From sequence record PV593634.1: a stretch of 64,000 nt of DNA; one strand, 5' to 3'. This document shows positions 1 to 64,000 of this stretch, piece by piece; position 1 is the stretch's first letter, and every line of letters starts with the position of its first letter. Both the position numbers and the translations under genes were made by a program. The notes beneath the pieces were generated by a model, which worked only from the letters and a program-made list of their open reading frames with translations, searched no databases and was not told the DNA's origin.

Positions 1-1793
1 GTTGTTTCCATCAACTTGATGTTTTTAACTTTGCTAGTTTCTAATGTCCCATTAACGATCGCACCATTTACCTTGACGTTAAATGGAAGCACCTTAAATC
101 GATCCCAGATTTTGGTAGAGGTGACAAATGGTTCATAGTCGATATCCAAAGTGTTATCGGCTCTGATGGTAAACTGAACTGTTTGTCCTGTAATTTGGTT
201 ATCGGCACTACGGAATGTCATACTGGCTACAGCTTCTCCAGATACACCACGAGTAGTGAACTGAAGCATGGCATTGCCTTCAGGCGTTGTCGTAAGCTGT
301 CTATACTGAAGAGAACCCGTTACCGTGGCTGTGCTAAAGACACCTGGAATACGAACCTTTTGCCCATCACGTTCTTGCCAGGCAGAAATGAGTACAGAAG
401 GATATCTACCCGCTATACCGGTAACAACTTCTGTGTTTAACCGATATTCAATAGGGGCCATTTCGATTGTGGTTTCTGCATTGAGACGCCACATGGTCTG
501 ATACAGAGCAGGATCGGTGATAAAAGGAAGATCCAGAACAAATCCAGATAGTAAAACTCTTTGCTTCATCCAACTGGCAGAAATCTCTTTAACCAATTGG
601 TTAATTGAGTTCAAAGGCGTCCCAGGTTCAACAACTACCTGTTGAATGATACCACCACCAGAGAACTGGTTAACAAAGATACTACCCGCTCTGACCTTGG
701 CACCTTCTATAGTGTACCACGGCGGTATGTTCAATCCGTTAACTGGTCCAAACTGAGTAACGAGCTTCTGTACTTGGTTGGCGAACAAAGGCTGTTGCAT
801 TACCGCTGTGGACATCATATCGGTTCCTGGAACCCATGTGACATCAACCCTTGCTACAGCTTCAGATCCAGTATATCCCGCCTTGAGATCGAATTGTCCA
901 TAGAAAGATCCAGCTACCGGATTGCTGGAAGCAACCGTAGGTTTACCTAATATCTTAAAAGTGATGTGGTCTTCGAATCGTTCATCAATTGTTATGACAG
1001 TACTTACGTTTGGTACATTCGTGGAACCCACTAATGTGAGTGTAAGACCTGGATCGTTTAACTTAATTGGGATCCCGTCTTTATATACAGTAAACCAACC
1101 GTTAATTAATTCTCCCTGATGACCAAATATAGAACCAGACGCCTGATGGATTGGCTGAATGCGCATCCCAGCAACACCAACCCTCAGATTCATGTCGATC
1201 TGGATCCAATCCTCCCCTTCTACCAATCCAGTAGTTCCTTTTCTCAGGACATAAAACGTGAAGGGTCCGATCATTGTATCGGCACCTTGCCATTTAACAT
1301 CCAGCGTTTTGCCATCTGCTTTGGTGGTTACACTAATAAATTTGATTGGGTAGGCGGTGTCTGGTGGAGTACCAGGTTTGTGCTTCTGAATTATTACGTC
1401 GTCAGCCGTTAAGTCTATACCACGGTAACTACTTTGTAACTCCATATTTAAAACTGAGTTAACAGGTGCGACAATAACAGAACCTAAAGGCTTAAGAACA
1501 CTTACTTTCATGAAGTCAGCTTGAGTAGCCTGAATCGTCATGTCTGTTGTAGCGGTTAATCGATGGACTTCCCCGTCAAAGGGAACGTCCAGGGTAAATG
1601 TTGTCGGAGTTACAATCTCATCTCGTGCAGCGTTCACAACTGTAAAGGTGTAATCGCCATTCGGTTGAAAGTAGGGGAAGTCTCCCTCCCCTACTGATTC
1701 AATAGAAATAAGCTGGACATCTTTCGTGATATCCAGCCCGGAGATAGGATCTGTAACTGCGAACGGGACAGCACTAGACTGTTTCAGTTCCAC
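1..1793 (-). CDS. Partial beta-rich virion fibre/structural protein, runs off the left edge; missing from the ORF track
   Basis: Hand translation from GTG at 1793 (SD AAAGGAAA upstream) stays open to position 1: VELKQSSAVPFAVTDPISGLDITKDV...TKIWDRFKVLPFNVKVNG. It uses the same repeat signature as the 3381-aa gene upstream. Confidence 0.8.
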   Translation of the reverse strand, partial: MELKQSSAVPFAVTDPISGLDITKDVQLISIESVGEGDFPYFQPNGDYTFTVVNAARDEIVTPTTFTLDVPFDGEVHRLTATTDMTIQATQADFMKVSVLKPLGSVIVAPVNSVLNMELQSSYRGIDLTADDVIIQKHKPGTPPDTAYPIKFISVTTKADGKTLDVKWQGADTMIGPFTFYVLRKGTTGLVEGEDWIQIDMNLRVGVAGMRIQPIHQASGSIFGHQGELINGWFTVYKDGIPIKLNDPGLTLTLVGSTNVPNVSTVITIDERFEDHITFKILGKPTVASSNPVAGSFYGQFDLKAGYTGSEAVARVDVTWVPGTDMMSTAVMQQPLFANQVQKLVTQFGPVNGLNIPPWYTIEGAKVRAGSIFVNQFSGGGIIQQVVVEPGTPLNSINQLVKEISASWMKQRVLLSGFVLDLPFITDPALYQTMWRLNAETTIEMAPIEYRLNTEVVTGIAGRYPSVLISAWQERDGQKVRIPGVFSTATVTGSLQYRQLTTTPEGNAMLQFTTRGVSGEAVASMTFRSADNQITGQTVQFTIRADNTLDIDYEPFVTSTKIWDRFKVLPFNVKVNGAIVNGTLETSKVKNIKLMET

Positions 1794-1813
1794 AATTATA
1801 TTTCCTTTGTTAA

Positions 1814-4800
1814 TTACTGAGCAACTTCAACCTTGAACGGAGTAGCGTAAGACTTACCATACTCAACAGTCATTGGTGTGAGGTTAGTGATTACCGGTCT
1901 TGCTTCAACAGGGTTCTGCGTAACGGTAATGTCTACAACATATTCACTTCTTCCTTTGTAAGTGAACTTCAGTTGTGCTGTACGAGCTATAGGCACTGAG
2001 GTTGGTTCAGAGAAGTTGTAAGTAATGGTGCTAGTACCGAGAGACTCGATAGTCAACACATCGCTGTTCAACAACTCAATAGCCAAACCAGGGTCGTTGT
2101 TATCCAACTGATCTTCACCAAGCAATACAGCTTGTTTCAGAACCGCTGGTACGAAACGAGAACCTTCACCAGTTTCAGCAAAGTCAGTAATAGGCGTCAG
2201 GTTAGCTGGGATAACTTCCGTCGGTATTGTGATGTCCAAGAAGTCCGAACCAGGGTTCGAGTTACCTGTATCATGCACAGAACGCAGTTGTACCTTCACT
2301 TCACCACGACCTGCTGTGTCACCAGTCACTACGATAGCTAACTGATTATCCTCAGTAACGTTCATCGCTCCAAACGTCACCATTCCAGCGCCATCACTGT
2401 TAGCCTTATCAAACGTCACGTTACCAGGGAGCGGCGCACCACTATAGTTACCTTTGATGTTGATAAGTCCATGTTCACCAATGCCCAGGAGCAGAGGGTC
2501 AGCCGTAGCGACGATCTCTTTTCCGTTCCAACCCAGGATATTAAACTTGATCGGAAGTTTGAGAGTAAAGAGAACGTTCTCAAGCCTGATGTCAAGTTCA
2601 AAGACTGGAAGCACCGTAGTGTTAGCAATCTCGGCAAACTTAACGTACCACTTACCATCACGCATTTCTACGTAAGAGTTAGACTGAACACGGACCGCAG
2701 ATACCTGACTGGTTACATCATCACCCTTCCAAGTAACGTGGAATGGAACATCTCCACTGTCCTTAATACGAGCAGTGACCTCTTCAGTAGTCGCTGTAGC
2801 GATAGGGTGTTCAACAGTTGATACCTGTACCAGGTTAATGTCGGTGAACTTAGCGTGCAGAGAAACATGTACGGACTGCGGACCCAATGTGAACACGGTA
2901 GGTGTAACTTTCTCACCCACAGGAATTACGTTAGCGAACTTAAGTTGCAAGTAGTTCGGGTTTCTCCACCAGTCTGCCCCGTTAACGGCCAGCTCTTGGT
3001 TTCCCGCCCCGAAATCAGCAAGACCTGTGCCAAAGCCAGACGACGTCATATTGATCGGCGTTATACCCTTACGCATGGTATAATTCCAGTTCATGGCCTG
3101 ACCTACCGTTCCTTTCAATTCTTTCGTCCAGGTGACTGGATAAAAACGATTAGGATCATAACAGTAAGTAGGAATGGTCAACTTAACGAAGTCCACACCT
3201 TCAACCGCATTGACATCTGTTTCTTTGGCAGTAAGACCGACATACCAATCAGTATCTTCGGATACCAACCCATCAACAAGACCCAACATACCTGTATAAA
3301 CGTATGGTTGTGTTGTCGTCAGGTTAGAGCCTTTGATCATCGTAGAGTTAGTCTTAGTAACCCACAGAGAGTAAGGACGGGTTCCAGCGTTATCAAGGAT
3401 CTTACCTCTTAATTCCACTTGGAAGCTGTACCCAGTGCTTTGACTTACTCTGGAGAGGATACCCTTGTTAAACTCGGCTGGATTCAGAAGAGTGACCTTC
3501 AGTTCCACACCGTCGTATGGATTGATAACAACATTCGTAGTTGCTGTCAATTCGTAACTACGCAAGTTATGGAAGAAAGTAAACTTCCACGTTACAGGTA
3601 CTGTGATTCCTTCCTCAGTTCCTTTGATCGCTTTCCAACCTTCTGTGAATGTTCCTTGCTGAATGTACTCATTCGTATCAACAGAAATCGCTGTTACATT
3701 GGTAGCAGTCAGAGGTACATTAGTCCCATCAACCTGTACAGAGAACGGATAGGTCGTATTCGCTTTCCACACATCGGTAGTTGGTTCCGTGATGCCGGTT
3801 ACTTCAACCACCGGGTCAGGCGCACCAGGCGTACCCTTAAAGATAACAGGGTAGTCATAGTTGAAGGTGTACACCTTCATCGGTGTTCCGGTCAAGCCTT
3901 TATACCAATAATTGACAACAACCGGTATGACAGTTTCAATATCCGACTCACCAGTGTTTTCAAACATCGATTCAACATCAATGTAATCAGTACCGGCTGC
4001 GCCATGAAGTCTGAACACGTCATTTGTTACAACCCCGCTATTACCAGTTGTGGTATCTCCAAGATTGATGTTGATTCGGCCAAAGGTAAGAGATAACGGA
4101 ACTTTAATGGAAACGTAAGGTTTTGCTCCAGCAGGAATAATGATGGGATCAGGAAGAATACCATCCTTAAACACCACTTCTGGTTTAAACATCTCCCAGG
4201 TTATTGGGCATCTAGAAACGTTCTTATCTAGCGTACCTTGAGGATAACCGTTAGGTCTGGTAACGCCACCGGTAGGTGTTTCCATGTATTCAACCAGCTG
4301 ATATCCATCTTCCAAACCTTCCTTGACTGGCTGAACACCGACAGAGATGTAAGATCCGCTACCGGTACCACCAGTATAGTGCTTAATAAGACCCTTTCCA
4401 CCAGTAAAGTTATTAATAATACTGACGTTGTTGGCGTTAGACCCATTAGGTGAATTTTTGTTCCAGACTAAAGTATCAAAGAAAAGTACAAAATACTCAG
4501 AGCCAGACATGACAGCAGGAACGGATATAACATCCTTTTCACCATCTTTGAAAAGGATCAGTTTGTTAACCATATCCTTTCTTAGGGTGGCTTTATATTG
4601 TACCTGGTCCCAAGCTTCAAACGTGGTCGGTATAGTCACCTGAACAGTTTGACCACCATAAGTATCAGAAATCTTGACGTTATAAACCACGTCAACGACT
4701 TCTTCGGTCTCAGGCGCGCCGATGATCTGAATGCGATGAGGTTGCCCCGAAGCTTTTGTTTTAACTTCAATACGTGGATCGCTTACGCCAATGATCGTTA

Positions 4801-7800
4801 ACTCACGACGAAGGTCAGTACCTGGGCTGGAAACCACTGTCGCAGAGAGATCATAACTCTGCCAGATCTTAACCGTTTGAGGAACTGGAGTGATGGTTAA
4901 ACCGGCGTATGCTAGAACACTCCTTGTGATACGGTTTTCACCCATTACGTAATCTGTCTGGTCTGGAATATCCCAGCAGAAAATATAACTCCCACCTATT
5001 GTCTTCAGCCCAGTAAGTGTCACGACCATGTCATTACCATCGGCCACAACAGACTTGATTGAGAAACTAGGGTCTAGCGGATCTTGACCCACATAGAACA
5101 TGGACTCAGTTTCGTTGATGACAACGTTCGTAGTTGGTTTACCACGATAAGTCATTTTCCAACGCAGCACTGTTTCTTTCCCTTCGATCAATTCGAATGG
5201 GGAAGGAGCTACTGTACCGTTCAACTGATATACCGTACCAACCGCATCCATAACGAAATAGATAGTCGCCACGAGTTCTACAAACGTTTCACGGAATGGA
5301 GCCTTGATAGTTACCTTGTGGTCAAGCCTTACGTTACTACCTGTCTTAGGACCACTGACAACCTGCCACCAGTTATTGGCTGCATTAGGAGCTTCTGGCA
5401 AATCGATCCATGTTCCGGTAGCCGGTGCCGTAGATACCCACTTAATAGGAGAGCACTGAGCAGTGATATCCGTATTAGCGGGACCAGATACGACTTTCAA
5501 ACCGATAGGTGCAGTTCCACCCACTTCCCACAGAACAACTTTCTTACCACCGATTCCACCCAAACGTGGATAGTCATTAGGGTTACCGATATTAAATTTC
5601 TGGATACCCTCACCAAGGTGTGTGTTACCAGTTACTGGATCAACATACGTGTACTTAAGTTTAACATCTACGATACCGTGCGGGTAATCGAGAGGGATTA
5701 ACATTTTAGCGTTATAGCTTTCAGGTCCGGTGTAAGTTATTTCAACTATATCATCGGGATCCATAACCATGGACAGATTGGGGTCATTCAATGGAATAAG
5801 TTTAGCACCTAAGTAAACCTTAACAGAGAAAGCTGTTGGATCACCACTACCACCGTTAGCTGTGGCGTAAGGCAATACACGCAATGGTTCCATCTTGATG
5901 TCGACATCCATAGTCAAACTTACCCAGTCCAGGAATTCCACACCAGGTTTAGCACCACCAGGACGACGGAAGATAAACTTGATAGGACCTTTATATTCCC
6001 CAACAGGTTCGAACGCCCAGCGAGTACGCTGAGAAGCATCACCAGAACCAATCGGACCGACATTACCAATCTCAATAGCACCGTGCAGATCTGTTTCCAG
6101 ATAGTCAATGATATCCTGACCAGTATAGCTAATCACATCCTTGAACTGGAACTGTGCATCCATAGACGCACCAGAAGCCCCAACCACACCGTTATAAGAC
6201 AGTGAAGGAATTGGAACAGCTGGGTTACCGCCCATCCAAGTACCGGTGAAAGTCTTCTGACTCCATGCAGCGATATTCCAGGTAGTATCTGCTTCACCAG
6301 ACCAAGTCCAGCGACGATAATTACCACTATAACGAATCGGGAATACAACTTGCTTAGCATCAACGTCAGCATTAACAACTTCAAATGCTTTCAGGTTAAT
6401 TGCCACGTATCCATTAGGCTGCGCAGAAGCGTCTACAGCTTGCTGGAACCCAGTGGTCAGGTTAACACCGTCACACATTACAGTAGCGCTAACAACACCC
6501 TTCTGGAACATCTTAACGTTGTACACATTTGGAGTGATAGTAACTTCACTCGTAGTGTATTGCTCAGGAACTTCAACACGACGTGGATAACTGGTTCCAC
6601 CGTAAGAGTATGACATGTTCAGGAAGTCTGACACATCGATAGTCTGACCCGGAGCCAAAGGACCCGTCAGCTTGTATTCGAATGACTTCTCACCCCAAGA
6701 GGTAATGGTCAGAACACCAGCGTTGTTGTTTCCTTCTGTAGCAGCTTCAACCGTAACACGTAAACGACCAGCTGTAATTTCCTCAGCCGCATCCAACGGG
6801 ATACCTGCGAACAGGATTTCCATGTTGTACGTACCGGTTTGGTTATGTTGACCAACCAGCAGGTTATCACGCTGTCCAATCTCAAGACCCAACTCACCCA
6901 GAACCTTAGTCGCAATCACACCTTTCCAGATATGATCTTCAGTTGGCGTAGCGCCAGCTTCAGGAGACCAGAACTCTAAATGAATCTCACCCAGTCCAGG
7001 TTCAACACCCAACAGTGTCAGAACGTAATACTCGCCTTCTACCTTAACGCTCTTAAGAGTTAAAGAATCAGGGAATGTAGAAAGGTTCTGTTTGAATATT
7101 GCTTGACCACCAACAGGTTTATCCTTATACAAAGGACGAACACGCAAGATGGATTCAACGTCAACACCACCATCGATATTAGCAGGACTTACTTGACATT
7201 CGAACTTGACGACTTCTTCGCCGCCACCGCCACTATCGCCACGCTTGAGCACTTTGAACTGTGCATCAAAGTCAAGAGTCTGTTCAGTAGTGGTTGATTC
7301 AACCGCATAGAACAAACGCATGCTTAACGTAACGTCGGTATCAACTTCTTTCTGAGCATCAACGATTTCCCAACCACGAGGGGCTTTGAACTCGATGTAC
7401 TTAGAACCCACCAACACTTCGTAACGCAGGATGGTATTCAGGACTTGATCACCCATCATAACGTTCTGGCTAAACGCACCAGTATCCCACAGTTTACCTG
7501 TAGTCAAATCGTTATTGTTGATAACCGCATCGCCAGTCTTAATCGTTACACCCGTAGACCAGGTCTGACGTTTAGGAGTCGGAGCGCCTACGTCATAAGT
7601 AACAATGAAGTCTTCTGGATAGAGAATAACAGAATTAGCAGTACCACCTTTCTTAGCAGTCACGCGTAAACCAGTCTTAGTGGCACCGGCAATGGTAACG
7701 GCTTTAGAAGCAGTATCGCTTAACTGATAACGCATACCAGGAGCGTTTGGAGCAACAGGGTAAACACCGTACTTGAAGCTCAGTTTGATTTCGCCAGTTT

Positions 7801-10800
7801 CACGCCAGTTCAATTCCAATTCAGAATCGGAACTCTCCAGAATGAATGGTTCATCAGTAGAGGTGGTAATAACGTCAAAGTTAAACGTTACCTTGTCCAT
7901 GTTCTCAACCGGAGGGATTGGAGCATTAGGACGAAGGAATACCAACTTCATCTTATCTGTAGCCTGACCAGAGAAGGTGTATGGCAATTCGCCAGTAGGA
8001 CTTAACTCACCCAGAGAGATGTTGGCAGGGATTACGGAAGTACCCATATCCAACGTAACGTCAGTGATTGGCGCACCAGCATAGAGGTAGTCAAACTTCA
8101 ACACACCACCAGTACCAGCAGGACCTTCCAGACGTAACTCGGAGTCAGTCTCAACAACAAACTTCTTACCGTCATAACGTTCAATGTTGAACTCGGTCTC
8201 AACATCCATGGTGTAGTTGTTACCACCCATTTGGTAAGACAGCATCAACATTACCTGAGTGGTGATAGGACGACTGGTGTTACCGTCGATCACATACCAG
8301 GAATCAGGTTCCACAAAAGAAACGTACGGGTTAGTGCCCAGAGGAACGATAGCGTCGATCGGGACATTCTTACCAGAGGTGTCTCTCAGTGTCAGGGTAA
8401 AGCGACCACGATCCCATACCTTAACGCTATAAACAGGGTTGTTACCGATCATTACATCAGGAATAATGATGGTTGCAGGAATGACGTGTTTCTCAGGCCA
8501 CTCTTTCCCATCAGCGTCAGTATAGAGAACGTTGATTGTTACGTTGTACTTGTACTCGGTTCCTTTCTCTCCACCTTTCTCTAACAGGAAAGTTAAGGAC
8601 TTCTCACCGATAGTTTCCAACTTAACAGGTTCACCAGTACCGCTTGTTGCGGTGATAACCATTTTAGGGTCATCCAGCGGAACCGGAATACCTTCATAGT
8701 TATACTCAAGGGTAAACTGTTGTTCAGATTTCCAATAGCCACGAATGTTGGTCCCGATGTTAACCAGGTTCAGTTCTTTAGGCCATTTGATATCTGTAGG
8801 AATAACTGCATTGATTGTTGAACCAGACTTGTGGACGTAAGCCAGAGTCATGTCGTGAATACCGCCTTTAGTGGTTTCATAACCGACTACCAGACCTTCG
8901 CCTTCAACCTGAGAACCAACACCCAGAATCATGGTTTCTGGAATAGTGGAACGGGTCTTGTCCAGAATAACGTCTTTCGTTGCTTCCACACCTTTATAAG
9001 TAAAGGTAGCAGTGATCTTCCCGTTGGTACGAGAGTCTTGCTCAATGGAGGTCGGATTCCAAACACCTTTGAAAGTAATTTGGTCCCAAGCTTCCAAGTG
9101 GTAAGTAACCGGCTTGATGAACTTCTGATCTTTGGTCTCACCAACAGCCCAACCAATTTCCAACTCTAATGGCAGAGTCAGTTCTTCCTTATCAGCCCAC
9201 ACTACTTCCCAGTTCAGTTTAGAGAACGAGATGTAACGTTGTGATTCGGTAGCACGGATAAAGGTAATAGCAGAACTCCAATCAGTATCTCCAGCGAACA
9301 GTTTAAATGGCAGAGTGCCAGTTTCCCAGATCTTGGTATTAATGATTTCTTCTACATCGCCTTCGATACGCATCGGAGGGAACGTGGTACGAACTGGTAG
9401 GTTCAGACTTACACTGCTAACGTTCAGCGGATCAAGTGGGTCAGCATAGGTATATTTAACAGGGATGTATTCCTGAATATAAGTACCGATAGCTGTCCAC
9501 GTGTTGTTGAATACCAGAATACCGGTATCTTCAACACCTTGTACCTTAACTTTAGTATCGCGAGTCAGGTATTCGGTTTGCAGCTGTGGGTCGGTTAACA
9601 GAACGCGCTCACCAGCGAAGCTCAGATAAACATTAGCCAGCTCAGCAGGTTTAGCAACCTCGATGTTGGTATCACGAGCGTAGTCAGTCAGCAACAGAAC
9701 ACGAGACTGCTTAACGTTCGCGCTGATACTTAAAACACCAGTATCTTCAGGTTTAGGTTCACCTACAACACCAGGACGGATAACGTAGATCTTACCGGTA
9801 GAAACAGTCGGTAACAGTTTGGTATACTTAACGCGAATAACGTTAGTATCTTCAACATAAGAGATTTCGTCAAACGTAATGTGTTCAGGTACGACAGTTT
9901 TATCATCAACCACAATAGCGGTGGACGTAATGTCAACACCTTCCTGGAATACACGGAATTCGAATTCACCGGTTTCGTTGTTTACACCACCAATGGAAAC
10001 ACTGGACGGTACAGTAACAACTACGGTGTTCTCTTTCGGTTCTTCAGGACCTGGTTCTTTCCACGCTTTGATTTCAAAGTTCTGATCGTATTCGAAGTCT
10101 TTCCAAACACCATCAATAGAGAAACGGAACTTAGTCTTAGCAGTGGTCGTGTTATTTGGTTCTGGATCTTTAGGTGCTTCGGTGACCACCCAAGAACCCC
10201 AGCTACCCTGCATAGGCTTGATAATCCCTTTAGGATCGACAAACTCATAACCAGCAATATCACGAGTACGATCTTCGCCGTTCAGTGTAAAGATGAACGG
10301 AATCCAACCTGTGCTATAACGTTCAACCAGATACGGATCAGGATAACGCGGAGTAACACTGTAAACAGAAATACGTTTAACAGTTACACCAATACGGTTC
10401 TGTCTGGTATAACGAACACCCGTAGGAGAAATCCAACGGAAAGTTTGTAACCAGGAATCGCTGATAGGTTCACCAGGAATACCAGAGTCTTTCAGCAAGA
10501 CATAAGTAATGCCCGTTGGGGTAACACCTGTCAGTTCGATCAAACCTTCATCACCAACCACACCTGGGCGAATGTTCAGTTCAGTAGCAGGGATTGGATC
10601 GTCACCGTAGAACGCGCTTACTTCGATCTCACCAGTATCGCCCTTGTAACCAACCACGGAACTGGTTAAGCCACGGATTTCAAACTGAGGACCGGCAGTA
10701 GCAGGGATCAATACAACGTTGACATAAGCAGGAGCCGTCTCAGTTGCACCACCATCGTTATACAGGAACATTTCAGAGTACAACGCGCCTTTCTTCTCTT

Positions 10801-11959
10801 CATCTGGTTTGAAGCTAGTAGAGAGCTTACCAGAGTAGATCATAGTCAGGTCGTCAGTATCCCAACCAGCAAAAGCTAGCGTACCGAATGACGGATCTGC
10901 TTTCAGTTCGTTTGGAGGAACAGCGATCTTAACCTGGGCACCTTTATAGAAGGCCGCAATTTTGAATTCAACATCAGAACCTGATGGCGCTTCCAGAGTA
11001 GGAGGCGTAACCACAAAGGTCAGGTCGAACTCGGCATCCTTTTCGATAACCACTTTGATAATGAAAGTCTTCTTAACAGGACGTCCATTATACATGTGGG
11101 TAACACGAACCAGAATGGTGTCATTAACTTCTTTGTTCTCGGAACCAAAGATAGTTTCACCAACGATAAAGTTACCGTCATCAGAACGCTTAGGAATGGT
11201 GTAACCCGAACCTGTAGTCAACTCAACTGTAGCAGTGTGAGTAATGTCCTGAGTGGTGTTGAACCAATAGGTGTTAGGGATGCTAAAGTCTTTACCACGT
11301 TGTGTGGTGATCGTCTCTGGCAGGTTAGAGGTGATACCAGGAATATTAGCTTCATCCAGAACTAATTCGTAGATGAATACCGGATACTGACCTGAACCGA
11401 AAGAAGCATCGGTGATATCCAGCTTGCCTGATTCCAGTGTATCATAGTCAATGTAAGTCAAAGACTCACGAGACATAGAGTACACGTTAAAGAACAGTTC
11501 ACCAAAAGCCTTCATTGGGCCGTTGATAGTTTTAGCTGATTCTTGGTTTAACAGCACTCCCCAGTTGTCCAACCAAACACACCACAGCAAAGCTGCTTCA
11601 GTTGGGTTAGCTTTAACATATTCCTTTAAGTTTTCTGGATCCTGAATCTCGATGAACGGTACAGCAAAGTCATCTAAGATGTCTTTCATACCAACACGCT
11701 TGATGTCGACGTCAACACGTGCAAAACCGGTTTTGCGCGCAGTAAAGCACACGCGGGTAATACCGTCTGGGAAAGCTACTGGGTTCTCAATAACAAGATC
11801 GCCAGCTACCAGACTTGTATAACGTTCCCGTGCTAATTCGAGTTCGTCGGCAGGGCCTTCGATTTCAAGTTTAGCAATACGTTCTTTAAGGAAACGATCT
11901 ACAGGTGTGTATAACGGGTCGTTAATACACTTTTTGTTAATCTTAATTAAATCTGCCAT
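1814..11959 (-). CDS. Giant 3381-aa tail-fibre-like virion protein with tandem Ig-like beta repeats
   Basis: Long ORF rich in V/T/G/P, with recurring K(I/V)W(D/E)xG..PF and F.I..(W/Y)DG motifs. It lies in a minus-strand structural block. Confidence 0.8.
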   Translation of the reverse strand: MADLIKINKKCINDPLYTPVDRFLKERIAKLEIEGPADELELARERYTSLVAGDLVIENPVAFPDGITRVCFTARKTGFARVDVDIKRVGMKDILDDFAVPFIEIQDPENLKEYVKANPTEAALLWCVWLDNWGVLLNQESAKTINGPMKAFGELFFNVYSMSRESLTYIDYDTLESGKLDITDASFGSGQYPVFIYELVLDEANIPGITSNLPETITTQRGKDFSIPNTYWFNTTQDITHTATVELTTGSGYTIPKRSDDGNFIVGETIFGSENKEVNDTILVRVTHMYNGRPVKKTFIIKVVIEKDAEFDLTFVVTPPTLEAPSGSDVEFKIAAFYKGAQVKIAVPPNELKADPSFGTLAFAGWDTDDLTMIYSGKLSTSFKPDEEKKGALYSEMFLYNDGGATETAPAYVNVVLIPATAGPQFEIRGLTSSVVGYKGDTGEIEVSAFYGDDPIPATELNIRPGVVGDEGLIELTGVTPTGITYVLLKDSGIPGEPISDSWLQTFRWISPTGVRYTRQNRIGVTVKRISVYSVTPRYPDPYLVERYSTGWIPFIFTLNGEDRTRDIAGYEFVDPKGIIKPMQGSWGSWVVTEAPKDPEPNNTTTAKTKFRFSIDGVWKDFEYDQNFEIKAWKEPGPEEPKENTVVVTVPSSVSIGGVNNETGEFEFRVFQEGVDITSTAIVVDDKTVVPEHITFDEISYVEDTNVIRVKYTKLLPTVSTGKIYVIRPGVVGEPKPEDTGVLSISANVKQSRVLLLTDYARDTNIEVAKPAELANVYLSFAGERVLLTDPQLQTEYLTRDTKVKVQGVEDTGILVFNNTWTAIGTYIQEYIPVKYTYADPLDPLNVSSVSLNLPVRTTFPPMRIEGDVEEIINTKIWETGTLPFKLFAGDTDWSSAITFIRATESQRYISFSKLNWEVVWADKEELTLPLELEIGWAVGETKDQKFIKPVTYHLEAWDQITFKGVWNPTSIEQDSRTNGKITATFTYKGVEATKDVILDKTRSTIPETMILGVGSQVEGEGLVVGYETTKGGIHDMTLAYVHKSGSTINAVIPTDIKWPKELNLVNIGTNIRGYWKSEQQFTLEYNYEGIPVPLDDPKMVITATSGTGEPVKLETIGEKSLTFLLEKGGEKGTEYKYNVTINVLYTDADGKEWPEKHVIPATIIIPDVMIGNNPVYSVKVWDRGRFTLTLRDTSGKNVPIDAIVPLGTNPYVSFVEPDSWYVIDGNTSRPITTQVMLMLSYQMGGNNYTMDVETEFNIERYDGKKFVVETDSELRLEGPAGTGGVLKFDYLYAGAPITDVTLDMGTSVIPANISLGELSPTGELPYTFSGQATDKMKLVFLRPNAPIPPVENMDKVTFNFDVITTSTDEPFILESSDSELELNWRETGEIKLSFKYGVYPVAPNAPGMRYQLSDTASKAVTIAGATKTGLRVTAKKGGTANSVILYPEDFIVTYDVGAPTPKRQTWSTGVTIKTGDAVINNNDLTTGKLWDTGAFSQNVMMGDQVLNTILRYEVLVGSKYIEFKAPRGWEIVDAQKEVDTDVTLSMRLFYAVESTTTEQTLDFDAQFKVLKRGDSGGGGEEVVKFECQVSPANIDGGVDVESILRVRPLYKDKPVGGQAIFKQNLSTFPDSLTLKSVKVEGEYYVLTLLGVEPGLGEIHLEFWSPEAGATPTEDHIWKGVIATKVLGELGLEIGQRDNLLVGQHNQTGTYNMEILFAGIPLDAAEEITAGRLRVTVEAATEGNNNAGVLTITSWGEKSFEYKLTGPLAPGQTIDVSDFLNMSYSYGGTSYPRRVEVPEQYTTSEVTITPNVYNVKMFQKGVVSATVMCDGVNLTTGFQQAVDASAQPNGYVAINLKAFEVVNADVDAKQVVFPIRYSGNYRRWTWSGEADTTWNIAAWSQKTFTGTWMGGNPAVPIPSLSYNGVVGASGASMDAQFQFKDVISYTGQDIIDYLETDLHGAIEIGNVGPIGSGDASQRTRWAFEPVGEYKGPIKFIFRRPGGAKPGVEFLDWVSLTMDVDIKMEPLRVLPYATANGGSGDPTAFSVKVYLGAKLIPLNDPNLSMVMDPDDIVEITYTGPESYNAKMLIPLDYPHGIVDVKLKYTYVDPVTGNTHLGEGIQKFNIGNPNDYPRLGGIGGKKVVLWEVGGTAPIGLKVVSGPANTDITAQCSPIKWVSTAPATGTWIDLPEAPNAANNWWQVVSGPKTGSNVRLDHKVTIKAPFRETFVELVATIYFVMDAVGTVYQLNGTVAPSPFELIEGKETVLRWKMTYRGKPTTNVVINETESMFYVGQDPLDPSFSIKSVVADGNDMVVTLTGLKTIGGSYIFCWDIPDQTDYVMGENRITRSVLAYAGLTITPVPQTVKIWQSYDLSATVVSSPGTDLRRELTIIGVSDPRIEVKTKASGQPHRIQIIGAPETEEVVDVVYNVKISDTYGGQTVQVTIPTTFEAWDQVQYKATLRKDMVNKLILFKDGEKDVISVPAVMSGSEYFVLFFDTLVWNKNSPNGSNANNVSIINNFTGGKGLIKHYTGGTGSGSYISVGVQPVKEGLEDGYQLVEYMETPTGGVTRPNGYPQGTLDKNVSRCPITWEMFKPEVVFKDGILPDPIIIPAGAKPYVSIKVPLSLTFGRININLGDTTTGNSGVVTNDVFRLHGAAGTDYIDVESMFENTGESDIETVIPVVVNYWYKGLTGTPMKVYTFNYDYPVIFKGTPGAPDPVVEVTGITEPTTDVWKANTTYPFSVQVDGTNVPLTATNVTAISVDTNEYIQQGTFTEGWKAIKGTEEGITVPVTWKFTFFHNLRSYELTATTNVVINPYDGVELKVTLLNPAEFNKGILSRVSQSTGYSFQVELRGKILDNAGTRPYSLWVTKTNSTMIKGSNLTTTQPYVYTGMLGLVDGLVSEDTDWYVGLTAKETDVNAVEGVDFVKLTIPTYCYDPNRFYPVTWTKELKGTVGQAMNWNYTMRKGITPINMTSSGFGTGLADFGAGNQELAVNGADWWRNPNYLQLKFANVIPVGEKVTPTVFTLGPQSVHVSLHAKFTDINLVQVSTVEHPIATATTEEVTARIKDSGDVPFHVTWKGDDVTSQVSAVRVQSNSYVEMRDGKWYVKFAEIANTTVLPVFELDIRLENVLFTLKLPIKFNILGWNGKEIVATADPLLLGIGEHGLINIKGNYSGAPLPGNVTFDKANSDGAGMVTFGAMNVTEDNQLAIVVTGDTAGRGEVKVQLRSVHDTGNSNPGSDFLDITIPTEVIPANLTPITDFAETGEGSRFVPAVLKQAVLLGEDQLDNNDPGLAIELLNSDVLTIESLGTSTITYNFSEPTSVPIARTAQLKFTYKGRSEYVVDITVTQNPVEARPVITNLTPMTVEYGKSYATPFKVEVAQ

Positions 11960-12030
11960 GAGCAGGGTTCCTTTAGTATGTTATTAGGTATCTAAGTTTA
12001 TTGGTAAAGCAAATGATTCCAAGCCTCAGT

Positions 12031-12066
12031 ACATAATAAGAGAACCCAGGTTTCCCCAGGCTCTCT
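12031..12066 (-). terminator. Hairpin terminator between the 928-aa and 3381-aa genes
   Basis: Minus strand reads GAGAGCCTGGG-GAAA-CCTGGGTTCTC followed by TTATTATGT. Confidence 0.6.
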
Positions 12067-12071
12067 TTTAT

Positions 12072-14858
12072 TTATACATCAATGTGAAGCGGGTAGTAAA
12101 GTGGATCTGGAGATGGGAAACGGAACGCAGCTGCTGCGAAGTATTTCTTCCCTATAGCAAAGTCAGCTTTAACTGTTACTTTGCCAATACCCGTCTTACG
12201 ATCGTAATCGAGATCGATAGTACGAGCTGTTACGTTAACGTTATGTTTCCAGTAATCCTCGATACGGATTTCTTTAGGAATCCCATCGATAGCATCACGG
12301 AACATCCACTCGTAAACCATCATTCCATCTTTGAAGTAATGGTTAAAATAAGTGGCCGCTGCGCTAGGCGCTCTCCAACGCTCACCAGTAGCTACGATAA
12401 CTGTATTGAACGCATCATCAACCAAACACTCAAAACGCTCGTCAAACGAGCTAGGACGATCCAGATCGATGACTTCAACCAGGTAAGTAACCAGACCTGT
12501 AGAAGGATTGTATTTAAACCCTTTCACCTCGGTAGTTGGTTTTAGTGATTTAGGTAAATCGTGGTTACTCTTGATTTGGTGAGTAACTTCGATGTACTCT
12601 CCTTTACTCGCATAACCAACATAATGAGCCGTCACATTTAAAGGGACTGGCTCAAAGTGTTTAATGTCGATCATGAACTCTCTAGCATTCTCTTTGTCGG
12701 AAACAGAGAACACAGGCAACAGGGAGTAGCTGTGACCTTTGTCACCAGGCTCAACGCAAACACTTGTTAATATAGCGGTACCTGATTCATTATCGTACTG
12801 GAAGGACGTATTGCCAATACCACGATCATTAACCATCTTAACGAAGTCTACAGACTCTGGAATACTTCCATCTTTAAGGAGAATAGAAATAGTAGAGACC
12901 AGATGTTTATCTAAATAGACAACGTCTTTGAGCACAAGCTCAGCTGGAAATGTATCGGAACCAAATGTACGTTCGCTAGAGAACTCATATTGCTCACCTC
13001 CCTGGTAACCAGGTAAGGTAAACTTACCAGCCACTTTACGAGTTTCACGTTTCTCAGCAGGACGGCCGTCCATCAGGATAGACAGATACCCATTACGCCA
13101 AACAACCTTAGCAGGCTTGATCGGTTCGCCATTAACAGTCAGGCTGTCAGTTACCAAAGTAAGATTAACCGGAGCGGTGTTGTTAACAAAACGAGGAACC
13201 AGAACCAGCTTCTCAACGGAACCAATCAAACTGTGTTCATGAACTTGGATATCCATTTCGCTTCCCGTTTGTGGGAAAGGAATATAATCGATACCTTTAA
13301 TGTGAACAGGAAGCTTGTGAATGATATCCGTAACAACCGTAACCGAACCCAATACTTCCACTTCAACTGCATCGTCAGTTGGAGGGGTAAGCTCGAAGTG
13401 ACCAGAGACAATGCCCGGTTCTTCATTGGTGTGTTGAGTAACACGAAGACCAGACATATTACGATCAAGCAGAACTTGTAAACCTGAACAGTCTACATCT
13501 TTAACTTTATCATCAGTCAACACCAGGAACTTGTAACCAGAGAACGATCCATCGATACGCCCGATAGATTCATTCCAAACAGTTACTGGTTTAACAACGC
13601 ACTTAACAACGTAAGGAACTGGAAGACCATCAATCACAAAGTGACCACGGATGTCATAACGCATCTCCTTAGTAGTGTCTTCGTGAACATCCCAGGTTAC
13701 ATCTATTTCTGCATCACTGACGTAGTACTTGGCCATCGGTTTAAGATTACCAATCACACCCACAGCAAGAGCTGCGCTGTCCAGTGAGAAGTTCTCTAAC
13801 TGATAGGATGGCTGTTGCAAGGCATTAACTTTCAAACGGGCCGTCAGTTTACCATTCGACAACGTGATTGACTTGACATCCATAGTGAATGAATTCTGGT
13901 AGTCATAAACCACTTCGATATCCATTTCATATTCAGGATAGTCATCAGCCAACGCAATTGCATTAAAGTGATGATGAAGTTTACCACGTTTAATTGTTTC
14001 TACTTTAACAGAGAACTCATAGGTCCCATTATCCTTATTGTAAACAGCGTCAGAAGCATTAACAACACCTGACGGGACAAACGTACCAGATATGAACGGG
14101 GACTTTAGAGAGAAGCTCTTAGGAACTTCTAGGGTATCGGTATAACGAGGTTTAATTACAACGCTAAGACTTTTACCTTTAAGAGTAGTAGAAAGAACAG
14201 AATAAGAAATGGAACGAACGGAAGTAATGTGTTCTTCAAAGTTAATTTCACTGAGAGTCTTAGCCTCCGTTATCTTAACAGCTGCGCGCATATTAATCGA
14301 TGCGATCTTAACACTTGGTTCTGCTTTGAACTTAGCCGTAACAACACCCGTTAATTTATCGTATTCGGAAGAGATTAAACACTCAATACCGATCTTGCGA
14401 TAAGACTCATGCTGAGTGACTTCCGCATGTCTAGAGATCTTACCGTTCTGACGACGTACTTTAACTTTCAGTGTGAGGATGTTGTCTACCAGAGTGCCTT
14501 TAAGAACTTCAGCAACAGGAGCTTCTTCTTCAGCACCTAGCTTAAACTTCTCGTGATAAACTTTAACACCTTCTTCCCCAGCAACAAAGATCTCACCAGA
14601 GATTTCGAATTCTCTTAAATCATCAGGATCGTTAGTCTTCTGGATTTCGTATTCGTTTACAAAGCGACCAGTTTTATTATCATAGTTAGAGTAGACTAAC
14701 TGGAAGATACCTTTCTGGATCAACAGTGGACCGTAATGCACGACGTTAAAGGGATAACCGCCACGAGTCTGTTTAACTGTGTTAACGACTACAAGACGAT
14801 CAGTACCTTTACGATAGGCACTAGTTGTGATGTCCACAGGTGGTTGTGGAGCTGGCAT
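12072..14858 (-). CDS. 928-aa beta-repeat protein, probably virion structural
   Basis: ORF with GGAGG SD. Recurring Y(D/N)xx(T/S/N)G turn motif; co-oriented with the fibre genes. Confidence 0.7.
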   Translation of the reverse strand: MPAPQPPVDITTSAYRKGTDRLVVVNTVKQTRGGYPFNVVHYGPLLIQKGIFQLVYSNYDNKTGRFVNEYEIQKTNDPDDLREFEISGEIFVAGEEGVKVYHEKFKLGAEEEAPVAEVLKGTLVDNILTLKVKVRRQNGKISRHAEVTQHESYRKIGIECLISSEYDKLTGVVTAKFKAEPSVKIASINMRAAVKITEAKTLSEINFEEHITSVRSISYSVLSTTLKGKSLSVVIKPRYTDTLEVPKSFSLKSPFISGTFVPSGVVNASDAVYNKDNGTYEFSVKVETIKRGKLHHHFNAIALADDYPEYEMDIEVVYDYQNSFTMDVKSITLSNGKLTARLKVNALQQPSYQLENFSLDSAALAVGVIGNLKPMAKYYVSDAEIDVTWDVHEDTTKEMRYDIRGHFVIDGLPVPYVVKCVVKPVTVWNESIGRIDGSFSGYKFLVLTDDKVKDVDCSGLQVLLDRNMSGLRVTQHTNEEPGIVSGHFELTPPTDDAVEVEVLGSVTVVTDIIHKLPVHIKGIDYIPFPQTGSEMDIQVHEHSLIGSVEKLVLVPRFVNNTAPVNLTLVTDSLTVNGEPIKPAKVVWRNGYLSILMDGRPAEKRETRKVAGKFTLPGYQGGEQYEFSSERTFGSDTFPAELVLKDVVYLDKHLVSTISILLKDGSIPESVDFVKMVNDRGIGNTSFQYDNESGTAILTSVCVEPGDKGHSYSLLPVFSVSDKENAREFMIDIKHFEPVPLNVTAHYVGYASKGEYIEVTHQIKSNHDLPKSLKPTTEVKGFKYNPSTGLVTYLVEVIDLDRPSSFDERFECLVDDAFNTVIVATGERWRAPSAAATYFNHYFKDGMMVYEWMFRDAIDGIPKEIRIEDYWKHNVNVTARTIDLDYDRKTGIGKVTVKADFAIGKKYFAAAAFRFPSPDPLYYPLHIDV

Positions 14859-14913
14859 ACTACCTCCTAATAAATGTATTCATACTTATTGTACTAAGCA
14901 TAAGATCTTAATA

Positions 14914-14941
14914 AAGAGCCCCGGTTTCCCAGGACTCTCTT
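14914..14941 (-). terminator. Hairpin, near copy of the 12040 element
   Basis: Minus strand reads AGAGTCCTGG-GAAA-CCGGGGCTCT followed by TTATT. Confidence 0.5.
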
Positions 14942-14992
14942 ACTATTAAGGATTGTGTTTGATCGTAACCATCCATGACTATAGGATCCCAC

Positions 14993-15031
14993 AGCAAACA
15001 TAACCCCTCCTAGTCCTTTCGGACTAGGAGG
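14993..15031 (-). terminator. nrdB terminator
   Basis: Perfect 11-bp stem CCTCCTAGTCC/GGACTAGGAGG with a GAAA loop on the minus strand and tail GGTTATGTTTG. Confidence 0.75.
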
Positions 15032-15037
15032 AAGGTA

Positions 15038-16168
15038 TTAGAGTTCGAAGCTAGCGAATTCGTTTGTATCAACTTGTGAATCTATCTGACCTACCAGGTA
15101 GGAAGAGATTTCGGTTTCCTGAGGAGCCACCTGAACGTTGTCAGATACCAGCCAGGTGTTGATCCAAGGGATCGGGTTAGTCGTTGTTTTGAACGGCATG
15201 CCCAGACCAATCGCGTTCATACGAATGTTGGTGATGTATTCGATATACTGACAGAGGATCTCTTTGTTCAGACCGATCATAGAACCATCTTTGAATAGAT
15301 AATCAGCCCAAGCCTTTTCTTGTTCCGCACAACGAACGAACATCTCGTAAGACTCGATGAAACATTCTTCAGCGATCTCTTTCATTTCAGGATCATCAGT
15401 ACCAGCATTGAACAAGTTGATGATGTGCTGAGTACCGGTCAGGTGGAGTGCTTCGTCTCGAGCGATTAAACGGATGATTTTAGCATTACCTTCCATCAGT
15501 TCACGTTCGGCAAATGCGAAGGAACAAGCGAAGGATACATAGAAACGAATTGCTTCCAGAGCGTTGATAGACTGGATCGCCATATAAGTAGCTTTCTTAA
15601 TCTCACGCAGAGAGACAACGACTTCCTCACCGTTGACGGTGTGAGTTCCAAGACCCAGCAAATGGTATTGCTGAACCAGACGGATTAGATCATCATAGTA
15701 CTGAGAAACTTCAGTAGCACGTTTCTGGATTTCTTCGTTGGTTACGACGTCATCAAAGATAATGGACGGATCAACCACGATGTTACGGATGATGTGAGTA
15801 TAAGAACGGGAGTGGATGGTCTCGGAGAAGGACCAGGTTTCAACCCACGTTTCCAGTTCAGGGATAGACGCAATTGGCAGCAGGGCGATGTTAGGACCAC
15901 GGCCTTGGATGGAGTCCAGCAGGATCTGGTATTTCAGGTTGCTGGTAAACAGATGCTGTTCATGTGGTGGCAGTGCCATGTAGTCGATACGGTCTTTAGA
16001 CACATCGATTTCTTCAGGGCGCCAGAAGAATGAGAGCTGTTTTTCAATTAGCTTTTCGAAGATCTCATACTTCTGTTGGTCATAGCGAGAAACGTTTACG
16101 TTCTGACCCAGGAACATCGGTTCGAGCATTTGGTTGTTAGCGTTGGTATTAAACGTTGAGTAAGACAT
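15038..16168 (-). CDS. nrdB: Ribonucleotide reductase class Ia beta subunit
   Basis: [35 protein letters not shown] and C-terminal [17 protein letters not shown], all closely resembling E. coli NrdB. Confidence 0.97.
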
Positions 16169-16291
16169 TAGAACGAATCCTTGATAAAATTAAGTAAGTT
16201 AGCTAATGATACTAACCTTGTTAAAACTTTACATACATGCAGAACATTAAGTTTTAAATCTGCTAACTATTATACGTTAACTTAAAGATGC

Positions 16292-16368
16292 TTTCACCGA
16301 AAGGTGGGAGGGGGAAGGGGATTTGTTTATATACACTTTGCGTAGCAAACATCCTTATTCCTTACCTT
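16292..16368. other. Structured non-coding element in the divergent nrdB/early-region gap
   Basis: GAAA-loop hairpin at 16292-16309. The purine tract at 16311-16328 is complementary to 16347-16363. A small hairpin TTTGC-GTA-GCAAA lies between them. Confidence 0.4.
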
Positions 16369-16404
16369 GTAAACCAGCCGCCAGCATTTATCTCTATTCT
16401 TTTT

Positions 16405-16429
16405 CAGACCTACATTATCTAGGTGTAAA
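16405..16429 (+). promoter_or_regulatory. Putative phage early promoter, copy 1
   Basis: CAGACCTACATTATCTAGGTGTAAA matches the recurring 25-bp motif and precedes the 16534-20939 cluster. Confidence 0.7.
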
Positions 16430-16533
16430 CTGTTCAGTTAATTTAGAGGTCTTTAATAAGCATACTTGCTTAGAGAACAATTAAACGTTCTAAATCATTT
16501 AACCTTTCATTTACTAACTTAGAGATCAACAAC

Positions 16534-16923
16534 ATGTTTAAGAAACTTTGGAATATCATTGTTAAAGCTTGTAAAGTAATACGTGGTGCATTTAATAAAG
16601 CTGCGGTTGAAAACTTCCTGCCTTATAAAGGTGAACCTGAATTCGAACCTGTTACTAGAGAGACTGTGTTCTCTTGGACCAAATGGTTCTCTGGCAAATA
16701 CCGTATGACTGGAAAGGACTATGTGTTCAAACAGTTCAACCTTCAGTCTCGCCGTAATACCATCTCTGCTTGTGTTATCACTGGCCTGGCTATCTGTGCT
16801 CTTGTGATGACAATTGGCAATGCACCTTCTATGGCTTTAAGATTCGCATTGATGGCTTTGTTCCAATACATCGGTAACGAAATCCAGAATGCACGTATTG
16901 CTCGTGACGCTTTCTTCGCTTAA
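16534..16923 (+). CDS. Hypothetical membrane protein (129 aa)
   Basis: ORF with C-terminal hydrophobic segments; first gene after the promoter motif. Confidence 0.75.
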   Translation: MFKKLWNIIVKACKVIRGAFNKAAVENFLPYKGEPEFEPVTRETVFSWTKWFSGKYRMTGKDYVFKQFNLQSRRNTISACVITGLAICALVMTIGNAPSMALRFALMALFQYIGNEIQNARIARDAFFA

Positions 16924-16999
16924 TCAAACTCAGACAACTGGGTTTGCTGAATACCATTAAACTAGTGTTATACTTAAACCCATTTAATAAGGAACTATC

Positions 17000-17467
17000 A
17001 TGAAAACTTTATTCTCCGTACTGTTGCTGTCCACCGCTGTTCTGTCTTTCGCTGCTGAAGCTTCTGTCGATCCGTTGGACGCAGTTGGTGATCGTTGTGC
17101 TCCTGGCGATGTGATCTATTATGGTCAGAACCTGAAACACACCAAAGAAGTTCTGATCTGCCAGTACGGTACAAACGTATTTTACTCTTTTGGTAAAGTA
17201 GGTCAGAAAGCTGAGCTGGATATCAAATCCGATAACATAGAAACGACAGCCGTAGTCGTTACTGACGATGTTCAGTCTTCTGAGTACCTGTACGTTCCAA
17301 ATGGTAACATCACTTACCGCGTTGGTTATACCGGTGATTTGATACAGCCTGGTAAATCCAATGACGCTGTTTATGTATTCTCTTCCAAGCAAGAGAAACC
17401 AATCGCTGTAATCGAATTGGATCCGAACACTGTGATAAACGGTATCCGCAATAGCTTCGTTCAATAA
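17000..17467 (+). CDS. Putative exported/periplasmic protein (155 aa)
   Basis: AAGGAA SD. Sec-type signal peptide MKTLFSVLLLSTAVLSFA-AEA and two Cys in the mature part. Confidence 0.8.
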   Translation: MKTLFSVLLLSTAVLSFAAEASVDPLDAVGDRCAPGDVIYYGQNLKHTKEVLICQYGTNVFYSFGKVGQKAELDIKSDNIETTAVVVTDDVQSSEYLYVPNGNITYRVGYTGDLIQPGKSNDAVYVFSSKQEKPIAVIELDPNTVINGIRNSFVQ

Positions 17468-17478
17468 GGAATAAACAA

Positions 17479-17838
17479 ATGGCTCATTACTTAGAAATAC
17501 ACACCGCACCTAAAACAATTACACAGTACGCTAAAGTTCTGGACTTCTGTGCTGATGGTTTAAACGAACAACTGACTAAAGTGTTTGGTATCACTCGTTG
17601 TCCGTTCAACGACATCTTCCGTCAGTTCTTTGACGTTCCCTCAACAGAGTGGGACGCGCATTACCACGTGTTGGATGATAACAGTGTCATGTACTTGATT
17701 AAAGATCTTGAACATGAACGCGCAGTCGCCGATTGGGCTGATAAAGAAATGATGACCAGCGCTATCGAAATGTTGAAGAATATCCTGGACGTTATCAATA
17801 CCGCTGAAGTATCCTACTTGATTAGCTGGAGTAAATAA
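17479..17838 (+). CDS. Hypothetical protein (119 aa)
   Basis: AAGGAA SD; tight operon packing. Confidence 0.75.
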   Translation: MAHYLEIHTAPKTITQYAKVLDFCADGLNEQLTKVFGITRCPFNDIFRQFFDVPSTEWDAHYHVLDDNSVMYLIKDLEHERAVADWADKEMMTSAIEMLKNILDVINTAEVSYLISWSK

Positions 17839-18062
17839 TGGCAAAGATAACCATTGAGTTAAATCCTGATGTTCATCCAGTACCATCTATCGAGATCGAC
17901 AGTAATGATATTCTCTGGATGTCAGGTAAAGCGTACTTGCCTGGATGTAATGTAACGACCAAGAATCGTGGTGTATTGAAGTCCACCGAAGACGTTACAA
18001 CCATTCGTGCTAAAATCGATAAAGCCATTTTCGACGATAACGAACCAAGACAAGGAATCTAA
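17838..18062 (+). CDS. Small protein with an FlbD-like beta domain
   Basis: TAATG overlap. IEIDSNDILWM...VTTKNRGVLKSTEDVTTIRAKI. Confidence 0.65.
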   Translation: MAKITIELNPDVHPVPSIEIDSNDILWMSGKAYLPGCNVTTKNRGVLKSTEDVTTIRAKIDKAIFDDNEPRQGI

Positions 18063-18063
18063 A

Positions 18064-18465
18064 ATGGAAGTGTACCTGAACTTAGATGTGCCTGAGCATC
18101 ACGATAAGTCGTATATGCCACGTGCTATTCGCGAACTGTATTATGGGCATTCCAACGATGCACTGTTGTCGTTGATCAAGTCCTACGGCTGTCCTCACTC
18201 TGGTGGTCAACACAAACTACACTTCACCGGCAAACGTGCCGATGTAGTTGCGTGGCTCGATCTGTTCCTGGAACGTTTCCCTCAAACTAAACCTGAGATC
18301 GACGCTCTTAAGAAGCGGATTCATAATGCCTTTGTTTACAAAACCGGGTGTAACTCTAATGGCGATTTGCGTTTGGAGTTAAAGTCGTTAGTTCGTCAAC
18401 ACGGTTATAATGGTGAGATCATTTTAAGATCTTGGTTCTGGACTCCTGAATGGGAAGAAATCTAA
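18064..18465 (+). CDS. Hypothetical protein (start MEVYLN)
   Basis: ATG at 18064, after AAGGAA and directly after the previous stop. Confidence 0.7.
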   Translation: MEVYLNLDVPEHHDKSYMPRAIRELYYGHSNDALLSLIKSYGCPHSGGQHKLHFTGKRADVVAWLDLFLERFPQTKPEIDALKKRIHNAFVYKTGCNSNGDLRLELKSLVRQHGYNGEIILRSWFWTPEWEEI

Positions 18466-18743
18466 TGCTAAATCATATTGTTAAACTTAAAGTAGCTTTA
18501 CATTGCCCTGGTATTGCGAACCAACTGCAAGGCACCATCACTGTGGATCCACGCGAAATCAAACGCCTGGAAGAAGTGAACGATAAAGTATTCATCGTTA
18601 TGAATGATGGTGAGCGTTTCTGTTCAGATGAAAATCTGGGCTGTGTTCAGTATGATATTCGCAGGGCTTTTGAAAAGATTGCTGAGTATGAAACTGAACG
18701 CGAGATCGAACGCATGAATCGCGAACTGGATGGGAAGAACTAA
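18465..18743 (+). CDS. Small protein with an FlbD-like domain (start MLNHIV)
   Basis: TAATG overlap. ITVDPREIKRLEEVNDKVFIVMNDGERFCSDE. Confidence 0.7.
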   Translation: MLNHIVKLKVALHCPGIANQLQGTITVDPREIKRLEEVNDKVFIVMNDGERFCSDENLGCVQYDIRRAFEKIAEYETEREIERMNRELDGKN

Positions 18744-19136
18744 ATGAAATACGTATCTGCTTTAATCCGGGTTCTGGATGCTGAAGGTGGTCCAGCAGTT
18801 GTTGACGTAACGAAAGTCGATAGCTTCAAATGCTCAGCACCCAATCGTGTTCGCGTTTACTTGTCTGGTTGTGAAGCACCGCTTCTCATTCAGTCTAATG
18901 TTGATAAGTTCGGGGAACAGGTTAACAACCGCCGTAAGGAAATCTGGGAAGCTCAACACGCTGTTGATATCTTGAAGATCCAACTGCTTGCTGAGATTCG
19001 TGATAACACAAAGACTCAGGAATACAGCGCCGAAGAAATCGTAGCACAAATGAAGCATGCCATGTATGGCGATGGGTCCGTTGTGTTACCAATGGTAACT
19101 GGTGAAGTTAAAACTGATTCACCTAAGGGGTTCTGA
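18744..19136 (+). CDS. Protein with an N-terminal FlbD-like domain (130 aa)
   Basis: Abuts the previous stop. AVVDVTKVDSF...VRVYLSG..LLIQSNVDKFGEQV. Confidence 0.7.
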   Translation: MKYVSALIRVLDAEGGPAVVDVTKVDSFKCSAPNRVRVYLSGCEAPLLIQSNVDKFGEQVNNRRKEIWEAQHAVDILKIQLLAEIRDNTKTQEYSAEEIVAQMKHAMYGDGSVVLPMVTGEVKTDSPKGF

Positions 19137-19534
19137 TGAAACATTCAATTACTTTTGAGACCGAAGATGGTTTCATTGATATCCCGATAAAGGATATTCG
19201 CAATACAACGTTGGAAGGAACTAAGATATTCGTTTCCACCCATCAGAATACCAAGCACCATGTGTTGGGTCGCTTCAAAGACATCGTCGGTGAGATTCGT
19301 GACGCACATACTTATCAACCTGAAGAGTTCTACGTGTGTATCGAATCTCTACGTGAGACATCTTGGCGCGGTGAATTAGGAAAAGAATACACCCGTCGGG
19401 CGATCATCCCAAAAGCGAATCTGCAGAAGGTCGTGGATGACAGTAATGGCGCCATGGTTTATCTCAGAGAAGGAGCTGTGATGTTTACTAAGGAAAGTCC
19501 CGAGGCGTTCCTTAAGTCATTGAGAACTCTGTAA
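19136..19534 (+). CDS. Protein with two FlbD-like domains (132 aa)
   Basis: TGATG overlap. IDIPIKDIRN... and AIIPKANLQKV...MVYLREGAVMFTKESPEAFL. Confidence 0.7.
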   Translation: MKHSITFETEDGFIDIPIKDIRNTTLEGTKIFVSTHQNTKHHVLGRFKDIVGEIRDAHTYQPEEFYVCIESLRETSWRGELGKEYTRRAIIPKANLQKVVDDSNGAMVYLREGAVMFTKESPEAFLKSLRTL

Positions 19535-19696
19535 ATGCAAAAGCAATCTAGGGGTGTGAGTAGAAGGAATCTGCTAATCTTCATGTTTGGTAAGACCTTC
19601 AGCCCCAAGGTTGCCATTGAAGATAAAGTAGTAGATTTGATAATCGGTAAAGAAGCGAGTTTGCTTATCAACTTTAGAAAGAGGATACTGAAATGA
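19535..19696 (+). CDS. 53-aa small ORF below the track cutoff
   Basis: ATG immediately after the upstream TAA; its TGA overlaps the next ATG (ATGA). MQKQSRGVSRRNLLIFMFGKTFSPKVAIEDKVVDLIIGKEASLLINFRKRILK. Confidence 0.6.
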   Translation: MQKQSRGVSRRNLLIFMFGKTFSPKVAIEDKVVDLIIGKEASLLINFRKRILK

Positions 19697-20466
19697 AAAA
19701 CAAAAAGATCGATTGGTTTGTGTACGATAAATACTGGCGTCAATGGTCTCGTGTGGTTTCACGAGGTGGTGGTAACTTTGATCACGAAATCTCTATCCCA
19801 TTGCACCCGATAAATGATGGTCCGAATATAGATAGTGAGAAAGAGTGGGAAGAGATTGCTAAGGTCCAGATCAAACGTTTTGATGTTCGCTATCGCGCAT
19901 CTAGTAAAGATCAGATTTACACTCACGAACTTCCTCAGGAAGTTTATGACCGCCTGGTTATGAAAGTGGGTAAAGCTAAAGCTGATGTGATCATGCATGC
20001 CGACATCTTATCCCTGGTCGATTGGTCTCGTTATGTCGAGTATGGTGACACATACGTTCCATTCGAGATGTGCCGTTATGAACAATCCTGGTATTTCCAT
20101 TCCATCAAACGTGAAGGGGTTGAATCAGTATCGGCTCTGATGGATGCTCAACGCTTCTGTAAGTTGGTACAAATGGAACCCGCTAAGGAATGTATCCTGG
20201 CCGGTGGTTTGTATCACGAACATGAAGGTAAATGCGTAACACTGTTTGCCACTATTGATCCAGTTCGTGAGATCGTAGCTATCGATGTAATGATCAGTAC
20301 GGATCACTTTGATTCTCGTACCCGATTCACTAACAATATACGGGGCGAATGGAACAACTCCATTTATGATCATCTCCTGTTCTCCGATCATGTCTCCGTG
20401 GAGACTCACGAGCAAGCTCTCGAAATGATCAACCGTATCAAAACTAACTTAATCATTTACTCTTAA
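19693..20466 (+). CDS. Hypothetical protein (257 aa)
   Basis: GAGGA SD; long ORF in the operon. Confidence 0.8.
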   Translation: MKNKKIDWFVYDKYWRQWSRVVSRGGGNFDHEISIPLHPINDGPNIDSEKEWEEIAKVQIKRFDVRYRASSKDQIYTHELPQEVYDRLVMKVGKAKADVIMHADILSLVDWSRYVEYGDTYVPFEMCRYEQSWYFHSIKREGVESVSALMDAQRFCKLVQMEPAKECILAGGLYHEHEGKCVTLFATIDPVREIVAIDVMISTDHFDSRTRFTNNIRGEWNNSIYDHLLFSDHVSVETHEQALEMINRIKTNLIIYS

Positions 20467-20483
20467 TTAGAAGGAAGTACAAA

Positions 20484-20939
20484 GTGGAGCTTAAATTTTT
20501 ATTCGGTACTGTTCGTGTCATCAAAAAGAATGACGAAGATACGATAGAAAATGCCACGCTGAAAGACTGCATCCTGATGACTCGTAAAACGGATTTGATT
20601 CAGCATTCTGAAATGGCATCTGCTACATCGTTATTTCCACTAACGGGTGGGTTTATTAAGAGCATCCGTGACCGTAGAAAAATGCATTGGTTTGGTGAAT
20701 CTGTATCTTGCAGAGTTCGGACCGATGAAAGTATGGAACCGTTGTACACTAAGTTGGTTACAACCGAGAACTACTGGAAAGCTGAACTGATTCGTCTGGG
20801 CAGAACTTACACCATCTTCATGGTATGTCCTGTGGATTATGAACCAAGTTGTCAGTTATCAGAACTCAAATGGCAACCATGTTCACACCTTGATCTTAAA
20901 GACATTGTAGAAGCTGAGCAGAAGACCAACGTTTACTAA
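20484..20939 (+). CDS. Hypothetical protein (151 aa)
   Basis: AAGGAA SD and GTG start. Confidence 0.7.
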   Translation: MELKFLFGTVRVIKKNDEDTIENATLKDCILMTRKTDLIQHSEMASATSLFPLTGGFIKSIRDRRKMHWFGESVSCRVRTDESMEPLYTKLVTTENYWKAELIRLGRTYTIFMVCPVDYEPSCQLSELKWQPCSHLDLKDIVEAEQKTNVY

Positions 20940-20944
20940 ACAAA

Positions 20945-20986
20945 CATAATCCCCTACCCCTCCTTTATGGAGTGGGTAGGGTTATG
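20945..20986. terminator. Dispersed palindrome family copy A (bidirectional terminator)
   Basis: CCCCTACCCCTCC-TTTAT-GGAGTGGGTAGGG flanked by CATAA and TTATG, between convergent genes. Confidence 0.75.
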
Positions 20987-21003
20987 AATTACTTTAATTA
21001 TTT

Positions 21004-21609
21004 TTAGACGATTGCTTTAAGGTCTTCAATGAAGTAAAGGTTACCAGTGAACTTATCGATGTTGATAGAAGTGATGGTAAACTCACCAGAAGCTTTGGTT
21101 GTAGGATCCATAGCTGGCGCTGTGGTTACACCAATCTGATCCCAATAGATGTCGTTCATCAAACGCATAACTACATCTGGATTAGCATCAGCTGAGTTCA
21201 GAACAATGGCATGCTTACCAACCATGTTCACATACACTACACCTGGACCTTGTGTTCCGTTCTTAACTGCAAGAGTTAATTCTTCAACCGTACCGTAGGT
21301 GGTTACAACCACACCGAATTCGTTAAAGATAGGAACAATGGTGATCTTCTCTACTTCAATATCAGCACGGAAGAAACCGGTTTTACGAGATAAGAAACAG
21401 CAGAGGACAATTCCACTACCTAAAGTAACTGGAGGTTCGATCATCACATCTTCGTGACGTAAACCATCGTAACGCTGTTTAGCGAGTGTCAATTCGTCGC
21501 TTGGTCCTTCCGCTTCTAGTTTGGCGATACGATCAACCATAAACTTTCGGGCAGATAAGAACACCGGATCATTTATCTTTTTACTGTTAACGCCTGAGAC
21601 TGTGATCAT
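21004..21609 (-). CDS. Stand-alone paralog of the N-terminal domain of the 3381-aa fibre (201 aa)
   Basis: KKINDPVFLSARKFMVDRIAKLEAEGPSDELTLAKQRY..PV..G...RKTGF aligns with KKCINDPLYTPVDRFLKERIAKLEIEGPADELELARERY..PV..DG..RKTGF. Confidence 0.85.
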   Translation of the reverse strand: MITVSGVNSKKINDPVFLSARKFMVDRIAKLEAEGPSDELTLAKQRYDGLRHEDVMIEPPVTLGSGIVLCCFLSRKTGFFRADIEVEKITIVPIFNEFGVVVTTYGTVEELTLAVKNGTQGPGVVYVNMVGKHAIVLNSADANPDVVMRLMNDIYWDQIGVTTAPAMDPTTKASGEFTITSINIDKFTGNLYFIEDLKAIV

Positions 21610-21665
21610 AATGGGCTACCTGTTAATAAAACTATTAGAGTATTTTGACTCGTTCCAAAAGATTC

Positions 21666-21721
21666 AAATGACTTATTACCCGTGTGTATAAAAATACAGA
21701 CAGATATTATTAAAGTGTACA
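21666..21721 (+). promoter_or_regulatory. Tandem putative early promoters (variant at 21666-21690, consensus copy at 21697-21721)
   Basis: AAATGACTTATTACCCGTGTGTATA and CAGACAGATATTATTAAAGTGTACA both carry TATTA-N5-GTGTA. Confidence 0.7.
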
Positions 21722-21751
21722 GTTAATGTGTATCTTAATGAGGAAATAAAG

Positions 21752-22114
21752 ATGGATAGTAAACCTAAACTGATTGTACACGCCATGGCCGAGGAACGTG
21801 TAAAGTATCTGAATCGGCATCTGGTTAATCTAGATACTTGTGTATTAACGATGAAGGAGGTACCTTGGTGGAAACTTTATAAGTTCCTGAAGTACCGTTT
21901 AGCCATCTTGTCGGTAACCATGTGCATACGACCCAAGCTACAAAAACTTATTCTGGATTACACTATCTATACGGCCAATCCTCCAGACTTCACCATCGGG
22001 TATATTAATATGCGATTCACTGAATTTCTGGAAACGCATAAAAAATTCCTAATCAATCTAAATAAACTTTATTTAGTAAAGGAAGATAAGTTTTTAGAAA
22101 AACTGAATAAGTAA
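21752..22114 (+). CDS. Hypothetical protein (start MDSKPKL)
   Basis: GAGGAAA SD before ATG 21752. Confidence 0.7.
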   Translation: MDSKPKLIVHAMAEERVKYLNRHLVNLDTCVLTMKEVPWWKLYKFLKYRLAILSVTMCIRPKLQKLILDYTIYTANPPDFTIGYINMRFTEFLETHKKFLINLNKLYLVKEDKFLEKLNK

Positions 22115-22141
22115 TGTTCTGTTCTAAATTGGAGAAATGAA

Positions 22142-22540
22142 ATGAAAGAAACCGAAGCTCAATATCTAGCAAGACTCGCTTATCATTCAGCTCACGATCT
22201 GTTAGACTGTATCGATGATGCGGTTAAACAAATGATCGAAAGTCGTAATTGGAAAACCTATCTGACCACGTTGGATCTGTTTACTGTATTACATCTGAAA
22301 GCTCGAATGAATACTTTTAAGAAAGCTGTTGGTAACAACTTCGAGTTGTATATCTACAACGGTGATAAATACAACGACCGTGTTCTAGAGTACATCGTTA
22401 ATTTCTATAACGATCTTATTCGTGAATTCCGTAAGGACATTATTAATCTATTCAACTTCTGTCGTAAAGACGTACCGCACCTTACCGGTAACGGTGAGGA
22501 ATCTTTCTTAGCATTAACATACGGTGGTTATATCAGATAA
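22142..22540 (+). CDS. Hypothetical protein (132 aa), possible paralog of the preceding gene
   Basis: GGAGA SD. Shares a Y.IY...D..(I/L).YI...F.E......INL pattern with 21752. Confidence 0.7.
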   Translation: MKETEAQYLARLAYHSAHDLLDCIDDAVKQMIESRNWKTYLTTLDLFTVLHLKARMNTFKKAVGNNFELYIYNGDKYNDRVLEYIVNFYNDLIREFRKDIINLFNFCRKDVPHLTGNGEESFLALTYGGYIR

Positions 22541-22554
22541 CCCAGGAGCCCGCC

Positions 22555-23094
22555 ATGAATACAGTTTTCTGTGCAGACGGACATGTGGATCACTTAGCTT
22601 CTTGCAAAAGAAGGGGATTTGAAACAGTAGAAAAATTCCAAGAGTATTACGCTGATACTTGGTGTTCTAAAGTTGGTAAGAATACTTTAGTGTATTGTGT
22701 CGGGGATATGGCTTTGTACCATTCCGGCTTGGTGTTCATGAAGAAACTTCCTGGGCGCAAGATCCTGGTGATGGGTAACCACGATCCCGAACGTGAAAAC
22801 AATACACGCGATTTAATTGAAGTGTATGATGAACTGTACGGTGTATGGAAGCACAAAGGCTCTCCTTTATATATCGCACACGTTCCTTCCCATCCGTCAC
22901 AACTTCGTGGTCGTTTAATGGTGCACGGGCATTTACATGGAGATGTCATTCAGGATGAACGTTATATCAACGTATCTTGGGAACAACTTCCTGGTCATGC
23001 TCCAGTATCGATCGAAGATATTGTATCGGGTAAATTCAGAACCTGGAGAAAACCTGAACATGGAACAATCCATTTACCGTCTAAGCAAGTATAG
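22555..23094 (+). CDS. Calcineurin-like metallophosphoesterase
   Basis: Motifs ADGH (DxH), VGD, MGNHD, IAH and HGHLH. Confidence 0.9.
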   Translation: MNTVFCADGHVDHLASCKRRGFETVEKFQEYYADTWCSKVGKNTLVYCVGDMALYHSGLVFMKKLPGRKILVMGNHDPERENNTRDLIEVYDELYGVWKHKGSPLYIAHVPSHPSQLRGRLMVHGHLHGDVIQDERYINVSWEQLPGHAPVSIEDIVSGKFRTWRKPEHGTIHLPSKQV

Positions 23095-23287
23095 TAATTA
23101 CGCATTTGTAATTGCTTTCACAGTTTTAGCCATGCTGCTTGGGTTCGATTATTTCAAACCCATCGAAATGACTAAGTTTATTGTTGTTGCCCTATTCCCT
23201 TTCCAGGTGGCGCTGGTAATCTTCGACATCATACTTTACTTTGTACGTCGACAAATAGAAAGGAAACGTCGTGACTCCGTCTCATAA
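23060..23287 (+). CDS. Small two-TM membrane protein (start MEQSIY)
   Basis: GGAGA SD before ATG 23060; two hydrophobic segments. Confidence 0.65.
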   Translation: MEQSIYRLSKYSNYAFVIAFTVLAMLLGFDYFKPIEMTKFIVVALFPFQVALVIFDIILYFVRRQIERKRRDSVS

Positions 23288-23486
23288 CCTTATCGTGTTC
23301 TTTTGCATTATGGTTGTTCTTTATCTTATCTACGTTGGGTCGAAGCTAGTCGACTGTTACATGCCGAGATATCGTAAAGAACAGGTCGTCAAAATTATTA
23401 AGGTCAACGGTACCATTATTCTGACCGCTTCTATCTTTACCCTCGTTATCAATGGCTGTGTTGCAATCTATAAGGTATTCTCATGA
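23271..23486 (+). CDS. Small two-TM membrane protein (71 aa)
   Basis: AAGGAA SD, GTG start, two hydrophobic segments, ATGA overlap with thyA. Confidence 0.65.
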   Translation: MTPSHNLIVFFCIMVVLYLIYVGSKLVDCYMPRYRKEQVVKIIKVNGTIILTASIFTLVINGCVAIYKVFS

Positions 23487-24673
23487 AAAAGTTAAATAAG
23501 TATGAACACTGGTATATGGAACAGATGAATAACATCATCGAGAACGGTCAACGTCGTGGCGACCGTACCGGTACTGGTGTTATCTCTCTACCTGATCTGG
23601 AGTATCGTCATGACCTGCGTGAATCTTACCCAGTTCTGTGGTCTCGCTTCTTTAACCTTCATATGCCTATCATCGAGATTTTGTGGATGATGTCGGGTAG
23701 CTCCAATATCCTGGAACTGAAAGAGAAAGGTTGTCCGTTCTGGAATGGCTTTGCGGTTAAAGGTGACAAGATTGTAGCGACTCAGTTGTCTTTAACTGAA
23801 CGTCTTAAATTGTTAGCCGCTAAACAGGGTGTTCCTTACGGTAAGGTTCTCCAGGTATTCGGTAGTGAGAAACCTGAAGATATTAAACTGGAACTGGATC
23901 TGAAAGAGATCCCCGATACCCAAGATATGCTGGTTGCTAAAGACGGTGACCTAGGTCCAGTATACGGTCACCAGTGGCGTTATTGGCCAAACCCTGATGG
24001 ATCTACCTTCGACCAGTTAACGTACGCTCTGGAAGCTTTACGTAGCGATCCTAACAACCGTCGCATCGTAGTCAACTGTTGGAACCCAAGTTACCTGCCG
24101 GATCCTAAGAAATCCCCAGCAGAGAACGCTGCTAACGGTAAGATGGCTTTGACTCCGTGCCACTTCAGCTTTGGTTTCTATACCTGGGAAATTCCTTTCC
24201 ATGAACGTGCTGAAATGTTGAAAGGTCTGTGTGCTCCAGAAGAATGGCGTAGCATCTATCCCATCACAAGTGGATCTGAAGCAATTGCTAAGATCGAAGC
24301 ACTGTGTGGTAAGTACGATATCCCTCGCTACTTCCTGGACCTGAAATACGTGATGCGTTCAAACGACTGGATCCTAGGTCAGCCAGCCAATATGAACATG
24401 TACTCTGCCATGTTAATGGTGTTTGCGAAAGAACTGAACATGGTTCCTCGCTACGTCAAATACACTGGCTGGGATTGTCATGTTTACGCCAACCATCTGG
24501 AAGGTGCCGAAGAACTAAACCGTCGTTGGGCTACTGGTGAACATAAGTACTCTAATGTGCATGTTAACCTGGATACCGAAGCACTTGGTCTGTTTAACTA
24601 CAGACATGATGACTTCCACGTTCCTGAAGCTTATAAGCCGCTGGACAAAATCAAATTCCCTATCGCTATCTAA
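23483..24673 (+). CDS. thyA: Thymidylate synthase with two large insertions
   Basis: DRTGTG, YGHQWR, RRIVVNCWNP, LTPCH, RSND..LG.P.N and DCHVYANH motifs. Confidence 0.95.
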   Translation: MKKLNKYEHWYMEQMNNIIENGQRRGDRTGTGVISLPDLEYRHDLRESYPVLWSRFFNLHMPIIEILWMMSGSSNILELKEKGCPFWNGFAVKGDKIVATQLSLTERLKLLAAKQGVPYGKVLQVFGSEKPEDIKLELDLKEIPDTQDMLVAKDGDLGPVYGHQWRYWPNPDGSTFDQLTYALEALRSDPNNRRIVVNCWNPSYLPDPKKSPAENAANGKMALTPCHFSFGFYTWEIPFHERAEMLKGLCAPEEWRSIYPITSGSEAIAKIEALCGKYDIPRYFLDLKYVMRSNDWILGQPANMNMYSAMLMVFAKELNMVPRYVKYTGWDCHVYANHLEGAEELNRRWATGEHKYSNVHVNLDTEALGLFNYRHDDFHVPEAYKPLDKIKFPIAI

Positions 24674-24681
24674 CTTAAATA

Positions 24682-24707
24682 ACTAGGGGTCCGAAAGGGT
24701 CCCTAGT
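24682..24707 (+). terminator. GAAA-loop hairpin after thyA with no U tail (attenuator or RNA stability element)
   Basis: ACTAGGGGTCC-GAAA-GGGTCCCTAGT, followed directly by the SD of the next gene. Confidence 0.5.
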
Positions 24708-24721
24708 AAAGGAGCTTTTAA

Positions 24722-25546
24722 ATGACTAAGCAAGAACGTGATAACATCGTAGGCGTAACTTCATTTCAAACCTTACTTCGTGGCGTTGAGGTTTTTATTG
24801 AACAGGATGGGTTAAAACCAATTGAAATCAATGGGTTGGTTACCCAACCTTTATATGACGTATTAAACATGATGACCAGAATTACGTTTGGCGTACCTTA
24901 TATTGGTAAGGATCCTCGTTTCGGTCAACAAGATTCTTTAACAGGTTTGCAGGATTGGTATAACCATGTGCGTTCTTTCGTAAATCAGGGGACTCAGTAT
25001 TATCTCCACCCAATGGAGATTACTGGCGAGTGGGATATGGAAAGCTATCGTGGATTCCAATCCATCGTCGAATGCTACCGTCAACATACTCTAAAGAAAG
25101 AAGGGATAATCCATTCCGATATCTCTCGCATCAATTATCGTATTTCCGGTATTGATACAATCATATTCTCTAGCGAAACCCAGTTAGATGATTTCCATAA
25201 GTGTGCTACCTTAGCTACAGGTGTTCAGAACATCGAACAATACCTGCCGTACATGAGAACCACTGGTTGGAAGTTTAGTGTTGGATGTACTGACGAAGGC
25301 TTCCCAGTTGGCGTTATCGCGTACAGTTTACCTAACCCGATGATGGGTAATCAAGATACAGTTATTGCCGGTATCTATGTTGCTCCCGAACATCGTGGAC
25401 GAGGTATCGGTAAAGCTTTGGTTAACGATGTGTTGACTGCATCCCAACCATATGACTATACAGTGGTGGCTAATAAGTCGGTAGGTCATGTACCAGGATG
25501 GTCGGATGTGATTAGTTTCCTTTCTCAGTTCAACGTCAAAATGTAA
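24722..25546 (+). CDS. Unknown N-terminal domain fused to a GNAT acetyltransferase
   Basis: GNAT motif A: IAGIYVAPEHRGRGIGKAL. Confidence 0.85.
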   Translation: MTKQERDNIVGVTSFQTLLRGVEVFIEQDGLKPIEINGLVTQPLYDVLNMMTRITFGVPYIGKDPRFGQQDSLTGLQDWYNHVRSFVNQGTQYYLHPMEITGEWDMESYRGFQSIVECYRQHTLKKEGIIHSDISRINYRISGIDTIIFSSETQLDDFHKCATLATGVQNIEQYLPYMRTTGWKFSVGCTDEGFPVGVIAYSLPNPMMGNQDTVIAGIYVAPEHRGRGIGKALVNDVLTASQPYDYTVVANKSVGHVPGWSDVISFLSQFNVKM

Positions 25547-25551
25547 TACAT

Positions 25552-25577
25552 CCTCCTTTACCCGAAGGTAAAGGAGG
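25552..25577. terminator. Hairpin terminator
   Basis: Perfect 11-bp stem CCTCCTTTACC/GGTAAAGGAGG with a CGAA loop (UUCG on the minus strand). Confidence 0.7.
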
Positions 25578-25602
25578 GTTCAGTTTCAGTTGTATTCTTT
25601 TT

Positions 25603-25627
25603 CAGACACATATAATTTAAGTGTAAA
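25603..25627 (+). promoter_or_regulatory. Putative early promoter copy
   Basis: CAGACACATATAATTTAAGTGTAAA, preceded by TATTCTTTTT as at 16395. Confidence 0.75.
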
Positions 25628-25684
25628 TACAATAATGTATTACAACCACCTGCAACTATTAAATTTTAGAGAAGGAATATTACC

Positions 25685-26035
25685 ATGGCTAACAACTTCG
25701 CTGCTGTAGAACACATGAACGATCGTAACGTAGAAGGCGTTTCTTATATGAAAACCGTTCTGGCTAACGTTATGGGCGTAAACACTGAATCCGAAAAAGA
25801 TAACGAGATGGGTTCAGTAGCAATGGCTGCTATCAAATCTATGGCTCGTACTGCTTTCGGTCGTCTGCCTCTGTTCCGTACTGCACAGATGGATAACGGC
25901 GTAATGACTTTCCAGGCTTTCTTCAACGACTTCGCTGAAGCTAATGACCTGAACGCACACCTGCGTGTAACTGGTGTTTGGAACGAAGCAACCCAGAACG
26001 CATTCGACATGATCGTAACTAAATTCAACGCATAA
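25685..26035 (+). CDS. Hypothetical early protein (116 aa)
   Basis: AAGGAA SD; strongly biased codons (AAC, GCT, CGT, TTC). Confidence 0.85.
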   Translation: MANNFAAVEHMNDRNVEGVSYMKTVLANVMGVNTESEKDNEMGSVAMAAIKSMARTAFGRLPLFRTAQMDNGVMTFQAFFNDFAEANDLNAHLRVTGVWNEATQNAFDMIVTKFNA

Positions 26036-26046
26036 GGAATACTAAC

Positions 26047-26304
26047 ATGAACCATTTTAAATTAGCTCGTGCTGCTGCAAAGAACCAAAAACTGGCTGCT
26101 CTGTTCACTGCTGTATTCCTGGCATTCGGTCTGGTATTCTGGCTGCTTGCAAAACTGGAAATCGCAACTGAGTTCTCCCAGTTCATCGCCACCATTATGG
26201 GTAACGTATCTTTCGGATTCCTGATTGCATATGTTATCTGCAATGTTATCCGTTACAACTCGGAAACAAAAACCCATAAAGGGTTACCTAAACGTATGCA
26301 TTAA
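26047..26304 (+). CDS. Two-TM membrane protein (85 aa)
   Basis: AAGGAA SD; two hydrophobic helices. Confidence 0.8.
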   Translation: MNHFKLARAAAKNQKLAALFTAVFLAFGLVFWLLAKLEIATEFSQFIATIMGNVSFGFLIAYVICNVIRYNSETKTHKGLPKRMH

Positions 26305-26305
26305 T

Positions 26306-26340
26306 TCCCACCTGCCCCTAGTTTTATACTAGGGGTGGGA
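26306..26340 (+). terminator. Hairpin
   Basis: CCCCTAGT-TTTAT-ACTAGGGG extended by TCCCAC/GTGGGA. Confidence 0.55.
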
Positions 26341-26372
26341 TCTTAAGCTCTATAATAATTTTTGGTATCCAT

Positions 26373-26618
26373 ATGAAAAACAAAACAACTAAGTTACTGT
26401 TTGGGTTGTTTGAGCTTATGGTAGTCGGATTAGCTATTATGTTCGTGATAATCGCTTCCGCTACTATAGCTTGGTGGTTCAAAGCCATACCTGAAGAAAT
26501 GAGCGCATATATTCAACCCGCCCTGATAATAGTAGGATGCTGGGCTGGTGCTGTAGTAATGATAGGGATGTCGGCTTTGGACAGTAAACTTCCCTACGAC
26601 CCTAATAACCGTCATTAA
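26373..26618 (+). CDS. Two-TM membrane protein (81 aa)
   Basis: Two long hydrophobic segments. Confidence 0.65.
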   Translation: MKNKTTKLLFGLFELMVVGLAIMFVIIASATIAWWFKAIPEEMSAYIQPALIIVGCWAGAVVMIGMSALDSKLPYDPNNRH

Positions 26619-26631
26619 TTTGGATAAAAGA

Positions 26632-27300
26632 ATGAATCATTTTAACCCTAAAGGCTTCCCGCTTGTTTTCGCAGTAGACATGGATGATACCCTGAACGAT
26701 ACTCACGGTTTTATCTACAACGGAATGTTGAGACACTATACCGAACGCGGTATGAAAGCTAAAGCCGAATACATCCAGGAAGAACATCGTAAAGGAACAA
26801 GTTCTTTAGTATGGCGTGAAGATGTTCGTCGTGACATTAACGACGTCATTATCGATACCAACGCTTATATCAAGAATGCTTATGGTTCTAACTTGATGGA
26901 TAATGGTTTCATTAATTTGATGCGTGAAATCAAACTAGAGTACCCTGATCAGTTCTTCCCTGTGGTTGTTACTCACCGTGGGTTCGATCCAGAAGCTGGA
27001 ACGTTAACTGAGGTCTGGTTGTACGAGAACGGAATTAACGATCTTTTCCAGGTTGTACATGCTTTAGATCCTCGCGTTAAGCCTAACAAGGTTGAGTTCC
27101 TTAAAGAGACTTACCCCAGTCATGCAATCCGTCTTCTGGATGACAACCCATTAGCTCGTACCGATAAGGTTTACGACCATGTTCCTGAACTGATTGTGTA
27201 CGACAAGATCTCTAAGCTCCCTGCTTATCAGAATCAACGTAAGTATACCAGCAACTTAAACCTGGTTTATGATATCGTGAGAACCATTGAGGGTAACTAA
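26632..27300 (+). CDS. HAD-superfamily 5'(3')-deoxyribonucleotidase-like protein
   Basis: AVDMDDTL (motif I), VVTHR (II), KVEF (III), LLDDNP (IV). Confidence 0.8.
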   Translation: MNHFNPKGFPLVFAVDMDDTLNDTHGFIYNGMLRHYTERGMKAKAEYIQEEHRKGTSSLVWREDVRRDINDVIIDTNAYIKNAYGSNLMDNGFINLMREIKLEYPDQFFPVVVTHRGFDPEAGTLTEVWLYENGINDLFQVVHALDPRVKPNKVEFLKETYPSHAIRLLDDNPLARTDKVYDHVPELIVYDKISKLPAYQNQRKYTSNLNLVYDIVRTIEGN

Positions 27301-27786
27301 ATGGAATATCAGATTGCTCAATTAACTAACGAATCTTTGAAGACTTTAACTCCTAGCGAGAATAAAGAAATCTTAGATATGTTTCGTGCTATGGCTAAGA
27401 CGGATGAACGTTTCCATATTTATAAGTCAGAAAGCCATATCTCCAATCCGGAACTGAAGAGTCTGAAACAGTTGGTTGTTGGTGGTGGGAGTTTAATCAT
27501 CGTAGCCGATAAGGAAACTCATGAACTGGTAGGTGGTTGTGGATTCCGTGTAACTGATTTCGGTATTCTTAAACAGGGTGCCGTATCATTCGTTTACACC
27601 ATGCCTAAGTACAGAAAGCAAGGTGCGGCAACTGCGATGTTTAACAAGGTAAACGAGATCGCTAAAGCCGCTGGTTGTACCGAGTTGTATATCACTGTTG
27701 CCTCGGCTAATACTGAAGCGATTAATCTCTATGAACGCGTGGGATTCGAACCACGCATCATCCAAATGTTAAAAGGCGTTAAATAA
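27301..27786 (+). CDS. GNAT acetyltransferase
   Basis: FVYTMPKYRKQGAATAMF and VASANTEAINLYERVGF. Confidence 0.92.
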   Translation: MEYQIAQLTNESLKTLTPSENKEILDMFRAMAKTDERFHIYKSESHISNPELKSLKQLVVGGGSLIIVADKETHELVGGCGFRVTDFGILKQGAVSFVYTMPKYRKQGAATAMFNKVNEIAKAAGCTELYITVASANTEAINLYERVGFEPRIIQMLKGVK

Positions 27787-28439
27787 TGAACAGTACTGCA
27801 TACCTGAAAAACGATATTAAGTTCGTCCAGGCTACCACATACTCCATGATTATGGCGTGCGATTCTAATGGCGGGATCGGTTATAAGAACGGCTTGCCGT
27901 GGGGTCGTTGTGATGTTGATATGAAGTGGTTCCGTGCCAGTACGCTGGGTAAAATCATCGTCATGGGTCGTAGTACATTTGAATCTCTGGATTCTAAACC
28001 GCTACCTGGTCGTATCAATATTGTTCTGTCCACTACTCTGGATCCTCAGATCGGTAAAGACTGGAACAAAGAAAATGAAAACGACATTAAGAAAGGCTAT
28101 CTGCTTATTCTTAAAGATGTCGGTGCAGTCCGTAAATTTATCGAAGACTCCCTTGGTATCTTACATAACGGTGGTGAGGTAATGGTAATCGGTGGAGCGC
28201 TGGTTTATTCCGCATTCTGGGATATTTGCTCTCGTCTATATCTTACTACCTTTGACGGTACTTTCGATTCTGATGTCCAGGTTCAGATTCCGATGGAAAA
28301 CTTTGAATTAATCTATCTGGATAAACGTAGTCGTTTAAATCCGCAGTTCGCTATTTACGATTGTGTCAAAGATGACAGTCGCCCATTAATCATTACTCGC
28401 GAGGAGTTGCAATCATGTTTAAAATCCCTGACCATTTAG
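27786..28439 (+). CDS. folA: Dihydrofolate reductase
   Basis: MACDSNGGIGYKNGLPW..DMKWF, VMGRSTFES, PLPGRINIVLS and VIGGALVY. Confidence 0.95.
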   Translation: MNSTAYLKNDIKFVQATTYSMIMACDSNGGIGYKNGLPWGRCDVDMKWFRASTLGKIIVMGRSTFESLDSKPLPGRINIVLSTTLDPQIGKDWNKENENDIKKGYLLILKDVGAVRKFIEDSLGILHNGGEVMVIGGALVYSAFWDICSRLYLTTFDGTFDSDVQVQIPMENFELIYLDKRSRLNPQFAIYDCVKDDSRPLIITREELQSCLKSLTI

Positions 28440-28672
28440 TAACTGAAGTTAAAGCTGGTGAAACTTTCCACGTCTGCAAGATGGGACACGGTAAAGCATC
28501 ACTGGGTGGTCAGAAAGTTGTTATCGAAGTTCCGTCTAACGGTTTAAAGTTGGGTGACCGTTTCTTCGCTACAGGTACTAACCGTTTAGTACGTAGACTG
28601 ACGCTTGGCAACATGGTTGCTGTCCCGGATAAGAATACGACTATCCAATATAAAGGTCGTCCTATCGTTTAA
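28415..28672 (+). CDS. Hypothetical protein (85 aa)
   Basis: GAGGAG SD; overlaps the DHFR end. Confidence 0.75.
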   Translation: MFKIPDHLVTEVKAGETFHVCKMGHGKASLGGQKVVIEVPSNGLKLGDRFFATGTNRLVRRLTLGNMVAVPDKNTTIQYKGRPIV

Positions 28673-28679
28673 CCCAAAT

Positions 28680-28705
28680 GGGGAGTCGGGTAACACCGGC
28701 TCTCC
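28680..28705 (+). terminator. Hairpin
   Basis: GGGAGTCGG-GTAACA-CCGGCTCTC. Confidence 0.45.
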
Positions 28706-28717
28706 TTAGGAGTTATC

Positions 28718-28837
28718 ATGGATTTATTTTCGCAATTTGCATTGTGGTGTTTAGGCGCTATTGCTACTGGTTTTGTTTGTACTCTCTTTACACGTGGTTT
28801 AACCTATTTGAAAAACAAACTGTTTAAAAAATCTTAA
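28718..28837 (+). CDS. 39-aa single-TM peptide below the track cutoff
   Basis: AGGAG SD. MDLFSQFALWCLGAIATGFVCTLFTRGLTYLKNKLFKKS. Confidence 0.65.
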   Translation: MDLFSQFALWCLGAIATGFVCTLFTRGLTYLKNKLFKKS

Positions 28838-28859
28838 ACAGATATTATTAAAGTGTTAA
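28835..28859 (+). promoter_or_regulatory. Putative early promoter copy, upstream of clpP-groEL
   Basis: TAAACAGATATTATTAAAGTGTTAA. Confidence 0.7.
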
Positions 28860-28887
28860 GGTTATCAAGTTTAATAAGGAGACTTGA

Positions 28888-29550
28888 ATGTCAGAAGTTA
28901 ATGAAGTAAAGGAAGCGATCAAACCACCTACCGTATACGAAATGTTTCTATGTGGTTCGATAGATGCTGACAGCGCTACTGAGTTCTGTAAGTTAGCAGG
29001 ACAGAATTATAATCGTGACCCGTTCGTGATCAACGTCAATAGTACTGGCGGTGACGTGAATGCTGGGTTGGTTATTAATGATGTACTGGATACATTCATG
29101 ACTAACGTTGCGTTTGTGGTGGGTTGTTTCTCAGGTTCGATGGCTGTAACGCTAATGCAGAACCCGGAGTACTTCCGACTGGCATATAAAAGTTCACGTT
29201 TATTATGTCATGGTCTGAAGGTCACAGTTGTCGGTGGCATGGATGAAGTTGCTAACCAATGTAATAACGTCAATGCGGTACGAGAGAACATCATCGATCG
29301 TTACTCAAGAGCGTGCGGGTTAGAAGGCGACGAACTGATTGAGAAAGTATTCAATAAAGATCGTCTCTATTCAGCCCAGGATGCTTTAGAACTCGGAACT
29401 CGTGGACTGATCGATGCGATCATCCTACGCGACTTCGGTGCTCATAAGTATCTCTGTCGAACTCGTGGTGGGTTGAAGGTCATCGACATCATCAAACATA
29501 CTCCTCACGACATTCCTGATTTACCAGTATGGGAGCCGCCAAAGAAATGA
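28888..29550 (+). CDS. clpP: ClpP-like serine protease
   Basis: LCGSID, VNSTGGDV, FSGSMA (Ser), LLCHG (His), KDRLYSAQDA (Asp) and GLIDAI. Confidence 0.85.
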   Translation: MSEVNEVKEAIKPPTVYEMFLCGSIDADSATEFCKLAGQNYNRDPFVINVNSTGGDVNAGLVINDVLDTFMTNVAFVVGCFSGSMAVTLMQNPEYFRLAYKSSRLLCHGLKVTVVGGMDEVANQCNNVNAVRENIIDRYSRACGLEGDELIEKVFNKDRLYSAQDALELGTRGLIDAIILRDFGAHKYLCRTRGGLKVIDIIKHTPHDIPDLPVWEPPKK

Positions 29551-29972
29551 CATTCTCATTCATGTGGTTCTTAATCGGTATTGCTATTGCAGCATATATC
29601 GCAATGGGACTTAAAACTGCAGGTATGTTCTTCTGGTGTCTTGGAACTTCTCATGGAAGTAACAGACCTAAGTGGTATCTCCCGATGGAGATAGGTTACC
29701 TGATCGGCATGATTCTGGTCTGGCCTTTCTTCTATCTGTGGTTGTACGCACAGTCGTTTATATCGACTCGCGAACCTAAACATGTAAAGGAACATAAGGG
29801 ACCGATCTATGTCCATCGTTACATCCCGGAAGCCCAATACGCTTGTTACGGAGTGGCGCACAGTTATCACGACGAGAACCCACTGGTCATCTACCAGGAC
29901 ATCAAAACAAAGAAGTTATATCACTGTACGGAAACCTATTTTGAGAACAACATGAAGTTGATCTCCAAGTAA
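29547..29972 (+). CDS. Membrane protein with a C-terminal DUF1653-like domain
   Basis: ATGA overlap with clpP. Two TM segments, then YVHRY..Y..YGVAHS..E.PLVIYQD. Confidence 0.7.
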   Translation: MTFSFMWFLIGIAIAAYIAMGLKTAGMFFWCLGTSHGSNRPKWYLPMEIGYLIGMILVWPFFYLWLYAQSFISTREPKHVKEHKGPIYVHRYIPEAQYACYGVAHSYHDENPLVIYQDIKTKKLYHCTETYFENNMKLISK

Positions 29973-30019
29973 GTTGTATTAAAGACAATCCCAATTTAAT
30001 TAGATATAGGAATAAAGAA

Positions 30020-31585
30020 ATGGCTGAGCACATCGATTCAATGTTTACCGAAGTTACTTTCACCAACAAAACAGACACTCGTGAAATCGTTAACGAAGTC
30101 GTTGAACATGCATTTGAATCTGTATGTTCTACAATGGGTCCGAATGGTTCTTATGTGGTTATCAACCAGATGAACCGTCCTCGTGTAACCAAAGATGGTG
30201 TAAGCGTTGCGAAGGCATTGGACTTCAATGAACCGCGTCGTAATCTGATTGCTAACATCATTATGGAACCATCGATCAAGACCGATGCTGAAGTGGGTGA
30301 TGGTACAACTACCACGGTATTTATGACCTATCATTTATATCAAGCATTTGGTAGTGATATGACTTTCAAGAATACTCGTTATCTTGATGGCCTGATTCGC
30401 GAAGTCGAGAAATTCCTGGGTGGGTTGGTTATTCCTGGTGATATCAACAGCGATGAATTCCGTAACATGTTGATGACATCTTCGAACTATGAAGAAGAAA
30501 TCGTTGACAAAGTTCTGGAAATCTATAAGACCCACGCATTCCCGAATATCCGTCTGATCAACAGTCCAAGTCTGCCAGCAGATAAGATCGACTATACTTC
30601 CGAAATCAAATTCGAAGGTCAGTTCGGTGCACCTAACTTTATCCCGAAAGGTGATATCCTGAATGTAGGTCGTGGTCAGGCTAAAATCATTCTGATCGAT
30701 GGTCGTATTGATCGTCTGTCTCAGAAACAGATTACCGAAATCAATAGCCTGGGTTTGGTGTTCATCATTGCTCGTAACTTTGAGCCTGGTGTAATCAACG
30801 CAATCAACGCAGAGAACCAACGTATCGGTCGCACAACGATCCTGCCGTACAAAATCAATGCAGCGGGCACTTTGGGAACTGATACAATTGCTGACCTGGG
30901 TAAACTGATTGGTGTCCAACCTCTGTTTGGGATTGACAACCTGGATGTTGAACTGGTTAAAGATCCTATTACCGATGTGTATTTCCACACCACAGGCATT
31001 CTGCTAGATAAGGATAACCAAACTGTTAAAGATATCTCTGAAGATATCCTGACTGATCTGGATCCTCGTTATGAAGCAATGTCTGTAATCGATCGTCAAG
31101 CTGCAATTGGTTTGGATCTGTTCCGTCGTATCTCTCGACTGCGTGCAAATAACGTGATCATTAATGTCTCTGGCATAACACCTTCGGATGCAACCGAACG
31201 TTATTATCGTTATGAAGACGTAATGAAAGCTGCACGTACGGGTCAACAGTTCGGCGTAATTCCAGGTATCGGTTACGGCTACCTGAAAGCGTCTGACTTC
31301 GTCCTGGGCCTTCCTGCGCAATCTGATGAGGGACTTGAGCATTGTCGCAAGGTATTAGCGGAAGTACTGTGTGCTCAGTATGAACATTTAACCGGTTTCG
31401 AATATAACAATGATGGCGATGCGATCTTTGTTGATCTGGTAACTGGTGAAGAGTCTCGTACTCCGATGAATGTTTATGATAACGCAGCGGCTACCATGAC
31501 AGCACTGAAAGGTGCATGGCAAACTGCTAAGACTCTCGGCAAGATTAGTAACGTAATGGGCCGTAGTAATAAAACCTATTCATAA
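30020..31585 (+). CDS. groEL: GroEL-like chaperonin
   Basis: TMGPNG, VTKDGVSVAK, VGDGTTTT, GVIPGIG and VYDNAAAT. No GGM tail. Confidence 0.93.
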   Translation: MAEHIDSMFTEVTFTNKTDTREIVNEVVEHAFESVCSTMGPNGSYVVINQMNRPRVTKDGVSVAKALDFNEPRRNLIANIIMEPSIKTDAEVGDGTTTTVFMTYHLYQAFGSDMTFKNTRYLDGLIREVEKFLGGLVIPGDINSDEFRNMLMTSSNYEEEIVDKVLEIYKTHAFPNIRLINSPSLPADKIDYTSEIKFEGQFGAPNFIPKGDILNVGRGQAKIILIDGRIDRLSQKQITEINSLGLVFIIARNFEPGVINAINAENQRIGRTTILPYKINAAGTLGTDTIADLGKLIGVQPLFGIDNLDVELVKDPITDVYFHTTGILLDKDNQTVKDISEDILTDLDPRYEAMSVIDRQAAIGLDLFRRISRLRANNVIINVSGITPSDATERYYRYEDVMKAARTGQQFGVIPGIGYGYLKASDFVLGLPAQSDEGLEHCRKVLAEVLCAQYEHLTGFEYNNDGDAIFVDLVTGEESRTPMNVYDNAAATMTALKGAWQTAKTLGKISNVMGRSNKTYS

Positions 31586-31591
31586 CTAGTA

Positions 31592-31619
31592 TCGGGCCGA
31601 GGGTAATTCCTCGGCTCGA
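31592..31619 (+). terminator. Hairpin after groEL
   Basis: TCGGGCCGAGG-GTAATT-CCTCGGCTCGA. Confidence 0.6.
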
Positions 31620-31666
31620 ACTCATGTCCTCTTATTCTTTTTGGTTTCCAACTAGAGGGCTCAGTT

Positions 31667-31948
31667 GTGTTATTAAAAAAGATAGCGGCAGCAAAAGGAG
31701 CTGGGCGTAAACAGATAGCAGAGTTGGACAATGTTGTTGGCTGTTTGTTTATGGCTGTGGTATTTAGTTTGGCTGTCATTGAGGGCTACTTCGTTTTTGG
31801 TTATTTCGGTATGGGTGTTTTAGTGACTCGCATTGGTGGAATAATTTTTGAAGTGAGACGCAATTTATTTGATAGACCTTTCTTTCACTACCTGTTACTC
31901 ATCGCTATACCCGGTGAGATCTTTTATGACTTATTTTTGAGTAAGTAA
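31667..31948 (+). CDS. Possible small membrane protein (start uncertain, perhaps ATG 31751)
   Basis: Hydrophobic C-terminal two-thirds; fills the gap before tdk; weak SD. Confidence 0.4.
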   Translation: MLLKKIAAAKGAGRKQIAELDNVVGCLFMAVVFSLAVIEGYFVFGYFGMGVLVTRIGGIIFEVRRNLFDRPFFHYLLLIAIPGEIFYDLFLSK

Positions 31949-31959
31949 GGAAATGAACA

Positions 31960-32544
31960 ATGGCCAGTTTATATTTCTATTATAGTTCCATGAATGCTGG
32001 GAAATCTATTGATCTGCTGCGTTCTAACTATAACTATCTTGAACGTGGGATGAAGACACTAGTCCTCAAACCCGCAATCGACACTCGTGAAGAAACGGCA
32101 GTCGTTCGCTCACGTATTGGGTTAGAGGTTGAGTGCGACCTCTTCAAACCTGACGATAACCTATGGTGGGTTGTTAATCGCGCGCTGGGTATCACTAACC
32201 AGATCCATTGTATTTTCATAGATGAAGCACAGTTCTTAACACCAGAACAAGTTAATCAATTAGGTCGCATCACTAACGAGCTTGATATTCCGGTTCTGTG
32301 TTATGGGTTACGGACTGACTTCCAGGGTAATCTTTTCCCAGGTTCTGCCAAGTTACTTGGTATTGCTGATAAGCTTACGGAATTGAAAACGATCTGTTGG
32401 TGTGGATCTAAAGCGACAATGGTTCTTCGTATGGACGAGGATGGTAATGTCGTTCGCGATGGTGCACAGGTCCAGGTTGGTGGTAACGACACTTATGTTT
32501 CTGTGTGTCGTAAACATCATGCTGATGGGCGTGGTCACTGTTAA
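31960..32544 (+). CDS. tdk: Thymidine kinase
   Basis: YYSSMNAGKS, IFIDEAQFL, CYGLRTDF, and Zn-binding CWCG...CRKH. Confidence 0.96.
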   Translation: MASLYFYYSSMNAGKSIDLLRSNYNYLERGMKTLVLKPAIDTREETAVVRSRIGLEVECDLFKPDDNLWWVVNRALGITNQIHCIFIDEAQFLTPEQVNQLGRITNELDIPVLCYGLRTDFQGNLFPGSAKLLGIADKLTELKTICWCGSKATMVLRMDEDGNVVRDGAQVQVGGNDTYVSVCRKHHADGRGHC

Positions 32545-32558
32545 GTTGGAAACTATTT

Positions 32559-32583
32559 CAGACCTATATCATCTAAGTGTAAA
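32559..32583 (+). promoter_or_regulatory. Putative early promoter copy
   Basis: CAGACCTATATCATCTAAGTGTAAA. Confidence 0.75.
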
Positions 32584-32618
32584 TACATTAACGTATTAAA
32601 CCTACTGGAGATATAGAT

Positions 32619-32972
32619 ATGACTAATTTCATCGAAGACATGATCGAAGAAGGCTTCATCGGTAACAAAACTAAACCATCTGGTCTGATGGCTACAGTTG
32701 AAAACATTGTTGGCGAAGGTCGTGGTAACATGGCTGCAGCAATCGCTGGTGTAGCTGGTGCTGTTGCATTGGAACTGGTAAGTCCTACTGGTTCTAAAAC
32801 TTCTGCTGTAGTTGCAGCAGTAGCTGGTGGTGCTGCAGTTTATGCTGCTCGCGATCTGATCAATGCAGCTCCTACCAATACACCTCTGGCTACTGGTATC
32901 GGTGTGACTTCTGCATACATCGGTATGCTCGGCGGTCGTGTTGCAGCTGATTACTTCCCAGGCAACGTGTAA
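32619..32972 (+). CDS. Gly/Ala-rich glycine-zipper membrane protein (117 aa)
   Basis: GGAGA SD. AIAGVAGAVA, VAAVAGGAAV and GIGVTSAYIGMLGG. Confidence 0.8.
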   Translation: MTNFIEDMIEEGFIGNKTKPSGLMATVENIVGEGRGNMAAAIAGVAGAVALELVSPTGSKTSAVVAAVAGGAAVYAARDLINAAPTNTPLATGIGVTSAYIGMLGGRVAADYFPGNV

Positions 32973-32977
32973 CATAA

Positions 32978-32998
32978 AGGCTACCCTTAGGGTAGCCT
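32978..32998 (+). terminator. Terminator
   Basis: AGGCTACCC-TTA-GGGTAGCCT followed by a T-rich tract. Confidence 0.65.
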
Positions 32999-33080
32999 AA
33001 ACTCTTTATCATTCTTATTTTTTTCGATATCCTATGGGGACTATCCTGTCTCTTACTTTTAAACAGAATGGAATACCATT

Positions 33081-33935
33081 ATGAACAAACTCCCTACTTG
33101 TAATCAGTACCTGCTGGATATCTTTACTTCGGCTAAGCTTAAAGCAGCTGCTAATATTAAAGATCCTGCACAGCGTGCTAAACAAGAGAAGTTCTACACC
33201 GACGTTAAAGAAGATGAATGCACCTTCTCTCGTCCTGTAATGAAAGATGGTAAATGGTCTGTTGACATTACCTGTGTAGCGCGTGGCTGGAAATATGAAG
33301 GTCTGCGTTATAACACTGGTAGCTTACCTGCTCTCGTTGCTCCTAAATCAAACTACACCATCGCTGTTGAGAAACTGCGCAGTCAGACCATCACTGGTTT
33401 GTATTTTGCTGTGGATAAAGAAACTCTGCATCTGGTACTGCAACCGCATTCCAACATCTGGGAAGCACTGCGTATGACTGGTTATGAATTCTCTCCTAAC
33501 GAGTTCTCTGTAACCAACTATAACAGTCGTGATGAAGTTAAAGTTGCTGATGGTCATATCGACATTCGTAACACCGTTGTTGCTGGTCGCATCTACATCA
33601 CTAACGTAGCTCGTTATCAGACGTCAGCTCCTATTCCTGAAGAGTCCCCGGTTACTTCTGCTAAGATCGAATTTGAAGGTAAAGTAGAAGAAATGGTTGG
33701 TACTCCTGCTGAAGGTGTGCAGCTGGAACCAGCTGATCATCCTGAAGCGGTAATTGCTCCGGTGGAAGAAGAGAAACCTTTCGTGGACTTTAAAGCTCTG
33801 GGTGATGGTGCTCTGGAAGCTGTAGCTAAAGCTCAAACTGAGGAAGAAGAAATTCAGGCTCTGTTGGATGCTGAAGCTAAAGAAGAAGTTGTTGAAGAGA
33901 AACCTGTTCAGCAGCAGAAGTCTAAGCGTAAATAA
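33081..33935 (+). CDS. 284-aa protein with a fibre-N-terminus-like domain and an acidic tail
   Basis: YTDVKEDECTFSRPVMKDGKWSVDITCVARGW resembles YTSLVAGDLVIENPVAFPDGITRVCFTARKTGF. E-rich C-terminus. Confidence 0.75.
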   Translation: MNKLPTCNQYLLDIFTSAKLKAAANIKDPAQRAKQEKFYTDVKEDECTFSRPVMKDGKWSVDITCVARGWKYEGLRYNTGSLPALVAPKSNYTIAVEKLRSQTITGLYFAVDKETLHLVLQPHSNIWEALRMTGYEFSPNEFSVTNYNSRDEVKVADGHIDIRNTVVAGRIYITNVARYQTSAPIPEESPVTSAKIEFEGKVEEMVGTPAEGVQLEPADHPEAVIAPVEEEKPFVDFKALGDGALEAVAKAQTEEEEIQALLDAEAKEEVVEEKPVQQQKSKRK

Positions 33936-33940
33936 TACCA

Positions 33941-33976
33941 CTAGAGCGGGGGAAACCTCGCTCTAGATTATGTTTG
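33941..33976 (+). terminator. Terminator with a TTATG tail
   Basis: CTAGAGCGGGG-GAAA-CCTCGCTCTAG followed by ATTATGTTTG. Confidence 0.7.
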
Positions 33977-33987
33977 CCATTTGAAAA

Positions 33988-34012
33988 TGGATAGATATTA
34001 TCTATGTGTATG
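33988..34012 (+). promoter_or_regulatory. Putative early promoter copy
   Basis: TGGATAGATATTATCTATGTGTATG. Confidence 0.7.
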
Positions 34013-34040
34013 GCTTGAACAATTTAACTAAGGAGTTAAC

Positions 34041-34526
34041 ATGAATTTGATTAATACGTTTCCCGATGACATCTCCCATCTGAAACACGTTATTCAGAAA
34101 GTCGTTGAAGCTGGGATGGAACATAAGAAAGAACATTCTGGTAAAAACGTCAGTGCTTCCGTTAAGCTTAATCACGAATACATGCGAAACCGTTCGCCTA
34201 AGTTCGTGGCTAAGTTAATCTATAGTGTAAGCACTAAAAACCACGATACCACTTCTGTTAGTAATAATGAAGTGAAACTGGAAGAAGGTGAGAACTATAC
34301 CTATGACGCTCTGAACGAGTTGATCAATGGAGTGCTCGATGCTTCTGCTCAGGAAACCAGTACCAACTTAGCTTATGGGATTAACCCCACAGCTGATGAC
34401 ATTAAAGACTACGCAATGAATGTCTTTAACTCCGCCCTTCAATCTGTCGGTATCCGCTGGGATGTAACAGCCGTTATTGTGGTTGAAGGAATAAATATAT
34501 CGAAATTCACCGTAGTAATTGGTTAA
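34041..34526 (+). CDS. Hypothetical protein (161 aa)
   Basis: AAGGAG SD. Confidence 0.8.
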   Translation: MNLINTFPDDISHLKHVIQKVVEAGMEHKKEHSGKNVSASVKLNHEYMRNRSPKFVAKLIYSVSTKNHDTTSVSNNEVKLEEGENYTYDALNELINGVLDASAQETSTNLAYGINPTADDIKDYAMNVFNSALQSVGIRWDVTAVIVVEGINISKFTVVIG

Positions 34527-34545
34527 CTTTAGAAAGGAATAAAAC

Positions 34546-35319
34546 ATGTTGAATCAAATCGCCGCTGCGCTCAAGATCTCTTTGGCAGAATGTAAAGATA
34601 TTCAAGATCCAACCGAATACGCCAATGCGATCGTAGCGACTTTGACTCGTTACAAAACCAACATCTTTAAGATGATCTGTAAGGAAATGATAGTTCATCA
34701 GGACCCTAAAGAAATTATTCAGTTCCGTATTGGTGGTAGTTTCCGTAGTGTGCAAGGTTTCAACAAACGCGCTTCTATCCATTCGTCGGATATTGTTGTA
34801 CTGTATATCGGTGTGATCTTCCCCAATCCAGAAGGTCGTATGAACCGTGAGAAAATCGCCAGTCTGTCCGTAGACATTACCGACATCATTGATCAGGAGA
34901 AAATCTTAGGGTTAACGCCCAACTGTCATATGAACTGTGCAGATGCTCAGAAAGCCGGTATCAAAGATGAGATCGAAGTCCCAGGTTTGTATCACTCCAT
35001 GGAACGTGGTGCTGATGACATTAATAGTTTCATTTTCCAGTTTAACAGTCGTGTAGCCGAGGAAATGGAAATGGAGATCTATCTGGCTAAGGCTGTTAAT
35101 ATGCCGAACGATCCTCGTAAATCTATCAACGAACTGAATGGTATCAAAGATCGTTATCCTGAGAACTTCCCGCCTAAGTCAGCGCTGGATATTCCCATGG
35201 AAGAAACCATCCGCGATAAACAGATCCGTTTGTTGAAAGATCGTATCGGTGAGAAAGTTCCTGGTAGTCGTCCTATCAAGAAGAAACGTAAACAATCACC
35301 GCGGCCAGTTAAGGCGTAA
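34546..35319 (+). CDS. Hypothetical protein (257 aa) with a basic C-terminus
   Basis: AAAGGAA SD. Confidence 0.8.
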   Translation: MLNQIAAALKISLAECKDIQDPTEYANAIVATLTRYKTNIFKMICKEMIVHQDPKEIIQFRIGGSFRSVQGFNKRASIHSSDIVVLYIGVIFPNPEGRMNREKIASLSVDITDIIDQEKILGLTPNCHMNCADAQKAGIKDEIEVPGLYHSMERGADDINSFIFQFNSRVAEEMEMEIYLAKAVNMPNDPRKSINELNGIKDRYPENFPPKSALDIPMEETIRDKQIRLLKDRIGEKVPGSRPIKKKRKQSPRPVKA

Positions 35320-35323
35320 ACAA

Positions 35324-35365
35324 CATAAGACCCCTACCCCTCCTTGCGGAGTGGGTAGGGTTATC
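35324..35365. terminator. Dispersed palindrome family copy B
   Basis: CCCCTACCCCTCC-TTGC-GGAGTGGGTAGGG, between convergent genes. Confidence 0.75.
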
Positions 35366-35382
35366 TTAATCATTATTTTTAT

Positions 35383-36021
35383 TTACGGGTTTGTGGCTTT
35401 GAGTCTTTCTTCGAGTTCATTGATGTACGCGTAGAGTTGTTGGTTCTCGGTAACGAGTTTCTCATTGCGTGCTAAATCTGAAGGATTCTCAGTGATGGCC
35501 TGCTGTCTTGTTTTCTCCCAAGCATCTGATTGCTCTTTAGAGATATAAGCACGAGTAGGTACGACACCGATAGTCGTTCTTGGATTCTGAATCCCGATAG
35601 AAGTTTTAATGTAGTTATTGATATGTTCAACAGCCGCATTAATACGATCTTTAAAACCTGGAGGACAAGCACCTAAGTCAGCAATGATACAGATGTGTTC
35701 TAAGATAACACCATCAACCAACGGGAATGACTTCATGTATGTAGAAAGAACATACACGGGTTTGTTTCCACGACTGGTTAATGCAATCACAACAGCTTCG
35801 TCAGTGATGGCCTGATCGATATATGTTTGTGCTTGATCTTGAGCAATGCCAACTGGTTCTAAAACCAGCTTCCAAATATCTACCTTCTCTGCCAGTAACA
35901 TTTGTACTGTATCGACAGACTCAACAGTATAGAAGACCGCAGGATCGACTATAGTGTTAAAAGGACTATTCGCTTCAAACGAACCTTCAGCCCAAACCGC
36001 TGGTATCAGGTTTTGACTCAT
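35383..36021 (-). CDS. Conserved phiKZ-like protein, probably virion structural (212 aa)
   Basis: Coupled to the upstream 443-aa gene by an ATGA overlap; C-terminal coiled coil. Recalled family similarity only. Confidence 0.65.
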   Translation of the reverse strand: MSQNLIPAVWAEGSFEANSPFNTIVDPAVFYTVESVDTVQMLLAEKVDIWKLVLEPVGIAQDQAQTYIDQAITDEAVVIALTSRGNKPVYVLSTYMKSFPLVDGVILEHICIIADLGACPPGFKDRINAAVEHINNYIKTSIGIQNPRTTIGVVPTRAYISKEQSDAWEKTRQQAITENPSDLARNEKLVTENQQLYAYINELEERLKATNP

Positions 36022-37349
36022 TCGACGATAACTCCATCTTGAACGAATTGATAACGAGTTGCCATGGTTAATTTAACCTTGGAACTACGACGCGTAATAT
36101 AGAGCTTACCGTCCTTCATTACACGCTGAATACCTTTAGGCGGCATGCCATCAGGAGTAACGATTTCACCCGCCGCTAACATCTCCTCCACATCCATAAT
36201 GAACTTGGTTGTGTCTTTAGACATCATACCAGCCTGGGAGTCAGTAGAAGGAATTAACTGGTAGTCAGGGAAGATATCGATAATCTGATCACGACCACCA
36301 TGGTTCTTAGGCTTACCGACAAATGCCATGTGGATGGACTTATACAGATGTGGTAGGATCTGCGTTGATTCTATGACGCTGTCATCTCCCCAGAAACCAC
36401 CGTACTGCTTGGGAAGTACCAGTCCATCTTTCACTGTATAGATAGGCGTATAGGTAGAACCCCGCGGTGTTTCGTTGATCAGACCCAATTGGTTCCAGAA
36501 TGGAACTACTGCGAATTCCAGTGGGTTGAAGAGATCAGGGATAATGTCAGCCCAATCGTCCTCAGGATACTTGGAATGATCAAGAATACATTTCTTAATC
36601 GTTTCGTAGGTTTCCTCTTCTGCGTCGTTAGGGTTACCGTAATAAATGACAGTCCAATCCCCACGGTTGTAGTTGGGTTTGTTCAGACGGTCATAAATGT
36701 CGAACGACATTACGATACGTGCGGTGTATGGGTTGGTGTTATCACCAACAAGTTTCTGTACACGTTCTTCGATCTTGGCGGTAGTTTCCTCTTGCAGACG
36801 AAGTGCTACTTGTTTGTAGTTCTTCTCAGCGAGGTAATCGATATCGTCAATCGGAATAGGATGTACGACGTAAATTTCGCGGTATGGGAATTCTACACGG
36901 AAGTATTCATTAGCGAACCAGATCTTGAATTCGTTAACAACGCCTCCAACGTCCAACGTGAAAGAAATGCTAGACGGTAGCCAAATCGCATTATTGGTAA
37001 TCATCTTGCCAACATCGTTCCACACCCACCCGGTAGTATAGGTTGCTTTGAGAAGTTGTAAACAACTCTGTGAACTTTCAGTTGTTTTGTTCTCTGTTGC
37101 TTGGGTGTACAGCCAACCGCACATTTGAAGTACGGGCGCTGCGAATTCGGCAGGGATCTTCTCATACATAGAGGTAGCGGAAACGCCACGGAAGACGAAC
37201 AAGTCAACTGGGTTAGTATCTGCTCCGAAGTAGATGTCAGGTTCCTTCGAATACGTCTTGGTGCTATTGGTTAGCTCACCAATAGGAGAAGTTGATCCAT
37301 TGATCACAAGGTCATGGATTACGGCAAAGCAACTATAGAGTGTTGACAT
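36018..37349 (-). CDS. phiKZ-like virion structural protein (443 aa)
   Basis: N-terminal SPIGELT..TYS pattern and position next to the RNase H-like gene (recalled phiKZ synteny). Confidence 0.6.
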   Translation of the reverse strand: MSTLYSCFAVIHDLVINGSTSPIGELTNSTKTYSKEPDIYFGADTNPVDLFVFRGVSATSMYEKIPAEFAAPVLQMCGWLYTQATENKTTESSQSCLQLLKATYTTGWVWNDVGKMITNNAIWLPSSISFTLDVGGVVNEFKIWFANEYFRVEFPYREIYVVHPIPIDDIDYLAEKNYKQVALRLQEETTAKIEERVQKLVGDNTNPYTARIVMSFDIYDRLNKPNYNRGDWTVIYYGNPNDAEEETYETIKKCILDHSKYPEDDWADIIPDLFNPLEFAVVPFWNQLGLINETPRGSTYTPIYTVKDGLVLPKQYGGFWGDDSVIESTQILPHLYKSIHMAFVGKPKNHGGRDQIIDIFPDYQLIPSTDSQAGMMSKDTTKFIMDVEEMLAAGEIVTPDGMPPKGIQRVMKDGKLYITRRSSKVKLTMATRYQFVQDGVIVE

Positions 37350-37398
37350 ATTGTAACCTTTTAGCTATAATAAATTATTTCAAGTGGTGGAATAGAAA

Positions 37399-37803
37399 AT
37401 GAACATCTTTCTAAGGGAACTCGTTAATAGGATAATCAGTTATCTTATCCGTGTCTCAAAGGGGGCTACTTACGAGGAGAAGATTGAACACCTTCTGCGC
37501 AAGTCTTTGCTCTTTACATTCATGTCATTGATCTTCGCTGCTACCATGACTTCCAAATACCTTGTTGCAAACTGGTATATGGACGACTTGGAAAAAAGCT
37601 TGACCAAGGTTGACACCTTTATGGGTGAACAGCAAAACAACATGAATAACTTGTTCCGTATAAATGGAGATCAGTACGCAGAAATCAATGATCTCAGTAA
37701 AGAGAACGTTGAGCTGAAAAATGATATCCAAATCCTTCTCCGCACTAACGCTACATTGGAAAAGGAAATTTTAGAATTAAAGAACAAGCGAGACCGCAAA
37801 TAG
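37399..37803 (+). CDS. Membrane protein with a C-terminal coiled coil (holin/spanin-like topology)
   Basis: Hydrophobic LLFTFMSLIFAATM segment, then heptads. Confidence 0.65.
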   Translation: MNIFLRELVNRIISYLIRVSKGATYEEKIEHLLRKSLLFTFMSLIFAATMTSKYLVANWYMDDLEKSLTKVDTFMGEQQNNMNNLFRINGDQYAEINDLSKENVELKNDIQILLRTNATLEKEILELKNKRDRK

Positions 37804-37863
37804 TATTTTTCGACAGGGATGTCCATTCATTGTTACATAACAAACTGGCAGGTATAAAAACCA

Positions 37864-39282
37864 ATGAACATTGTCTACTATATCGTAAGTCAATCGAACA
37901 AAGAAAAGAACGTAGGTCTTTCCGGCGGTCATGGCTACTCTTACGATCCGACTAATGAAAGCAAGCGTAAGTTGCAAAAAGACGTACCCTCTGTTTACGG
38001 TTATTTCGTAAATGGTAACTATCAAAGTATCGCAGTGGATCAAGTCGATATTTATAATGGTCGCGTCTTAAATCAGCGTAACGATGTTGAAGCTTATCTG
38101 CTTAACTTGGAAATGATCATTGAAGAATGGATCAAGACCAAGAAGGAAGGTAGCAAGCTGTTAGTAATCGGGAACAACGTTAAAGTCCACAAGATGCTTG
38201 AAAAGAACAAGTGTCCTGAAGCCTATGACGCTGAACTCTTTGAACGTGTTTATAAGTTGTATGAAGAACATAAAGCAGGTATCATCCACGATGTAGAGTA
38301 TTATGCCAAAGGTGGTGAAGGTCCTAAGACCGCACACAAACAGGTAGAGCTTGCAGCAGCAATATCTGAACTGGCATGTCCCGATCCTCTTACTCTGGAC
38401 AAGTTAAATGTTAAAGACTACAAGAACCCAGAGATCGACTTTAATAAGTTGGTTACTGCTTCTCGCTGGTATTTCAATACTGGTGACAAGTCTGATTTCT
38501 TTGAGTTGGTAGAAGGTTATCGCAAGTACACCTTCGGTCGAGTTGACCCGGATAAAAACTATTACGGGAAAGCTACACCTGACGTTTACTATTCTAGTTT
38601 ATATACCAAGACACCAATCTCCGTATTGGACAAGTTGTATACGTTCTGTCAGAAAAATAGACCGAACCCTTACAACATCATGGCAGCAGGTAACTTGAAC
38701 CATATCAAATCTAAAGAGGTTGCTCGAGTAATCGATACAATCCCTGGAACATTTGGTAAACGTGAGTTGCTGGCTCCTATGACTCTGGGTAATAACGAAG
38801 AAGCTGCGCTGGTTGAGTTCATCGATCCACCAGGTCTGAGCTACCGTATTCGTGACTTCCACATCAAGCTAGATTACATCATGAAGTTCTGGCGCCAACG
38901 TGATGAGAACGGATGCTATCAGAAACACAAGTTTGTTGACATCACCGATAAGTTCTTCGTTCGTGATGATAAAGGTAAAGTTAAGATTCACCCTGACTTC
39001 ACCAACAACACACTAAAGGTTCCTGTTGATATTGAAGCACCTGGTTGTGTTAAACCTGTTACGATTAACCTGAGCGTCAAATACGATACTCCTGAACGTA
39101 ACGCTCTGAACAGCATGATTGTAAACAAGGTAGACCAAATCAAAGTCTATCTAGCTCTGGATTTCACTGACGAGTCCGGTGTGAGTTATTGCACCATCGT
39201 CAATACTCCTGAGTATGATTACATTCATTCAAACAGCATCAGTAATCTGCGTGTTTATAGCTTAAAAGAATTAGGCAAATAA
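37864..39282 (+). CDS. RNase H-like protein (phiKZ gp155-type), apparently catalytically degenerate
   Basis: GGHGYSY, PSVYGY, SRWYFN and YGK..PD patterns plus synteny. The canonical DG/DS acidic motifs are absent. Confidence 0.5.
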   Translation: MNIVYYIVSQSNKEKNVGLSGGHGYSYDPTNESKRKLQKDVPSVYGYFVNGNYQSIAVDQVDIYNGRVLNQRNDVEAYLLNLEMIIEEWIKTKKEGSKLLVIGNNVKVHKMLEKNKCPEAYDAELFERVYKLYEEHKAGIIHDVEYYAKGGEGPKTAHKQVELAAAISELACPDPLTLDKLNVKDYKNPEIDFNKLVTASRWYFNTGDKSDFFELVEGYRKYTFGRVDPDKNYYGKATPDVYYSSLYTKTPISVLDKLYTFCQKNRPNPYNIMAAGNLNHIKSKEVARVIDTIPGTFGKRELLAPMTLGNNEEAALVEFIDPPGLSYRIRDFHIKLDYIMKFWRQRDENGCYQKHKFVDITDKFFVRDDKGKVKIHPDFTNNTLKVPVDIEAPGCVKPVTINLSVKYDTPERNALNSMIVNKVDQIKVYLALDFTDESGVSYCTIVNTPEYDYIHSNSISNLRVYSLKELGK

Positions 39283-39325
39283 CATAGTTCCCTACCCCTC
39301 CGTAAGGAAGGGTAGGGGGTTATGT
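39283..39325. terminator. Dispersed palindrome family copy C
   Basis: CCCTACCCCTCC-GTAA-GGAAGGGTAGGG followed by GGTTATGTCTGTTT. Confidence 0.75.
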
Positions 39326-39332
39326 CTGTTTA

Positions 39333-40403
39333 TTACATTCCGAGTTCGTCCATAGCTCGCTGAAGATACTCAGCGCTACGTTCAGATACATCTCCCATAG
39401 CCCCAACAATAGCATTACGGATACCGGCATCCACTATCTTAGCTGCTGCAATAAGAGAAGCTGAATCCATAGTGATAACCAGATCACGGTAACGAGCTGC
39501 AATCTCGGTAACGACTTTCATTACCGATACAGCGCGAGCCAGTTTAGATTGAACTTCTGAATCAGGATTGCCTTTAGCTTTCTCGTTCATGCGTTCTACC
39601 GTCACTGCTGCTTGGGCCGAAGCTTTCTGTGCGTTTTCAGATGCCAATACAAGAGACTTGGAAACCGCTTCCAAATCTTTAACAGCATTATCACCGGCTC
39701 TCCAGTTTTTCATGCTATCGAACATCAGCCAGTCGGCATTGAAGTCAACAGATAAACCCAGGAGTTTCTGAGTTTCCGCAGTCCCATCGATACGCTTTAG
39801 TTCATCGATCTGATTGGCAATTTGATTAACGCCATTGGATAGTTTGGAAATGATAGCTGCATAGGCTTCATCAGCTGCGTTAGAAATTGCGCCTGAATCT
39901 TCTTTAGCGGTCATCTCTTCTTTGAACTTGGCCACGACCGTTTTAACATCAGTGGCATCAAGGCGACGCATAATCGGGGCAGTTTTGGGAATGACCGACG
40001 TTTTCGGTACGTTAACCGAAGGACTCTGCATAACAAATGCTCTAGCCAGTTCCACGACTTTGTCTTCAATGTCAACACCGTCTTTGGAAAGGTTTTTCTT
40101 AGCATCTTCGTACTCACGCTTAGACTTACCGTTAAACCAATCACGGAACGTTCTGATCAACTGTTTGATCCATTCGTACACTTTGGCAGTACCTTTCTTA
40201 ACACCGTCCCAGAATGACTCCTGTCCAGCCATAGAAGGTAAGTCAACATCGTTCAGTACAAGTACCGTGTTGGCGAAACAAGCATCGGGAGTAAGTTCGG
40301 TTTCCTTCTCGATACTTTCTACCAATTCAACCATGCCAGTAGTAATGGCGCAAGTGTGGTCGAACTCGCTGTTAAGTTCGGTATAGTTTTCAATGATTTC
40401 CAT
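39333..40403 (-). CDS. phiKZ-type internal head protein (356 aa)
   Basis: Acidic propeptide, then AGQE/SFWDGVKKG..KVYEWIKQLI, typical of processed head proteins. Helical remainder. Confidence 0.7.
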   Translation of the reverse strand: MEIIENYTELNSEFDHTCAITTGMVELVESIEKETELTPDACFANTVLVLNDVDLPSMAGQESFWDGVKKGTAKVYEWIKQLIRTFRDWFNGKSKREYEDAKKNLSKDGVDIEDKVVELARAFVMQSPSVNVPKTSVIPKTAPIMRRLDATDVKTVVAKFKEEMTAKEDSGAISNAADEAYAAIISKLSNGVNQIANQIDELKRIDGTAETQKLLGLSVDFNADWLMFDSMKNWRAGDNAVKDLEAVSKSLVLASENAQKASAQAAVTVERMNEKAKGNPDSEVQSKLARAVSVMKVVTEIAARYRDLVITMDSASLIAAAKIVDAGIRNAIVGAMGDVSERSAEYLQRAMDELGM

Positions 40404-40417
40404 TTATATATCCTAAA

Positions 40418-40433
40418 GGGGAGTTTCCTCCCC
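40418..40433 (-). terminator. Short hairpin
   Basis: GGGGAG-TTTC-CTCCCC (GAAA loop on the minus strand). Confidence 0.4.
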
Positions 40434-40440
40434 GCGTTAA

Positions 40441-42546
40441 TTAAAAGAGATCGGACATCTTACTTAATTTGAAATTCACATGATGATCGAAGTGTTCGGT
40501 ATCCAAAGCATAGCCTTCGAAGCCAATCAGTTCTTTAAGGTTAGTTGGCATGCCAGCAGCTCTTAGGTTAGCACCACCCACGTACTTAGGTAACTTACCG
40601 CCACCCAGCAGGATATCAACTTGTTCCTTAGACCATTCCATAATGTCGATAGAACGGGAAGTGATGTTCTCGGCAGAACCTGTGTCAAGGTCGAGCAGGT
40701 AAACGTAGCACTTGGCATCCTGTCCTTTACGATAGATACGAGCGATGGTCTGCTTAGTCTCGTAAGAACGGAATGGGGAGTTCATCATTATGATCTGGTT
40801 ACACATCAGTAAAGGATAACCTTCACGTAAGGTGTTAAAGGTTGTGATCAGTGGGTTAGTACCAGGGTCGTTTGCTACCTGGGAAATTACCTTATCGACT
40901 TCTGATGAGTTCTCACCACTTACAGAGATAGAGTTAATACCCTCAGCTGTGAAGTAAGTTTCCAGCTCCTTAATAACGTCAATGTAAGACGTGTAGATCG
41001 CTGTCTTCTTCTCAACTGCTGATATCATACTCGGTAAGTTAGCGTGCTTGATAATGTCGCGTACAGCTTCCATACGAGCACGAGAGAGAATGCGACCTAA
41101 TGCTTCACCACGAATCTTCAGACCCACATACTTAACCGCAGATTTAATATGACGGAAGTATTTAAGGTCATCACCTTTCAGCTCGTTCTCAATGTTCTTC
41201 TCAACGGAGTGAGCGAATTTGGACATCTCAGCATCAGTGAAGTTGTTGTATCCATTCTTCTGGAAGTAATGAACAATTTCAATGTAGCGATTTAAACGAG
41301 CCAGTTCTTTCTCATCAGTAGCAATCCATGAACGATAGGCGTTAACGAACTGATTCCAATCATCGACATAACCAGGCATCTTCTTATTATAGAAGTCTAC
41401 TCGTTCTTCAATGAAGTCCAGCATTACACTACGGATATTCTCCAGCGTGTATTTCTCTGCACCATCGAACTTAATAGGAACGATAATGGGTTCAGGTGGT
41501 TTATCCATACCGTCAACTTTGGTAATTGTAAACTTGATACGACCCAAACGGTGTGCGAGCATCTGGTTAAGGAAGTCGTTATCACGACCATACATTTTCA
41601 GGAAGTCGGTCTGTACTTCTTTATCAAAGAACTTATCGATAACGGTGAACAGAGCAAAGGTTTCACGACCTTGAGCCTTGATAGGTGTACCGGATTGGAA
41701 CAGTACATCAGAGACATACTTGTTGGTACAGATATCAATCAGACCCTGAGTCTGTTGTGATTTGTGCTCATTATAGTTGTGAGATTCATCAACGATAACT
41801 TTAAGAGGTTCTTTACCTTGTTTAGACAACACTGTTAACAACCCGTCATATTCACGACCACGCAGTGTGTCTTTGTGAATGATGAAGTACTGTGCATCGG
41901 TGTGGTTCATTGGGTCAGTGCCATCAAGGGACGTCCAACACTTACGACCTTTCTTGAAGTACTCGTTCTCAATGGCATTCTTCCACGGGTTATTCACCAG
42001 GTGTTTAGGTACGACGATAATAGTCTTGCCCGTTGAGATCATCTCAGCCCATACCAAAGAGGTATAGGTCTTACCGCTACCTGGCTCAGCATCAAGTAAA
42101 CAACCACGTAACTGATAACCGTATTTTATACGAGAGTAATCTTCTAAGAACTCACGTTGATCAGGGAATGGTTTAAAGTTAAATGCGGCTAAAGCTTTAT
42201 CGACGTTGTATGGAGGATATTGTTGGAACGTTGACTCGATCCACGTTTTCTGTTTGATCTCTCCATAAAGCTGGTTGTACTTATACATACCAACACGATA
42301 ACGGTCTACTTGGCGCTTATTCTTGTTGGACGTAAAGTGATCGAGAATCCAAGCTAATTCAACCATAAAGAACTGGTGGATCTTGAATCGTCTGTTATTC
42401 AGTTTAATTATCATGCGGTTAAAGATAACCGATGTTCCGAAATTAGATCTTAAGTCTAATTCGAACGCGTTTAAATTTATACCGGTGATGACATAGTAAG
42501 AACCGACCTTCTCCACAGTAGGCGAAAAGTTAAAAAATTCCATCAT
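40441..42546 (-). CDS. SNF2-family (SF2) helicase/ATPase
   Basis: DAEPGSGKT, VDESHN, SGTP and QTIARIYRKGQ. Confidence 0.92.
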   Translation of the reverse strand: MMEFFNFSPTVEKVGSYYVITGINLNAFELDLRSNFGTSVIFNRMIIKLNNRRFKIHQFFMVELAWILDHFTSNKNKRQVDRYRVGMYKYNQLYGEIKQKTWIESTFQQYPPYNVDKALAAFNFKPFPDQREFLEDYSRIKYGYQLRGCLLDAEPGSGKTYTSLVWAEMISTGKTIIVVPKHLVNNPWKNAIENEYFKKGRKCWTSLDGTDPMNHTDAQYFIIHKDTLRGREYDGLLTVLSKQGKEPLKVIVDESHNYNEHKSQQTQGLIDICTNKYVSDVLFQSGTPIKAQGRETFALFTVIDKFFDKEVQTDFLKMYGRDNDFLNQMLAHRLGRIKFTITKVDGMDKPPEPIIVPIKFDGAEKYTLENIRSVMLDFIEERVDFYNKKMPGYVDDWNQFVNAYRSWIATDEKELARLNRYIEIVHYFQKNGYNNFTDAEMSKFAHSVEKNIENELKGDDLKYFRHIKSAVKYVGLKIRGEALGRILSRARMEAVRDIIKHANLPSMISAVEKKTAIYTSYIDVIKELETYFTAEGINSISVSGENSSEVDKVISQVANDPGTNPLITTFNTLREGYPLLMCNQIIMMNSPFRSYETKQTIARIYRKGQDAKCYVYLLDLDTGSAENITSRSIDIMEWSKEQVDILLGGGKLPKYVGGANLRAAGMPTNLKELIGFEGYALDTEHFDHHVNFKLSKMSDLF

Positions 42547-42563
42547 AGTTAAGGACCTTAGAA

Positions 42564-43673
42564 ATGAGTGATAAATTAGAATTCATTAACGACAATCATT
42601 ACAACCTGTTCGCTTTCGCTACACTGAATCAGTTAGCGGTATCACCGGCATCAAAATTTGAAGTCGAACATCAGGAATATCGTGATCGTTACAAAGTATC
42701 GTTGGGTGGGTATGCCTGGCTGGTCAAAGCTGACTTCATTGGTAAGTTCTGGTTAGCTCTGGATAAATTCGATGCGGAATGCGATGCCTTCATCGATCAT
42801 GGTAATGGTTGTGCTAATGAAAACGTTAAGATGACAGCAACAGGTCCTGTCAATGAACTCACCTATAGTTATACCGATGTTCCATTTGGTCAACTGACTG
42901 GTGAAGACTTCATCAACATCGATGACCGTATGCAAGGTCTGTTAACTGCAGCCGCTCAGGTAGTCCGTGAGTCTGCCGAAATCATTAACCGTGAACAAGC
43001 ACTGGTAATGAAAGATACCAATGTAGTTAAAGACTTCGATGGTATTCTGACGTTTGATACCAAGTTGGGTAAAGACTTCGGTGTCCAGCTGTGCTTTGAC
43101 AAAATCAGCCCGATCAAAGAAGGTAACGATGACGTTTGGATTGAACGTACTCCAATTACTCAGGGTGACGGTAACAAATACTTACGTGGATCTTTCTCCA
43201 AAGTACAGAACCGTCTGAAACATCTGAACGGTATCGTCCAGGACTTCTTCCAAGCTAAAGCTGTACAGAAGAACGAATACCTGGTTGAGTATGCAGAGAT
43301 GTTGGTTAACAACACCCTGGTACACATGTACTTGAACCAGAACATCATCTACATCTCTTTCGGTGGTGAAGACAAGTGGGGGACCTTCTCCAAAGATACA
43401 CCTAACAACGTTGAGTGTATGAAGTATCTGGATGCTGAAATCGAAAACATCATTAAGATGCTTGAAGGTATTGAGAAAACCGAAGGTGTAGATGTCTACT
43501 CTATGGATATCGATACGTTCGCCGTGTTCGGTCGTGACTTCGACAACCGTGTGGTAACTCCTGCTCTGCAAGGTTACGTTCAACCGCTGCTGGATAAATA
43601 CTCCAAAGGCTTTGAACAAACACTGTCAACTCGAATGTCCATGATTGACAACCAGCATTTCTTTAAAGCATAA
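42564..43673 (+). CDS. Hypothetical protein (369 aa)
   Basis: AAGGA SD; long ORF with phage-typical codon usage. Confidence 0.8.
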   Translation: MSDKLEFINDNHYNLFAFATLNQLAVSPASKFEVEHQEYRDRYKVSLGGYAWLVKADFIGKFWLALDKFDAECDAFIDHGNGCANENVKMTATGPVNELTYSYTDVPFGQLTGEDFINIDDRMQGLLTAAAQVVRESAEIINREQALVMKDTNVVKDFDGILTFDTKLGKDFGVQLCFDKISPIKEGNDDVWIERTPITQGDGNKYLRGSFSKVQNRLKHLNGIVQDFFQAKAVQKNEYLVEYAEMLVNNTLVHMYLNQNIIYISFGGEDKWGTFSKDTPNNVECMKYLDAEIENIIKMLEGIEKTEGVDVYSMDIDTFAVFGRDFDNRVVTPALQGYVQPLLDKYSKGFEQTLSTRMSMIDNQHFFKA

Positions 43674-43679
43674 CAAAGT

Positions 43680-43714
43680 CCCTACCCCTCCGTTAGGAAG
43701 GGTAGGGGTTTATG
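43680..43714. terminator. Dispersed palindrome family copy D
   Basis: CCCTACCCCTCC-GTTA-GGAAGGGTAGGG followed by GTTTATGTTTGTTT. Confidence 0.75.
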
Positions 43715-43719
43715 TTTGT

Positions 43720-44505
43720 TTATTTTAATTTCGGCAATTCGTCGATCTGAAGTTGCAGTACACGGTTAAGGTCAGCCAACTGCCCCAACATAACACCAGC
43801 GAAGCTAGCATTGCGTACAAGCTCGTCAACAGCCATATTAAGACTCTCGACTTCTTTAGGCTGTAAGATTACCTCAGAGGCATCTAACTTCGTCTTGAGC
43901 AGTTTGATGATTCCTACGACGGCATCCATACGTTTAGATACGATCTCAACATCACGAGCACCCAGAGACTTAACGATACTGTTAAAGTTAAGAGCAATAT
44001 CGCTGGCCTGACCAAAGTTAGGATACATCTCGTTAAGAGCACGAGTAGTAACACCGGTATCAGTCAGTTGGGTTTTGAAGATCTCACGAGACTTAGAGAT
44101 CAATACTAAATCGTTTACATTACGAATGCTGAAAGGAACCTGTCCTTTAGCGGCAGCTTGTTTAATGCCACGGTAAACCATGTCAGCTTGCGAATCAACC
44201 ATCTTAATGATCGGGACTGCGTGAAGGATGAATTCAACGTAATCTTTAAATGACCATTTGTTTGGGTCAAAATAAACTGGAGCAGGGATATGTTTGATAG
44301 CAGCAGAAAAGTAAATTCCTTCGGCTGCAGCTTTCTTCCACTCCTCGATACCTTTAAGGGTATGAATTGAACTGTTAAAGTTTTTAGCATTAAAGGCATC
44401 AAACCCAAGACTCATCTCTTTAAAGAAAGAAGTCAATCGCTCACCAACGCTTAGGGCTTCACTACCCGCAACGTGATTTAATAATTCGGTAGACATATTA
44501 GGCAA
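43720..44505 (-). CDS. Probable virion head protein (261 aa), divergent from uvsX
   Basis: N-terminal AGSE/A processing-like site. Position matches the recalled phiKZ arrangement next to UvsX. Confidence 0.6.
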   Translation of the reverse strand: MPNMSTELLNHVAGSEALSVGERLTSFFKEMSLGFDAFNAKNFNSSIHTLKGIEEWKKAAAEGIYFSAAIKHIPAPVYFDPNKWSFKDYVEFILHAVPIIKMVDSQADMVYRGIKQAAAKGQVPFSIRNVNDLVLISKSREIFKTQLTDTGVTTRALNEMYPNFGQASDIALNFNSIVKSLGARDVEIVSKRMDAVVGIIKLLKTKLDASEVILQPKEVESLNMAVDELVRNASFAGVMLGQLADLNRVLQLQIDELPKLK

Positions 44506-44561
44506 ACTCCATTATGTGTTTATTGAAACGTTTCATAACATTTAAATAAGGAACTATATCA

Positions 44562-46025
44562 ATGCTGACCGCATTTAACTTTCTGAAAGACTACGGCGCC
44601 GAATCTAACCTGCAAATTGGTTTGAACGTATCTCCAATCTTTGACCTGCTGACTACCAGCATGATTAAAGGTAAAGATGGCGTTTGGTACATGAACGGTG
44701 GACTGATGCCGATCAATGGTCTTGCAGGTGGTAACAACACTCAGAAAACTGGTAAGACTGTAAAAGACGTAGCTAAGCTGTTGCATCGTTTCCAACACTC
44801 TATCATTCTTTATGGTGATACCGAATCTACTCTGGACGTATCTCGTCTGGCAGAAGAAGTTGATCGTCTGTTTGGTGTTGAAGGTTACTTCGCCGATAAC
44901 ATCGAAGACGTTCGTTTCCACTACATGCCCAACTCTGCTGGTATTGATGGCACTGAACTTCATAACAAAGTCATCGAGATCTATAAGACAATTACGGCAC
45001 TGTCTGAATCAAAAGACAAAGCTGAACAAGAAGCTTATAAAGCTCTGTTCCTGAATACACCGTTCTGGTCTCAGAAACATAACAAATATATACAGGTCAT
45101 GCAGCCTATTCTGTTCATCTGTGACTCTATCTCTGAAGTTCTGTTTGACAACCTGATGTTCAAACAGTTCGACGAAGGTGAAATGGATGAAGGCGGTAAG
45201 AAACGTACTCGTGATATGGAGATCGGTAACCTGCGTCGTATCCTGATGACCGATACCTGTATCCTGGGACCTCGTGTTGGTTTACGTTCGTACTGGATTG
45301 CTCAGTCTGCTGACGTTATCAACATGGATGGTAAGCCTAAAGAGAAAGACTCTACCTTCTTGCGCCACAACAAGAAACTGGCTGCACCTAAAGCGATGTT
45401 GAAATTACCGCACATCGGTATCGAGATCATTAAAGGTACGGTTCTGAAACAACCTGACCACTCTGTGATGTATCCTCGTAGTAAAGATTCCACCATCTCC
45501 AGTAACGCGAAGTCGAACCCTGAACTCGTTCAGTACTTCACTACAATCTTCCGTAACAAGTCTGGTAGCTCCGGTGGTGATCTGGCATTCGTAGCCGGGC
45601 AGGCTGAAGGTATTCTTGAATACCTGTCAATGTACGATTCCCTGAAAGACAACAAGTACTTTGGTCTGGAAGGTTCGGCGATCCGTCATGCTTGTGCGTT
45701 GATGCCTGATGAAAGCATTATGCGTACCACTGTTCGTGAGATGATAGAAGGCCCTGAAGCGAATAAGAAACTTCAGCGTGCTATCGAGATCTGTTGGCAG
45801 ATGTGGTACATGCAAACGTTCTGGGACAACTTCCCGGAAGAATGGAAACTTACTCCAAGCGAACTGTACGCTAAAGGTAAAGAACAAGGATTGGATTGGG
45901 ACGACATTCTGGAGAACACTGTTTACTTCTGGCACGACCAGCCACTCATTCAAAAACATACACTGACTGTCTACGAACTGATGGAAATCGTTGTAGGTGG
46001 TAAGAAACCATATTGGAAGAAATAA
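44562..46025 (+). CDS. uvsX: UvsX/RecA-like ATPase (phiKZ gp152-type)
   Basis: Walker A-like GGNNTQKTG, YGDTE, Walker B FICDSISE and RNKSGSSG. Confidence 0.75.
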   Translation: MLTAFNFLKDYGAESNLQIGLNVSPIFDLLTTSMIKGKDGVWYMNGGLMPINGLAGGNNTQKTGKTVKDVAKLLHRFQHSIILYGDTESTLDVSRLAEEVDRLFGVEGYFADNIEDVRFHYMPNSAGIDGTELHNKVIEIYKTITALSESKDKAEQEAYKALFLNTPFWSQKHNKYIQVMQPILFICDSISEVLFDNLMFKQFDEGEMDEGGKKRTRDMEIGNLRRILMTDTCILGPRVGLRSYWIAQSADVINMDGKPKEKDSTFLRHNKKLAAPKAMLKLPHIGIEIIKGTVLKQPDHSVMYPRSKDSTISSNAKSNPELVQYFTTIFRNKSGSSGGDLAFVAGQAEGILEYLSMYDSLKDNKYFGLEGSAIRHACALMPDESIMRTTVREMIEGPEANKKLQRAIEICWQMWYMQTFWDNFPEEWKLTPSELYAKGKEQGLDWDDILENTVYFWHDQPLIQKHTLTVYELMEIVVGGKKPYWKK

Positions 46026-46026
46026 A

Positions 46027-46389
46027 ATGTCCGACTTTAGTTACGATTATTCTGTACTCGTTGTCGCCGAGCCTGATTTCCTTGTTAAAGGGGAAGATTG
46101 TGAAGCGTACAAAAACAAGTTGTTAAGTTTCTTAGAAACGCGTTCTGGGGATAGTGAACTGCGAGTAATCAGTATTACTGGTAACTATGGTATTCCGTTA
46201 GAAAAACGTCTGGAAGTTGACGACCGTAATAAGACCGCATTTGTTAAATCTCTGGACGAGCATCTGCTTCAATTTAATGAGGTCGTGATTATCACGAACT
46301 ATGAGAAAGACTCATATATTGAAGCATTGGGTGTACGCGCCAATGAGCTTTCAAAGACTTTAACTATTTATGGTTACAAGGTTAAGTAA
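46027..46389 (+). CDS. Hypothetical protein (start MSDFSY)
   Basis: ATG 2 nt after the uvsX stop; tight packing. Confidence 0.7.
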   Translation: MSDFSYDYSVLVVAEPDFLVKGEDCEAYKNKLLSFLETRSGDSELRVISITGNYGIPLEKRLEVDDRNKTAFVKSLDEHLLQFNEVVIITNYEKDSYIEALGVRANELSKTLTIYGYKVK

Positions 46390-47067
46390 ATGAAAAACCG
46401 GAAAGAGATCGAACGTGACATTCTTGACATAGCCAAGAAGTTCACAGTTGGTGGTGGAAACCACAAGATCTATTCCGAACTGTTCGGGCATCTTGATGAT
46501 GCCCAATTCGCTAAGTTCTGGAATACGATTTGTGACAGCAAGTTCATTCCAATGTTCGTGGATAACTTTAATCAGAAAGAAGGCATTAGTTATGACCATA
46601 TCGTCAAGCTTGCCGTCGAGTACGATATTCCGCTAGAACAGCAACTTGTTCTTACTGACCCAGATACTGGGTTACAATTCACAACTCCTGATACAGCTTT
46701 GGTCGGTTGTGCTGAAGCTCGTAAACAACGTCAGTTGCAAGCTAAGAAGTTTGGTGCATCTAAGCACGACTATGAAACGGAAGACTTGACTGGGCAACCT
46801 ACGGGTGGTTCTAAAGCAGGTGGTATCTCTAACCCTGAGATTCAAGTTCTTCTGTCCCTGGGTCTACCCACACTGGCTAAGGAATTAGCTGACGTTCGTG
46901 GTGGTGACTCTGGTGCATACCGCGCTTATAAGAATGACATCCTTTCTTCTGGACGTGCTACAACTGAATCGGCTCTGGCTCGTGGTACGGGTGTTAAGTC
47001 TCTACAGACAGCGCACTACTTACTGATGGGTCAGCATATCGATAACAACTTGAATGCGAGAGATTAA
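46390..47067 (+). CDS. Virion RNA polymerase beta subunit, C-terminal fragment (gp149-like)
   Basis: DLTGQPTGGSKAGGISNPEIQVLLSLGLPTLAKELADVRGGD aligns with RpoB [45 protein letters not shown]. Confidence 0.85.
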   Translation: MKNRKEIERDILDIAKKFTVGGGNHKIYSELFGHLDDAQFAKFWNTICDSKFIPMFVDNFNQKEGISYDHIVKLAVEYDIPLEQQLVLTDPDTGLQFTTPDTALVGCAEARKQRQLQAKKFGASKHDYETEDLTGQPTGGSKAGGISNPEIQVLLSLGLPTLAKELADVRGGDSGAYRAYKNDILSSGRATTESALARGTGVKSLQTAHYLLMGQHIDNNLNARD

Positions 47068-47531
47068 TGGAACTCAAAGATCCTATTAACTCCTTGATCG
47101 AGTTTCTGTCAAAAGAACTTCATCAGGAGATCGTTTATAACGACGATAGCTCGCAGTTCTGGAAGAAAGCACAGATACACATCTTCGATAACAGTATTGC
47201 TTCCATTCGCGAAAGCATTAACTCGTTAAGTGAAGCTATAGGTGAAGACCCGGATTTGTTTAACTACTTCTCCTCCTTTACCTTCCGTGTATTCTCCCAG
47301 CCATTTGCACGACCAGCTATCAAGAACTTCTCTGAAGGCTTTGATGAGATTGGTATGGACGTCTTCTTCCGTGAAGCTCTATCAATTACGTCTAAAGACC
47401 TGACCTTAGTCGAACAGTTCCTTCTGTTCTTATCTGTACATCGTAATCAAATTCAATTGATGATGATTGAAGCAGAAGAGTTCAAAGCGGACATGGCTAA
47501 GAAAGCAGCAAGAGAAGCTAAGCGGAGATAA
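47067..47531 (+). CDS. Hypothetical protein (154 aa)
   Basis: TAATG overlap. Confidence 0.75.
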   Translation: MELKDPINSLIEFLSKELHQEIVYNDDSSQFWKKAQIHIFDNSIASIRESINSLSEAIGEDPDLFNYFSSFTFRVFSQPFARPAIKNFSEGFDEIGMDVFFREALSITSKDLTLVEQFLLFLSVHRNQIQLMMIEAEEFKADMAKKAAREAKRR

Positions 47532-47537
47532 TGAATA

Positions 47538-48266
47538 ATGGATATTACTATCTACACAGAGATGGATTCATTATTCGATGTGAGGCGAGGAATTATTACC
47601 AAGGTTGCTCGTGAGTCTGGCAATAACAAGTTTGAGTGGGATAAGAACTTCAAAGAGATTTATGCTCGACGTCGTTTCGATTACTTCCACCAACCTGAGC
47701 TGGGGATTACGGACGAAGCTTATCAAGCTCGTTACGCTAAGCGCTCCCTGGCTGACTTCGCTGATCATCAAGAAGTATTCGTCTACCCAAGTAAACTGAT
47801 TCACAACATCTTCAAGATCGTTCGTGAGATAGAGTTTGGTGTTGGACAGATTATCTCGGCATCAACTTTCGAATTAACAGTTAACCTATATCCTTATGTT
47901 CTGGAACAAGAACACATCGATGAGTTGAATTCTGTTATTCGTGGAGCTGTTCCGTTTAACATCAGTCTATCATTTGTAAACATTCCGTATGATAAAATTA
48001 CTCCGGTGATTTTACATGCCTATCAGTACTGCTTCATTTACGACTTCCTGACTTCTAAAGACCGGAAGACGTACTGGGAAAATTATATCCCAGCGGGAAA
48101 CACGAACACACGTTTCATTGTCCCGGATGTGCTACTGAACAAAGAACTACCCGATGAAATGAGAACCGAAGAGGCGATCACTTTAATTGGAAAACTGAAT
48201 GTAACTCAAGGTGGTAAAATAACCTGGGTCCCATATCCCAAAACCATATTCGATTATAAAGAATAA
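47538..48266 (+). CDS. Conserved hypothetical protein (242 aa)
   Basis: N-terminal IYTEMDSLFD.R pattern (HAD-like start); operon-packed. Confidence 0.7.
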   Translation: MDITIYTEMDSLFDVRRGIITKVARESGNNKFEWDKNFKEIYARRRFDYFHQPELGITDEAYQARYAKRSLADFADHQEVFVYPSKLIHNIFKIVREIEFGVGQIISASTFELTVNLYPYVLEQEHIDELNSVIRGAVPFNISLSFVNIPYDKITPVILHAYQYCFIYDFLTSKDRKTYWENYIPAGNTNTRFIVPDVLLNKELPDEMRTEEAITLIGKLNVTQGGKITWVPYPKTIFDYKE

Positions 48267-48272
48267 GGTCAG

Positions 48273-48299
48273 CCTAGGAGCCCCGCAAGGGCTCCTAGG
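48273..48299. terminator. Bidirectional terminator
   Basis: CCTAGGAGCCC-CGCAA-GGGCTCCTAGG, between convergent genes. Confidence 0.75.
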
Positions 48300-48314
48300 A
48301 CTGTTTGCTGTCTG

Positions 48315-48917
48315 TTAGGATTCTGGATCCCAATCGGTGTCTTCATCTGGATCAGGTGCTTCGGAAGTATTAATGTCATGTTCGTCGTCGTCACCGAAGC
48401 TTGCTTCGATTTCTTTGGTGTCAACAACTTGGTGACCTTGCATAATCTCTTCAGGTCTGATCTCGTCGTCTGGATCTTCTATATGGATAATAGGAGCCAG
48501 TGGATCAAGTACGAAAGAGCTGGAACCGTAAGTAGGCATGATGATCTTGCCGTTTGATACTTCTGTTAATGCGTTAACAAAGGTAGCAAAGTTAGCTCGG
48601 TTGTCTTCCAATTCTCTGTCCTTGAGTCTCTCTTTACGATCGTCACGGATAGTCTTTTCAATCTGAGCTAAGATGGTATTAATGGAATCCATCAGCTTCG
48701 GGTTGTTAGGTTTGTTAATGATCGTCTGCATCGCAATATCAAGTAACAGGTTACGTTGACGTTGAACAGTATTGATCAGGGTGCTTTCAGCTTCCTTGTC
48801 TTGAGGACCTTTAAGTAACTTATTTATCTCTGCAATCAAGGCGTCCTTATCTTGCACCGTTTTCAATTTATCATCAGACGGTGGGGCTGGATGAATCTCA
48901 TCAGCGTGATCGAACAT
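48315..48917 (-). CDS. Hypothetical protein (200 aa) with an acidic C-terminus
   Basis: AAGGAAG SD; helical coiled-coil-like core. Confidence 0.75.
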   Translation of the reverse strand: MFDHADEIHPAPPSDDKLKTVQDKDALIAEINKLLKGPQDKEAESTLINTVQRQRNLLLDIAMQTIINKPNNPKLMDSINTILAQIEKTIRDDRKERLKDRELEDNRANFATFVNALTEVSNGKIIMPTYGSSSFVLDPLAPIIHIEDPDDEIRPEEIMQGHQVVDTKEIEASFGDDDEHDINTSEAPDPDEDTDWDPES

Positions 48918-48953
48918 AACTGGCTTCCTTATTCTTTAGTAACTATTAAATTA

Positions 48954-48978
48954 TAGACAGATATTATCAAAGTAGATA
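48954..48978 (+). promoter_or_regulatory. Putative early promoter copy (variant)
   Basis: TAGACAGATATTATCAAAGTAGATA. Confidence 0.6.
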
Positions 48979-49028
48979 CGGTGGAAATCTAATTTAATAA
49001 TATCCGTTATTAAATCAGGACTGAGGTA

Positions 49029-49586
49029 ATGAAAATGTTTTTAGACAAACTGTTGAACAAGATTCCTTTCTTCCGTAATCGTCGAATCAAGAAGATAAAG
49101 GAACAGCTTGTTGCCATTAAAAATGATTTTAAAGAGGGACACTTTAATGACGTATATATCAGTAGTCTTCACAATATCCTAAATAACCCGCTTGTAAGCT
49201 TCTCAGAGGAGCTAATCCGGTTATCATTGGGAAGTGTGGAGATGTATTCTAAGTCTTCTTCTGGAGCTTCTAAGCTCGTTAGTAAACCTATAATCTCGAG
49301 ACCCACTCTTGAGAAATCGACAATCATTAGTTTAGAGGTGAAGAATAAATATGTATCAGAATGGTATTCGAATGAACAGACTTTATTAGAGTTTGTGGAA
49401 ACTATGAAACTGTACTTACTGATTCAGTGTAAGATGTTTCAACCGGTGGATGCAAGGACTCACGAAGAACTTAACCAGCTCGGAGCAGGAACTGACCCAG
49501 ACTTTTTAGACTCGGTATTGTATAGGTTACTGTTGTCCGATCTCGTGAATATAACAACCTTCTACGTAGAGAGCAAATATGATTGA
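49029..49586 (+). CDS. Hypothetical protein (185 aa)
   Basis: GAGG SD; follows the promoter motif. Confidence 0.7.
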   Translation: MKMFLDKLLNKIPFFRNRRIKKIKEQLVAIKNDFKEGHFNDVYISSLHNILNNPLVSFSEELIRLSLGSVEMYSKSSSGASKLVSKPIISRPTLEKSTIISLEVKNKYVSEWYSNEQTLLEFVETMKLYLLIQCKMFQPVDARTHEELNQLGAGTDPDFLDSVLYRLLLSDLVNITTFYVESKYD

Positions 49587-49989
49587 TAAGAACAAGACCG
49601 TTTCGTTTAGTAAGAATAAGAACTTTATTCCTTATGAACAGTTGACGGACACACCCAGTCGTCTTTTCAGAAAGATCATTGATGTGTTGGAAATCAACAA
49701 CGCGAAATGGAAAACGTATCTAGATGACTATTTACGTTGGCAACATCCAGAAGACTCTGGCACTCCCGCTGAAGTAAAACGCAACCGGAGCACAGCCTTA
49801 GGTAATCTGCAGAGTACCTTGTTTTATTCAAAGAACCTAACATGGAACAAATTGTTGGTGGCTTTAAAAATCTGTCGCATTACCAAGATCAAGATTAGCT
49901 TGGAGATAGAAACAGAATCTGGTGAGCAACACACCATCTCTGAAACCACTTTACTGCGCAAGTCTCCGAAAGGAACCGTGGACGAGTAA
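49579..49989 (+). CDS. Hypothetical protein (136 aa)
   Basis: Overlaps the previous stop. Confidence 0.75.
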   Translation: MIDKNKTVSFSKNKNFIPYEQLTDTPSRLFRKIIDVLEINNAKWKTYLDDYLRWQHPEDSGTPAEVKRNRSTALGNLQSTLFYSKNLTWNKLLVALKICRITKIKISLEIETESGEQHTISETTLLRKSPKGTVDE

Positions 49990-49997
49990 TCAGATTA

Positions 49998-50023
49998 GTT
50001 ACCTTACCCGAAGGTAAGGTAAC
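49998..50023. terminator. Hairpin terminator
   Basis: Perfect 11-bp stem GTTACCTTACC-CGAA-GGTAAGGTAAC. Confidence 0.7.
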
Positions 50024-50056
50024 GATCTTAATCCTTCTTTTATTTTTGGTGTTTAT

Positions 50057-51175
50057 ATGTCAACCCTAATTCAAAAACGTAGTATGTTCGAAGGTGTGGA
50101 CCTGAATAACAAAATCCAAGAAGCTAGTCGTTCCATGAACGAAACAGTTTCAGGATTAACCACACAACTTATCAACCCGTTTAAGTCAGTTACAGATACA
50201 GTACAGTCTGGTGTCGCTTTGATATCAGAAGGGCAGTCTGTCATTGCAAACAACATTAGTAACTATAAATCTAAAGCACTGACTCACATTAGTGATACGA
50301 TGAAGAACCTTACCGGTGGGATGTTGAACATCGGTGACATAGGACGTCTGGTAACGTATCAGGACGGCTTTAAAGTTAATACTGATGAGTTACTACGCCT
50401 TGGTTCTAAAGGGCTAGGATTCAACGTACACTCAATGCAGGACCTTAAGACACAGATAGGTGATGGGTTCTTAAATCAGTTAAGTCAAATGTCAGGTGGG
50501 TTGTCGGATGGTCTGGTGTTCTTTGATGGAACGAAGTTAAGGATTGCCGATGACTGGAAAATGAACATGGGACAGGACATCATTGCCTTCTTAGGTAAAG
50601 ATGATCCAGAAGGTTTCGGTAGCGTGTTTAACCTTGCCGCTACGAACTCCATTCTTAATGCGATGCTTGGTCAAACTGTTCAATACGGTATGTACCAGGG
50701 CTTTAAGAACTATGGAGACATGTACATCTATGCTTCCGACTTCCATGACCAGTTAATCGATTCACTTACCTTCGCTATTGCTCGTGGTGATGCTAAGTCT
50801 ATTGAAACGATTCTAGAATTGATCAACACGGAAGGGGTGAGTAAAGTTAAAGCCAAGTACCCTCTTTTAATAGAGGACATGCTGAAGAACTTTAACTTTA
50901 GTTCTGGCGAAACCTCTGCTGACTATCCTGCCATTAAAGCTTCTTTACTTAAAGTAATTAACTTAGTGGGTGGTACTAACTGGTATCTGTATCCTACCCA
51001 GTTTGGTTTAGCGATTAATACTGGGTTGACATCTAGCATCTCTGAAGACGCTAAAGTTCTGTTAAGCAGTGAGCCTGATTTGATCCCTTTATTGGCTACG
51101 GCTGGCGTGTTCTTAGATCAAAGCGCTAAAGACGTATTCATTTCAGATTTCCCTAAAGCTGTTGTATTCAAATAA
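50057..51175 (+). CDS. Probable virion structural protein (372 aa)
   Basis: Long ORF next to the tail-tip genes; function inferred from context. Confidence 0.6.
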   Translation: MSTLIQKRSMFEGVDLNNKIQEASRSMNETVSGLTTQLINPFKSVTDTVQSGVALISEGQSVIANNISNYKSKALTHISDTMKNLTGGMLNIGDIGRLVTYQDGFKVNTDELLRLGSKGLGFNVHSMQDLKTQIGDGFLNQLSQMSGGLSDGLVFFDGTKLRIADDWKMNMGQDIIAFLGKDDPEGFGSVFNLAATNSILNAMLGQTVQYGMYQGFKNYGDMYIYASDFHDQLIDSLTFAIARGDAKSIETILELINTEGVSKVKAKYPLLIEDMLKNFNFSSGETSADYPAIKASLLKVINLVGGTNWYLYPTQFGLAINTGLTSSISEDAKVLLSSEPDLIPLLATAGVFLDQSAKDVFISDFPKAVVFK

Positions 51176-51176
51176 A

Positions 51177-51218
51177 CATAACCCTACCCACTCCGAAAGG
51201 AGGGGTAGGGGGTTATGC
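51177..51218. terminator. Dispersed palindrome family copy E (inverted relative to A and B)
   Basis: CCCTACCCACTCC-GAAA-GGAGGGGTAGGGG followed by GTTATGCTTGTTT. Confidence 0.75.
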
Positions 51219-51232
51219 TTGTTTGTTTCTTT

Positions 51233-53458
51233 TTACCTGTTGAGAGGTCTTCCGGTAAAGATACGTGCAACGTCACCAACGATAGAGTCGTTGACAACAC
51301 CCGCGATGGTCTGCGGTTTAAACATGTTCATTGCATCCGTAGTAAAACGAGTCAAACGTTTGTTCAAGTCGTTATAACGAAGAACGGTATCCATGTAATC
51401 AACACCTGCGATACGGTTAACCCAATCGTTGTACTTACCGATGTCACCTAAGTAACGGGAGGAAGCACCAGCGATGTCAACAAGAGCCAGAGGGTTAGTT
51501 ACACGGGCAATCGGAACTGACAGTACCTTATCCAGGTCAGCGATCGTTAAATCGATGCGTAAGTTACGCGGCTTCATATCTGTCGTCCAACCTAATGGAC
51601 CTGTACCGAATGTGAAGGATGCGTTCTGTACGATACCTGTACGGATAATGGACTTACCACGGCTGAAACACTTAACCAGGAATGGAGCGGTATATGTAGC
51701 ACCGCCGGTGGAGAACGGTACAACGAAAGGCATGATCAAAGACAACGGTAGGAAAATGTTCGTTGCAATTGAATACGGATGCGCATACGGAGCTTCAAGA
51801 TAAATCGAGAAAGACTCTGAGTGCAAGTTAGTTGTAGAATCAGACCAGTGATCTGGTATATCAACTTTAGCGTTACCGAGTAATGCAAGTGGTACGTTAC
51901 CAATTACAGAACCTGCTGCCAAACCTGCTGCTGCATCTTTGATCGTTCCTACGAAATCATCAATAACACCTACACCGGTATTACCACCTGCCACGTTGAA
52001 CTTAAAGTCCTGTACAGCTTGAACTGTGTTGTTAAAGGTAGATGCAATGGAAGAACTGGTTGTCTGGTTCCCTAAGGAGTCAGATACTGAACCGGTTCCT
52101 TCGGTACGGAACGTAACGGCATCCATACCACCATAGAACCCGTCCATCAACAACTGACCGATCTGACCTAACCAACTTGATTCGTCAAGATCAGGAGGAG
52201 ACTCGATAGAAGGAGGAACAGTTCCTTGCATGTCTGGACCGGTAGTTCCTGTTTGTGTGCTACGAACAGGTTCACCAGCACCAGCTACGCCATAACTACC
52301 AGACTCTGCACGAGCAGCTGCAGCTAACTGCATTTGATCAGCAGCGATCTTAGACATCATGTCTGAACTACCTGTACTGGTATCACCAACAGGTTTAATG
52401 TTGACACCTGCTTGAACACTAGTATAGGCGGATGCTACTTCAGGATACGAGATCTCATCTGGACCACGGTCTTTAGCAACTGTCTTCATTTCTTCTTTCA
52501 ACCATTGACTGGTTGTCATACCTGCGGTGTAACCACCGTTGGCATTAACGAATGAAGAGTCCTTAATCAAACTGTCGATAGTAGACTGGATCGCTTTGTC
52601 TTTCTGTTCAACAGAACGAATCGCAACGTTATTATCCAGATCCTTAATCTTCTTCATGAAGTAGCGGAACTTACGAACCCCACGAGTAGAGAGTTTAAGG
52701 ATATCAATCGTACCGTCTGAGTTAATCGCATCAGGGAACAAACTGTTTAAGTAAGCAACGTTGTTCTTAGCAGACTGTGTATCTGTTTCCCAACCTTTCT
52801 CACCACCACCGTTGAAGTCACGATCAGCACGCTTAGCGTTACCTTGGTCCTGTGTCTTCTTAGGCAATACGGTTAATGCATAACCTGCTGCAATCATCAA
52901 GTCGTTAAAGATGCCCTGAGCTGCCGTGAAGTACATCCCCATGGCTGGCTTACAGTAATACCATTTGTTCTTAGGTGTCTGAGTCAGATACTCAAAGAAG
53001 TTAAACGACGTAGCAACAATCTGTGCAGGCCAGAAGGCAATAGCACCAGCTGCTTGACCAATGTAGAATGCCCAAGAAGGAGCACGACCTTTGTTAGCCA
53101 TTATAGCTGCTGAGTAATCGAACATCCCAATGATGAACGAAAGCATGCCTGTAAATTCTGCAGTACCTGCGGTGAGAGTTACTGATAGTGCGTTATCGTT
53201 GTGAATACGTTTATAATAACGACCCATGTTACCTAAACGGTTTTCCATAATAGGTTTCGGGTGTGGATCAGTATTTCTACCAAAGCCTGGTAACGGGTTA
53301 ACGAATTTGTTATCACCAATCGCAGTGGAGAAATAACTCGTATAAAGGTCGTAATCGGATTTGATTAAAACCTGTTCTGGATCTTTCAATCCATCTGACA
53401 TAATTCGGAAAGAACGACTAACTAGGTTAGCGTCCTTGTAAGGAACACTTACACTCAT
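51233..53458 (-). CDS. Tail tip/baseplate protein (phiKZ gp182-like, 741 aa)
   Basis: NPLPGF...D, MGRYY, YYCKPAM.MY and P..W.DS patterns; directly downstream of the gp181-like gene. Confidence 0.7.
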   Translation of the reverse strand: MSVSVPYKDANLVSRSFRIMSDGLKDPEQVLIKSDYDLYTSYFSTAIGDNKFVNPLPGFGRNTDPHPKPIMENRLGNMGRYYKRIHNDNALSVTLTAGTAEFTGMLSFIIGMFDYSAAIMANKGRAPSWAFYIGQAAGAIAFWPAQIVATSFNFFEYLTQTPKNKWYYCKPAMGMYFTAAQGIFNDLMIAAGYALTVLPKKTQDQGNAKRADRDFNGGGEKGWETDTQSAKNNVAYLNSLFPDAINSDGTIDILKLSTRGVRKFRYFMKKIKDLDNNVAIRSVEQKDKAIQSTIDSLIKDSSFVNANGGYTAGMTTSQWLKEEMKTVAKDRGPDEISYPEVASAYTSVQAGVNIKPVGDTSTGSSDMMSKIAADQMQLAAAARAESGSYGVAGAGEPVRSTQTGTTGPDMQGTVPPSIESPPDLDESSWLGQIGQLLMDGFYGGMDAVTFRTEGTGSVSDSLGNQTTSSSIASTFNNTVQAVQDFKFNVAGGNTGVGVIDDFVGTIKDAAAGLAAGSVIGNVPLALLGNAKVDIPDHWSDSTTNLHSESFSIYLEAPYAHPYSIATNIFLPLSLIMPFVVPFSTGGATYTAPFLVKCFSRGKSIIRTGIVQNASFTFGTGPLGWTTDMKPRNLRIDLTIADLDKVLSVPIARVTNPLALVDIAGASSRYLGDIGKYNDWVNRIAGVDYMDTVLRYNDLNKRLTRFTTDAMNMFKPQTIAGVVNDSIVGDVARIFTGRPLNR

Positions 53459-53474
53459 AACTACCTCTGAGTAA

Positions 53475-53492
53475 AGGGGACCGAAGTCCCCT
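53475..53492 (-). terminator. UUCG hairpin between the gp181-like and gp182-like genes
   Basis: Minus strand reads AGGGGAC-TTCG-GTCCCCT. Confidence 0.5.
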
Positions 53493-53497
53493 CATCA

Positions 53498-56400
53498 TTA
53501 TACACTGACCGTAGGTGTTTTCTGGCTGCCTTGAAGCAACTGAGCAATACGGGCAAGCGTCTGGTTAGCTCTCTGCAATTCTCTAACTGCATCCACATCA
53601 GTAGATTGAATGTGTTCTGCTTTACCTTTCTCAGGAACAGCAGCCGGTGCTTGAGGAGCCACAGGTGCTTTCTGAGGAATTGCCGGAGCAGGTGTCGTAG
53701 CCATTGACGGTGTAGAAGCACTGGTTGCGTTGACAGGTCCAGTAGGTGCCGCTGGTTTAGACTCAGGCGTAGACGTATTGACAGGTGCGGTAGGACCGTC
53801 ATTACTAACTGCGTTGACAGGATCAAGAGTAGATGCTGTTGCCTGTGGAGGCGGAGTACCAGCATTAGAAGGAGCCGTAGCTTTCTCTGACTCATTGATC
53901 AACTTGGTAAGATCTGATTCGCTACTTCCTTTAGGAGCAGATGGGCCACCAGGTTGTACTGCCGTCGCGTCAGGTGGAACGTTCTGGTCTGCGGCCGCAG
54001 GTGGTTCAGGTGTAGCCGCTGGGGTAGCAGCCGCTTCTGCCGCAGCAGAGTCCATGCTGATATCGCCGTTACGAAGCTTGTTGAGATACTCCTGATAATA
54101 CTTACGACGTTCATCAGTAGCAGGAACCGCGTTACCGCCGTTAATCCCACGTACCGCTGTTTCAAAGTCACCCGTCTTAGCAATAGACATCATCGCTGGG
54201 GAGTTCTTAAGGAAACGTACAGCTGATTCAGCCATTACGTTTGGATCCTCAGAAACTAACTTAGGATTACTTACAACGTCAATACCGGTTTCTTTCTTGA
54301 AGCGTTCATAGTTAGCTTTACCAGTCAACTGGAAGAAGCCACGTCCACGGTAGTCCCAACCATCTTCAGGCTTGGTGTTACCTAAGCCTTTAGCTTTCGG
54401 GTTTCGACCGTATACCCACATTGCACGTTCAGGTGGAGACATCGCTGCAACCTTCTGAGCCGTAGCTTCATCAGGTATGTTCTTGAAGTACTTCAGAAGG
54501 GTAGGAGCAGACCAACGTGTATCTTCAACGGTGTTCTGATAGTTCCCTGTTTCCTTCTTAGTCATCGCAAGAGCGAGCGCGATAGTTTTGATATCAGTAA
54601 TGCCTGCTTTGAGTAGGTGGTTAAGCATGAGCTTCTCACCTTGCTCAGGAGACATCTTAATACCTTTGTCATCACCTTGCTTTTTCAAGTACTCTGGGTT
54701 GAAGTTAGTATCGGCCTGACCAGTAAACTGACCAGCAGAACCTGCTCCACCGCCAGGTAAAGACATCGTAGCATTTGGATATGCGCCAGCAGGAGAACCT
54801 GAACCGACACCAGCTCCCACACCAACACCTGTAGCAAAGTTACTTGTGTTAGTATTACCAGCAAGCTGTTTGTCCATAGCGACTTTAGTCAACTGTTGCA
54901 TACGCTGAGCGTTAGCGGTTTGACTTTGGTCATCACCTTGTTTACCTCTTGACTTCTCTGCTTCTAACTCTGGATCTTTCAATCTAGCTTCAGACGCTTT
55001 GGAATCAAGGATAGTAATGTACTTGTCAGCACGATCGTTAAATGTACCGGACTTAGAGTTAGGGAACGGACCTGCTTCGATTTCCCAGATAGACTTAACC
55101 TGGTTATCTACAGTCACCATTTGATCTACTAACAGTCTAGCGATATCAAACTTGTTGGTAGCTGATAATGCACGCCATCCTTTCTCAGGAGTAGTTCCAC
55201 GATACTTCTTAACCTGTACACAATAAAGCATGACGGTTGGAAGGAAACGATCTCGGAACCACGTTAACCAGTTCATCTCTTCGTGTGGTTTAGCAATACG
55301 GAACGCTGGACGGAAGATCTCAAGCATTTGGCCTGACTTACCAGTAAAGCGAGCCTGTTCACCGATAACCATGATGTACGACTGGATGTACGTTTCTAAA
55401 CGCAGGACAGCCTCACAACGCCAAGGCATGTTATCAATGTTACCATAGACAGCAAGACGAGTCATCGTAAATGGATCAATCGCATCACCGTTAGAAGGAA
55501 TCATATCGGTAATGTCAATTGTCTTAACTTGTTCTGGTTGCGTGAAACGACGTTCAATGTCTTCACGGCTAGCACGAGCTGCTTCTGCACCCATCTTATC
55601 AGAAGCCATGTTCTCAGCGGTCATACCTAAGGTCTGGGAACTGATCTCTTTCTTAGCTACCTGTTGAGGTGTTTCAGCTTTGAGAGTATCAACAACACCT
55701 TCAGATGGACTTGGGTATTCCTTCCTCAGTTTATCCATCAATGCGTTAACTACTTCTGATGTTTTCATTTCATCCATCAGAGGGATACGCGCATCTATGC
55801 GGGTGTCAACTTTATACGGATAAGGTTGGATAGTACCAATGCCCTGCTGTACACGTTCAAGAGTCTGAACCACGATGTAACCAGAAGCTCTATCAAACTC
55901 TTCGAGGTCACCCATGTTAGCTACGGATACTGTTGCGTTAAAGGTCAGGAAGATTGGTTTGAAACGACCAACGAACCATGCCTTAGCAGATTCAGCATCG
56001 ACAGCAGTACCGCCTGCGGTACGAACGAAGTCAGTAAGGATCTTGTCAAGTGGAACGTTATCTTTGAAGGAAGCACGGTTATTACGAATCTGTACATATG
56101 GATAGAGAACTTGTTCCAACCATCCAACACGACGACCCAGACCAGACTTCTGATCTCTAACACCATACATGGCTAAACGTACAGCACGCTGAGGTGTTTC
56201 GGAAACTTCCTTAAGCTCACCATACCCTTCAGGAGTACGATCGATACCTTGCAGTTTATCCTCGTATTCTTCGACTTCATCACGACGGTAGAAGAACTTA
56301 CCATCAGAAGCCCAGAACATCCCGTAGTTTTCCAGAGTAGAACGTTTGTCACCTGCGACAGCATCACCGGCAGCTTTGGCCAACATACCAGAAGGAAGGT

Positions 56401-59400
56401 ATGAAGTGAGTGCGTCAACAGCAGCATCTCCACCAGTACGATAGTGTCCGGTAACTGGATCGCGTTCACCCATGCTGACGTCGCTAGACTGAGTCAAGCT
56501 TGCATCAGGAGCGTCTTCGTCAAATCCACCCAACAGGTAAGCACCGCCCATAGAAGCAGCCATACCCCAAGGACTACCGACTAACCCACGTCCTAACTTA
56601 CCGACTTTACCCAGACGTCCACCAGTTTTAGGATTAGCTGGTTTCCCACCTTTTGTTCCAGCAGTCTTACCACGACCTTTACGTCCACGCTTAGTAGACT
56701 GTCCACGTTGTTCAGGACCGTCAAGTCCATCAAGCATATCCATACCGGCTTTAGCACCACGTCCCATCATGAATGCTTGTGCAAGTTTAGTGAATCCCAT
56801 CTTGAGTAATCCGAAGATAGGAGAAGCAACACCCAACACACCAGAGAACAACGCTGTACCGATTTTAGCTAAACGTCCTAAAGACGCAGCACCCGAACCA
56901 AGTACCATCTTACCAGCACTAAAGAGAAGTCCACCGATAGCGCCAAGTGGGTTCTTCAGAAGGTTCATCGCAAAACTACCGGCACCCATTGCGAGTCCTT
57001 TGATTTTGTCGAACCATCCTTCTTTCTTCTCACCAGGACCTTCGTCTTTACCACCGTCCATACTCTCAGAGATTTTGATGATAGCTTCGTTTACTTTGTG
57101 CTTTTCATCTTTCTCTTTCTGCTTTTCTTTCCAAGCCAGAGAGTTGAGACGTAAACCAGACTTAACCTTTTCACCAGCGAAAGCATTCTCTCCGTCCAAG
57201 CCTTCTGGAGGAATATCGAACTGTTGGCAGAGTAAGTTATAGATACGGTCTAAACGACGTTCCACACCACCCTTACCAAAAGAGATACCTGAGCTTGCGT
57301 TCTTATTTACATTACCAGCTTGACCAGGTTCTTCACGGTTGTAACCAAACTTTGATAGTAAGGCATTGACTCCAGATTTAGCCAACCCTGCTGCTCCGCC
57401 AACAAAGTTAGCAGCACCAGTGCCCACATTACGTACAGCAGCACCTGTGGAAGTGACCAGACCGGAGTGGTATTCATCTTCGCTAACCAGTTGATTACCT
57501 TGTTCATCATAAACAGCTCCGTTGATTTCGTTCCAACCTTTAATCGGGGTGAAGTTACCAGACTCGTCTCTGACGAAGTAATCACCTGTCTTGAACTTAC
57601 TTGCTCTCAGCACAGGGTTCTTCAAATCAGTTTTCAGATAAACGTCTTGCTGATAAACAAGTTCTTTACCTGCATCGAGTACAGACCTCATACGACCTAA
57701 TGGGTCAGCTAAGTTGTAAGCACTCAGCGCTGCATCACGAACAGCCGTTAAACCTTTCAGTGCAACGGCGCGACCATCTGGCCCAAAGATCTTACCAGCC
57801 AGGTCACGCACACCAATAACAGCTTTAGTCGCAGTATCCATAATAGGACCGCGAATATCTCCCCAGGTCTTGATAACCCGTTTAGAAGCCATATCAATGT
57901 AGTCACCCATATTCAGCTTAGAAGCCTTCAGGATCGGTTCGCCGGTTTCGTCAAGGATATCTTCATCATCACTTGGTTCAGCGCCTTGTGATGCTTCTGA
58001 GCCACCTTTATTACCACGAGCGCGCCACTGCATGTACGCACCACCCATTAAACCTAAGCCAGCTATAGAAGCAGCCATTATTGGGTTAGTAGCGAAACCA
58101 GAAGCAACACCACCTAACAGACCGCCCAAGATAAGAGGGTTGTTCTTCATTAAGAACTCCATCCCTTTACCCATCATGTCAGCAGGAACTAAGCCACGGA
58201 ATTTCTCCATTACGGATTTCTTAGCTTGTTCTTCTTCACGAGCCTGAGATGGAGTAGCTGGCGCACCAGAGACCAACTGTCCTTTCTTAGCGAGTTCAAT
58301 GAACTCAGTAAGTAAAGTAGTCATGTCTGTAGCTTTAGCCAGGATACCTTCGTTGCTGGTTTTGATATCTGTGAAGATACCGGTTGCAGCATCCCAGTTC
58401 ATGTCTGTTGAGGTTTTGTTCTGTGCAGGATGATCTAAGTTGGTCAGACGTTCACTCAGCGTAGTTAAGGTAGAGTTCAGTTCAGCATACGGATCTTGAG
58501 CTGGGGCTCGATCGCCAATGACCGGGGAAGGCATTCCACCTTTGGTTGGAGATGCTGAGGATTTACCTTGTTTAGTAACGCCTTTCAGTATAGGGTTGTC
58601 CGGGTTGTCCATATACTGACCGATACGATCGTGATAAGCTTGGATGTTGATTTTGTCAACACCTCCATCGGTATAGATCACACCGATATCACGAAGCATC
58701 TGTTCGTTACCCGTAGTACGTAACAGGTTAATACGTTCTTGAATGTTTGGAATGTTTTCTTTCAAGTCCTGTGCTTTAGAACTTGCTTCATTCAAACGTT
58801 CACGCCCTTCAACGGTATTCAGTTTACCGAGCATTTTAGCACGAGTGAATCCATCACCCTTGTTGTATGTCTGTACATCGTCATCGGTAATACCAAAGTG
58901 ACGTTTCATCGCTGCATGGATTTCGTCAAGGTCACCTTTACTTACATTAGGAATATCACCCATGTAGTAGAGGGGTTGGAAACCATAACCTTTATCGATG
59001 TCAATGATGATTTGTTTTGCTAATGCTTTACGAGCGGGTTGTCCCATCAGACCTCCTGGGTCGATAGATTCAACCATGTTCATAGCAGCTTTGGTAAAGC
59101 TACGGAACTCAGCGTGAGGCATCAAGTCAGTTGCTACAGAGATACGACGATCGGAGTCAGATTGGAATTCACCACGAGTGTAGTTGTATCCTACTTTCTC
59201 AACGTCGTCTTTACCTGTACGCATTTGGTTCAGGATTTGGTTAGTCTGAGAGATCAACCCTGGTAACACTTCGTTCAACGTGATGTTGTTCATCTCTTTC
59301 CAAATACCTGGCTTGTCCAGATCTTTGGGGTTACGACGAGAGATGGTGTACTGCGTACCGCGAGAGCGAGAGTTCTCACCCATCAAACGGTTCAGTGATT

Positions 59401-60772
59401 GACGACCACGGTTCTCAGCTGCGTTCTTAGCAACCCAGATGGCTTTAGGAATAGGTTTCTTACCAGGAGGAAGTGAGTCGAGATATTCCTCATAGTCGTA
59501 GAACGGTTCTTCGTTAACCATCTGCCAGTTATCGGCCATGTAGTTAGCAATCCCGCCACCAGACATACTGATGTGAGAAACCACGTTACCAACGTCAGCC
59601 AGTTCGTCTACTTTCTGTTTGATGTACTTACCTTGATCTGGATACTTCTTCATCAAGGAGTCGATCATTCTTTTACCAGGACCACGGGTAAAGAAGTAAG
59701 GCATTTCGTCAACAGCAACGCCCGCTACCATTTTACCCAAGATGTTACCAATCAACCCACGGCTGAATGATACATCCCCGCCCATCTCTAAGCCATCTGC
59801 AAGTCCACCGAACAGATCACCGAAAGCACCATAAGCTTCCTTACGGTTACCTTCACCAAAACGTTCTCTGAGTCCTTCCGTTAAACCACCAATACGTTTA
59901 CCAACTGCACCGAAGGCACGAGTACGCAGATACTCTTTGGTAGCCGTGTAGGTCGTTGTCTTTTGGAAGTCAGACATCTTAGTAAAATGAAGGATGGATT
60001 TAAGTTCTTTGATTTCCTGGTGGACACCAGCTTCCATGAACTTGTAAAACTTAGCATCTTGAACATAAGAACGAGCTGTTAAGTTTAACTGAGCTTGATC
60101 CAGCTTAGCTTGTACGTTACGTTGGTAAGACAGAAGGTCACGAATACCTCCTTCTATATTTACCAACTGTCGGTTACCTGCACCGATCTGAGCAATGACT
60201 GCACCACTAGCAGCAGCGGTCATGCTGTTTAAAGATTCACCCAGTGAAGCGAACATGCTCGATTGAGAACTTTCTGCAGTTCCCATAATCTGTTCAACAT
60301 CACTTTCGTCAACACGCCCCATCTTGTCTTTGAATCTTGGGTTAGCGTCAGTGTCCAGTTTCTCCCAATCGGAGAAGTCTTTGGAACTGAAGTTACCCAG
60401 AGAGTTAGACATAAATCCAGGGAGTTTATCCCCCATCTTGGAATTAAGATGAGCGGCAATGGTTTGTAGGGATTTAACCGATTCGCTATTTTCTTCCTTA
60501 AACTCCTGTGCCAGTTTATCCAACCGGTCAGATATAAAGGAAACTTTATCTAGCGCATTCGACCATGTCCCAGGGAGTGTAGTACGGAGTGTACGCATAC
60601 GAGCGTCACCGGTACCTACCGTTTCGTCCACTAACCCGGATAAGAATCCAGTAGTGAAACTACGGACGAAGCCTTTACCTTTGAATGGATCCATATCGAA
60701 ATCCATATCGAAATCGATGTCTCCACCAAAGGGATCGTCTCCCCATTCCATATCAAAATTATCACTTGCCAT
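53498..60772 (-). CDS. 2424-aa tail-associated lysin (phiKZ gp181-like) with a C-terminal GH19 domain
   Basis: KKETG..TVE, DGWDYRGRGFFQLTGKANY and INGG GH19 motifs. Divergent from vRNAP beta', as in phiKZ. Confidence 0.88.
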   Translation of the reverse strand: MASDNFDMEWGDDPFGGDIDFDMDFDMDPFKGKGFVRSFTTGFLSGLVDETVGTGDARMRTLRTTLPGTWSNALDKVSFISDRLDKLAQEFKEENSESVKSLQTIAAHLNSKMGDKLPGFMSNSLGNFSSKDFSDWEKLDTDANPRFKDKMGRVDESDVEQIMGTAESSQSSMFASLGESLNSMTAAASGAVIAQIGAGNRQLVNIEGGIRDLLSYQRNVQAKLDQAQLNLTARSYVQDAKFYKFMEAGVHQEIKELKSILHFTKMSDFQKTTTYTATKEYLRTRAFGAVGKRIGGLTEGLRERFGEGNRKEAYGAFGDLFGGLADGLEMGGDVSFSRGLIGNILGKMVAGVAVDEMPYFFTRGPGKRMIDSLMKKYPDQGKYIKQKVDELADVGNVVSHISMSGGGIANYMADNWQMVNEEPFYDYEEYLDSLPPGKKPIPKAIWVAKNAAENRGRQSLNRLMGENSRSRGTQYTISRRNPKDLDKPGIWKEMNNITLNEVLPGLISQTNQILNQMRTGKDDVEKVGYNYTRGEFQSDSDRRISVATDLMPHAEFRSFTKAAMNMVESIDPGGLMGQPARKALAKQIIIDIDKGYGFQPLYYMGDIPNVSKGDLDEIHAAMKRHFGITDDDVQTYNKGDGFTRAKMLGKLNTVEGRERLNEASSKAQDLKENIPNIQERINLLRTTGNEQMLRDIGVIYTDGGVDKINIQAYHDRIGQYMDNPDNPILKGVTKQGKSSASPTKGGMPSPVIGDRAPAQDPYAELNSTLTTLSERLTNLDHPAQNKTSTDMNWDAATGIFTDIKTSNEGILAKATDMTTLLTEFIELAKKGQLVSGAPATPSQAREEEQAKKSVMEKFRGLVPADMMGKGMEFLMKNNPLILGGLLGGVASGFATNPIMAASIAGLGLMGGAYMQWRARGNKGGSEASQGAEPSDDEDILDETGEPILKASKLNMGDYIDMASKRVIKTWGDIRGPIMDTATKAVIGVRDLAGKIFGPDGRAVALKGLTAVRDAALSAYNLADPLGRMRSVLDAGKELVYQQDVYLKTDLKNPVLRASKFKTGDYFVRDESGNFTPIKGWNEINGAVYDEQGNQLVSEDEYHSGLVTSTGAAVRNVGTGAANFVGGAAGLAKSGVNALLSKFGYNREEPGQAGNVNKNASSGISFGKGGVERRLDRIYNLLCQQFDIPPEGLDGENAFAGEKVKSGLRLNSLAWKEKQKEKDEKHKVNEAIIKISESMDGGKDEGPGEKKEGWFDKIKGLAMGAGSFAMNLLKNPLGAIGGLLFSAGKMVLGSGAASLGRLAKIGTALFSGVLGVASPIFGLLKMGFTKLAQAFMMGRGAKAGMDMLDGLDGPEQRGQSTKRGRKGRGKTAGTKGGKPANPKTGGRLGKVGKLGRGLVGSPWGMAASMGGAYLLGGFDEDAPDASLTQSSDVSMGERDPVTGHYRTGGDAAVDALTSYLPSGMLAKAAGDAVAGDKRSTLENYGMFWASDGKFFYRRDEVEEYEDKLQGIDRTPEGYGELKEVSETPQRAVRLAMYGVRDQKSGLGRRVGWLEQVLYPYVQIRNNRASFKDNVPLDKILTDFVRTAGGTAVDAESAKAWFVGRFKPIFLTFNATVSVANMGDLEEFDRASGYIVVQTLERVQQGIGTIQPYPYKVDTRIDARIPLMDEMKTSEVVNALMDKLRKEYPSPSEGVVDTLKAETPQQVAKKEISSQTLGMTAENMASDKMGAEAARASREDIERRFTQPEQVKTIDITDMIPSNGDAIDPFTMTRLAVYGNIDNMPWRCEAVLRLETYIQSYIMVIGEQARFTGKSGQMLEIFRPAFRIAKPHEEMNWLTWFRDRFLPTVMLYCVQVKKYRGTTPEKGWRALSATNKFDIARLLVDQMVTVDNQVKSIWEIEAGPFPNSKSGTFNDRADKYITILDSKASEARLKDPELEAEKSRGKQGDDQSQTANAQRMQQLTKVAMDKQLAGNTNTSNFATGVGVGAGVGSGSPAGAYPNATMSLPGGGAGSAGQFTGQADTNFNPEYLKKQGDDKGIKMSPEQGEKLMLNHLLKAGITDIKTIALALAMTKKETGNYQNTVEDTRWSAPTLLKYFKNIPDEATAQKVAAMSPPERAMWVYGRNPKAKGLGNTKPEDGWDYRGRGFFQLTGKANYERFKKETGIDVVSNPKLVSEDPNVMAESAVRFLKNSPAMMSIAKTGDFETAVRGINGGNAVPATDERRKYYQEYLNKLRNGDISMDSAAAEAAATPAATPEPPAAADQNVPPDATAVQPGGPSAPKGSSESDLTKLINESEKATAPSNAGTPPPQATASTLDPVNAVSNDGPTAPVNTSTPESKPAAPTGPVNATSASTPSMATTPAPAIPQKAPVAPQAPAAVPEKGKAEHIQSTDVDAVRELQRANQTLARIAQLLQGSQKTPTVSV

Positions 60773-60801
60773 TAATACACCTCGTTTAGGATACCTCAGT
60801 A

Positions 60802-62421
60802 ATGAGCAGAAAACCCACTAACTTTACCTTGCTTGATACTAACAAGGTTCTTTGGGGTACAATGCGACCGGTTACGGTCGCTGACACCTTTGAAGGCCAA
60901 ACTAGTAACTTGAACGATGACGGTCTTTACTCCACAGAAATCTTTGGCCGAGTAGGCACAGATGAACGTGACAAGTCGTTATCATACATTGATGTTACCC
61001 TCCCAATATTCAACCCCACGTATTTTAAAGCTCTGGTACAATTAAAGGCTTTATACGGTGAGATCATTAAAGGTCGAGCATATGCCGTTTGGGATGAAGC
61101 TGAGAAGGACTTCATAAAATCCAACATTTTAGAAGGCGACACTGGTTACGCTTTCTTTATGTCTCACTTCCATGAACTCGATCCAAAACAGAACGAGTCG
61201 TTCAAACGTAAACAGAAGATCGACCTTGTAGAACAATTTAAAGACAGAGCCCTGTCTAGCAAGGTGATTGTAATCCCTGCCGGTGTTCGTGATGTCGAGA
61301 TTCGTGACGGTGTTGTTTCCGAAAACGAGATTAACGATCTTTATCGTAAACTTATCTTCCGAAGCAAATCACTGAACGTTCGTAACATCGATTCTACCGA
61401 TCCAGTCTATGACAACATTCGCTGGGGTTTACAAGAATCATTCAACAACATCGCTGACTTCTTGTTTAACATGCAAGAAGGTAAACGCGGCTTTATGCAG
61501 CGTCGTATGTCTCGTCGTAGTATCTTTGGTGCAACCCGTAATGTTATTACCTCTCGTAAGGTTTCTGTCGAGAACTGTGATGATAACGTAACTGGGGATC
61601 CGAACTCTACGATCATTGGTCTGTATCAGGCTCTGCTTGGTTTCAACCTTATTGCCATCCATGATCTGATTAACGGCTTCTTAAGTGAAGTGTTTACTCC
61701 GGGTATGGGTGTTGCACGTCTGGTCGATCCAAAGACGCTGAATGCGACCTATGTAGATGTCGACAGTTTGGTTGTTGATAAGTTTACTTCCTCTGATGGT
61801 TTAACGTCACTGTTTAATGGATATGGTTCTCCTAACCTCCGTAACCGTGATATAAAGGTAGCGGGTCATTACCTCGGATTAGTTTATGACGATGGTAAGA
61901 ATGTCATGTTAATTCATGATATCGATGACTTACCACCTCAGTTTGATAAGAAGTTGGTACGTCCAGTTACCTATACTCAGTTCTTCTATATGCAATGTGT
62001 GAAAACCATTGAGAAGAAAATGATGCAGGTTACACGTTATCCAATTACAGGTATCGGTTCTATTTACCCAAGCCGTGTATTTGTAATGCCGACTAACTCA
62101 ACATCTAGCCAGCGTACTTTGCTTGACCTAGATGGCGAGACAGTTATTACAACGTATAACTACTTCCCTATGTGGACGAAGAACCCAAGCTATTTTGACG
62201 GTATGTCTATTGCGAACATTCGCTTAGGCTTAGCCGGTGGTGACTTCGATGGTGACGCCTTGTCAGCTAACTCCATTATGGCGGAAGACTCAATCGCTGA
62301 GATTGAAGCGTTGTTTGGTAAACGTGACTTCTATATATCTGGCTCTGGTGATTTCCTGTATGACCCAGTTCAAGAACCTCATGAATTCCTTTTACGCTCA
62401 CTCACCAATGGATTATCATAA
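60802..62421 (+). CDS. Virion RNA polymerase beta' subunit with the catalytic motif (gp180-like)
   Basis: DDGLYSTEIFG, VIPAGVRD, and catalytic LAGGDFDGD. Confidence 0.93.
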   Translation: MSRKPTNFTLLDTNKVLWGTMRPVTVADTFEGQTSNLNDDGLYSTEIFGRVGTDERDKSLSYIDVTLPIFNPTYFKALVQLKALYGEIIKGRAYAVWDEAEKDFIKSNILEGDTGYAFFMSHFHELDPKQNESFKRKQKIDLVEQFKDRALSSKVIVIPAGVRDVEIRDGVVSENEINDLYRKLIFRSKSLNVRNIDSTDPVYDNIRWGLQESFNNIADFLFNMQEGKRGFMQRRMSRRSIFGATRNVITSRKVSVENCDDNVTGDPNSTIIGLYQALLGFNLIAIHDLINGFLSEVFTPGMGVARLVDPKTLNATYVDVDSLVVDKFTSSDGLTSLFNGYGSPNLRNRDIKVAGHYLGLVYDDGKNVMLIHDIDDLPPQFDKKLVRPVTYTQFFYMQCVKTIEKKMMQVTRYPITGIGSIYPSRVFVMPTNSTSSQRTLLDLDGETVITTYNYFPMWTKNPSYFDGMSIANIRLGLAGGDFDGDALSANSIMAEDSIAEIEALFGKRDFYISGSGDFLYDPVQEPHEFLLRSLTNGLS

Positions 62422-64000
62422 TGTTTAAAGACGTCGACTACCAAGTTGATGGGAATGAAGCGATGCTGTACAGTATGTTCGTTAAACTGTACGGCACTCG
62501 TGAGAAAGTGAATGATGTAACATCTCCCCGATATACTCCTGTCGGGGACATCATGCTCCCTCGTAATTCCCTGATTCACTATCAGCAACAGACTCCAGGT
62601 GAAATAGGTCCGAGCAACACTGCTCCGTTTATTAGTAACTTCGATAAACGTATCAACATCTATTTCAACCCGACATACGAAACTGTGCTGGGCGTAACTA
62701 AGATATTGAATACTCAACTGAGTTCAATCATTAAAGGTTACGAAGGTTCTCACTTTAATTACGTACGTACTCGTAACTTCCAATCCGTTATCGGTAAAGA
62801 AGGCGAGCTGTTGGTAAACGACTTGGCAATTGGACAGGTTCCAGTTGTCTATAAACGTCGTACTGTGTTTACTCCTTTCCAACACTCGTACAACAACCTT
62901 TATACACTGATTGATTCTGTTAACGATTTTGCTAAGTACAATCGCCATCAGTTCATTCAGATTGATTTACCACGTACCTTCCCTACGTTCAAAACGTTAC
63001 AGATTAACTTCGAGAAATATAAGAAGTTCTTTAACGAAGAACATGAAGTGGTACGTTACGACAAGATCCCTCTCCAACCTTTCCAGGCTGGACAGAGCTT
63101 TTGGTTGTTCGATTTGTTTGGTATACTGATGGGGTACGAAGATGCTAAGTACAGTCAATTCAACCGACTGTCTGAAGCTGCTCGTCGCCAATTAGAAATC
63201 ATCTTTGTATACAACGGAAAATGCTGGATTGTAAATCTCCAGAATATAATTAACCTGCTGAGCTATTCGGATAAGCCGAAAGATACTTCTGCTAGTGCTT
63301 TACGTATTAACTACTTTAAGCGCTTTTATTTATCTCTGATTAGTCTAGTGACACCTATTAGTGAAGCTGTTGGGACAGTTGCAAATGAGGAAGATAGTAG
63401 CAGCAAGAAAGATACCGAAGCTCAAGATCGGATTGACGATTATGAAGAATCGCAAGAAGAAGGGATTCCTGGGCAAAGTACCACTGTGGACACTAATACT
63501 GGGCCTAGTTCTTTGGCTGATCTTTACGCCAGCTCTAAGGGAAGTGATAATGTACAAGTGGACCCCGTACGAAACGAGGGAACGCAAAATGATAATCAAG
63601 TACATGACGTACCTGCCGAAGCCGACGTTACCGACGATGTAACTGTTGACAGTTGGGGAGAGGAAGTTCCAGATGAACTATTTGAAAGGACCACAGTTGA
63701 AGATGCTACTATTAGTGCTAGCGCTTCTGCTTCTCCAACATCTACAATCGAGCGGCAAATTAACGACCTTAGTCGAGCTGGTCAATTAACGAGTAAAGAG
63801 AAGGACTTCTTTGAACGTGTAGCAAACATGTATAAGGATATTGAAGTTGGTGGTCGTACTCTTGAAGAGATCGCTAACATCACTCCTGAAGACATGGCGC
63901 TCAAGGATACTCCGATTGCTCCTGACTCGATTGTCATCACGGATAAGTCTGCTCTGAAGTCTCGTACTGAATTGCTTGGTACCGAGTACATCAAGAATAT
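62421..64000 (+). CDS. Virion RNA polymerase beta subunit, N-terminal part (gp178-like), partial; missing from the track
   Basis: TAATG overlap. Hand translation MFKDVDYQ..LYSMFVKLYGTRE..LPRNSLIHY.. stays open to the window end. Confidence 0.85.
   Translation, partial: MFKDVDYQVDGNEAMLYSMFVKLYGTREKVNDVTSPRYTPVGDIMLPRNSLIHYQQQTPGEIGPSNTAPFISNFDKRINIYFNPTYETVLGVTKILNTQLSSIIKGYEGSHFNYVRTRNFQSVIGKEGELLVNDLAIGQVPVVYKRRTVFTPFQHSYNNLYTLIDSVNDFAKYNRHQFIQIDLPRTFPTFKTLQINFEKYKKFFNEEHEVVRYDKIPLQPFQAGQSFWLFDLFGILMGYEDAKYSQFNRLSEAARRQLEIIFVYNGKCWIVNLQNIINLLSYSDKPKDTSASALRINYFKRFYLSLISLVTPISEAVGTVANEEDSSSKKDTEAQDRIDDYEESQEEGIPGQSTTVDTNTGPSSLADLYASSKGSDNVQVDPVRNEGTQNDNQVHDVPAEADVTDDVTVDSWGEEVPDELFERTTVEDATISASASASPTSTIERQINDLSRAGQLTSKEKDFFERVANMYKDIEVGGRTLEEIANITPEDMALKDTPIAPDSIVITDKSALKSRTELLGTEYIKN

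Follow-up and report, generated by a model that had tools for sequence, protein, structure and literature searches.

A predicted early promoter motif of the OBP-like jumbo phages in Shewanella phage SXP01

Early promoters of jumbo phages that encode RNA polymerases

As reviewed, every RNA polymerase (RNAP)-encoding jumbo phage possesses a bioinformatically detectable early motif, which has been confirmed wherever transcripts were profiled (PMC7598289). The early consensus of the Bacillus phage AR9, AAATATATATTAT-(6N)-G(+1), was mapped by dRNA-seq together with primer extension, and transcription in phiKZ and phiR1-37 starts 6 nt downstream of their element (PMC5312081). In phiKZ early promoters, an extended -10 box is combined with a T-rich motif that lies 5' of -19 (PMC8244752); their core is TATATTAC, and 28-32 sites have been reported (PMC8244752, PMC10914365). 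For Klebsiella phage N1M2, a predicted early phage-specific promoter with 31 sites and the consensus TBYAWWWWWTTTCARRYAKATATTATYWAAGTGWA has been published; the same paper, citing Cornelissen et al. 2012, gives this motif as the predicted early promoter consensus of Pseudomonas phage OBP (PMC7058600).

Here we analyze a motif found in a 64-kb window, the whole stretch of 64,000 nucleotides that corresponds to positions 186001-250000 of Shewanella phage SXP01 (PV593634.1; 270 kb). This phage belongs to the phiKZ-like, nucleus-forming, chimallin-encoding jumbo phages and has two multisubunit RNAPs, one of the virion (vRNAP) and one non-virion (nvRNAP). The consensus derived from the alignment of the SXP01 copies, TnTATTnAnTTTCAGACAGATATTATCTAAGTGTAAA, equals that of N1M2 and OBP, in the form in which the N1M2 paper gives it, base for base: TBYA, the W5-TTT tract, CARRYAKATATTATY and GTG. 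The copy number (27-31) and the strand agree as well, as does the placement of the copies with respect to syntenic genes. The differences are the phage and the host genus, which for SXP01 is Shewanella, and a GTGTAAA start region that is slightly stronger in SXP01. The motif is therefore an ordinary, expected feature: early motifs are anticipated in every RNAP-encoding jumbo phage and this consensus is already in print for OBP and N1M2, so that no new question is opened. Promoters are not mentioned in the SXP01 genome paper.

The mapped promoters of more distant phages show the same geometry. With AR9, the SXP01 motif shares ATATTAT and, after a 6-nt spacer, the G at which AR9 transcripts initiate, as well as tens of copies at the heads of early operons and a virion-packaged multisubunit RNAP. 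However, AR9 has an A/T-rich upstream extension where SXP01 has CAGAC, a T-tract and an A at -29, and it differs further in its uracil-containing DNA, distant host and 41 sites. The likeness to phiKZ lies in architecture, copy number and leading-strand bias, and in the fact that the phiKZ copies drive chimallin and other early genes, whereas phiKZ lacks CAGAC and GTGTA, and its core ends in C instead of the invariant T of SXP01. Given these parallels and the gene content described below, we propose, at a probability of roughly 85%, that the motif is the early promoter of SXP01 and is read by the virion-packaged vRNAP.

Distribution and anatomy of the motif

The SXP01 genome was reassembled from six annotated stretches (269,939 bp in all) and scanned in its entirety with a weight matrix whose scored span covers motif positions -10 to 25; ten second-order Markov shuffles of the genome served as background. 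This genome-wide search, which the sequence-only reading of the window had itself suggested as a check, yielded 28 copies at 26-42 bits, clearly above the background, in which the best score was about 11 bits. The distribution is cleanly bimodal, with the next scores at 16.5 and 13.9, followed by values of at most 3.4. Within the window, the scan recovered exactly the seven copies that the sequence-only reading had listed (16405, 21697, 25603, 28835, 32559, 33988 and 48954), all of them present as written, six of which have positional orthologues in N1M2. The predicted promoters and the adjacent hairpins are as follows.

16393..16432, + strand: predicted early promoter, copy 1 (row P202405 in the motif-copy alignment); motif 16405-16429, predicted start G 16425, 41.3 bits; unit of 11 ORFs (16534-20939) up to a - strand gene; N1M2 positional orthologue at 166695, after nrdB
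21685..21724, + strand: predicted early promoter, copy 2; motif 21697-21721, predicted start G 21717, ATG 21752, 39.0 bits; unit includes phosphatase and thymidylate synthase genes; N1M2 orthologue at 173386, spacers aligned
25551..25578, + strand: terminator-like hairpin; 12-bp stem, dG -20.2; ends 25 nt 5' of copy 3
25591..25630, + strand: predicted early promoter, copy 3; motif 25603-25627, predicted start G 25623, ATG 25685, 39.5 bits; unit includes dihydrofolate reductase; N1M2 orthologue at 177686
28823..28862, + strand: predicted early promoter, copy 4; motif 28835-28859, predicted start G 28855, ATG 28888, 39.4 bits; unit of a ClpP-like gene, a small ORF and GroEL; N1M2 orthologue at 179908, followed there by the Clp protease gene
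32547..32586, + strand: predicted early promoter, copy 5; motif 32559-32583, predicted start G 32579, ATG 32619, 38.9 bits; directly 3' of the thymidine kinase stop codon; N1M2 orthologue at 183897
33941..33966, + strand: terminator-like hairpin; 11-bp stem with 7 GC pairs, dG -20.7; ends 22 nt 5' of copy 6
33976..34015, + strand: predicted early promoter, copy 6; motif 33988-34012, predicted start G 34008, ATG 34041, 29.0 bits; N1M2 orthologue at 185536
48942..48981, + strand: predicted early promoter, copy 7; motif 48954-48978, deviant start region GTAGATA, predicted start A 48974 or G 48975, ATG 49029, 34.8 bits; unit 49029-51175, up to a - strand gene

An eighth site, read earlier as a variant copy (21666..21690, + strand), does not belong to the family and is rejected: it scores -8.4 bits and misses two invariant positions. 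Its core alone reaches 4.3 bits, a value equalled by 97 other + strand positions, and the site lies within a 20-nt insertion that the orthologous N1M2 spacer lacks.

All 28 copies are on the + strand and intergenic, features that can be read directly off the genome; the placement upstream of genes on a single strand thus holds throughout, and random scatter inside genes, which would have spoken against a promoter, is contradicted. Genome-wide, the motif lies 20-114 nt 5' of a + strand start codon, two gene-calling artefacts excepted, and these co-oriented start codons are accompanied by a Shine-Dalgarno sequence. In the window, the ATG follows the motif start by 53-129 nt and the predicted start site by 33-109 nt, in agreement with the 30-130 nt claimed from the window alone. 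The genome-wide scan found no copy before - strand genes, before the vRNAP genes or in the long blocks of structural genes. The remark that several copies follow a terminator applies to two of the seven window copies (hairpins 25551-25578 and 33941-33966) but not to the other five; in the whole genome, a terminator-like hairpin precedes 10 of 28.

Such an arrangement bears on the possibility that the motif is not a promoter at all but is bound by a phage DNA-binding protein, for instance a repressor or a factor for partition or packaging, or else is a dispersed repeat spread by recombination. The AGATA-T-TATCT part of the core is indeed palindromic in about half of the copies, as a binding site might be; the palindrome is not conserved, however, because ATTATT variants are common. 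Moreover, several features argue against this explanation, which we regard as the least probable of those considered here: the strict single orientation, the fixed distance of 20-114 nt to a start codon that points the same way and has a Shine-Dalgarno sequence, the placement behind terminators, and the resemblance to promoters mapped in related phages.

With respect to its anatomy, the motif is longer than the 25 bp first ascribed to it, in that an invariant A lies 9 nt 5' of what had been taken as the first base and is followed by a T-rich tract. The extended motif can be written TnTA-W5-TTT-CAGACAGATATTATCTAAGTGTAAA, with the core ATATTAT-N6-G, and spans about 36 bp, of which the 25-nt core alone accounts for about 26 bits. 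Invariant positions are A8, A10, T11, A13 and T14, plus the A at motif position -8, and T20 and G21 are near-invariant. The A-Y-A-T-H-A-T block is invariant, and the G after the 6-nt gap occurs in 26 of 28 copies. The T-rich region, with the consensus TTT, lies at motif positions -3 to 0, or about -24 to -21 from the predicted start. When six orthologous promoters of SXP01 and N1M2 are compared in 10-nt bins, identity peaks in the motif at 0.73-0.80 and is mostly 0.43-0.72 in the flanks, a weak contrast that is due to the flanks being coding or otherwise conserved.

The TATTAT at -12 to -7 from the conserved G resembles a sigma70 -10 box, and the motif could accordingly be viewed as a strong promoter for the host sigma70-RNAP, which would make early transcription host-dependent. 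Yet the earlier observation that a -35 element is missing is borne out: neither a -35 consensus nor a TG extension is present, the conserved upstream A/T positions lie 15 nt from TATTAT, and only one of the six window copies in 16001-36000, that at 33988 (TTGCCA-16-TATTAT), passes even a loose sigma70 scan. In the same region, sigma70-like sites are rarer than in shuffled sequence (31 found against 46 expected), and about 30 bits of the motif reside at positions that sigma70 does not read, namely the A at -29, CAGAC and the start GTG. Furthermore, phiKZ development is independent of the host RNAP (PMC8244752, PMC10914365), and SXP01 is of the same chimallin-encoding, nucleus-forming type. A host promoter therefore appears very unlikely.

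Genes under the motif and the polymerase that would read it

The sequence-only reading had confined the motif to accessory units; genome-wide, it also heads core early genes. Motif-headed units encode chimallin, nvRNAP, enzymes of nucleotide metabolism (thymidylate synthase, DHFR, thymidine kinase) and chaperones (GroEL). The gene for the nuclear shell protein lies directly 3' of a motif site and was identified by its PHROG profile (PHROG 4795, E 1e-110); a search of this chimallin candidate against PDB sequences gave no match. Motif sites are likewise found directly 5' of two nvRNAP genes (genome 61287 and 63370), and a third, at 113032, is the second gene in a motif-headed unit, so that three of the four annotated nvRNAP genes belong to such units with no intervening terminator-like hairpin. 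The fourth, at 48431, is separated by a terminator-like hairpin from the upstream chimallin gene and could be expressed early only by read-through or from a different promoter. The window also contains genes of the presumed reader.

60802..64000, + strand: vRNAP subunit genes (60802-62421, and from 62421 past the window end); PHROG 2986

The product is assigned to PHROG 2986, RNA polymerase beta subunit, at E 8e-209; the RNA polymerase beta PHROG families were matched in SXP01 at E 1e-150 to 1e-209, and the SXP01 vRNAP subunit shares 91% amino-acid identity with the N1M2 virion RNAP beta' subunit. Across the phages of the OBP clade, the identity of a vRNAP subunit is 71-91%.

The remaining question is which of the two phage enzymes is involved. 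If the motif were a middle-class promoter for nvRNAP, perhaps acting with an accessory factor, the virion enzyme would have no part in reading it. Sequence gives no direct reading of promoter class, and annotated virion structural genes do occur in some motif-headed units (window 50084-51175; genome 42398-42820). Nevertheless, with three of its four annotated genes in motif-headed units and no hairpin between, nvRNAP could not start its own expression and would thus have to be made by a polymerase already present at infection. The motif geometry, moreover, is that of mapped vRNAP promoters, whereas the known nvRNAP promoters are short, weak and reviewed as bioinformatically undetectable: TATG in phiKZ, AACA-N6-TA/G in AR9 and, for the middle genes of phiKZ, a weak AT-rich element at -24 (PMC7598289). 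When the 94 other upstream regions were examined for enriched k-mers that might mark a further promoter class, middle or late, only T-runs and Shine-Dalgarno-like words emerged. Taken together, these observations make reading by nvRNAP improbable.

Homology and gene context thus support the assignment of the motif to vRNAP, and from them we infer the polymerase, the start site and the early timing. Under the early-promoter reading, vRNAP packaged in the virion would enter the cell together with the DNA and recognize an element of about 36 bp in five parts: on the 5' side, the invariant A at about -29, the T-tract at about -27 to -21 and CAGAC at -20 to -16; on the 3' side, the invariant A-Y-A-T-H-A-T at -13 to -7 and G-T-G at -2 to +1. 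The first transcribed nucleotide would be the conserved G located 6 nt past ATATTAT. The 28 promoters would then drive about 28 rightward early units with at least ~100 ORFs over ~71 kb, and a terminator hairpin just 5' of the next promoter might insulate many of these units. The predicted early products include the phage-nucleus shell protein, nvRNAP subunits for later transcription, nucleotide-metabolism enzymes and chaperones, along with many small proteins of unknown function. SXP01, which has been proposed as a phage for aquaculture therapy, thereby gains a usable transcription map with 28 predicted early start sites; of the about 100 early ORFs on this map, many are missing from its GenBank annotation.

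Conservation across the OBP-like clade

Scans with the SXP01 model recovered 27-29 sites each in N1M2, OBP and Yubaba, all on the + strand, and 21-29 in pEt-SU, AH04 and Aeromonas phage LAh10; EL yielded 3 weak sites and the scan of phiKZ none. The motif is therefore clade-specific, being common to the whole OBP-like clade, and not phage-specific as had been thought. Similarly, the proposal of a distinct, longer vRNAP promoter stands insofar as AR9/phiKZ geometry and operon content point to the early vRNAP class, but not as a claim of novelty, the OBP/N1M2 consensus having been published. Jumbo phages of this entire clade, whose hosts are Pseudomonas, Klebsiella, Serratia, Edwardsiella, Erwinia, Aeromonas and Shewanella, thus retain a single promoter consensus, and such conservation across host genera would fit host-independent early transcription.

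Among jumbo-phage vRNAP promoters, the one predicted for the OBP clade stands out for its length and information content, with its ~36 bp, the invariant A near -29 and the CAGAC block. Furthermore, the deviant GTAGATA of copy 7 recurs in one copy each of Yubaba (L038) and OBP (L027), which are probably its orthologues. From the length of the promoter and the retention of deviant start regions at these probable orthologues, it is conceivable, if rather doubtful, that the upstream duplex DNA is contacted in a sequence-specific manner, either by the virion polymerase itself or by a specificity subunit packaged with it. To our knowledge, such contacts are not known for the phiKZ or AR9 vRNAPs, and we found no description of a vRNAP-promoter complex in the literature consulted.

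Scans of the 64-kb window for tRNAs and against Rfam gave no matches. SXP01 or a nearly identical phage is contained in 24 public runs. Four runs (X19, X20, X11 and X16), all represented by contigs, were compared with the window and displayed no transcript ends; contigs of related phages break at 32555-32598, where the promoter and leader of copy 5 are repeated enough to interrupt the assembly.

Phage identity and copies of the motif

Positions 16000-36000 of the window match Shewanella phage SXP01 (PV593634.1, 269,939 bp) at 100% identity by megablast, and the whole window corresponds to 186001-250000 of this record. Among the annotated products are a major head protein, a tail sheath and beta/beta' subunits of RNA polymerase, both virion-associated and other. 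PHROG profiles assigned four genes (genome 61287, 63370 and 113032; window 60802) to RNA polymerase beta families, and identified a nuclear shell protein (chimallin) at genome 46415-48328 (E 1e-110). Amino-acid identities of the virion RNA polymerase (vRNAP) subunit encoded in the window are 91% with its counterpart in Klebsiella phage N1M2, 90% with that in Serratia phage Yubaba, 88.5% with that in Pseudomonas phage OBP and ~71% with those in Aeromonas phages. The chimallin and RNA polymerase genes together with these identities place SXP01 in the OBP-like clade, as a nucleus-forming, phiKZ-like jumbo phage.

The genome was joined from six annotated stretches of PV593634.1 and both strands were scanned with a weight matrix covering motif positions -10 to 25 (position 1 being the first base in the sequence-only reading); on convergence, 28 sites had scores of 26-42 bits. 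Judged against gene calls from a rough codon-usage caller rather than a curated annotation, 28 of 28 are intergenic, with none inside genes, and all are on the plus strand, so that the orientation originally claimed for the window holds genome-wide. Below this set the scores drop to 16.5, 13.9 and then at most 3.4 bits; the top minus-strand score (10.7 bits) comes from a partial palindrome of a plus-strand site, and the maximum in ten second-order Markov shuffles was ~11 bits. The seven window sites are the seven main copies of the sequence-only reading, with the sequence given there.

Motif copies in the window (start position, strand)
16405, plus, motif copy
21697, plus, motif copy
25603, plus, motif copy behind a terminator hairpin
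28835, plus, motif copy
32559, plus, motif copy
33988, plus, motif copy behind a terminator hairpin
48954, plus, motif copy with a deviant start region

The eighth proposed copy, a "variant" at 21666, was rejected: it scores -8.4 bits, misses two invariant positions and sits in a 20-nt insertion missing from the orthologous N1M2 spacer. Outside this SXP01 insertion, conservation with N1M2 is high across the spacer (21610-21690), which lies upstream of a minus-strand gene (21004-21609), and the conserved part of the spacer may carry the promoter of that gene.

Motif anatomy, leaders and terminators

The consensus of the 28-site alignment is TnTATTnAnTTTCAGACAGATATTATCTAAGTGTAAA. A8, A10, T11, A13 and T14 are invariant, as is an A nine bases upstream of position 1, and T20 and G21 (the latter the predicted start site) are nearly so. 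The motif is therefore longer than the 25 bp first ascribed to it: the 25-nt core holds ~26 bits and the upstream element contributes several more. G21 lies 20-114 nt upstream of a plus-strand start codon, the caller having missed the first ORF in two cases; at the genome 147482 site, where the first ORF was missed, the distance to the GenBank start at 147550 is 48 nt. The leaders open with GUAAA or GUAUA and contain a Shine-Dalgarno word, e.g., UUUAGAGG or AAGGA. An extended leader, GTAAATACA..A..GTATTA(C)A, is common to four early promoters (window 25623-25650 and 32579-32600; genome 11788 and 118437) and is able to fold into a short AU-rich hairpin at the 5' end. Promoter and leader together form a shared sequence of sufficient length to interrupt the de Bruijn contigs of related phages at 32555-32598, where depth is doubled.

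A strong GC-rich hairpin with a T-run occurs within 60 nt upstream of 10 of the 28 sites; in the window, the suggestion that several copies follow a terminator applies to 25603 and 33988 and fails for the others. Many hairpins preceding early promoters are alike in sequence as well as structure (CCCTACCTTCC-loop-GGAGGGTAGGG, then TTTAT), making up a family of terminators scattered alongside that of the promoters.

Terminator hairpins similar in sequence
window 25551-25578
genome 8680
genome 37440
genome 73659
genome 81225
genome 111803
genome 156870

Genes behind the motif and the polymerase proposed to read it

The chimallin gene is directly downstream of a site (genome 46308 -> 46415), and the beta genes of the non-virion RNA polymerase (nvRNAP) at genome 61287 and 63370 are directly preceded by sites (61244 -> 61287 for the former); in the unit that begins with the site at genome 111871, the nvRNAP gene at 113032 comes second. 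Units behind sites in the window encode a phosphatase and thymidylate synthase, DHFR, a ClpP-like protein and GroEL, and genes adjoining thymidine kinase. Across the whole genome, minus-strand genes, the vRNAP genes and the long blocks of structural genes all lack a preceding site. With units conservatively ended at the next promoter, minus-strand gene or intergenic terminator, the regulon amounts to ~103 ORFs and ~71 kb. A terminator-like hairpin at genome ~48370-48395 separates the chimallin gene from the next nvRNAP subunit gene (genome 48431), whose expression may rely on read-through or on a promoter undetected here.

PV593634.1 lists only 193 CDS for 270 kb, and the codon-usage call gives ~260-284 ORFs. 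Many small plus-strand ORFs within early units are unannotated in the record; N1M2 has genes annotated at the corresponding places.

Examples of unannotated small ORF regions (window, codon-usage call)
16534-16923, plus
17479-18062, plus
18465-19534, plus
26047-26304, plus
27301-27786, plus

Because nvRNAP genes themselves lie behind the motif, its reader should be a polymerase present when infection starts; in the phiKZ-like family this would be the virion enzyme. The SXP01 core, ATATTAT-N6-G, shares its geometry with the early promoter of the AR9 vRNAP, AAATATATATTAT-(6N)-G(+1), mapped by dRNA-seq and primer extension, and early transcripts of phiKZ and phiR1-37 likewise start 6 nt downstream of a conserved element (PMC5312081). 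The phiKZ early promoters, in 28-32 copies, combine an extended -10 box with a T-rich motif upstream of -19 (PMC8244752, PMC10914365). According to a review, every RNAP-encoding jumbo phage has a bioinformatically detectable motif of this kind, which turned out to be the early promoter wherever transcripts have been profiled (PMC7598289).

TATTAT at -12 to -7 would suit host sigma70 RNA polymerase too, and what speaks against this reader is the missing -35 element, conservation at further positions and the biology of this phage family. In the 28-site alignment the -35 element is absent, with conserved A/T positions 15 nt upstream of TATTAT; a loose sigma70 scan found fewer sites than in shuffled sequence and passed a single window copy, bearing out the earlier remark on the lack of a -35. 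On homology, geometry, gene context and clade-wide conservation, we consider the motif very probably a vRNAP early promoter (probability roughly 0.85).

Conservation and published counterparts of the motif

A sequence-only model built from the 28 SXP01 sites (R1) was used to count sites in other phages; it found none in phiKZ.

Sites found with R1 (all plus strand)
N1M2, 29 sites
OBP, 28 sites
Yubaba, 27 sites
pEt-SU, 21 sites
Erwinia AH04, 22 sites
Aeromonas LAh10, 29 sites
EL, 3 sites, weak

For each of the six window sites at 16-34 kb, the syntenic region of N1M2 contains a positional orthologue (in turn after nrdB, after a minus-strand gene, ahead of a 351-nt ORF, ahead of a Clp gene, behind thymidine kinase and ahead of the following unit), and single promoters are kept almost base for base from phage to phage. 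The 48954 copy has a deviant start region, GTAGATA, that is seen again in one copy each of Yubaba and OBP, both probably its orthologues.

For N1M2, the genome paper describes 31 occurrences of TBYAWWWWWTTTCARRYAKATATTATYWAAGTGWA, and its table gives the OBP consensus, BSHAWWWWWTTTYARRYAKATATTATYWWADTG, with those of 201phi2-1, EL and phiKZ (TATATTAC); as relayed there, the OBP authors judged theirs to be phage-specific and an early promoter (PMC7058600). In SXP01 the consensus is that same N1M2/OBP string. The early vRNAP promoter proposed from sequence is supported as such; relative to the published OBP/N1M2 promoter it is not distinct and not new. Since the SXP01 paper mentions no promoters, RNA polymerases or transcripts, and the N1M2 paper prints the same consensus, the SXP01 instance is unreported, its kind is known and the motif itself is in print.

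Public runs with SXP01-like DNA are mostly small runs and metagenomes with relatives ~98-99% identical, for which only contigs are available; the single clear RNA-seq run yields scattered low-depth pieces, uninformative on 5' ends. With window 25000-34500 as query, 18 runs contain 49-74% of sampled 31-nt words, two small ones (X11, X16) holding relatives ~98-99% identical. As metagenomes from amphibians and invertebrates, along with several small runs labelled as other organisms, are among the matching runs, close relatives of SXP01 are widespread in animal-associated samples.

Between nrdB (minus strand) and the first promoter lies a non-coding stretch of ~90 nt (16267-16356). Unannotated DNA in the Serratia phages Yubaba and Sureiya matches this stretch at 87-88% identity, and its N1M2 counterpart is well conserved too. 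A G-rich run and a CACC-GAAA-GGTG hairpin lie within it, no tRNA or Rfam family matches it, and it may represent a small RNA or the leader or promoter region of nrdB.

Follow-up and report, generated by a model that had tools for sequence, protein, structure and literature searches.

A conserved stand-alone form of the head module of a giant Ig-like chain protein in Shewanella jumbo phage SXP01 and its OBP-like relatives

Here, we present an analysis of a small gene in the genome of SXP01, an OBP-like Shewanella jumbo phage and relative of phiKZ (record PV593634.1; 269,939 bp), whose closest relatives are the phiKZ-like jumbo phages Klebsiella phage N1M2 and Pseudomonas phage OBP. The analysis covered a window of 64,000 nucleotides, in which coordinates correspond to those of the record minus 186,000; window positions 19000 to 24000 match the record at 100% identity. 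The gene (P0001; 21004 to 21609, minus strand) starts with an ATG and encodes a stand-alone, head-only protein of 201 aa (XTB82787.1), which was characterized using BLASTP, profile searches, alignments, and structural models. On the same strand, an ORF at 1814 to 11959 encodes a giant protein of 3,381 aa; based on homology, profile, alignment, and model, its residues 1 to 205 (11345 to 11959) form an N-terminal head module, while the rest of the protein (1814 to 11344), as delineated from the ORF and the model, has its first Ig-like domain modelled at residues 208 to 309. Both proteins are labelled hypothetical protein in the SXP01 record, and the records of the relatives likewise label the short form and the giants hypothetical. 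Between 16534 and 31585, the 201-aa gene is the only called gene that is not on the plus strand, and the plus-strand block around it bears early-promoter-like motifs, in agreement with the first-pass annotation, which had described the gene as lying alone on the minus strand in an early region. The SXP01 record has 193 annotated features versus 261 to 313 in the relatives, and conserved small ORFs near the 201-aa gene (e.g., 21728 to 22114 and 22142 to 22540) are without annotation. Among public sequencing runs, sequence near-identical to that of the phage at window positions 18600 to 24500 is present in invertebrate, gut, and amphibian metagenomes as well as in small runs labelled as single organisms; one public run has a diverged 184-nt replacement at 19344 to 19529. 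A 191-nt contig identical to 21093 to 21283 is present in one wastewater metatranscriptome, which documents presence in an RNA library only, with carried-over DNA as a possible source.

Using BLASTP, we found that the 201-aa protein and the giant share 37% identity over residues 7 to 142 of both proteins (E = 5e-28), while the remaining BLASTP segments between them are noise. This plain pairwise alignment spans ∼70% of the 201-aa protein, and similarity in the remaining part emerges only from profiles or models: The N-terminus of the giant is matched by positions 6 to 194 of a 201-position profile built from 43 stand-alone orthologues (E = 1.7e-41), and when stand-alone, mid-length, and giant forms are aligned together, the alignment is continuous from the first to the last position, with P15, R46, Y47, I57, E58, C71, R75, D83, and G175 being invariant in this mixed alignment. 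AlphaFold2 predicted the structures of the 201-aa protein and of giant residues 1 to 340 with pLDDT values of 89.6 and 86.3, respectively, and the two models contain 14 helices and strands in identical order, i.e., two helices, a beta-hairpin region, and an alpha/beta sub-domain closed by a short helix. The 201-aa protein stops at this last short helix of the module, while the giant enters an Ig-like domain from approximately residue 208; the first Ig-like domain of the giant resembles the S-layer protein SbsC (Z = 10.7; rmsd of 2.0 Å over 86 residues). In Foldseek comparisons, the 201-aa model matches the predicted N-termini of the giants of the relatives and of a 711-aa OBP paralogue with TM values of 0.82 to 0.86, and among predicted viral structures good matches (TM of 0.75 to 0.86) are only to N-termini in the same phage group. 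Based on these alignments and models, we consider the 201-aa protein to be homologous end to end with residues 1 to ∼205 of the giant; the similarity over the whole module, the common predicted fold, and the placement of the module at the extreme N-terminus all assign it to the head-module family. The first-pass annotation had proposed an alignment with the first ∼200 aa of the giant and the lack of a repeat stalk, and had suggested pairwise alignment and structure prediction as checks. Both bear the proposal out, with the reservation that the pairwise part covers the ∼70% given above.

The module has no match among known families. Searches of Pfam-A (E up to 1) and PHROGs (E up to 0.1) identified no family for the 201-aa protein or for giant residues 1 to 220; Pfam likewise had no match for ten mid-length family members, and Pfam and PHROGs had none for the giant and its two large neighbours. 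In the PDB, no fold match to the module was found (best Foldseek E = 0.096; best VIA-align Z = 3.8), PDB sequences gave no profile match (best E = 0.059), and the ESM Atlas gave no usable match. As judged from these sequence searches, the head module of the OBP-type giant chain proteins is an uncatalogued family, which we define here. Two SXP01 proteins considered as possible family members, i.e., the 928-aa neighbour (12072 to 14858) as a module carrier and the 212-aa virion protein at 35383 to 36021 as a relative, are unrelated to the module. In BFVD, the 220-aa OBP protein G9I9I5 and proteins of 200 to 290 aa from the Erwinia phages Joad and RisingSun have a weaker fold likeness to the module (TM of 0.36 to 0.66), with a resemblance that is undetectable by sequence. 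Going by the models, small head-like proteins may form a wider family that includes these OBP, Joad, and RisingSun members.

Using tblastn, we found the 201-aa protein in 33 phage records, representing about 20 distinct phages with Shewanella, Serratia, Klebsiella, Pantoea, Erwinia, Edwardsiella, Kosakonia, Pseudomonas, and Aeromonas as hosts. With the head of the giant as the query, the identical set of 33 records was retrieved, each with at least two copies of the module, while the module was absent from phiKZ. An exhaustive profile search across 1.84 billion representative proteins identified only 78 clusters with the module. In 76 clusters, residue 1 is the start of the module; about 25 of the 78 clusters have a length of ∼200 aa, and the others range from 355 to 5,283 aa. 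We examined ten genomes, covering at least six genera, more closely. All ten have an orthologue of ∼200 aa that is lone and on the opposite strand, and the orthologues in OBP, N1M2, Yubaba, Survivor, AH04, pEt-SU, Kc263, PS1, and LAh10 occupy the same slot as in SXP01, which in most of the ten adjoins genes for a Ser/Thr phosphatase and a thymidylate synthase. Each of the ten genomes has exactly one short form together with one to four long module-headed proteins of 711 to 5,129 aa.

For eight phages, each with a short form and a giant, we compared the conservation of the two parts of the module. Residues 1 to 87 of the 201-aa protein, comprising a helical hairpin and a beta-hairpin sub-domain, are common to the giant: Identity is 74% among short forms, 70% among giants, and still 48% between short forms and giants, and 24 positions, including an RKTGF-R-D block, are invariant in both classes. 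By contrast, residues 88 to 201, which form the alpha/beta sub-domain, are specific to the stand-alone class, with corresponding identities of 51%, 64%, and 22% and with class-specific invariant switches (I154-Y155-W156 in the short form versus L-F-F in the giants; P versus T at position 144). Because residues 1 to 87 are conserved across the classes and residues 88 to 201 are not, we conclude from the alignments that the first sub-domain would bear a function common to all forms, while the second appears specialized. This class-specific second sub-domain could provide the 201-aa protein with a different partner.

An alternative that builds on this pattern is that the 201-aa protein is an adaptor for an anchor-less partner, docking on the virion via its first sub-domain and holding a protein without a head module via the second. 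Podophages of the SP6/K1-5/K1E type provide a precedent; they have a separate tail adaptor protein, which is related to the N-terminal domain of the T7 tail fibre gp17 and stands in for the anchor that their tailspikes lack, so that the virion-attachment domain of a fibre is its own protein, as would be the case here. The divergence of residues 88 to 201 between the classes, the Y155-W156 and P144 switches in particular, and the presence of several large neighbours without the module, such as the 928-aa protein, speak for this alternative. However, the 201-aa protein stops exactly where the domain does, which leaves no additional segment for holding a partner. Moreover, in contrast to the SP6/K1-5/K1E case, the long protein in OBP-like phages keeps its own copy of the module and short and long forms coexist, and Pfam, PHROGs, and the PDB give the module no sequence or fold match. 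Altogether, we regard an adaptor function as unlikely.

The 201-aa gene appears to form a transcription unit of its own. Directly after its stop codon, at the convergent junction, a G+C-rich hairpin with a T-rich tail (20952 to 20981) is a probable two-way terminator; a hairpin is present 3′ of the short gene in 10 of 10 orthologous loci, differing in sequence and having the same form. A G+C-rich hairpin ending in TTATTATG or similar also precedes both large minus-strand genes (11960 to 12071 and 14859 to 15037), which suggests that each of them is a separate transcription unit after a terminator. The 118-nt spacer upstream of the 201-aa gene contains the AT-rich motif AGATATTATTAAAGT (21702 to 21716, plus strand), which is early-promoter-like, faces away from the 201-aa gene, and points to the plus-strand neighbour starting at 21728/21752. 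It is one of five matches in the window, versus 0.43 expected, to the recurrent motif AGATATTATYAAAGT (21702 to 21716, 28840 to 28854, 33993 to 34007, and 48959 to 48973 on the plus strand; 48991 to 49005 on the minus strand), which is found before plus-strand genes, agrees with the description of early promoters for such phages (PMC7598289), and is probably the early promoter consensus of SXP01. A scan for sigma-70-type promoters around the 201-aa gene identified none, as expected since a phage of the SXP01 type uses its own RNA polymerases.

On the minus strand, the motif GAATCTTTTG (21656 to 21665) starts 56 nt before the ATG of the 201-aa gene, and the motif GAATCATTTG (12010 to 12019, minus strand) starts 60 nt before the ATG of the giant gene, just downstream of a terminator hairpin. 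These are the only two copies of the pattern GAATCNTTTG in the 64-kb window, and GRATCNTTTG has three copies in the whole 270-kb SXP01 genome. The motif is found 49 to 56 nt upstream of eight of the ten short genes (31 nt in LAh10; as a variant in PS1) and 59 to 64 nt upstream of six of the eight giant genes, the other two having a close variant, while three mid-length paralogues have the form GGATYCTATG 44 to 53 nt upstream. It is kept at these places across genera despite diverged flanking intergenic sequence. The relaxed form GRWTYNTWTG shows no enrichment (8 copies in the window versus 11 expected), arguing against a general signal for late genes. Its position and conservation point to a regulatory role, making it a candidate late promoter or regulatory element. 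In phiKZ, the sole conserved feature of late promoters is a TATG at the start site (PMC7598289); because the motif ends in TTTG or TATG, we infer by analogy that the short gene is made late together with the giant via the shared motif.

This arrangement bears on a second alternative, in which the 201-aa protein is a non-virion assembly factor or regulator, i.e., a chaperone or timer that transiently caps the head of the giant or its docking site and is not kept in the particle. The gene is located apart from the structural cluster, as a single-gene unit within a non-structural block, and its orthologues have never been annotated as structural. However, the label hypothetical is no proof of absence from the virion given that the giants are labelled alike. 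Moreover, the early-type promoter is oriented away from the 201-aa gene and the upstream motif is shared with the giant gene, which together count against this alternative. We consider an assembly factor of this kind improbable.

To analyze the age of the short form, we generated a maximum-likelihood tree of 24 modules, including ten stand-alone copies and eight giant heads. The stand-alone copies form one clade (support of 97/99; present in 97% of the bootstrap trees), which tracks the phages and is apart from all long forms except two that are weakly placed and long-branched; the giant heads form a separate group (support of 81/95), and no long form is nested within the stand-alone clade. 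The separation of the two clades argues that the duplication is older than the split of these genera. The dN/dS values are 0.05 to 0.22 for the short gene and 0.035 to 0.15 for the head of the giant, and 49 positions are invariant across the 43 stand-alone orthologues. The short gene is under purifying selection. In this respect, the stand-alone copy of the head module that the first-pass annotation had described is genuine and under selection. The first-pass annotation had also proposed that this copy might be a socket onto which new fibres are recombined, i.e., a landing pad or reservoir from which new long fibres would arise by gene fusion. The additional module-bearing long proteins in OBP, Yubaba, Survivor, and LAh10, which have three to five copies of the module each, and the weakly supported placement (54/92) of a 1,042-aa Yubaba protein towards the stand-alone copies in the tree fit this idea. 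However, the stand-alone copies are a single, old, phage-tracking clade without nested long forms, and the Yubaba protein is equidistant from both classes in residues 1 to 87 (identity of 0.50 versus 0.47), so that this part of the earlier interpretation is unsupported and highly improbable. Finally, the small size and the hypothetical label are all that would suggest a decaying fragment or chance ORF without function, while length, position, and sequence are kept in ten genomes from at least six genera, selection is purifying, and the fold model is confident; the conservation data rule out a non-functional remnant, and we assign this reading almost no weight and take the 201-aa gene, from its sequence, to be functional and old.

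The co-occurrence of the short form with the long forms and the motif shared with the giant gene are consistent with a role at one attachment or assembly point, for instance as a plug, a competitor, or a co-subunit. We tentatively favor, with a confidence somewhat short of even, that the 201-aa protein is a stalk-less partner made with the giant that joins or occupies the attachment complex of the giant via residues 1 to 87 and sets the number of giant chains mounted. According to this model, the 201-aa protein, which is paralogous to the ∼205-residue head module of the OBP-like giant Ig-like chain protein and lacks the stalk, would be expressed along with the giant from a one-gene unit that has the shared rare element and a hairpin terminator. 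Residues 1 to 87 would bring it into the attachment complex of the giant's head, where it would either contribute a stalk-less subunit to an oligomeric anchor of mixed composition or fill equivalent docking sites itself; in both cases, the 201-aa protein would set the number of giant chains per site. The model implies that the protein would be made late, would be present in the virion, would bind to the head of the giant or to a common partner, and would affect fibre number. The papers describing SXP01, N1M2, ZPAH34, and Kc263 report no proteomics; micrographs of N1M2 revealed no tail fibres, and tail fibres are visible in micrographs of Kc263.

phiKZ offers a parallel for a mixed anchor. Each phiKZ fibre anchor is made up of six gp131-like N-domains from several paralogues, beneath the baseplate protein gp130 (PMC13250141). 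As in SXP01, several long paralogues begin with one and the same N-terminal module (in phiKZ, the virion proteins gp131, gp133, gp134, and gp135), and the gp131 family includes a short paralogue, gp132. Unlike in SXP01, where the long partners are giant Ig-like chains, the long phiKZ proteins are beta-propeller fibres, and there is no detectable sequence relationship between their N-domains and the SXP01 head module. A comparison with the N-termini of gp131, gp133, gp134, and gp135 led us to reject the module as a gp131-type fibre anchor (hhalign probability of 0.06%; E = 0.73). As a positive control, the same gp131-N profile matched two other SXP01 proteins of 254 aa and 1,229 aa at 98.3% and 97.8%, respectively. 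The 254-aa protein (record positions 129140 to 129904, plus strand) is a stand-alone, anchor-only member of the gp131-N family, and the product of the next gene, the 1,229-aa protein (record positions 129966 to 133655, plus strand), starts with a gp131-N-like domain. Together with the pair of the 201-aa protein and the giant, this pair argues that SXP01 has two unrelated putative anchor families, both of which combine a head-only member with long ones.

The third genomic copy of GRATCNTTTG is located 35 to 44 nt upstream of an unannotated ORF of 410 aa (record positions 127878 to 129110, minus strand), the product of which is a homologue of phiKZ gp130 (BLASTP E = 4e-14; both match phrog_3337 end to end). 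This ORF is located upstream of the spanin genes. The third copy overlaps codons 2 to 5 of the divergent gene for the 254-aa protein, making coding constraint a rival reason for conservation of the motif at this site. We speculate that head-only paralogues might reflect a general rule for jumbo phage appendages, in which anchors would mix long and head-only subunits and the dosage of the head-only gene would determine the number of giant chains per site, with the OBP-like set being co-regulated by a private promoter element common to the genes for the head-only protein, the giant, and perhaps a gp130-type baseplate platform; as a generalization, we consider this doubtful.

OBP-like jumbo phages devote 4% to 7% of their genome to giant bead-string proteins. 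Here, we describe a group of stand-alone orthologues of the head module of these proteins, their conserved slot, the shared upstream motif, and the two-part conservation pattern. The shared motif would be among the few sequence-defined non-early elements proposed for phages with their own multisubunit RNA polymerases. The small, soluble-sized head-only protein is a practical handle that can be expressed, tagged, crystallized, and used as bait for the attachment partner of the giants. If the 201-aa protein shares the attachment complex of the giant, it would reveal how a phage controls the number of very large appendages that it carries.

Follow-up and report, generated by a model that had tools for sequence, protein, structure and literature searches.

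The chaperonins of phages are recognised as a third group of chaperonins. [quoted passage not shown] Experimental study of the OBP locus is limited to gp246. Early promoters of the virion RNA polymerase in phiKZ-like phages are marked by an AT-rich motif of about 10 nt (PMC7598289; PMC10914365), and the mapped terminators of phiKZ consist of a hairpin followed by TTAT (PMC10914365). The ClpP of jumbo phages has so far been mentioned merely in passing, and phage-encoded or viral ClpP does not occur as a named topic in the literature searched. The individual parts of the locus presented below are already annotated or noted in the literature; its operon architecture and the features of its ClpP subfamily appear undescribed.

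The window, a stretch of 64,000 nucleotides from sequence record PV593634.1, comes from SXP01, a phiKZ/OBP-like jumbo phage of Shewanella whose 270-kb genome carries subunit genes for both a virion and a non-virion RNA polymerase. A tightly packed unit at 28839-31622 consists of a promoter motif, a ClpP-like gene, a gene for a protein with two transmembrane (TM) helices, a chaperonin gene and a hairpin. A first-pass annotation had named a promoter, a ClpP, a membrane ORF, a chaperonin and a hairpin, and all of them were found where it had placed them. With moderate confidence, we read the unit as a conserved operon that an OBP-like jumbo phage, equipped with two RNA polymerases of its own, would express early and that would encode a partner-independent protease, a membrane protein and a chaperonin. 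The unit and its flanks contain the following features.

28679..28706, plus strand: hairpin closing the upstream unit (GNAT, DHFR, 85-aa gene); fold of -21 kcal/mol, z=-3.95
28718..28837, plus strand: 39-aa hydrophobic ORF directly 5' of the promoter; AGGAG Shine-Dalgarno, one hydrophobic segment
28839..28862, plus strand: promoter motif, probably early and of the virion RNA polymerase; core GATATTAT at 28841-28848, then TGT about 8 nt on
28888..29550, plus strand: ClpP-superfamily serine protease, 220 aa; from Pfam, PDB alignments, AF2, Foldseek and alignment with E. coli ClpP
29547..29972, plus strand: two-TM protein, 141 aa (147 aa from an alternative in-frame ATG at 29529); two hydrophobic helices
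30020..31585, plus strand: GroEL-like chaperonin, 521 aa; orthologue of OBP gp246
31588..31622, plus strand: terminator-like hairpin; -23.6 kcal/mol, z=-5.74, core stem 31592-31603 with 31608-31619
31631..31642, plus strand: pyrimidine-rich CTTATTCTTTTT tract, 9 nt past the hairpin, read from the sequence

The order of ClpP-like protein, TM protein and chaperonin is shared with OBP (gp246, OBP_244/OBP_245), as are DHFR upstream and thymidine kinase downstream, the type of promoter motif, and a hairpin after the chaperonin gene. The two loci differ in that the OBP motif precedes a 71-aa TM ORF (OBP_243) abutting ClpP. The OBP TM protein is also longer (189 aa) and has a longer soluble domain, whereas SXP01 has a short form without the GAGxSxGE loop region. 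Promoter, hairpin and gene set recur in over 15 relatives, which belong to several genera or come from metagenomes.

The hairpin at 28679..28706 is a neighbour outside the three-gene unit, and a similar one occurs at the equivalent place in N1M2 and Yubaba. The 39-aa ORF has no GenBank annotation; small homologues of it are present in N1M2 (N1M2_191) and Yubaba. Minus-strand ORFs within the three genes (e.g. 30335-30988, 217 aa) found no support and were set aside as chance ORFs. An Rfam scan of 28400-32000 gave no credible match.

Putative transcription signals

The 17-mer CAGATATTATTAAAGTG at 28839-28855 has an identical copy at 21701-21717 and variants at 48958, 25607 and 33992. Its 8-mer core GATATTAT occurs five times in the window, each time in intergenic DNA and oriented toward the next gene. 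Because intergenic DNA makes up 5.2% of the window, this placement has a P of ~4e-7, while the number of copies shows no enrichment. The SXP01 genome as a whole contains 21 sites, at least 15 of them intergenic, and two are located 37 and 53 nt in front of ORFs heading the gene clusters of the non-virion RNA polymerase beta subunits. The motif agrees with the definition of early phiKZ-like promoters, an AT-rich motif of about 10 nt located 5' of early operons that include the non-virion RNA polymerase genes (PMC7598289). It differs from the phiKZ promoters in that its sequence is clade-specific, and for the OBP-like clade it is known here from sequence. Since the non-virion RNA polymerase genes have the motif upstream too, the virion RNA polymerase most likely transcribes the unit as an early operon. 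A sigma-70 promoter scan of 26-34 kb gave fewer promoter-like matches than shuffled sequences, which is uninformative because the phage uses its own RNA polymerases.

The position of the motif is maintained in relatives. In N1M2, Yubaba, AH04, Kc263, PS1 and three metagenomic phages it stands 30-50 nt in front of ClpP, and in OBP and D3 it is directly 5' of a small ORF preceding ClpP. In pEt-SU, Survivor and the metagenomic phage L019, whose units lack ClpP and retain the chaperonin, it is found directly upstream of the membrane-protein gene. No motif occurs between ClpP and the chaperonin gene in any relative inspected.

At the other end of the unit, the chaperonin stop codon is directly followed by strong hairpins of differing sequence in OBP, N1M2, Yubaba, Kc263 and AH04 (z from -2.85 to -5.9); the hairpin of D3 is weaker (z=-1.76). 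Tracts like CTTATTCTTTTT come after the hairpin in N1M2, Yubaba, Kc263 and OBP. This arrangement of a GC-rich hairpin and a TTAT/T-rich tract resembles the intrinsic terminators of phiKZ, but the TTAT of SXP01, a signal read from the genome, is situated about 9-13 nt past the stem instead of directly after it. A canonical terminator scan of 26-34 kb did not call the hairpin because the T-run is not adjacent. Within the unit, the 47-nt gap 5' of the chaperonin gene contains neither structure (z=+0.25) nor a promoter motif.

These observations agree with the first-pass description of one transcription unit without an internal terminator, closed by a hairpin. The position of this hairpin is kept in relatives despite its different sequence, and motif and hairpin stand at the same places in relatives of many genera. 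We infer co-transcription and early timing from this comparison. The virion RNA polymerase would start at the GATATTAT-type promoter (about 28841-28862), cross the three genes and stop at the hairpin and T-rich tract after the chaperonin gene.

The ClpP-like protein

The ClpP-like gene is missing from the GenBank annotation of SXP01. Its product matches Pfam CLP_protease (PF00574, MEROPS S14) over residues 18-179 with E=6e-18 (65.7 bits against a cut-off of 20.2). The triad had been described as intact, and S84, H108 and D158 indeed align with the catalytic Ser, His and Asp of E. coli ClpP and of ClpPs with solved structures. All 30 relatives compared keep Ser and His, and the third position is Asp in 9 and Glu in 21. 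The AF2 monomer model (pLDDT 90.2) contains the long handle helix at residues 118-143, and the top 50 Foldseek matches of this model are all ClpPs, with TM (target) scores of 0.73-0.83. The modelled fold is that of ClpP, including the handle helix, and the conserved residues indicate that the protease is probably catalytically active.

A protein with a true ClpP fold, handle helix and conserved catalytic residues might be expected to use host components. The first-pass annotation had proposed that it docks host ClpX or ClpA, or mixes with host ClpP, and so redirects ATP-dependent degradation (e.g. of defence proteins), with the membrane protein as an adaptor. Searches of the window and of the complete 270-kb genome by tblastn and phmmer with E. 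coli K-12 queries, which very divergent proteins would escape, detected no homologues of ClpX, Lon or GroES, and no AAA+ candidate was found in SXP01. Within that scope, the earlier statement that Clp ATPase and GroES are absent holds, and any ATP-dependent action would rely on a host partner because the phage has no detected unfoldase of its own. Action against host proteins has been proposed for jumbo-phage ClpP by Iyer et al. (2021), with the PS1 orthologue as the example (PMC7824862).

What argues against such docking is the extent to which the protein departs from canonical ClpP (E. coli; T. thermophilus 6HWM), with which it shares the fold, the handle helix and the Ser-His-Asp positions. 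It is ~20% identical to E. coli ClpP, and tblastn with the E. coli protein misses the gene. The Pfam match begins at position 18 of the profile, residues 1-16 are predicted with low pLDDT and without secondary structure, and the gate and helix A region of E. coli ClpP, which is needed for ATPase coupling, corresponds to gaps in the alignment. From this alignment at 20% identity and the monomer model, we infer that the canonical N-terminal axial gate has been lost. The tyrosine of the hydrophobic docking pocket (E. coli Y62 / S. aureus Y63; role described in PMC8182300) is replaced by Asn in SXP01. Across nine family members, this position is Tyr in OBP, N1M2 and Kc263, Trp in AH04, Asn in SXP01, D3 and ZPAH34, Leu in PS1, and Gln in the second Kc263 paralogue. 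Some members of the family might therefore still dock an unfoldase, namely those that keep Tyr or Trp.

The C-terminal part of canonical ClpP borders the docking face. The phage subfamily adds to this part a conserved, family-specific beta module of ~35 aa (about residues 177-213), in which T192, R193, G195, K197 and D200 are invariant, and most relatives have Glu for the catalytic Asp. No cognate AAA+ gene lies near the SXP01 gene. Scores are far below every curated ClpP equivalog cut-off, with 41.7 bits against 308.6 for TIGR00493 and 54.7 against 228 for the best model, PRK12553 (NCBIfam). With these differences taken together, the use of host ClpX, ClpA or ClpP by the SXP01 protein appears unlikely. 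The reading we prefer is that the ClpP-like protein would most likely be a self-compartmentalised, ungated protease, which needs no AAA+ partner to degrade unfolded or disordered polypeptides.

Several GenBank records label orthologues as head-maturation (prohead) proteases, among them the RefSeq entries for N1M2 and AH04, and the Z90 paper groups the ClpP-like gene with the assembly genes (PMC12837969). The best PHROG matches of the SXP01 protein are also 'head maturation protease' families (E=1e-13). Like these proteases (NF045542; PHROG 2976/94), it is encoded by a phage, belongs to the ClpP superfamily, lacks the cellular N-terminal region and shows weak profile similarity, but its 49.6 bits against the ClpP-related head-maturation model NF045542 of NCBIfam are far under the cut-off of 120. 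The location of the gene does not fit this role either, since it stands behind an early-type promoter among nucleotide-metabolism neighbours, outside the head-gene module and neither fused nor adjacent to scaffold or capsid genes. On the record it lies at 214.9 kb, with the major head gene at 109.6 kb and the portal gene at 119.2 kb, a distance of about 100 kb. Moreover, it is dispensable in close relatives: the units of pEt-SU, Survivor and L019 lack it, which is unexpected for an essential maturation protease. phiKZ-like phages use a different, gp175-type prohead protease; a PHROG scan of ten head-module ORFs of SXP01 gave no labelled match to this type. That the ClpP-like protein matures the head is, on this evidence, extremely unlikely.

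The membrane protein and the chaperonin

The start codon of the middle gene at 29547 overlaps the ClpP stop codon as ATGA. This overlap and the two hydrophobic helices fit the first-pass description of a translationally coupled membrane protein, but its assignment to DUF1653 (PF07866) was not confirmed by Pfam, which gives no match in the SXP01 protein at E<=1. PHROG 9878 matches the TM part. The C-terminal domain of ~60 aa is predicted to form a small beta-barrel with a weak DUF1653-like fold. When its model was compared by Foldseek with 350,542 PDB chains, the DUF1653 structure 3BE3 ranked first, with a TM (target) score of 0.51 over 54 columns and an E of 0.095 (not significant). The likeness is confined to the C-terminal ~55 residues of the model. 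A Pfam scan of 17 relatives gave DUF1653 once, below threshold and likewise not significant (E=0.078), and in nine relatives with the soluble domain only it was not found. A profile search of 1.84 billion representatives recovered a family of 20 phage-type relatives and reached no cellular DUF1653 proteins, from which the SXP01 protein also differs in being membrane-anchored. A DUF1653 identity is thus weakly supported. The protein would reside in the inner membrane, with its small beta-barrel domain probably on the cytoplasmic side.

The chaperonin was confirmed as the GroEL-like member of the unit by full-length similarity to solved phage chaperonins: residues 10-520 match PDB 6HDD with E=5e-200, and EL gp146 (6TMT) is matched with E=6e-49. 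It belongs to PHROG 5725 (E=9e-114), is 62% identical to its OBP orthologue, and contains a GDGTTT nucleotide-binding motif that is invariant in the family. Its score against the cellular GroEL model TIGR02348 is 81.5 bits, below the cut-off of 582.1, and its identity to E. coli GroEL is 22%. An IMG/VR scan with the chaperonin alignment revealed four further jumbo-phage contigs. By analogy with OBP gp246, the SXP01 chaperonin would work without a co-chaperonin.

Linkage of the three genes

The first-pass annotation had described the unit as a self-contained fold-or-degrade system. The distribution of its genes speaks against this, as three units have lost ClpP (pEt-SU, Survivor and L019), and the chaperonins of EL-, Miami-, pTD1- and RisingSun-type phages occur without ClpP or the membrane protein. 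No hidden ClpP was detected by Pfam in the genes 5' of the chaperonin in EL, Miami, pTD1, RisingSun or pEt-SU. The chaperonin is present without ClpP in several phages and therefore does not need the protease; it is the constant member of the unit, and the protease is an accessory member.

The three genes could accordingly be functionally unrelated early genes that share a promoter through genome compactness, their linkage reflecting collinearity of the clade. A ThyA-GNAT-DHFR-...-TK block is collinear in all relatives, and the adjacency of ClpP and chaperonin is weak evidence of shared function for that reason. The losses of ClpP and the chaperonins that occur alone fit this explanation, as do the activity of the OBP and EL chaperonins alone in vitro (PMC9598537) and the second ClpP paralogue of Kc263, which is distant from the chaperonin gene. 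However, gene order is shuffled within the cluster and the linkage is nonetheless kept. The TM module is located upstream of ClpP in the Aeromonas phages D3, ZPAH34 and AerS_266. In SXP01, OBP, N1M2 and Yubaba it lies downstream in fused form, and in AH04 and metagenomic phages it is a separate gene. In the data searched, members of the ClpP subfamily came exclusively from phage-type contigs. An IMG/VR scan with the ClpP protein returned no relatives, and the ClpP alignment contained no conserved stretch on which a further scan could be based. Where the surroundings of the ClpP gene could be examined, a chaperonin gene accompanied it in every case and was almost always adjacent. Simple co-transcription of unrelated genes seems somewhat unlikely, and we retain the operon of partner-independent protease, membrane protein and chaperonin as the preferred reading, in which the three products may or may not be coupled physically or functionally.

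One form that such coupling might take is a coaxial 7:7 stack of a ClpP-like heptamer on the single-ring heptameric chaperonin, possibly via the C-terminal module. The chaperonin would then drive the protease in place of a hexameric AAA+ unfoldase, and the middle protein would perhaps tether the complex to the membrane. The observed restriction of the ClpP subfamily to chaperonin-bearing phages, the missing AAA+ docking features, the conserved extra module and the lack of a detected phage unfoldase are compatible with this arrangement. The occurrence and function of the chaperonin without ClpP, together with the three losses of ClpP from the unit, speak against it, and we consider it very unlikely.

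Even without coupling, the locus provides a clean consensus for the early promoters of the OBP-like clade, defines an uncharacterised ClpP subfamily and adds a gene missing from the SXP01 annotation. If the three products act together, they would constitute a protein quality-control module that is encoded by a virus and produced early in infection, and also an example of a ClpP working without its usual AAA+ partner.

Organization of the unit and its annotation

The sequence record of Shewanella phage SXP01 (PV593634.1, 269,939 bp; window position = record position minus 186,000), to which 3.2 kb spanning the unit is 100% identical, annotates subunits of both a virion-associated and a non-virion multisubunit RNA polymerase. 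This makes SXP01 a jumbo phage of the phiKZ/OBP type that carries out its own transcription. Three ORFs occupy 28888-31585 on one strand, and the ORFs, promoter copy and hairpin were all located as described in the first-pass annotation.

Elements of the ClpP-chaperonin unit
28839-28855 (+), 17-mer promoter motif; exact second copy at 21701
28888-29550 (+), ORF1, ClpP-like protein, 220 aa; Pfam CLP_protease, E = 6e-18
from ATG 29547 (+), ORF2, middle protein; ATGA overlap with the ORF1 stop; alternative in-frame ATG at 29529
30020-31585 (+), ORF3, chaperonin, 521 aa, preceded by a 47-nt gap
31588-31622 (+), hairpin 3' of the chaperonin gene; 15 bp, -23.6 kcal/mol, z = -5.7

RNA folding predicted no structure in the 47-nt gap preceding ORF3, and a CTTATTCTTTTT tract starts 9 nt past the hairpin. 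The GenBank record, which has only 193 features per 270 kb, lists the middle ORF and a "putative GroEL" and leaves out the ClpP-like ORF. It passes from DHFR (213786-214439) straight to the middle ORF (215547-215972), with no feature at 214888-215550 (window 28888-29550).

Several observations concern the surroundings of the unit. At 28679-28837, a hydrophobic ORF of 39 aa is located between a terminator-like hairpin and the promoter of the unit, and the 3' arm of the hairpin extends into its Shine-Dalgarno sequence. Tiny homologues are found at the equivalent place in N1M2, where the promoter motif overlaps their final codons, and in Yubaba. Downstream, ORFs overlap on opposite strands at 32553-32975 (-) and 32619-32972 (+); GenBank has the plus-strand one (117 aa, Gly/Ala-rich), and the minus-strand ORF is probably spurious. 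The early-gene block is flanked by two giant ORFs, 1814-11959 (-; 3381 aa) and 53498-60772 (-; 2424 aa), the latter annotated as a structural lysozyme.

Promoter motif, hairpins and gene order in relatives

The core of the promoter motif, GATATTAT, has five copies in the window, all of them intergenic and directed toward the next gene; intergenic sequence makes up 5.2% of the window. Genome-wide there are 21 sites, at least 15 of which are intergenic. About 16 SXP01 sites carry the extended consensus found across relatives (approximately a[CA]GATATTAT[CT]ta..TGTA) and are situated 37-69 nt 5' of plus-strand genes. The motif at PV593634.1 positions 61250 and 111877 lies 37 and 53 nt, respectively, 5' of ORFs heading non-virion RNA polymerase beta-subunit gene clusters, which supports its assignment as an early promoter. 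Early promoters of the injected virion polymerase are marked by an AT-rich motif of ~10 nt that can be found bioinformatically, whereas middle and late promoters cannot (Sokolova et al. PMC7598289; Putzeys et al. PMC10914365). Because the distribution of the motif matches this published definition, the unit is most likely an early operon.

In nearly all relatives with the shared gene order, a GATATTAT-type motif is present 30-50 nt 5' of ClpP; in OBP and D3, it is just 5' of a small ORF that comes before ClpP. No relative compared has the motif between ClpP and the chaperonin gene. A strong post-chaperonin hairpin of unrelated sequence occurs in OBP, N1M2, Yubaba, AH04 and Kc263; the corresponding hairpin of D3 is weaker (z = -1.76). 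The proposal of a single transcription unit is thus well supported by phylogenetic footprinting of the motif and hairpin positions.

Elsewhere in the window, at 48958-49006, two opposite-strand copies of the motif (48960, plus; 49004, minus) stand back to back and separate the divergent genes 48315-48917 (-) and 49029-49586 (+). Between convergent genes, at 20952-20995, 35332-35375, 39290-39330, 43680-43715 and 51185-51225, there are hairpins of nearly the same sequence (CCCTACCCCTCC ... GGGTAGGG, with TTAT after it). They are similar to the experimentally mapped intrinsic-terminator motif of phiKZ, a hairpin and then TTAT (PMC10914365), and are probably bidirectional terminators.

A synteny survey, as suggested in the first-pass annotation, revealed that the ClpP-middle protein-chaperonin order recurs within a common arrangement: ThyA ... 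(GNAT) - DHFR - small gene - ClpP - TM/soluble protein - chaperonin - small gene - thymidine kinase (TK). This order is common to OBP, N1M2, Yubaba/Sureiya, AH04, Kc263, three genera of Aeromonas phages (D3, PS1, ZPAH34/AerS_266) and three metagenomic jumbo-phage contigs. The transmembrane (TM) and soluble modules of the middle protein are rearranged between relatives yet remain linked.

Arrangement of the middle-protein modules
SXP01, OBP, N1M2, Serratia phages: TM and soluble modules fused
AH04, metagenomic contigs: TM and soluble modules as separate genes
Kc263: soluble module alone
Aeromonas phages D3, ZPAH34, AerS_266: TM module 5' of ClpP, no soluble module
Separate TM-module gene 5' of ClpP in Aeromonas phage stretches: L006 3328-3564, L021 1951-2193, L022 1958-2203

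The separate TM-module gene is unannotated in ZPAH34 and AerS_266. In pEt-SU, Survivor and a metagenomic contig (L019), ClpP is cleanly missing, so that the membrane-protein gene directly adjoins the promoter motif. In the more distantly related EL, Miami, pTD1 and RisingSun, the chaperonin gene lies between ThyA and TK, with neither ClpP nor the middle protein.

Features of the three proteins

The catalytic triad of ORF1 appears intact, as previously proposed. In alignments with solved ClpPs (HMMER) and with E. coli ClpP (MAFFT), S84, H108 and D158 correspond to the catalytic Ser-His-Asp residues. Neither the Ser nor the His varies among 30 family members, and an acidic residue fills the third position throughout (Asp in 9, Glu in 21). 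The AF2 model (pLDDT 90) contains the long handle helix, and its best structural matches are genuine ClpPs (TM ~0.8). Identity to E. coli ClpP is, however, ~20%, and tblastn of the SXP01 genome with that query did not recover the gene. ORF1 scores under all curated ClpP cut-offs and under that of the ClpP-related head protease.

ORF1 differs from canonical ClpP in further ways. Its first 16 residues are unstructured in the AF2 model and cannot be aligned with either the axial loop or helix A, and the Pfam CLP_protease match begins at model position 18. The position of the conserved tyrosine in the docking pocket (E. coli Y62; for its role, see PMC8182300) is Asn in SXP01 and Tyr, Trp, Asn, Leu or Gln among relatives. 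An additional module of ~35 residues, modeled as three strands and one helix (pLDDT 94-97), is found at the C terminus of every family member, with T192, R193, G195, K197 and D200 invariant. The family comprises 37 clusters in a collection of 5.8 billion proteins and is restricted to phages or metagenomes.

Two variants of ClpP were observed in relatives. Kc263 has a second paralogue (7210-7824 of its record; 3408-4022 of stretch L023) with Ser/His/Glu intact and the C-terminal module present. This paralogue is remote from the chaperonin gene, adjoins a ribonucleotide reductase gene and has a variant of the promoter motif 5' of it. In the Aeromonas phages whose TM module is a separate gene, ClpP has a longer, different C-terminal tail in place of a soluble-domain gene 3' of it.

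Several database records label this protein a head-maturation protease. That function is unlikely, because the promoter is of the early type, the gene lies ~100 kb from the head genes, relatives can do without ORF1 and its score falls short of the cut-off.

In ORF2, two hydrophobic helices precede a domain of ~60 residues that is rich in beta structure. ORF2 has no family match in Pfam or NCBIfam, and its profile matched only 20 representatives among 1.84 billion. The family alignment shows a TM module (FWCxGT, WPxFYLWL) and a soluble module (..GKGGxY..G.A..VxYxD..TxKLYHRT..DFxxRM), which is shortened in SXP01. The proposed link to DUF1653 relies on three weak hints that agree: a sub-threshold Pfam match in one relative (E = 0.078), the DUF1653 protein 3BE3 as the top PDB match in Foldseek (E = 0.095, TM 0.51) and the motif resemblance noted in the first-pass annotation. 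The soluble domain has at best a DUF1653-like fold, and membership is not demonstrable.

ORF3 matches the solved single-ring chaperonin OBP gp246 (6HDD) with E = 5e-200 and EL gp146 (6TMT) with E = 6e-49, but cellular GroELs with only ~1e-17 to 1e-21. Its identity is 62% to OBP gp246 and 22% to E. coli GroEL, and its score is far under the GroEL equivalog cut-off. The SXP01 chaperonin is a newly found member of an already known family. OBP gp246 is a heptameric single ring, ATP-dependent and independent of a co-chaperonin, and phage endolysins are in vitro substrates of the EL, OBP and AR9 chaperonins (PMC9598537).

Searches of the SXP01 genome were in line with the earlier statement that no Clp ATPase or GroES is present. 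They detected neither a protein resembling ClpX or Lon nor a plausible ORF with an AAA+ Walker A motif, and an E. coli GroES query gave no match.

Function of the protease and the chaperonin

ClpP, with the PS1 orthologue as example, has been listed among peptidases that jumbo phages may turn on the host (Iyer et al. 2021, PMC7824862), and a 2025 paper on phage Z90 placed the neighboring ORFs for "Clp protease" and "GroEL" among the assembly genes with no analysis (PMC12837969). Beyond such mentions of individual genes, the literature searched contained no description of the operon, the middle-protein family or the distinctive ClpP features, which are apparently undescribed; a search by phrase found no mention of a phage-encoded or viral ClpP under such a name.

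The proposal that protease and chaperonin form a fold-or-degrade system is not well supported. The chaperonin is clearly independent of the protease, because it is kept after three losses of ClpP and in many phages that lack ClpP. The ClpP-like subfamily was seen only in phages also carrying a chaperonin gene. A direct 7:7 complex of chaperonin and protease is an attractive but unsupported possibility.

It had also been suggested that the phage ClpP hijacks host ClpX or ClpA. The sequence and model of ORF1 argue against such classical docking; the favored reading is therefore that ORF1 is an ungated ClpP-like protease that would act independently of a partner and be made early, alongside the chaperonin.
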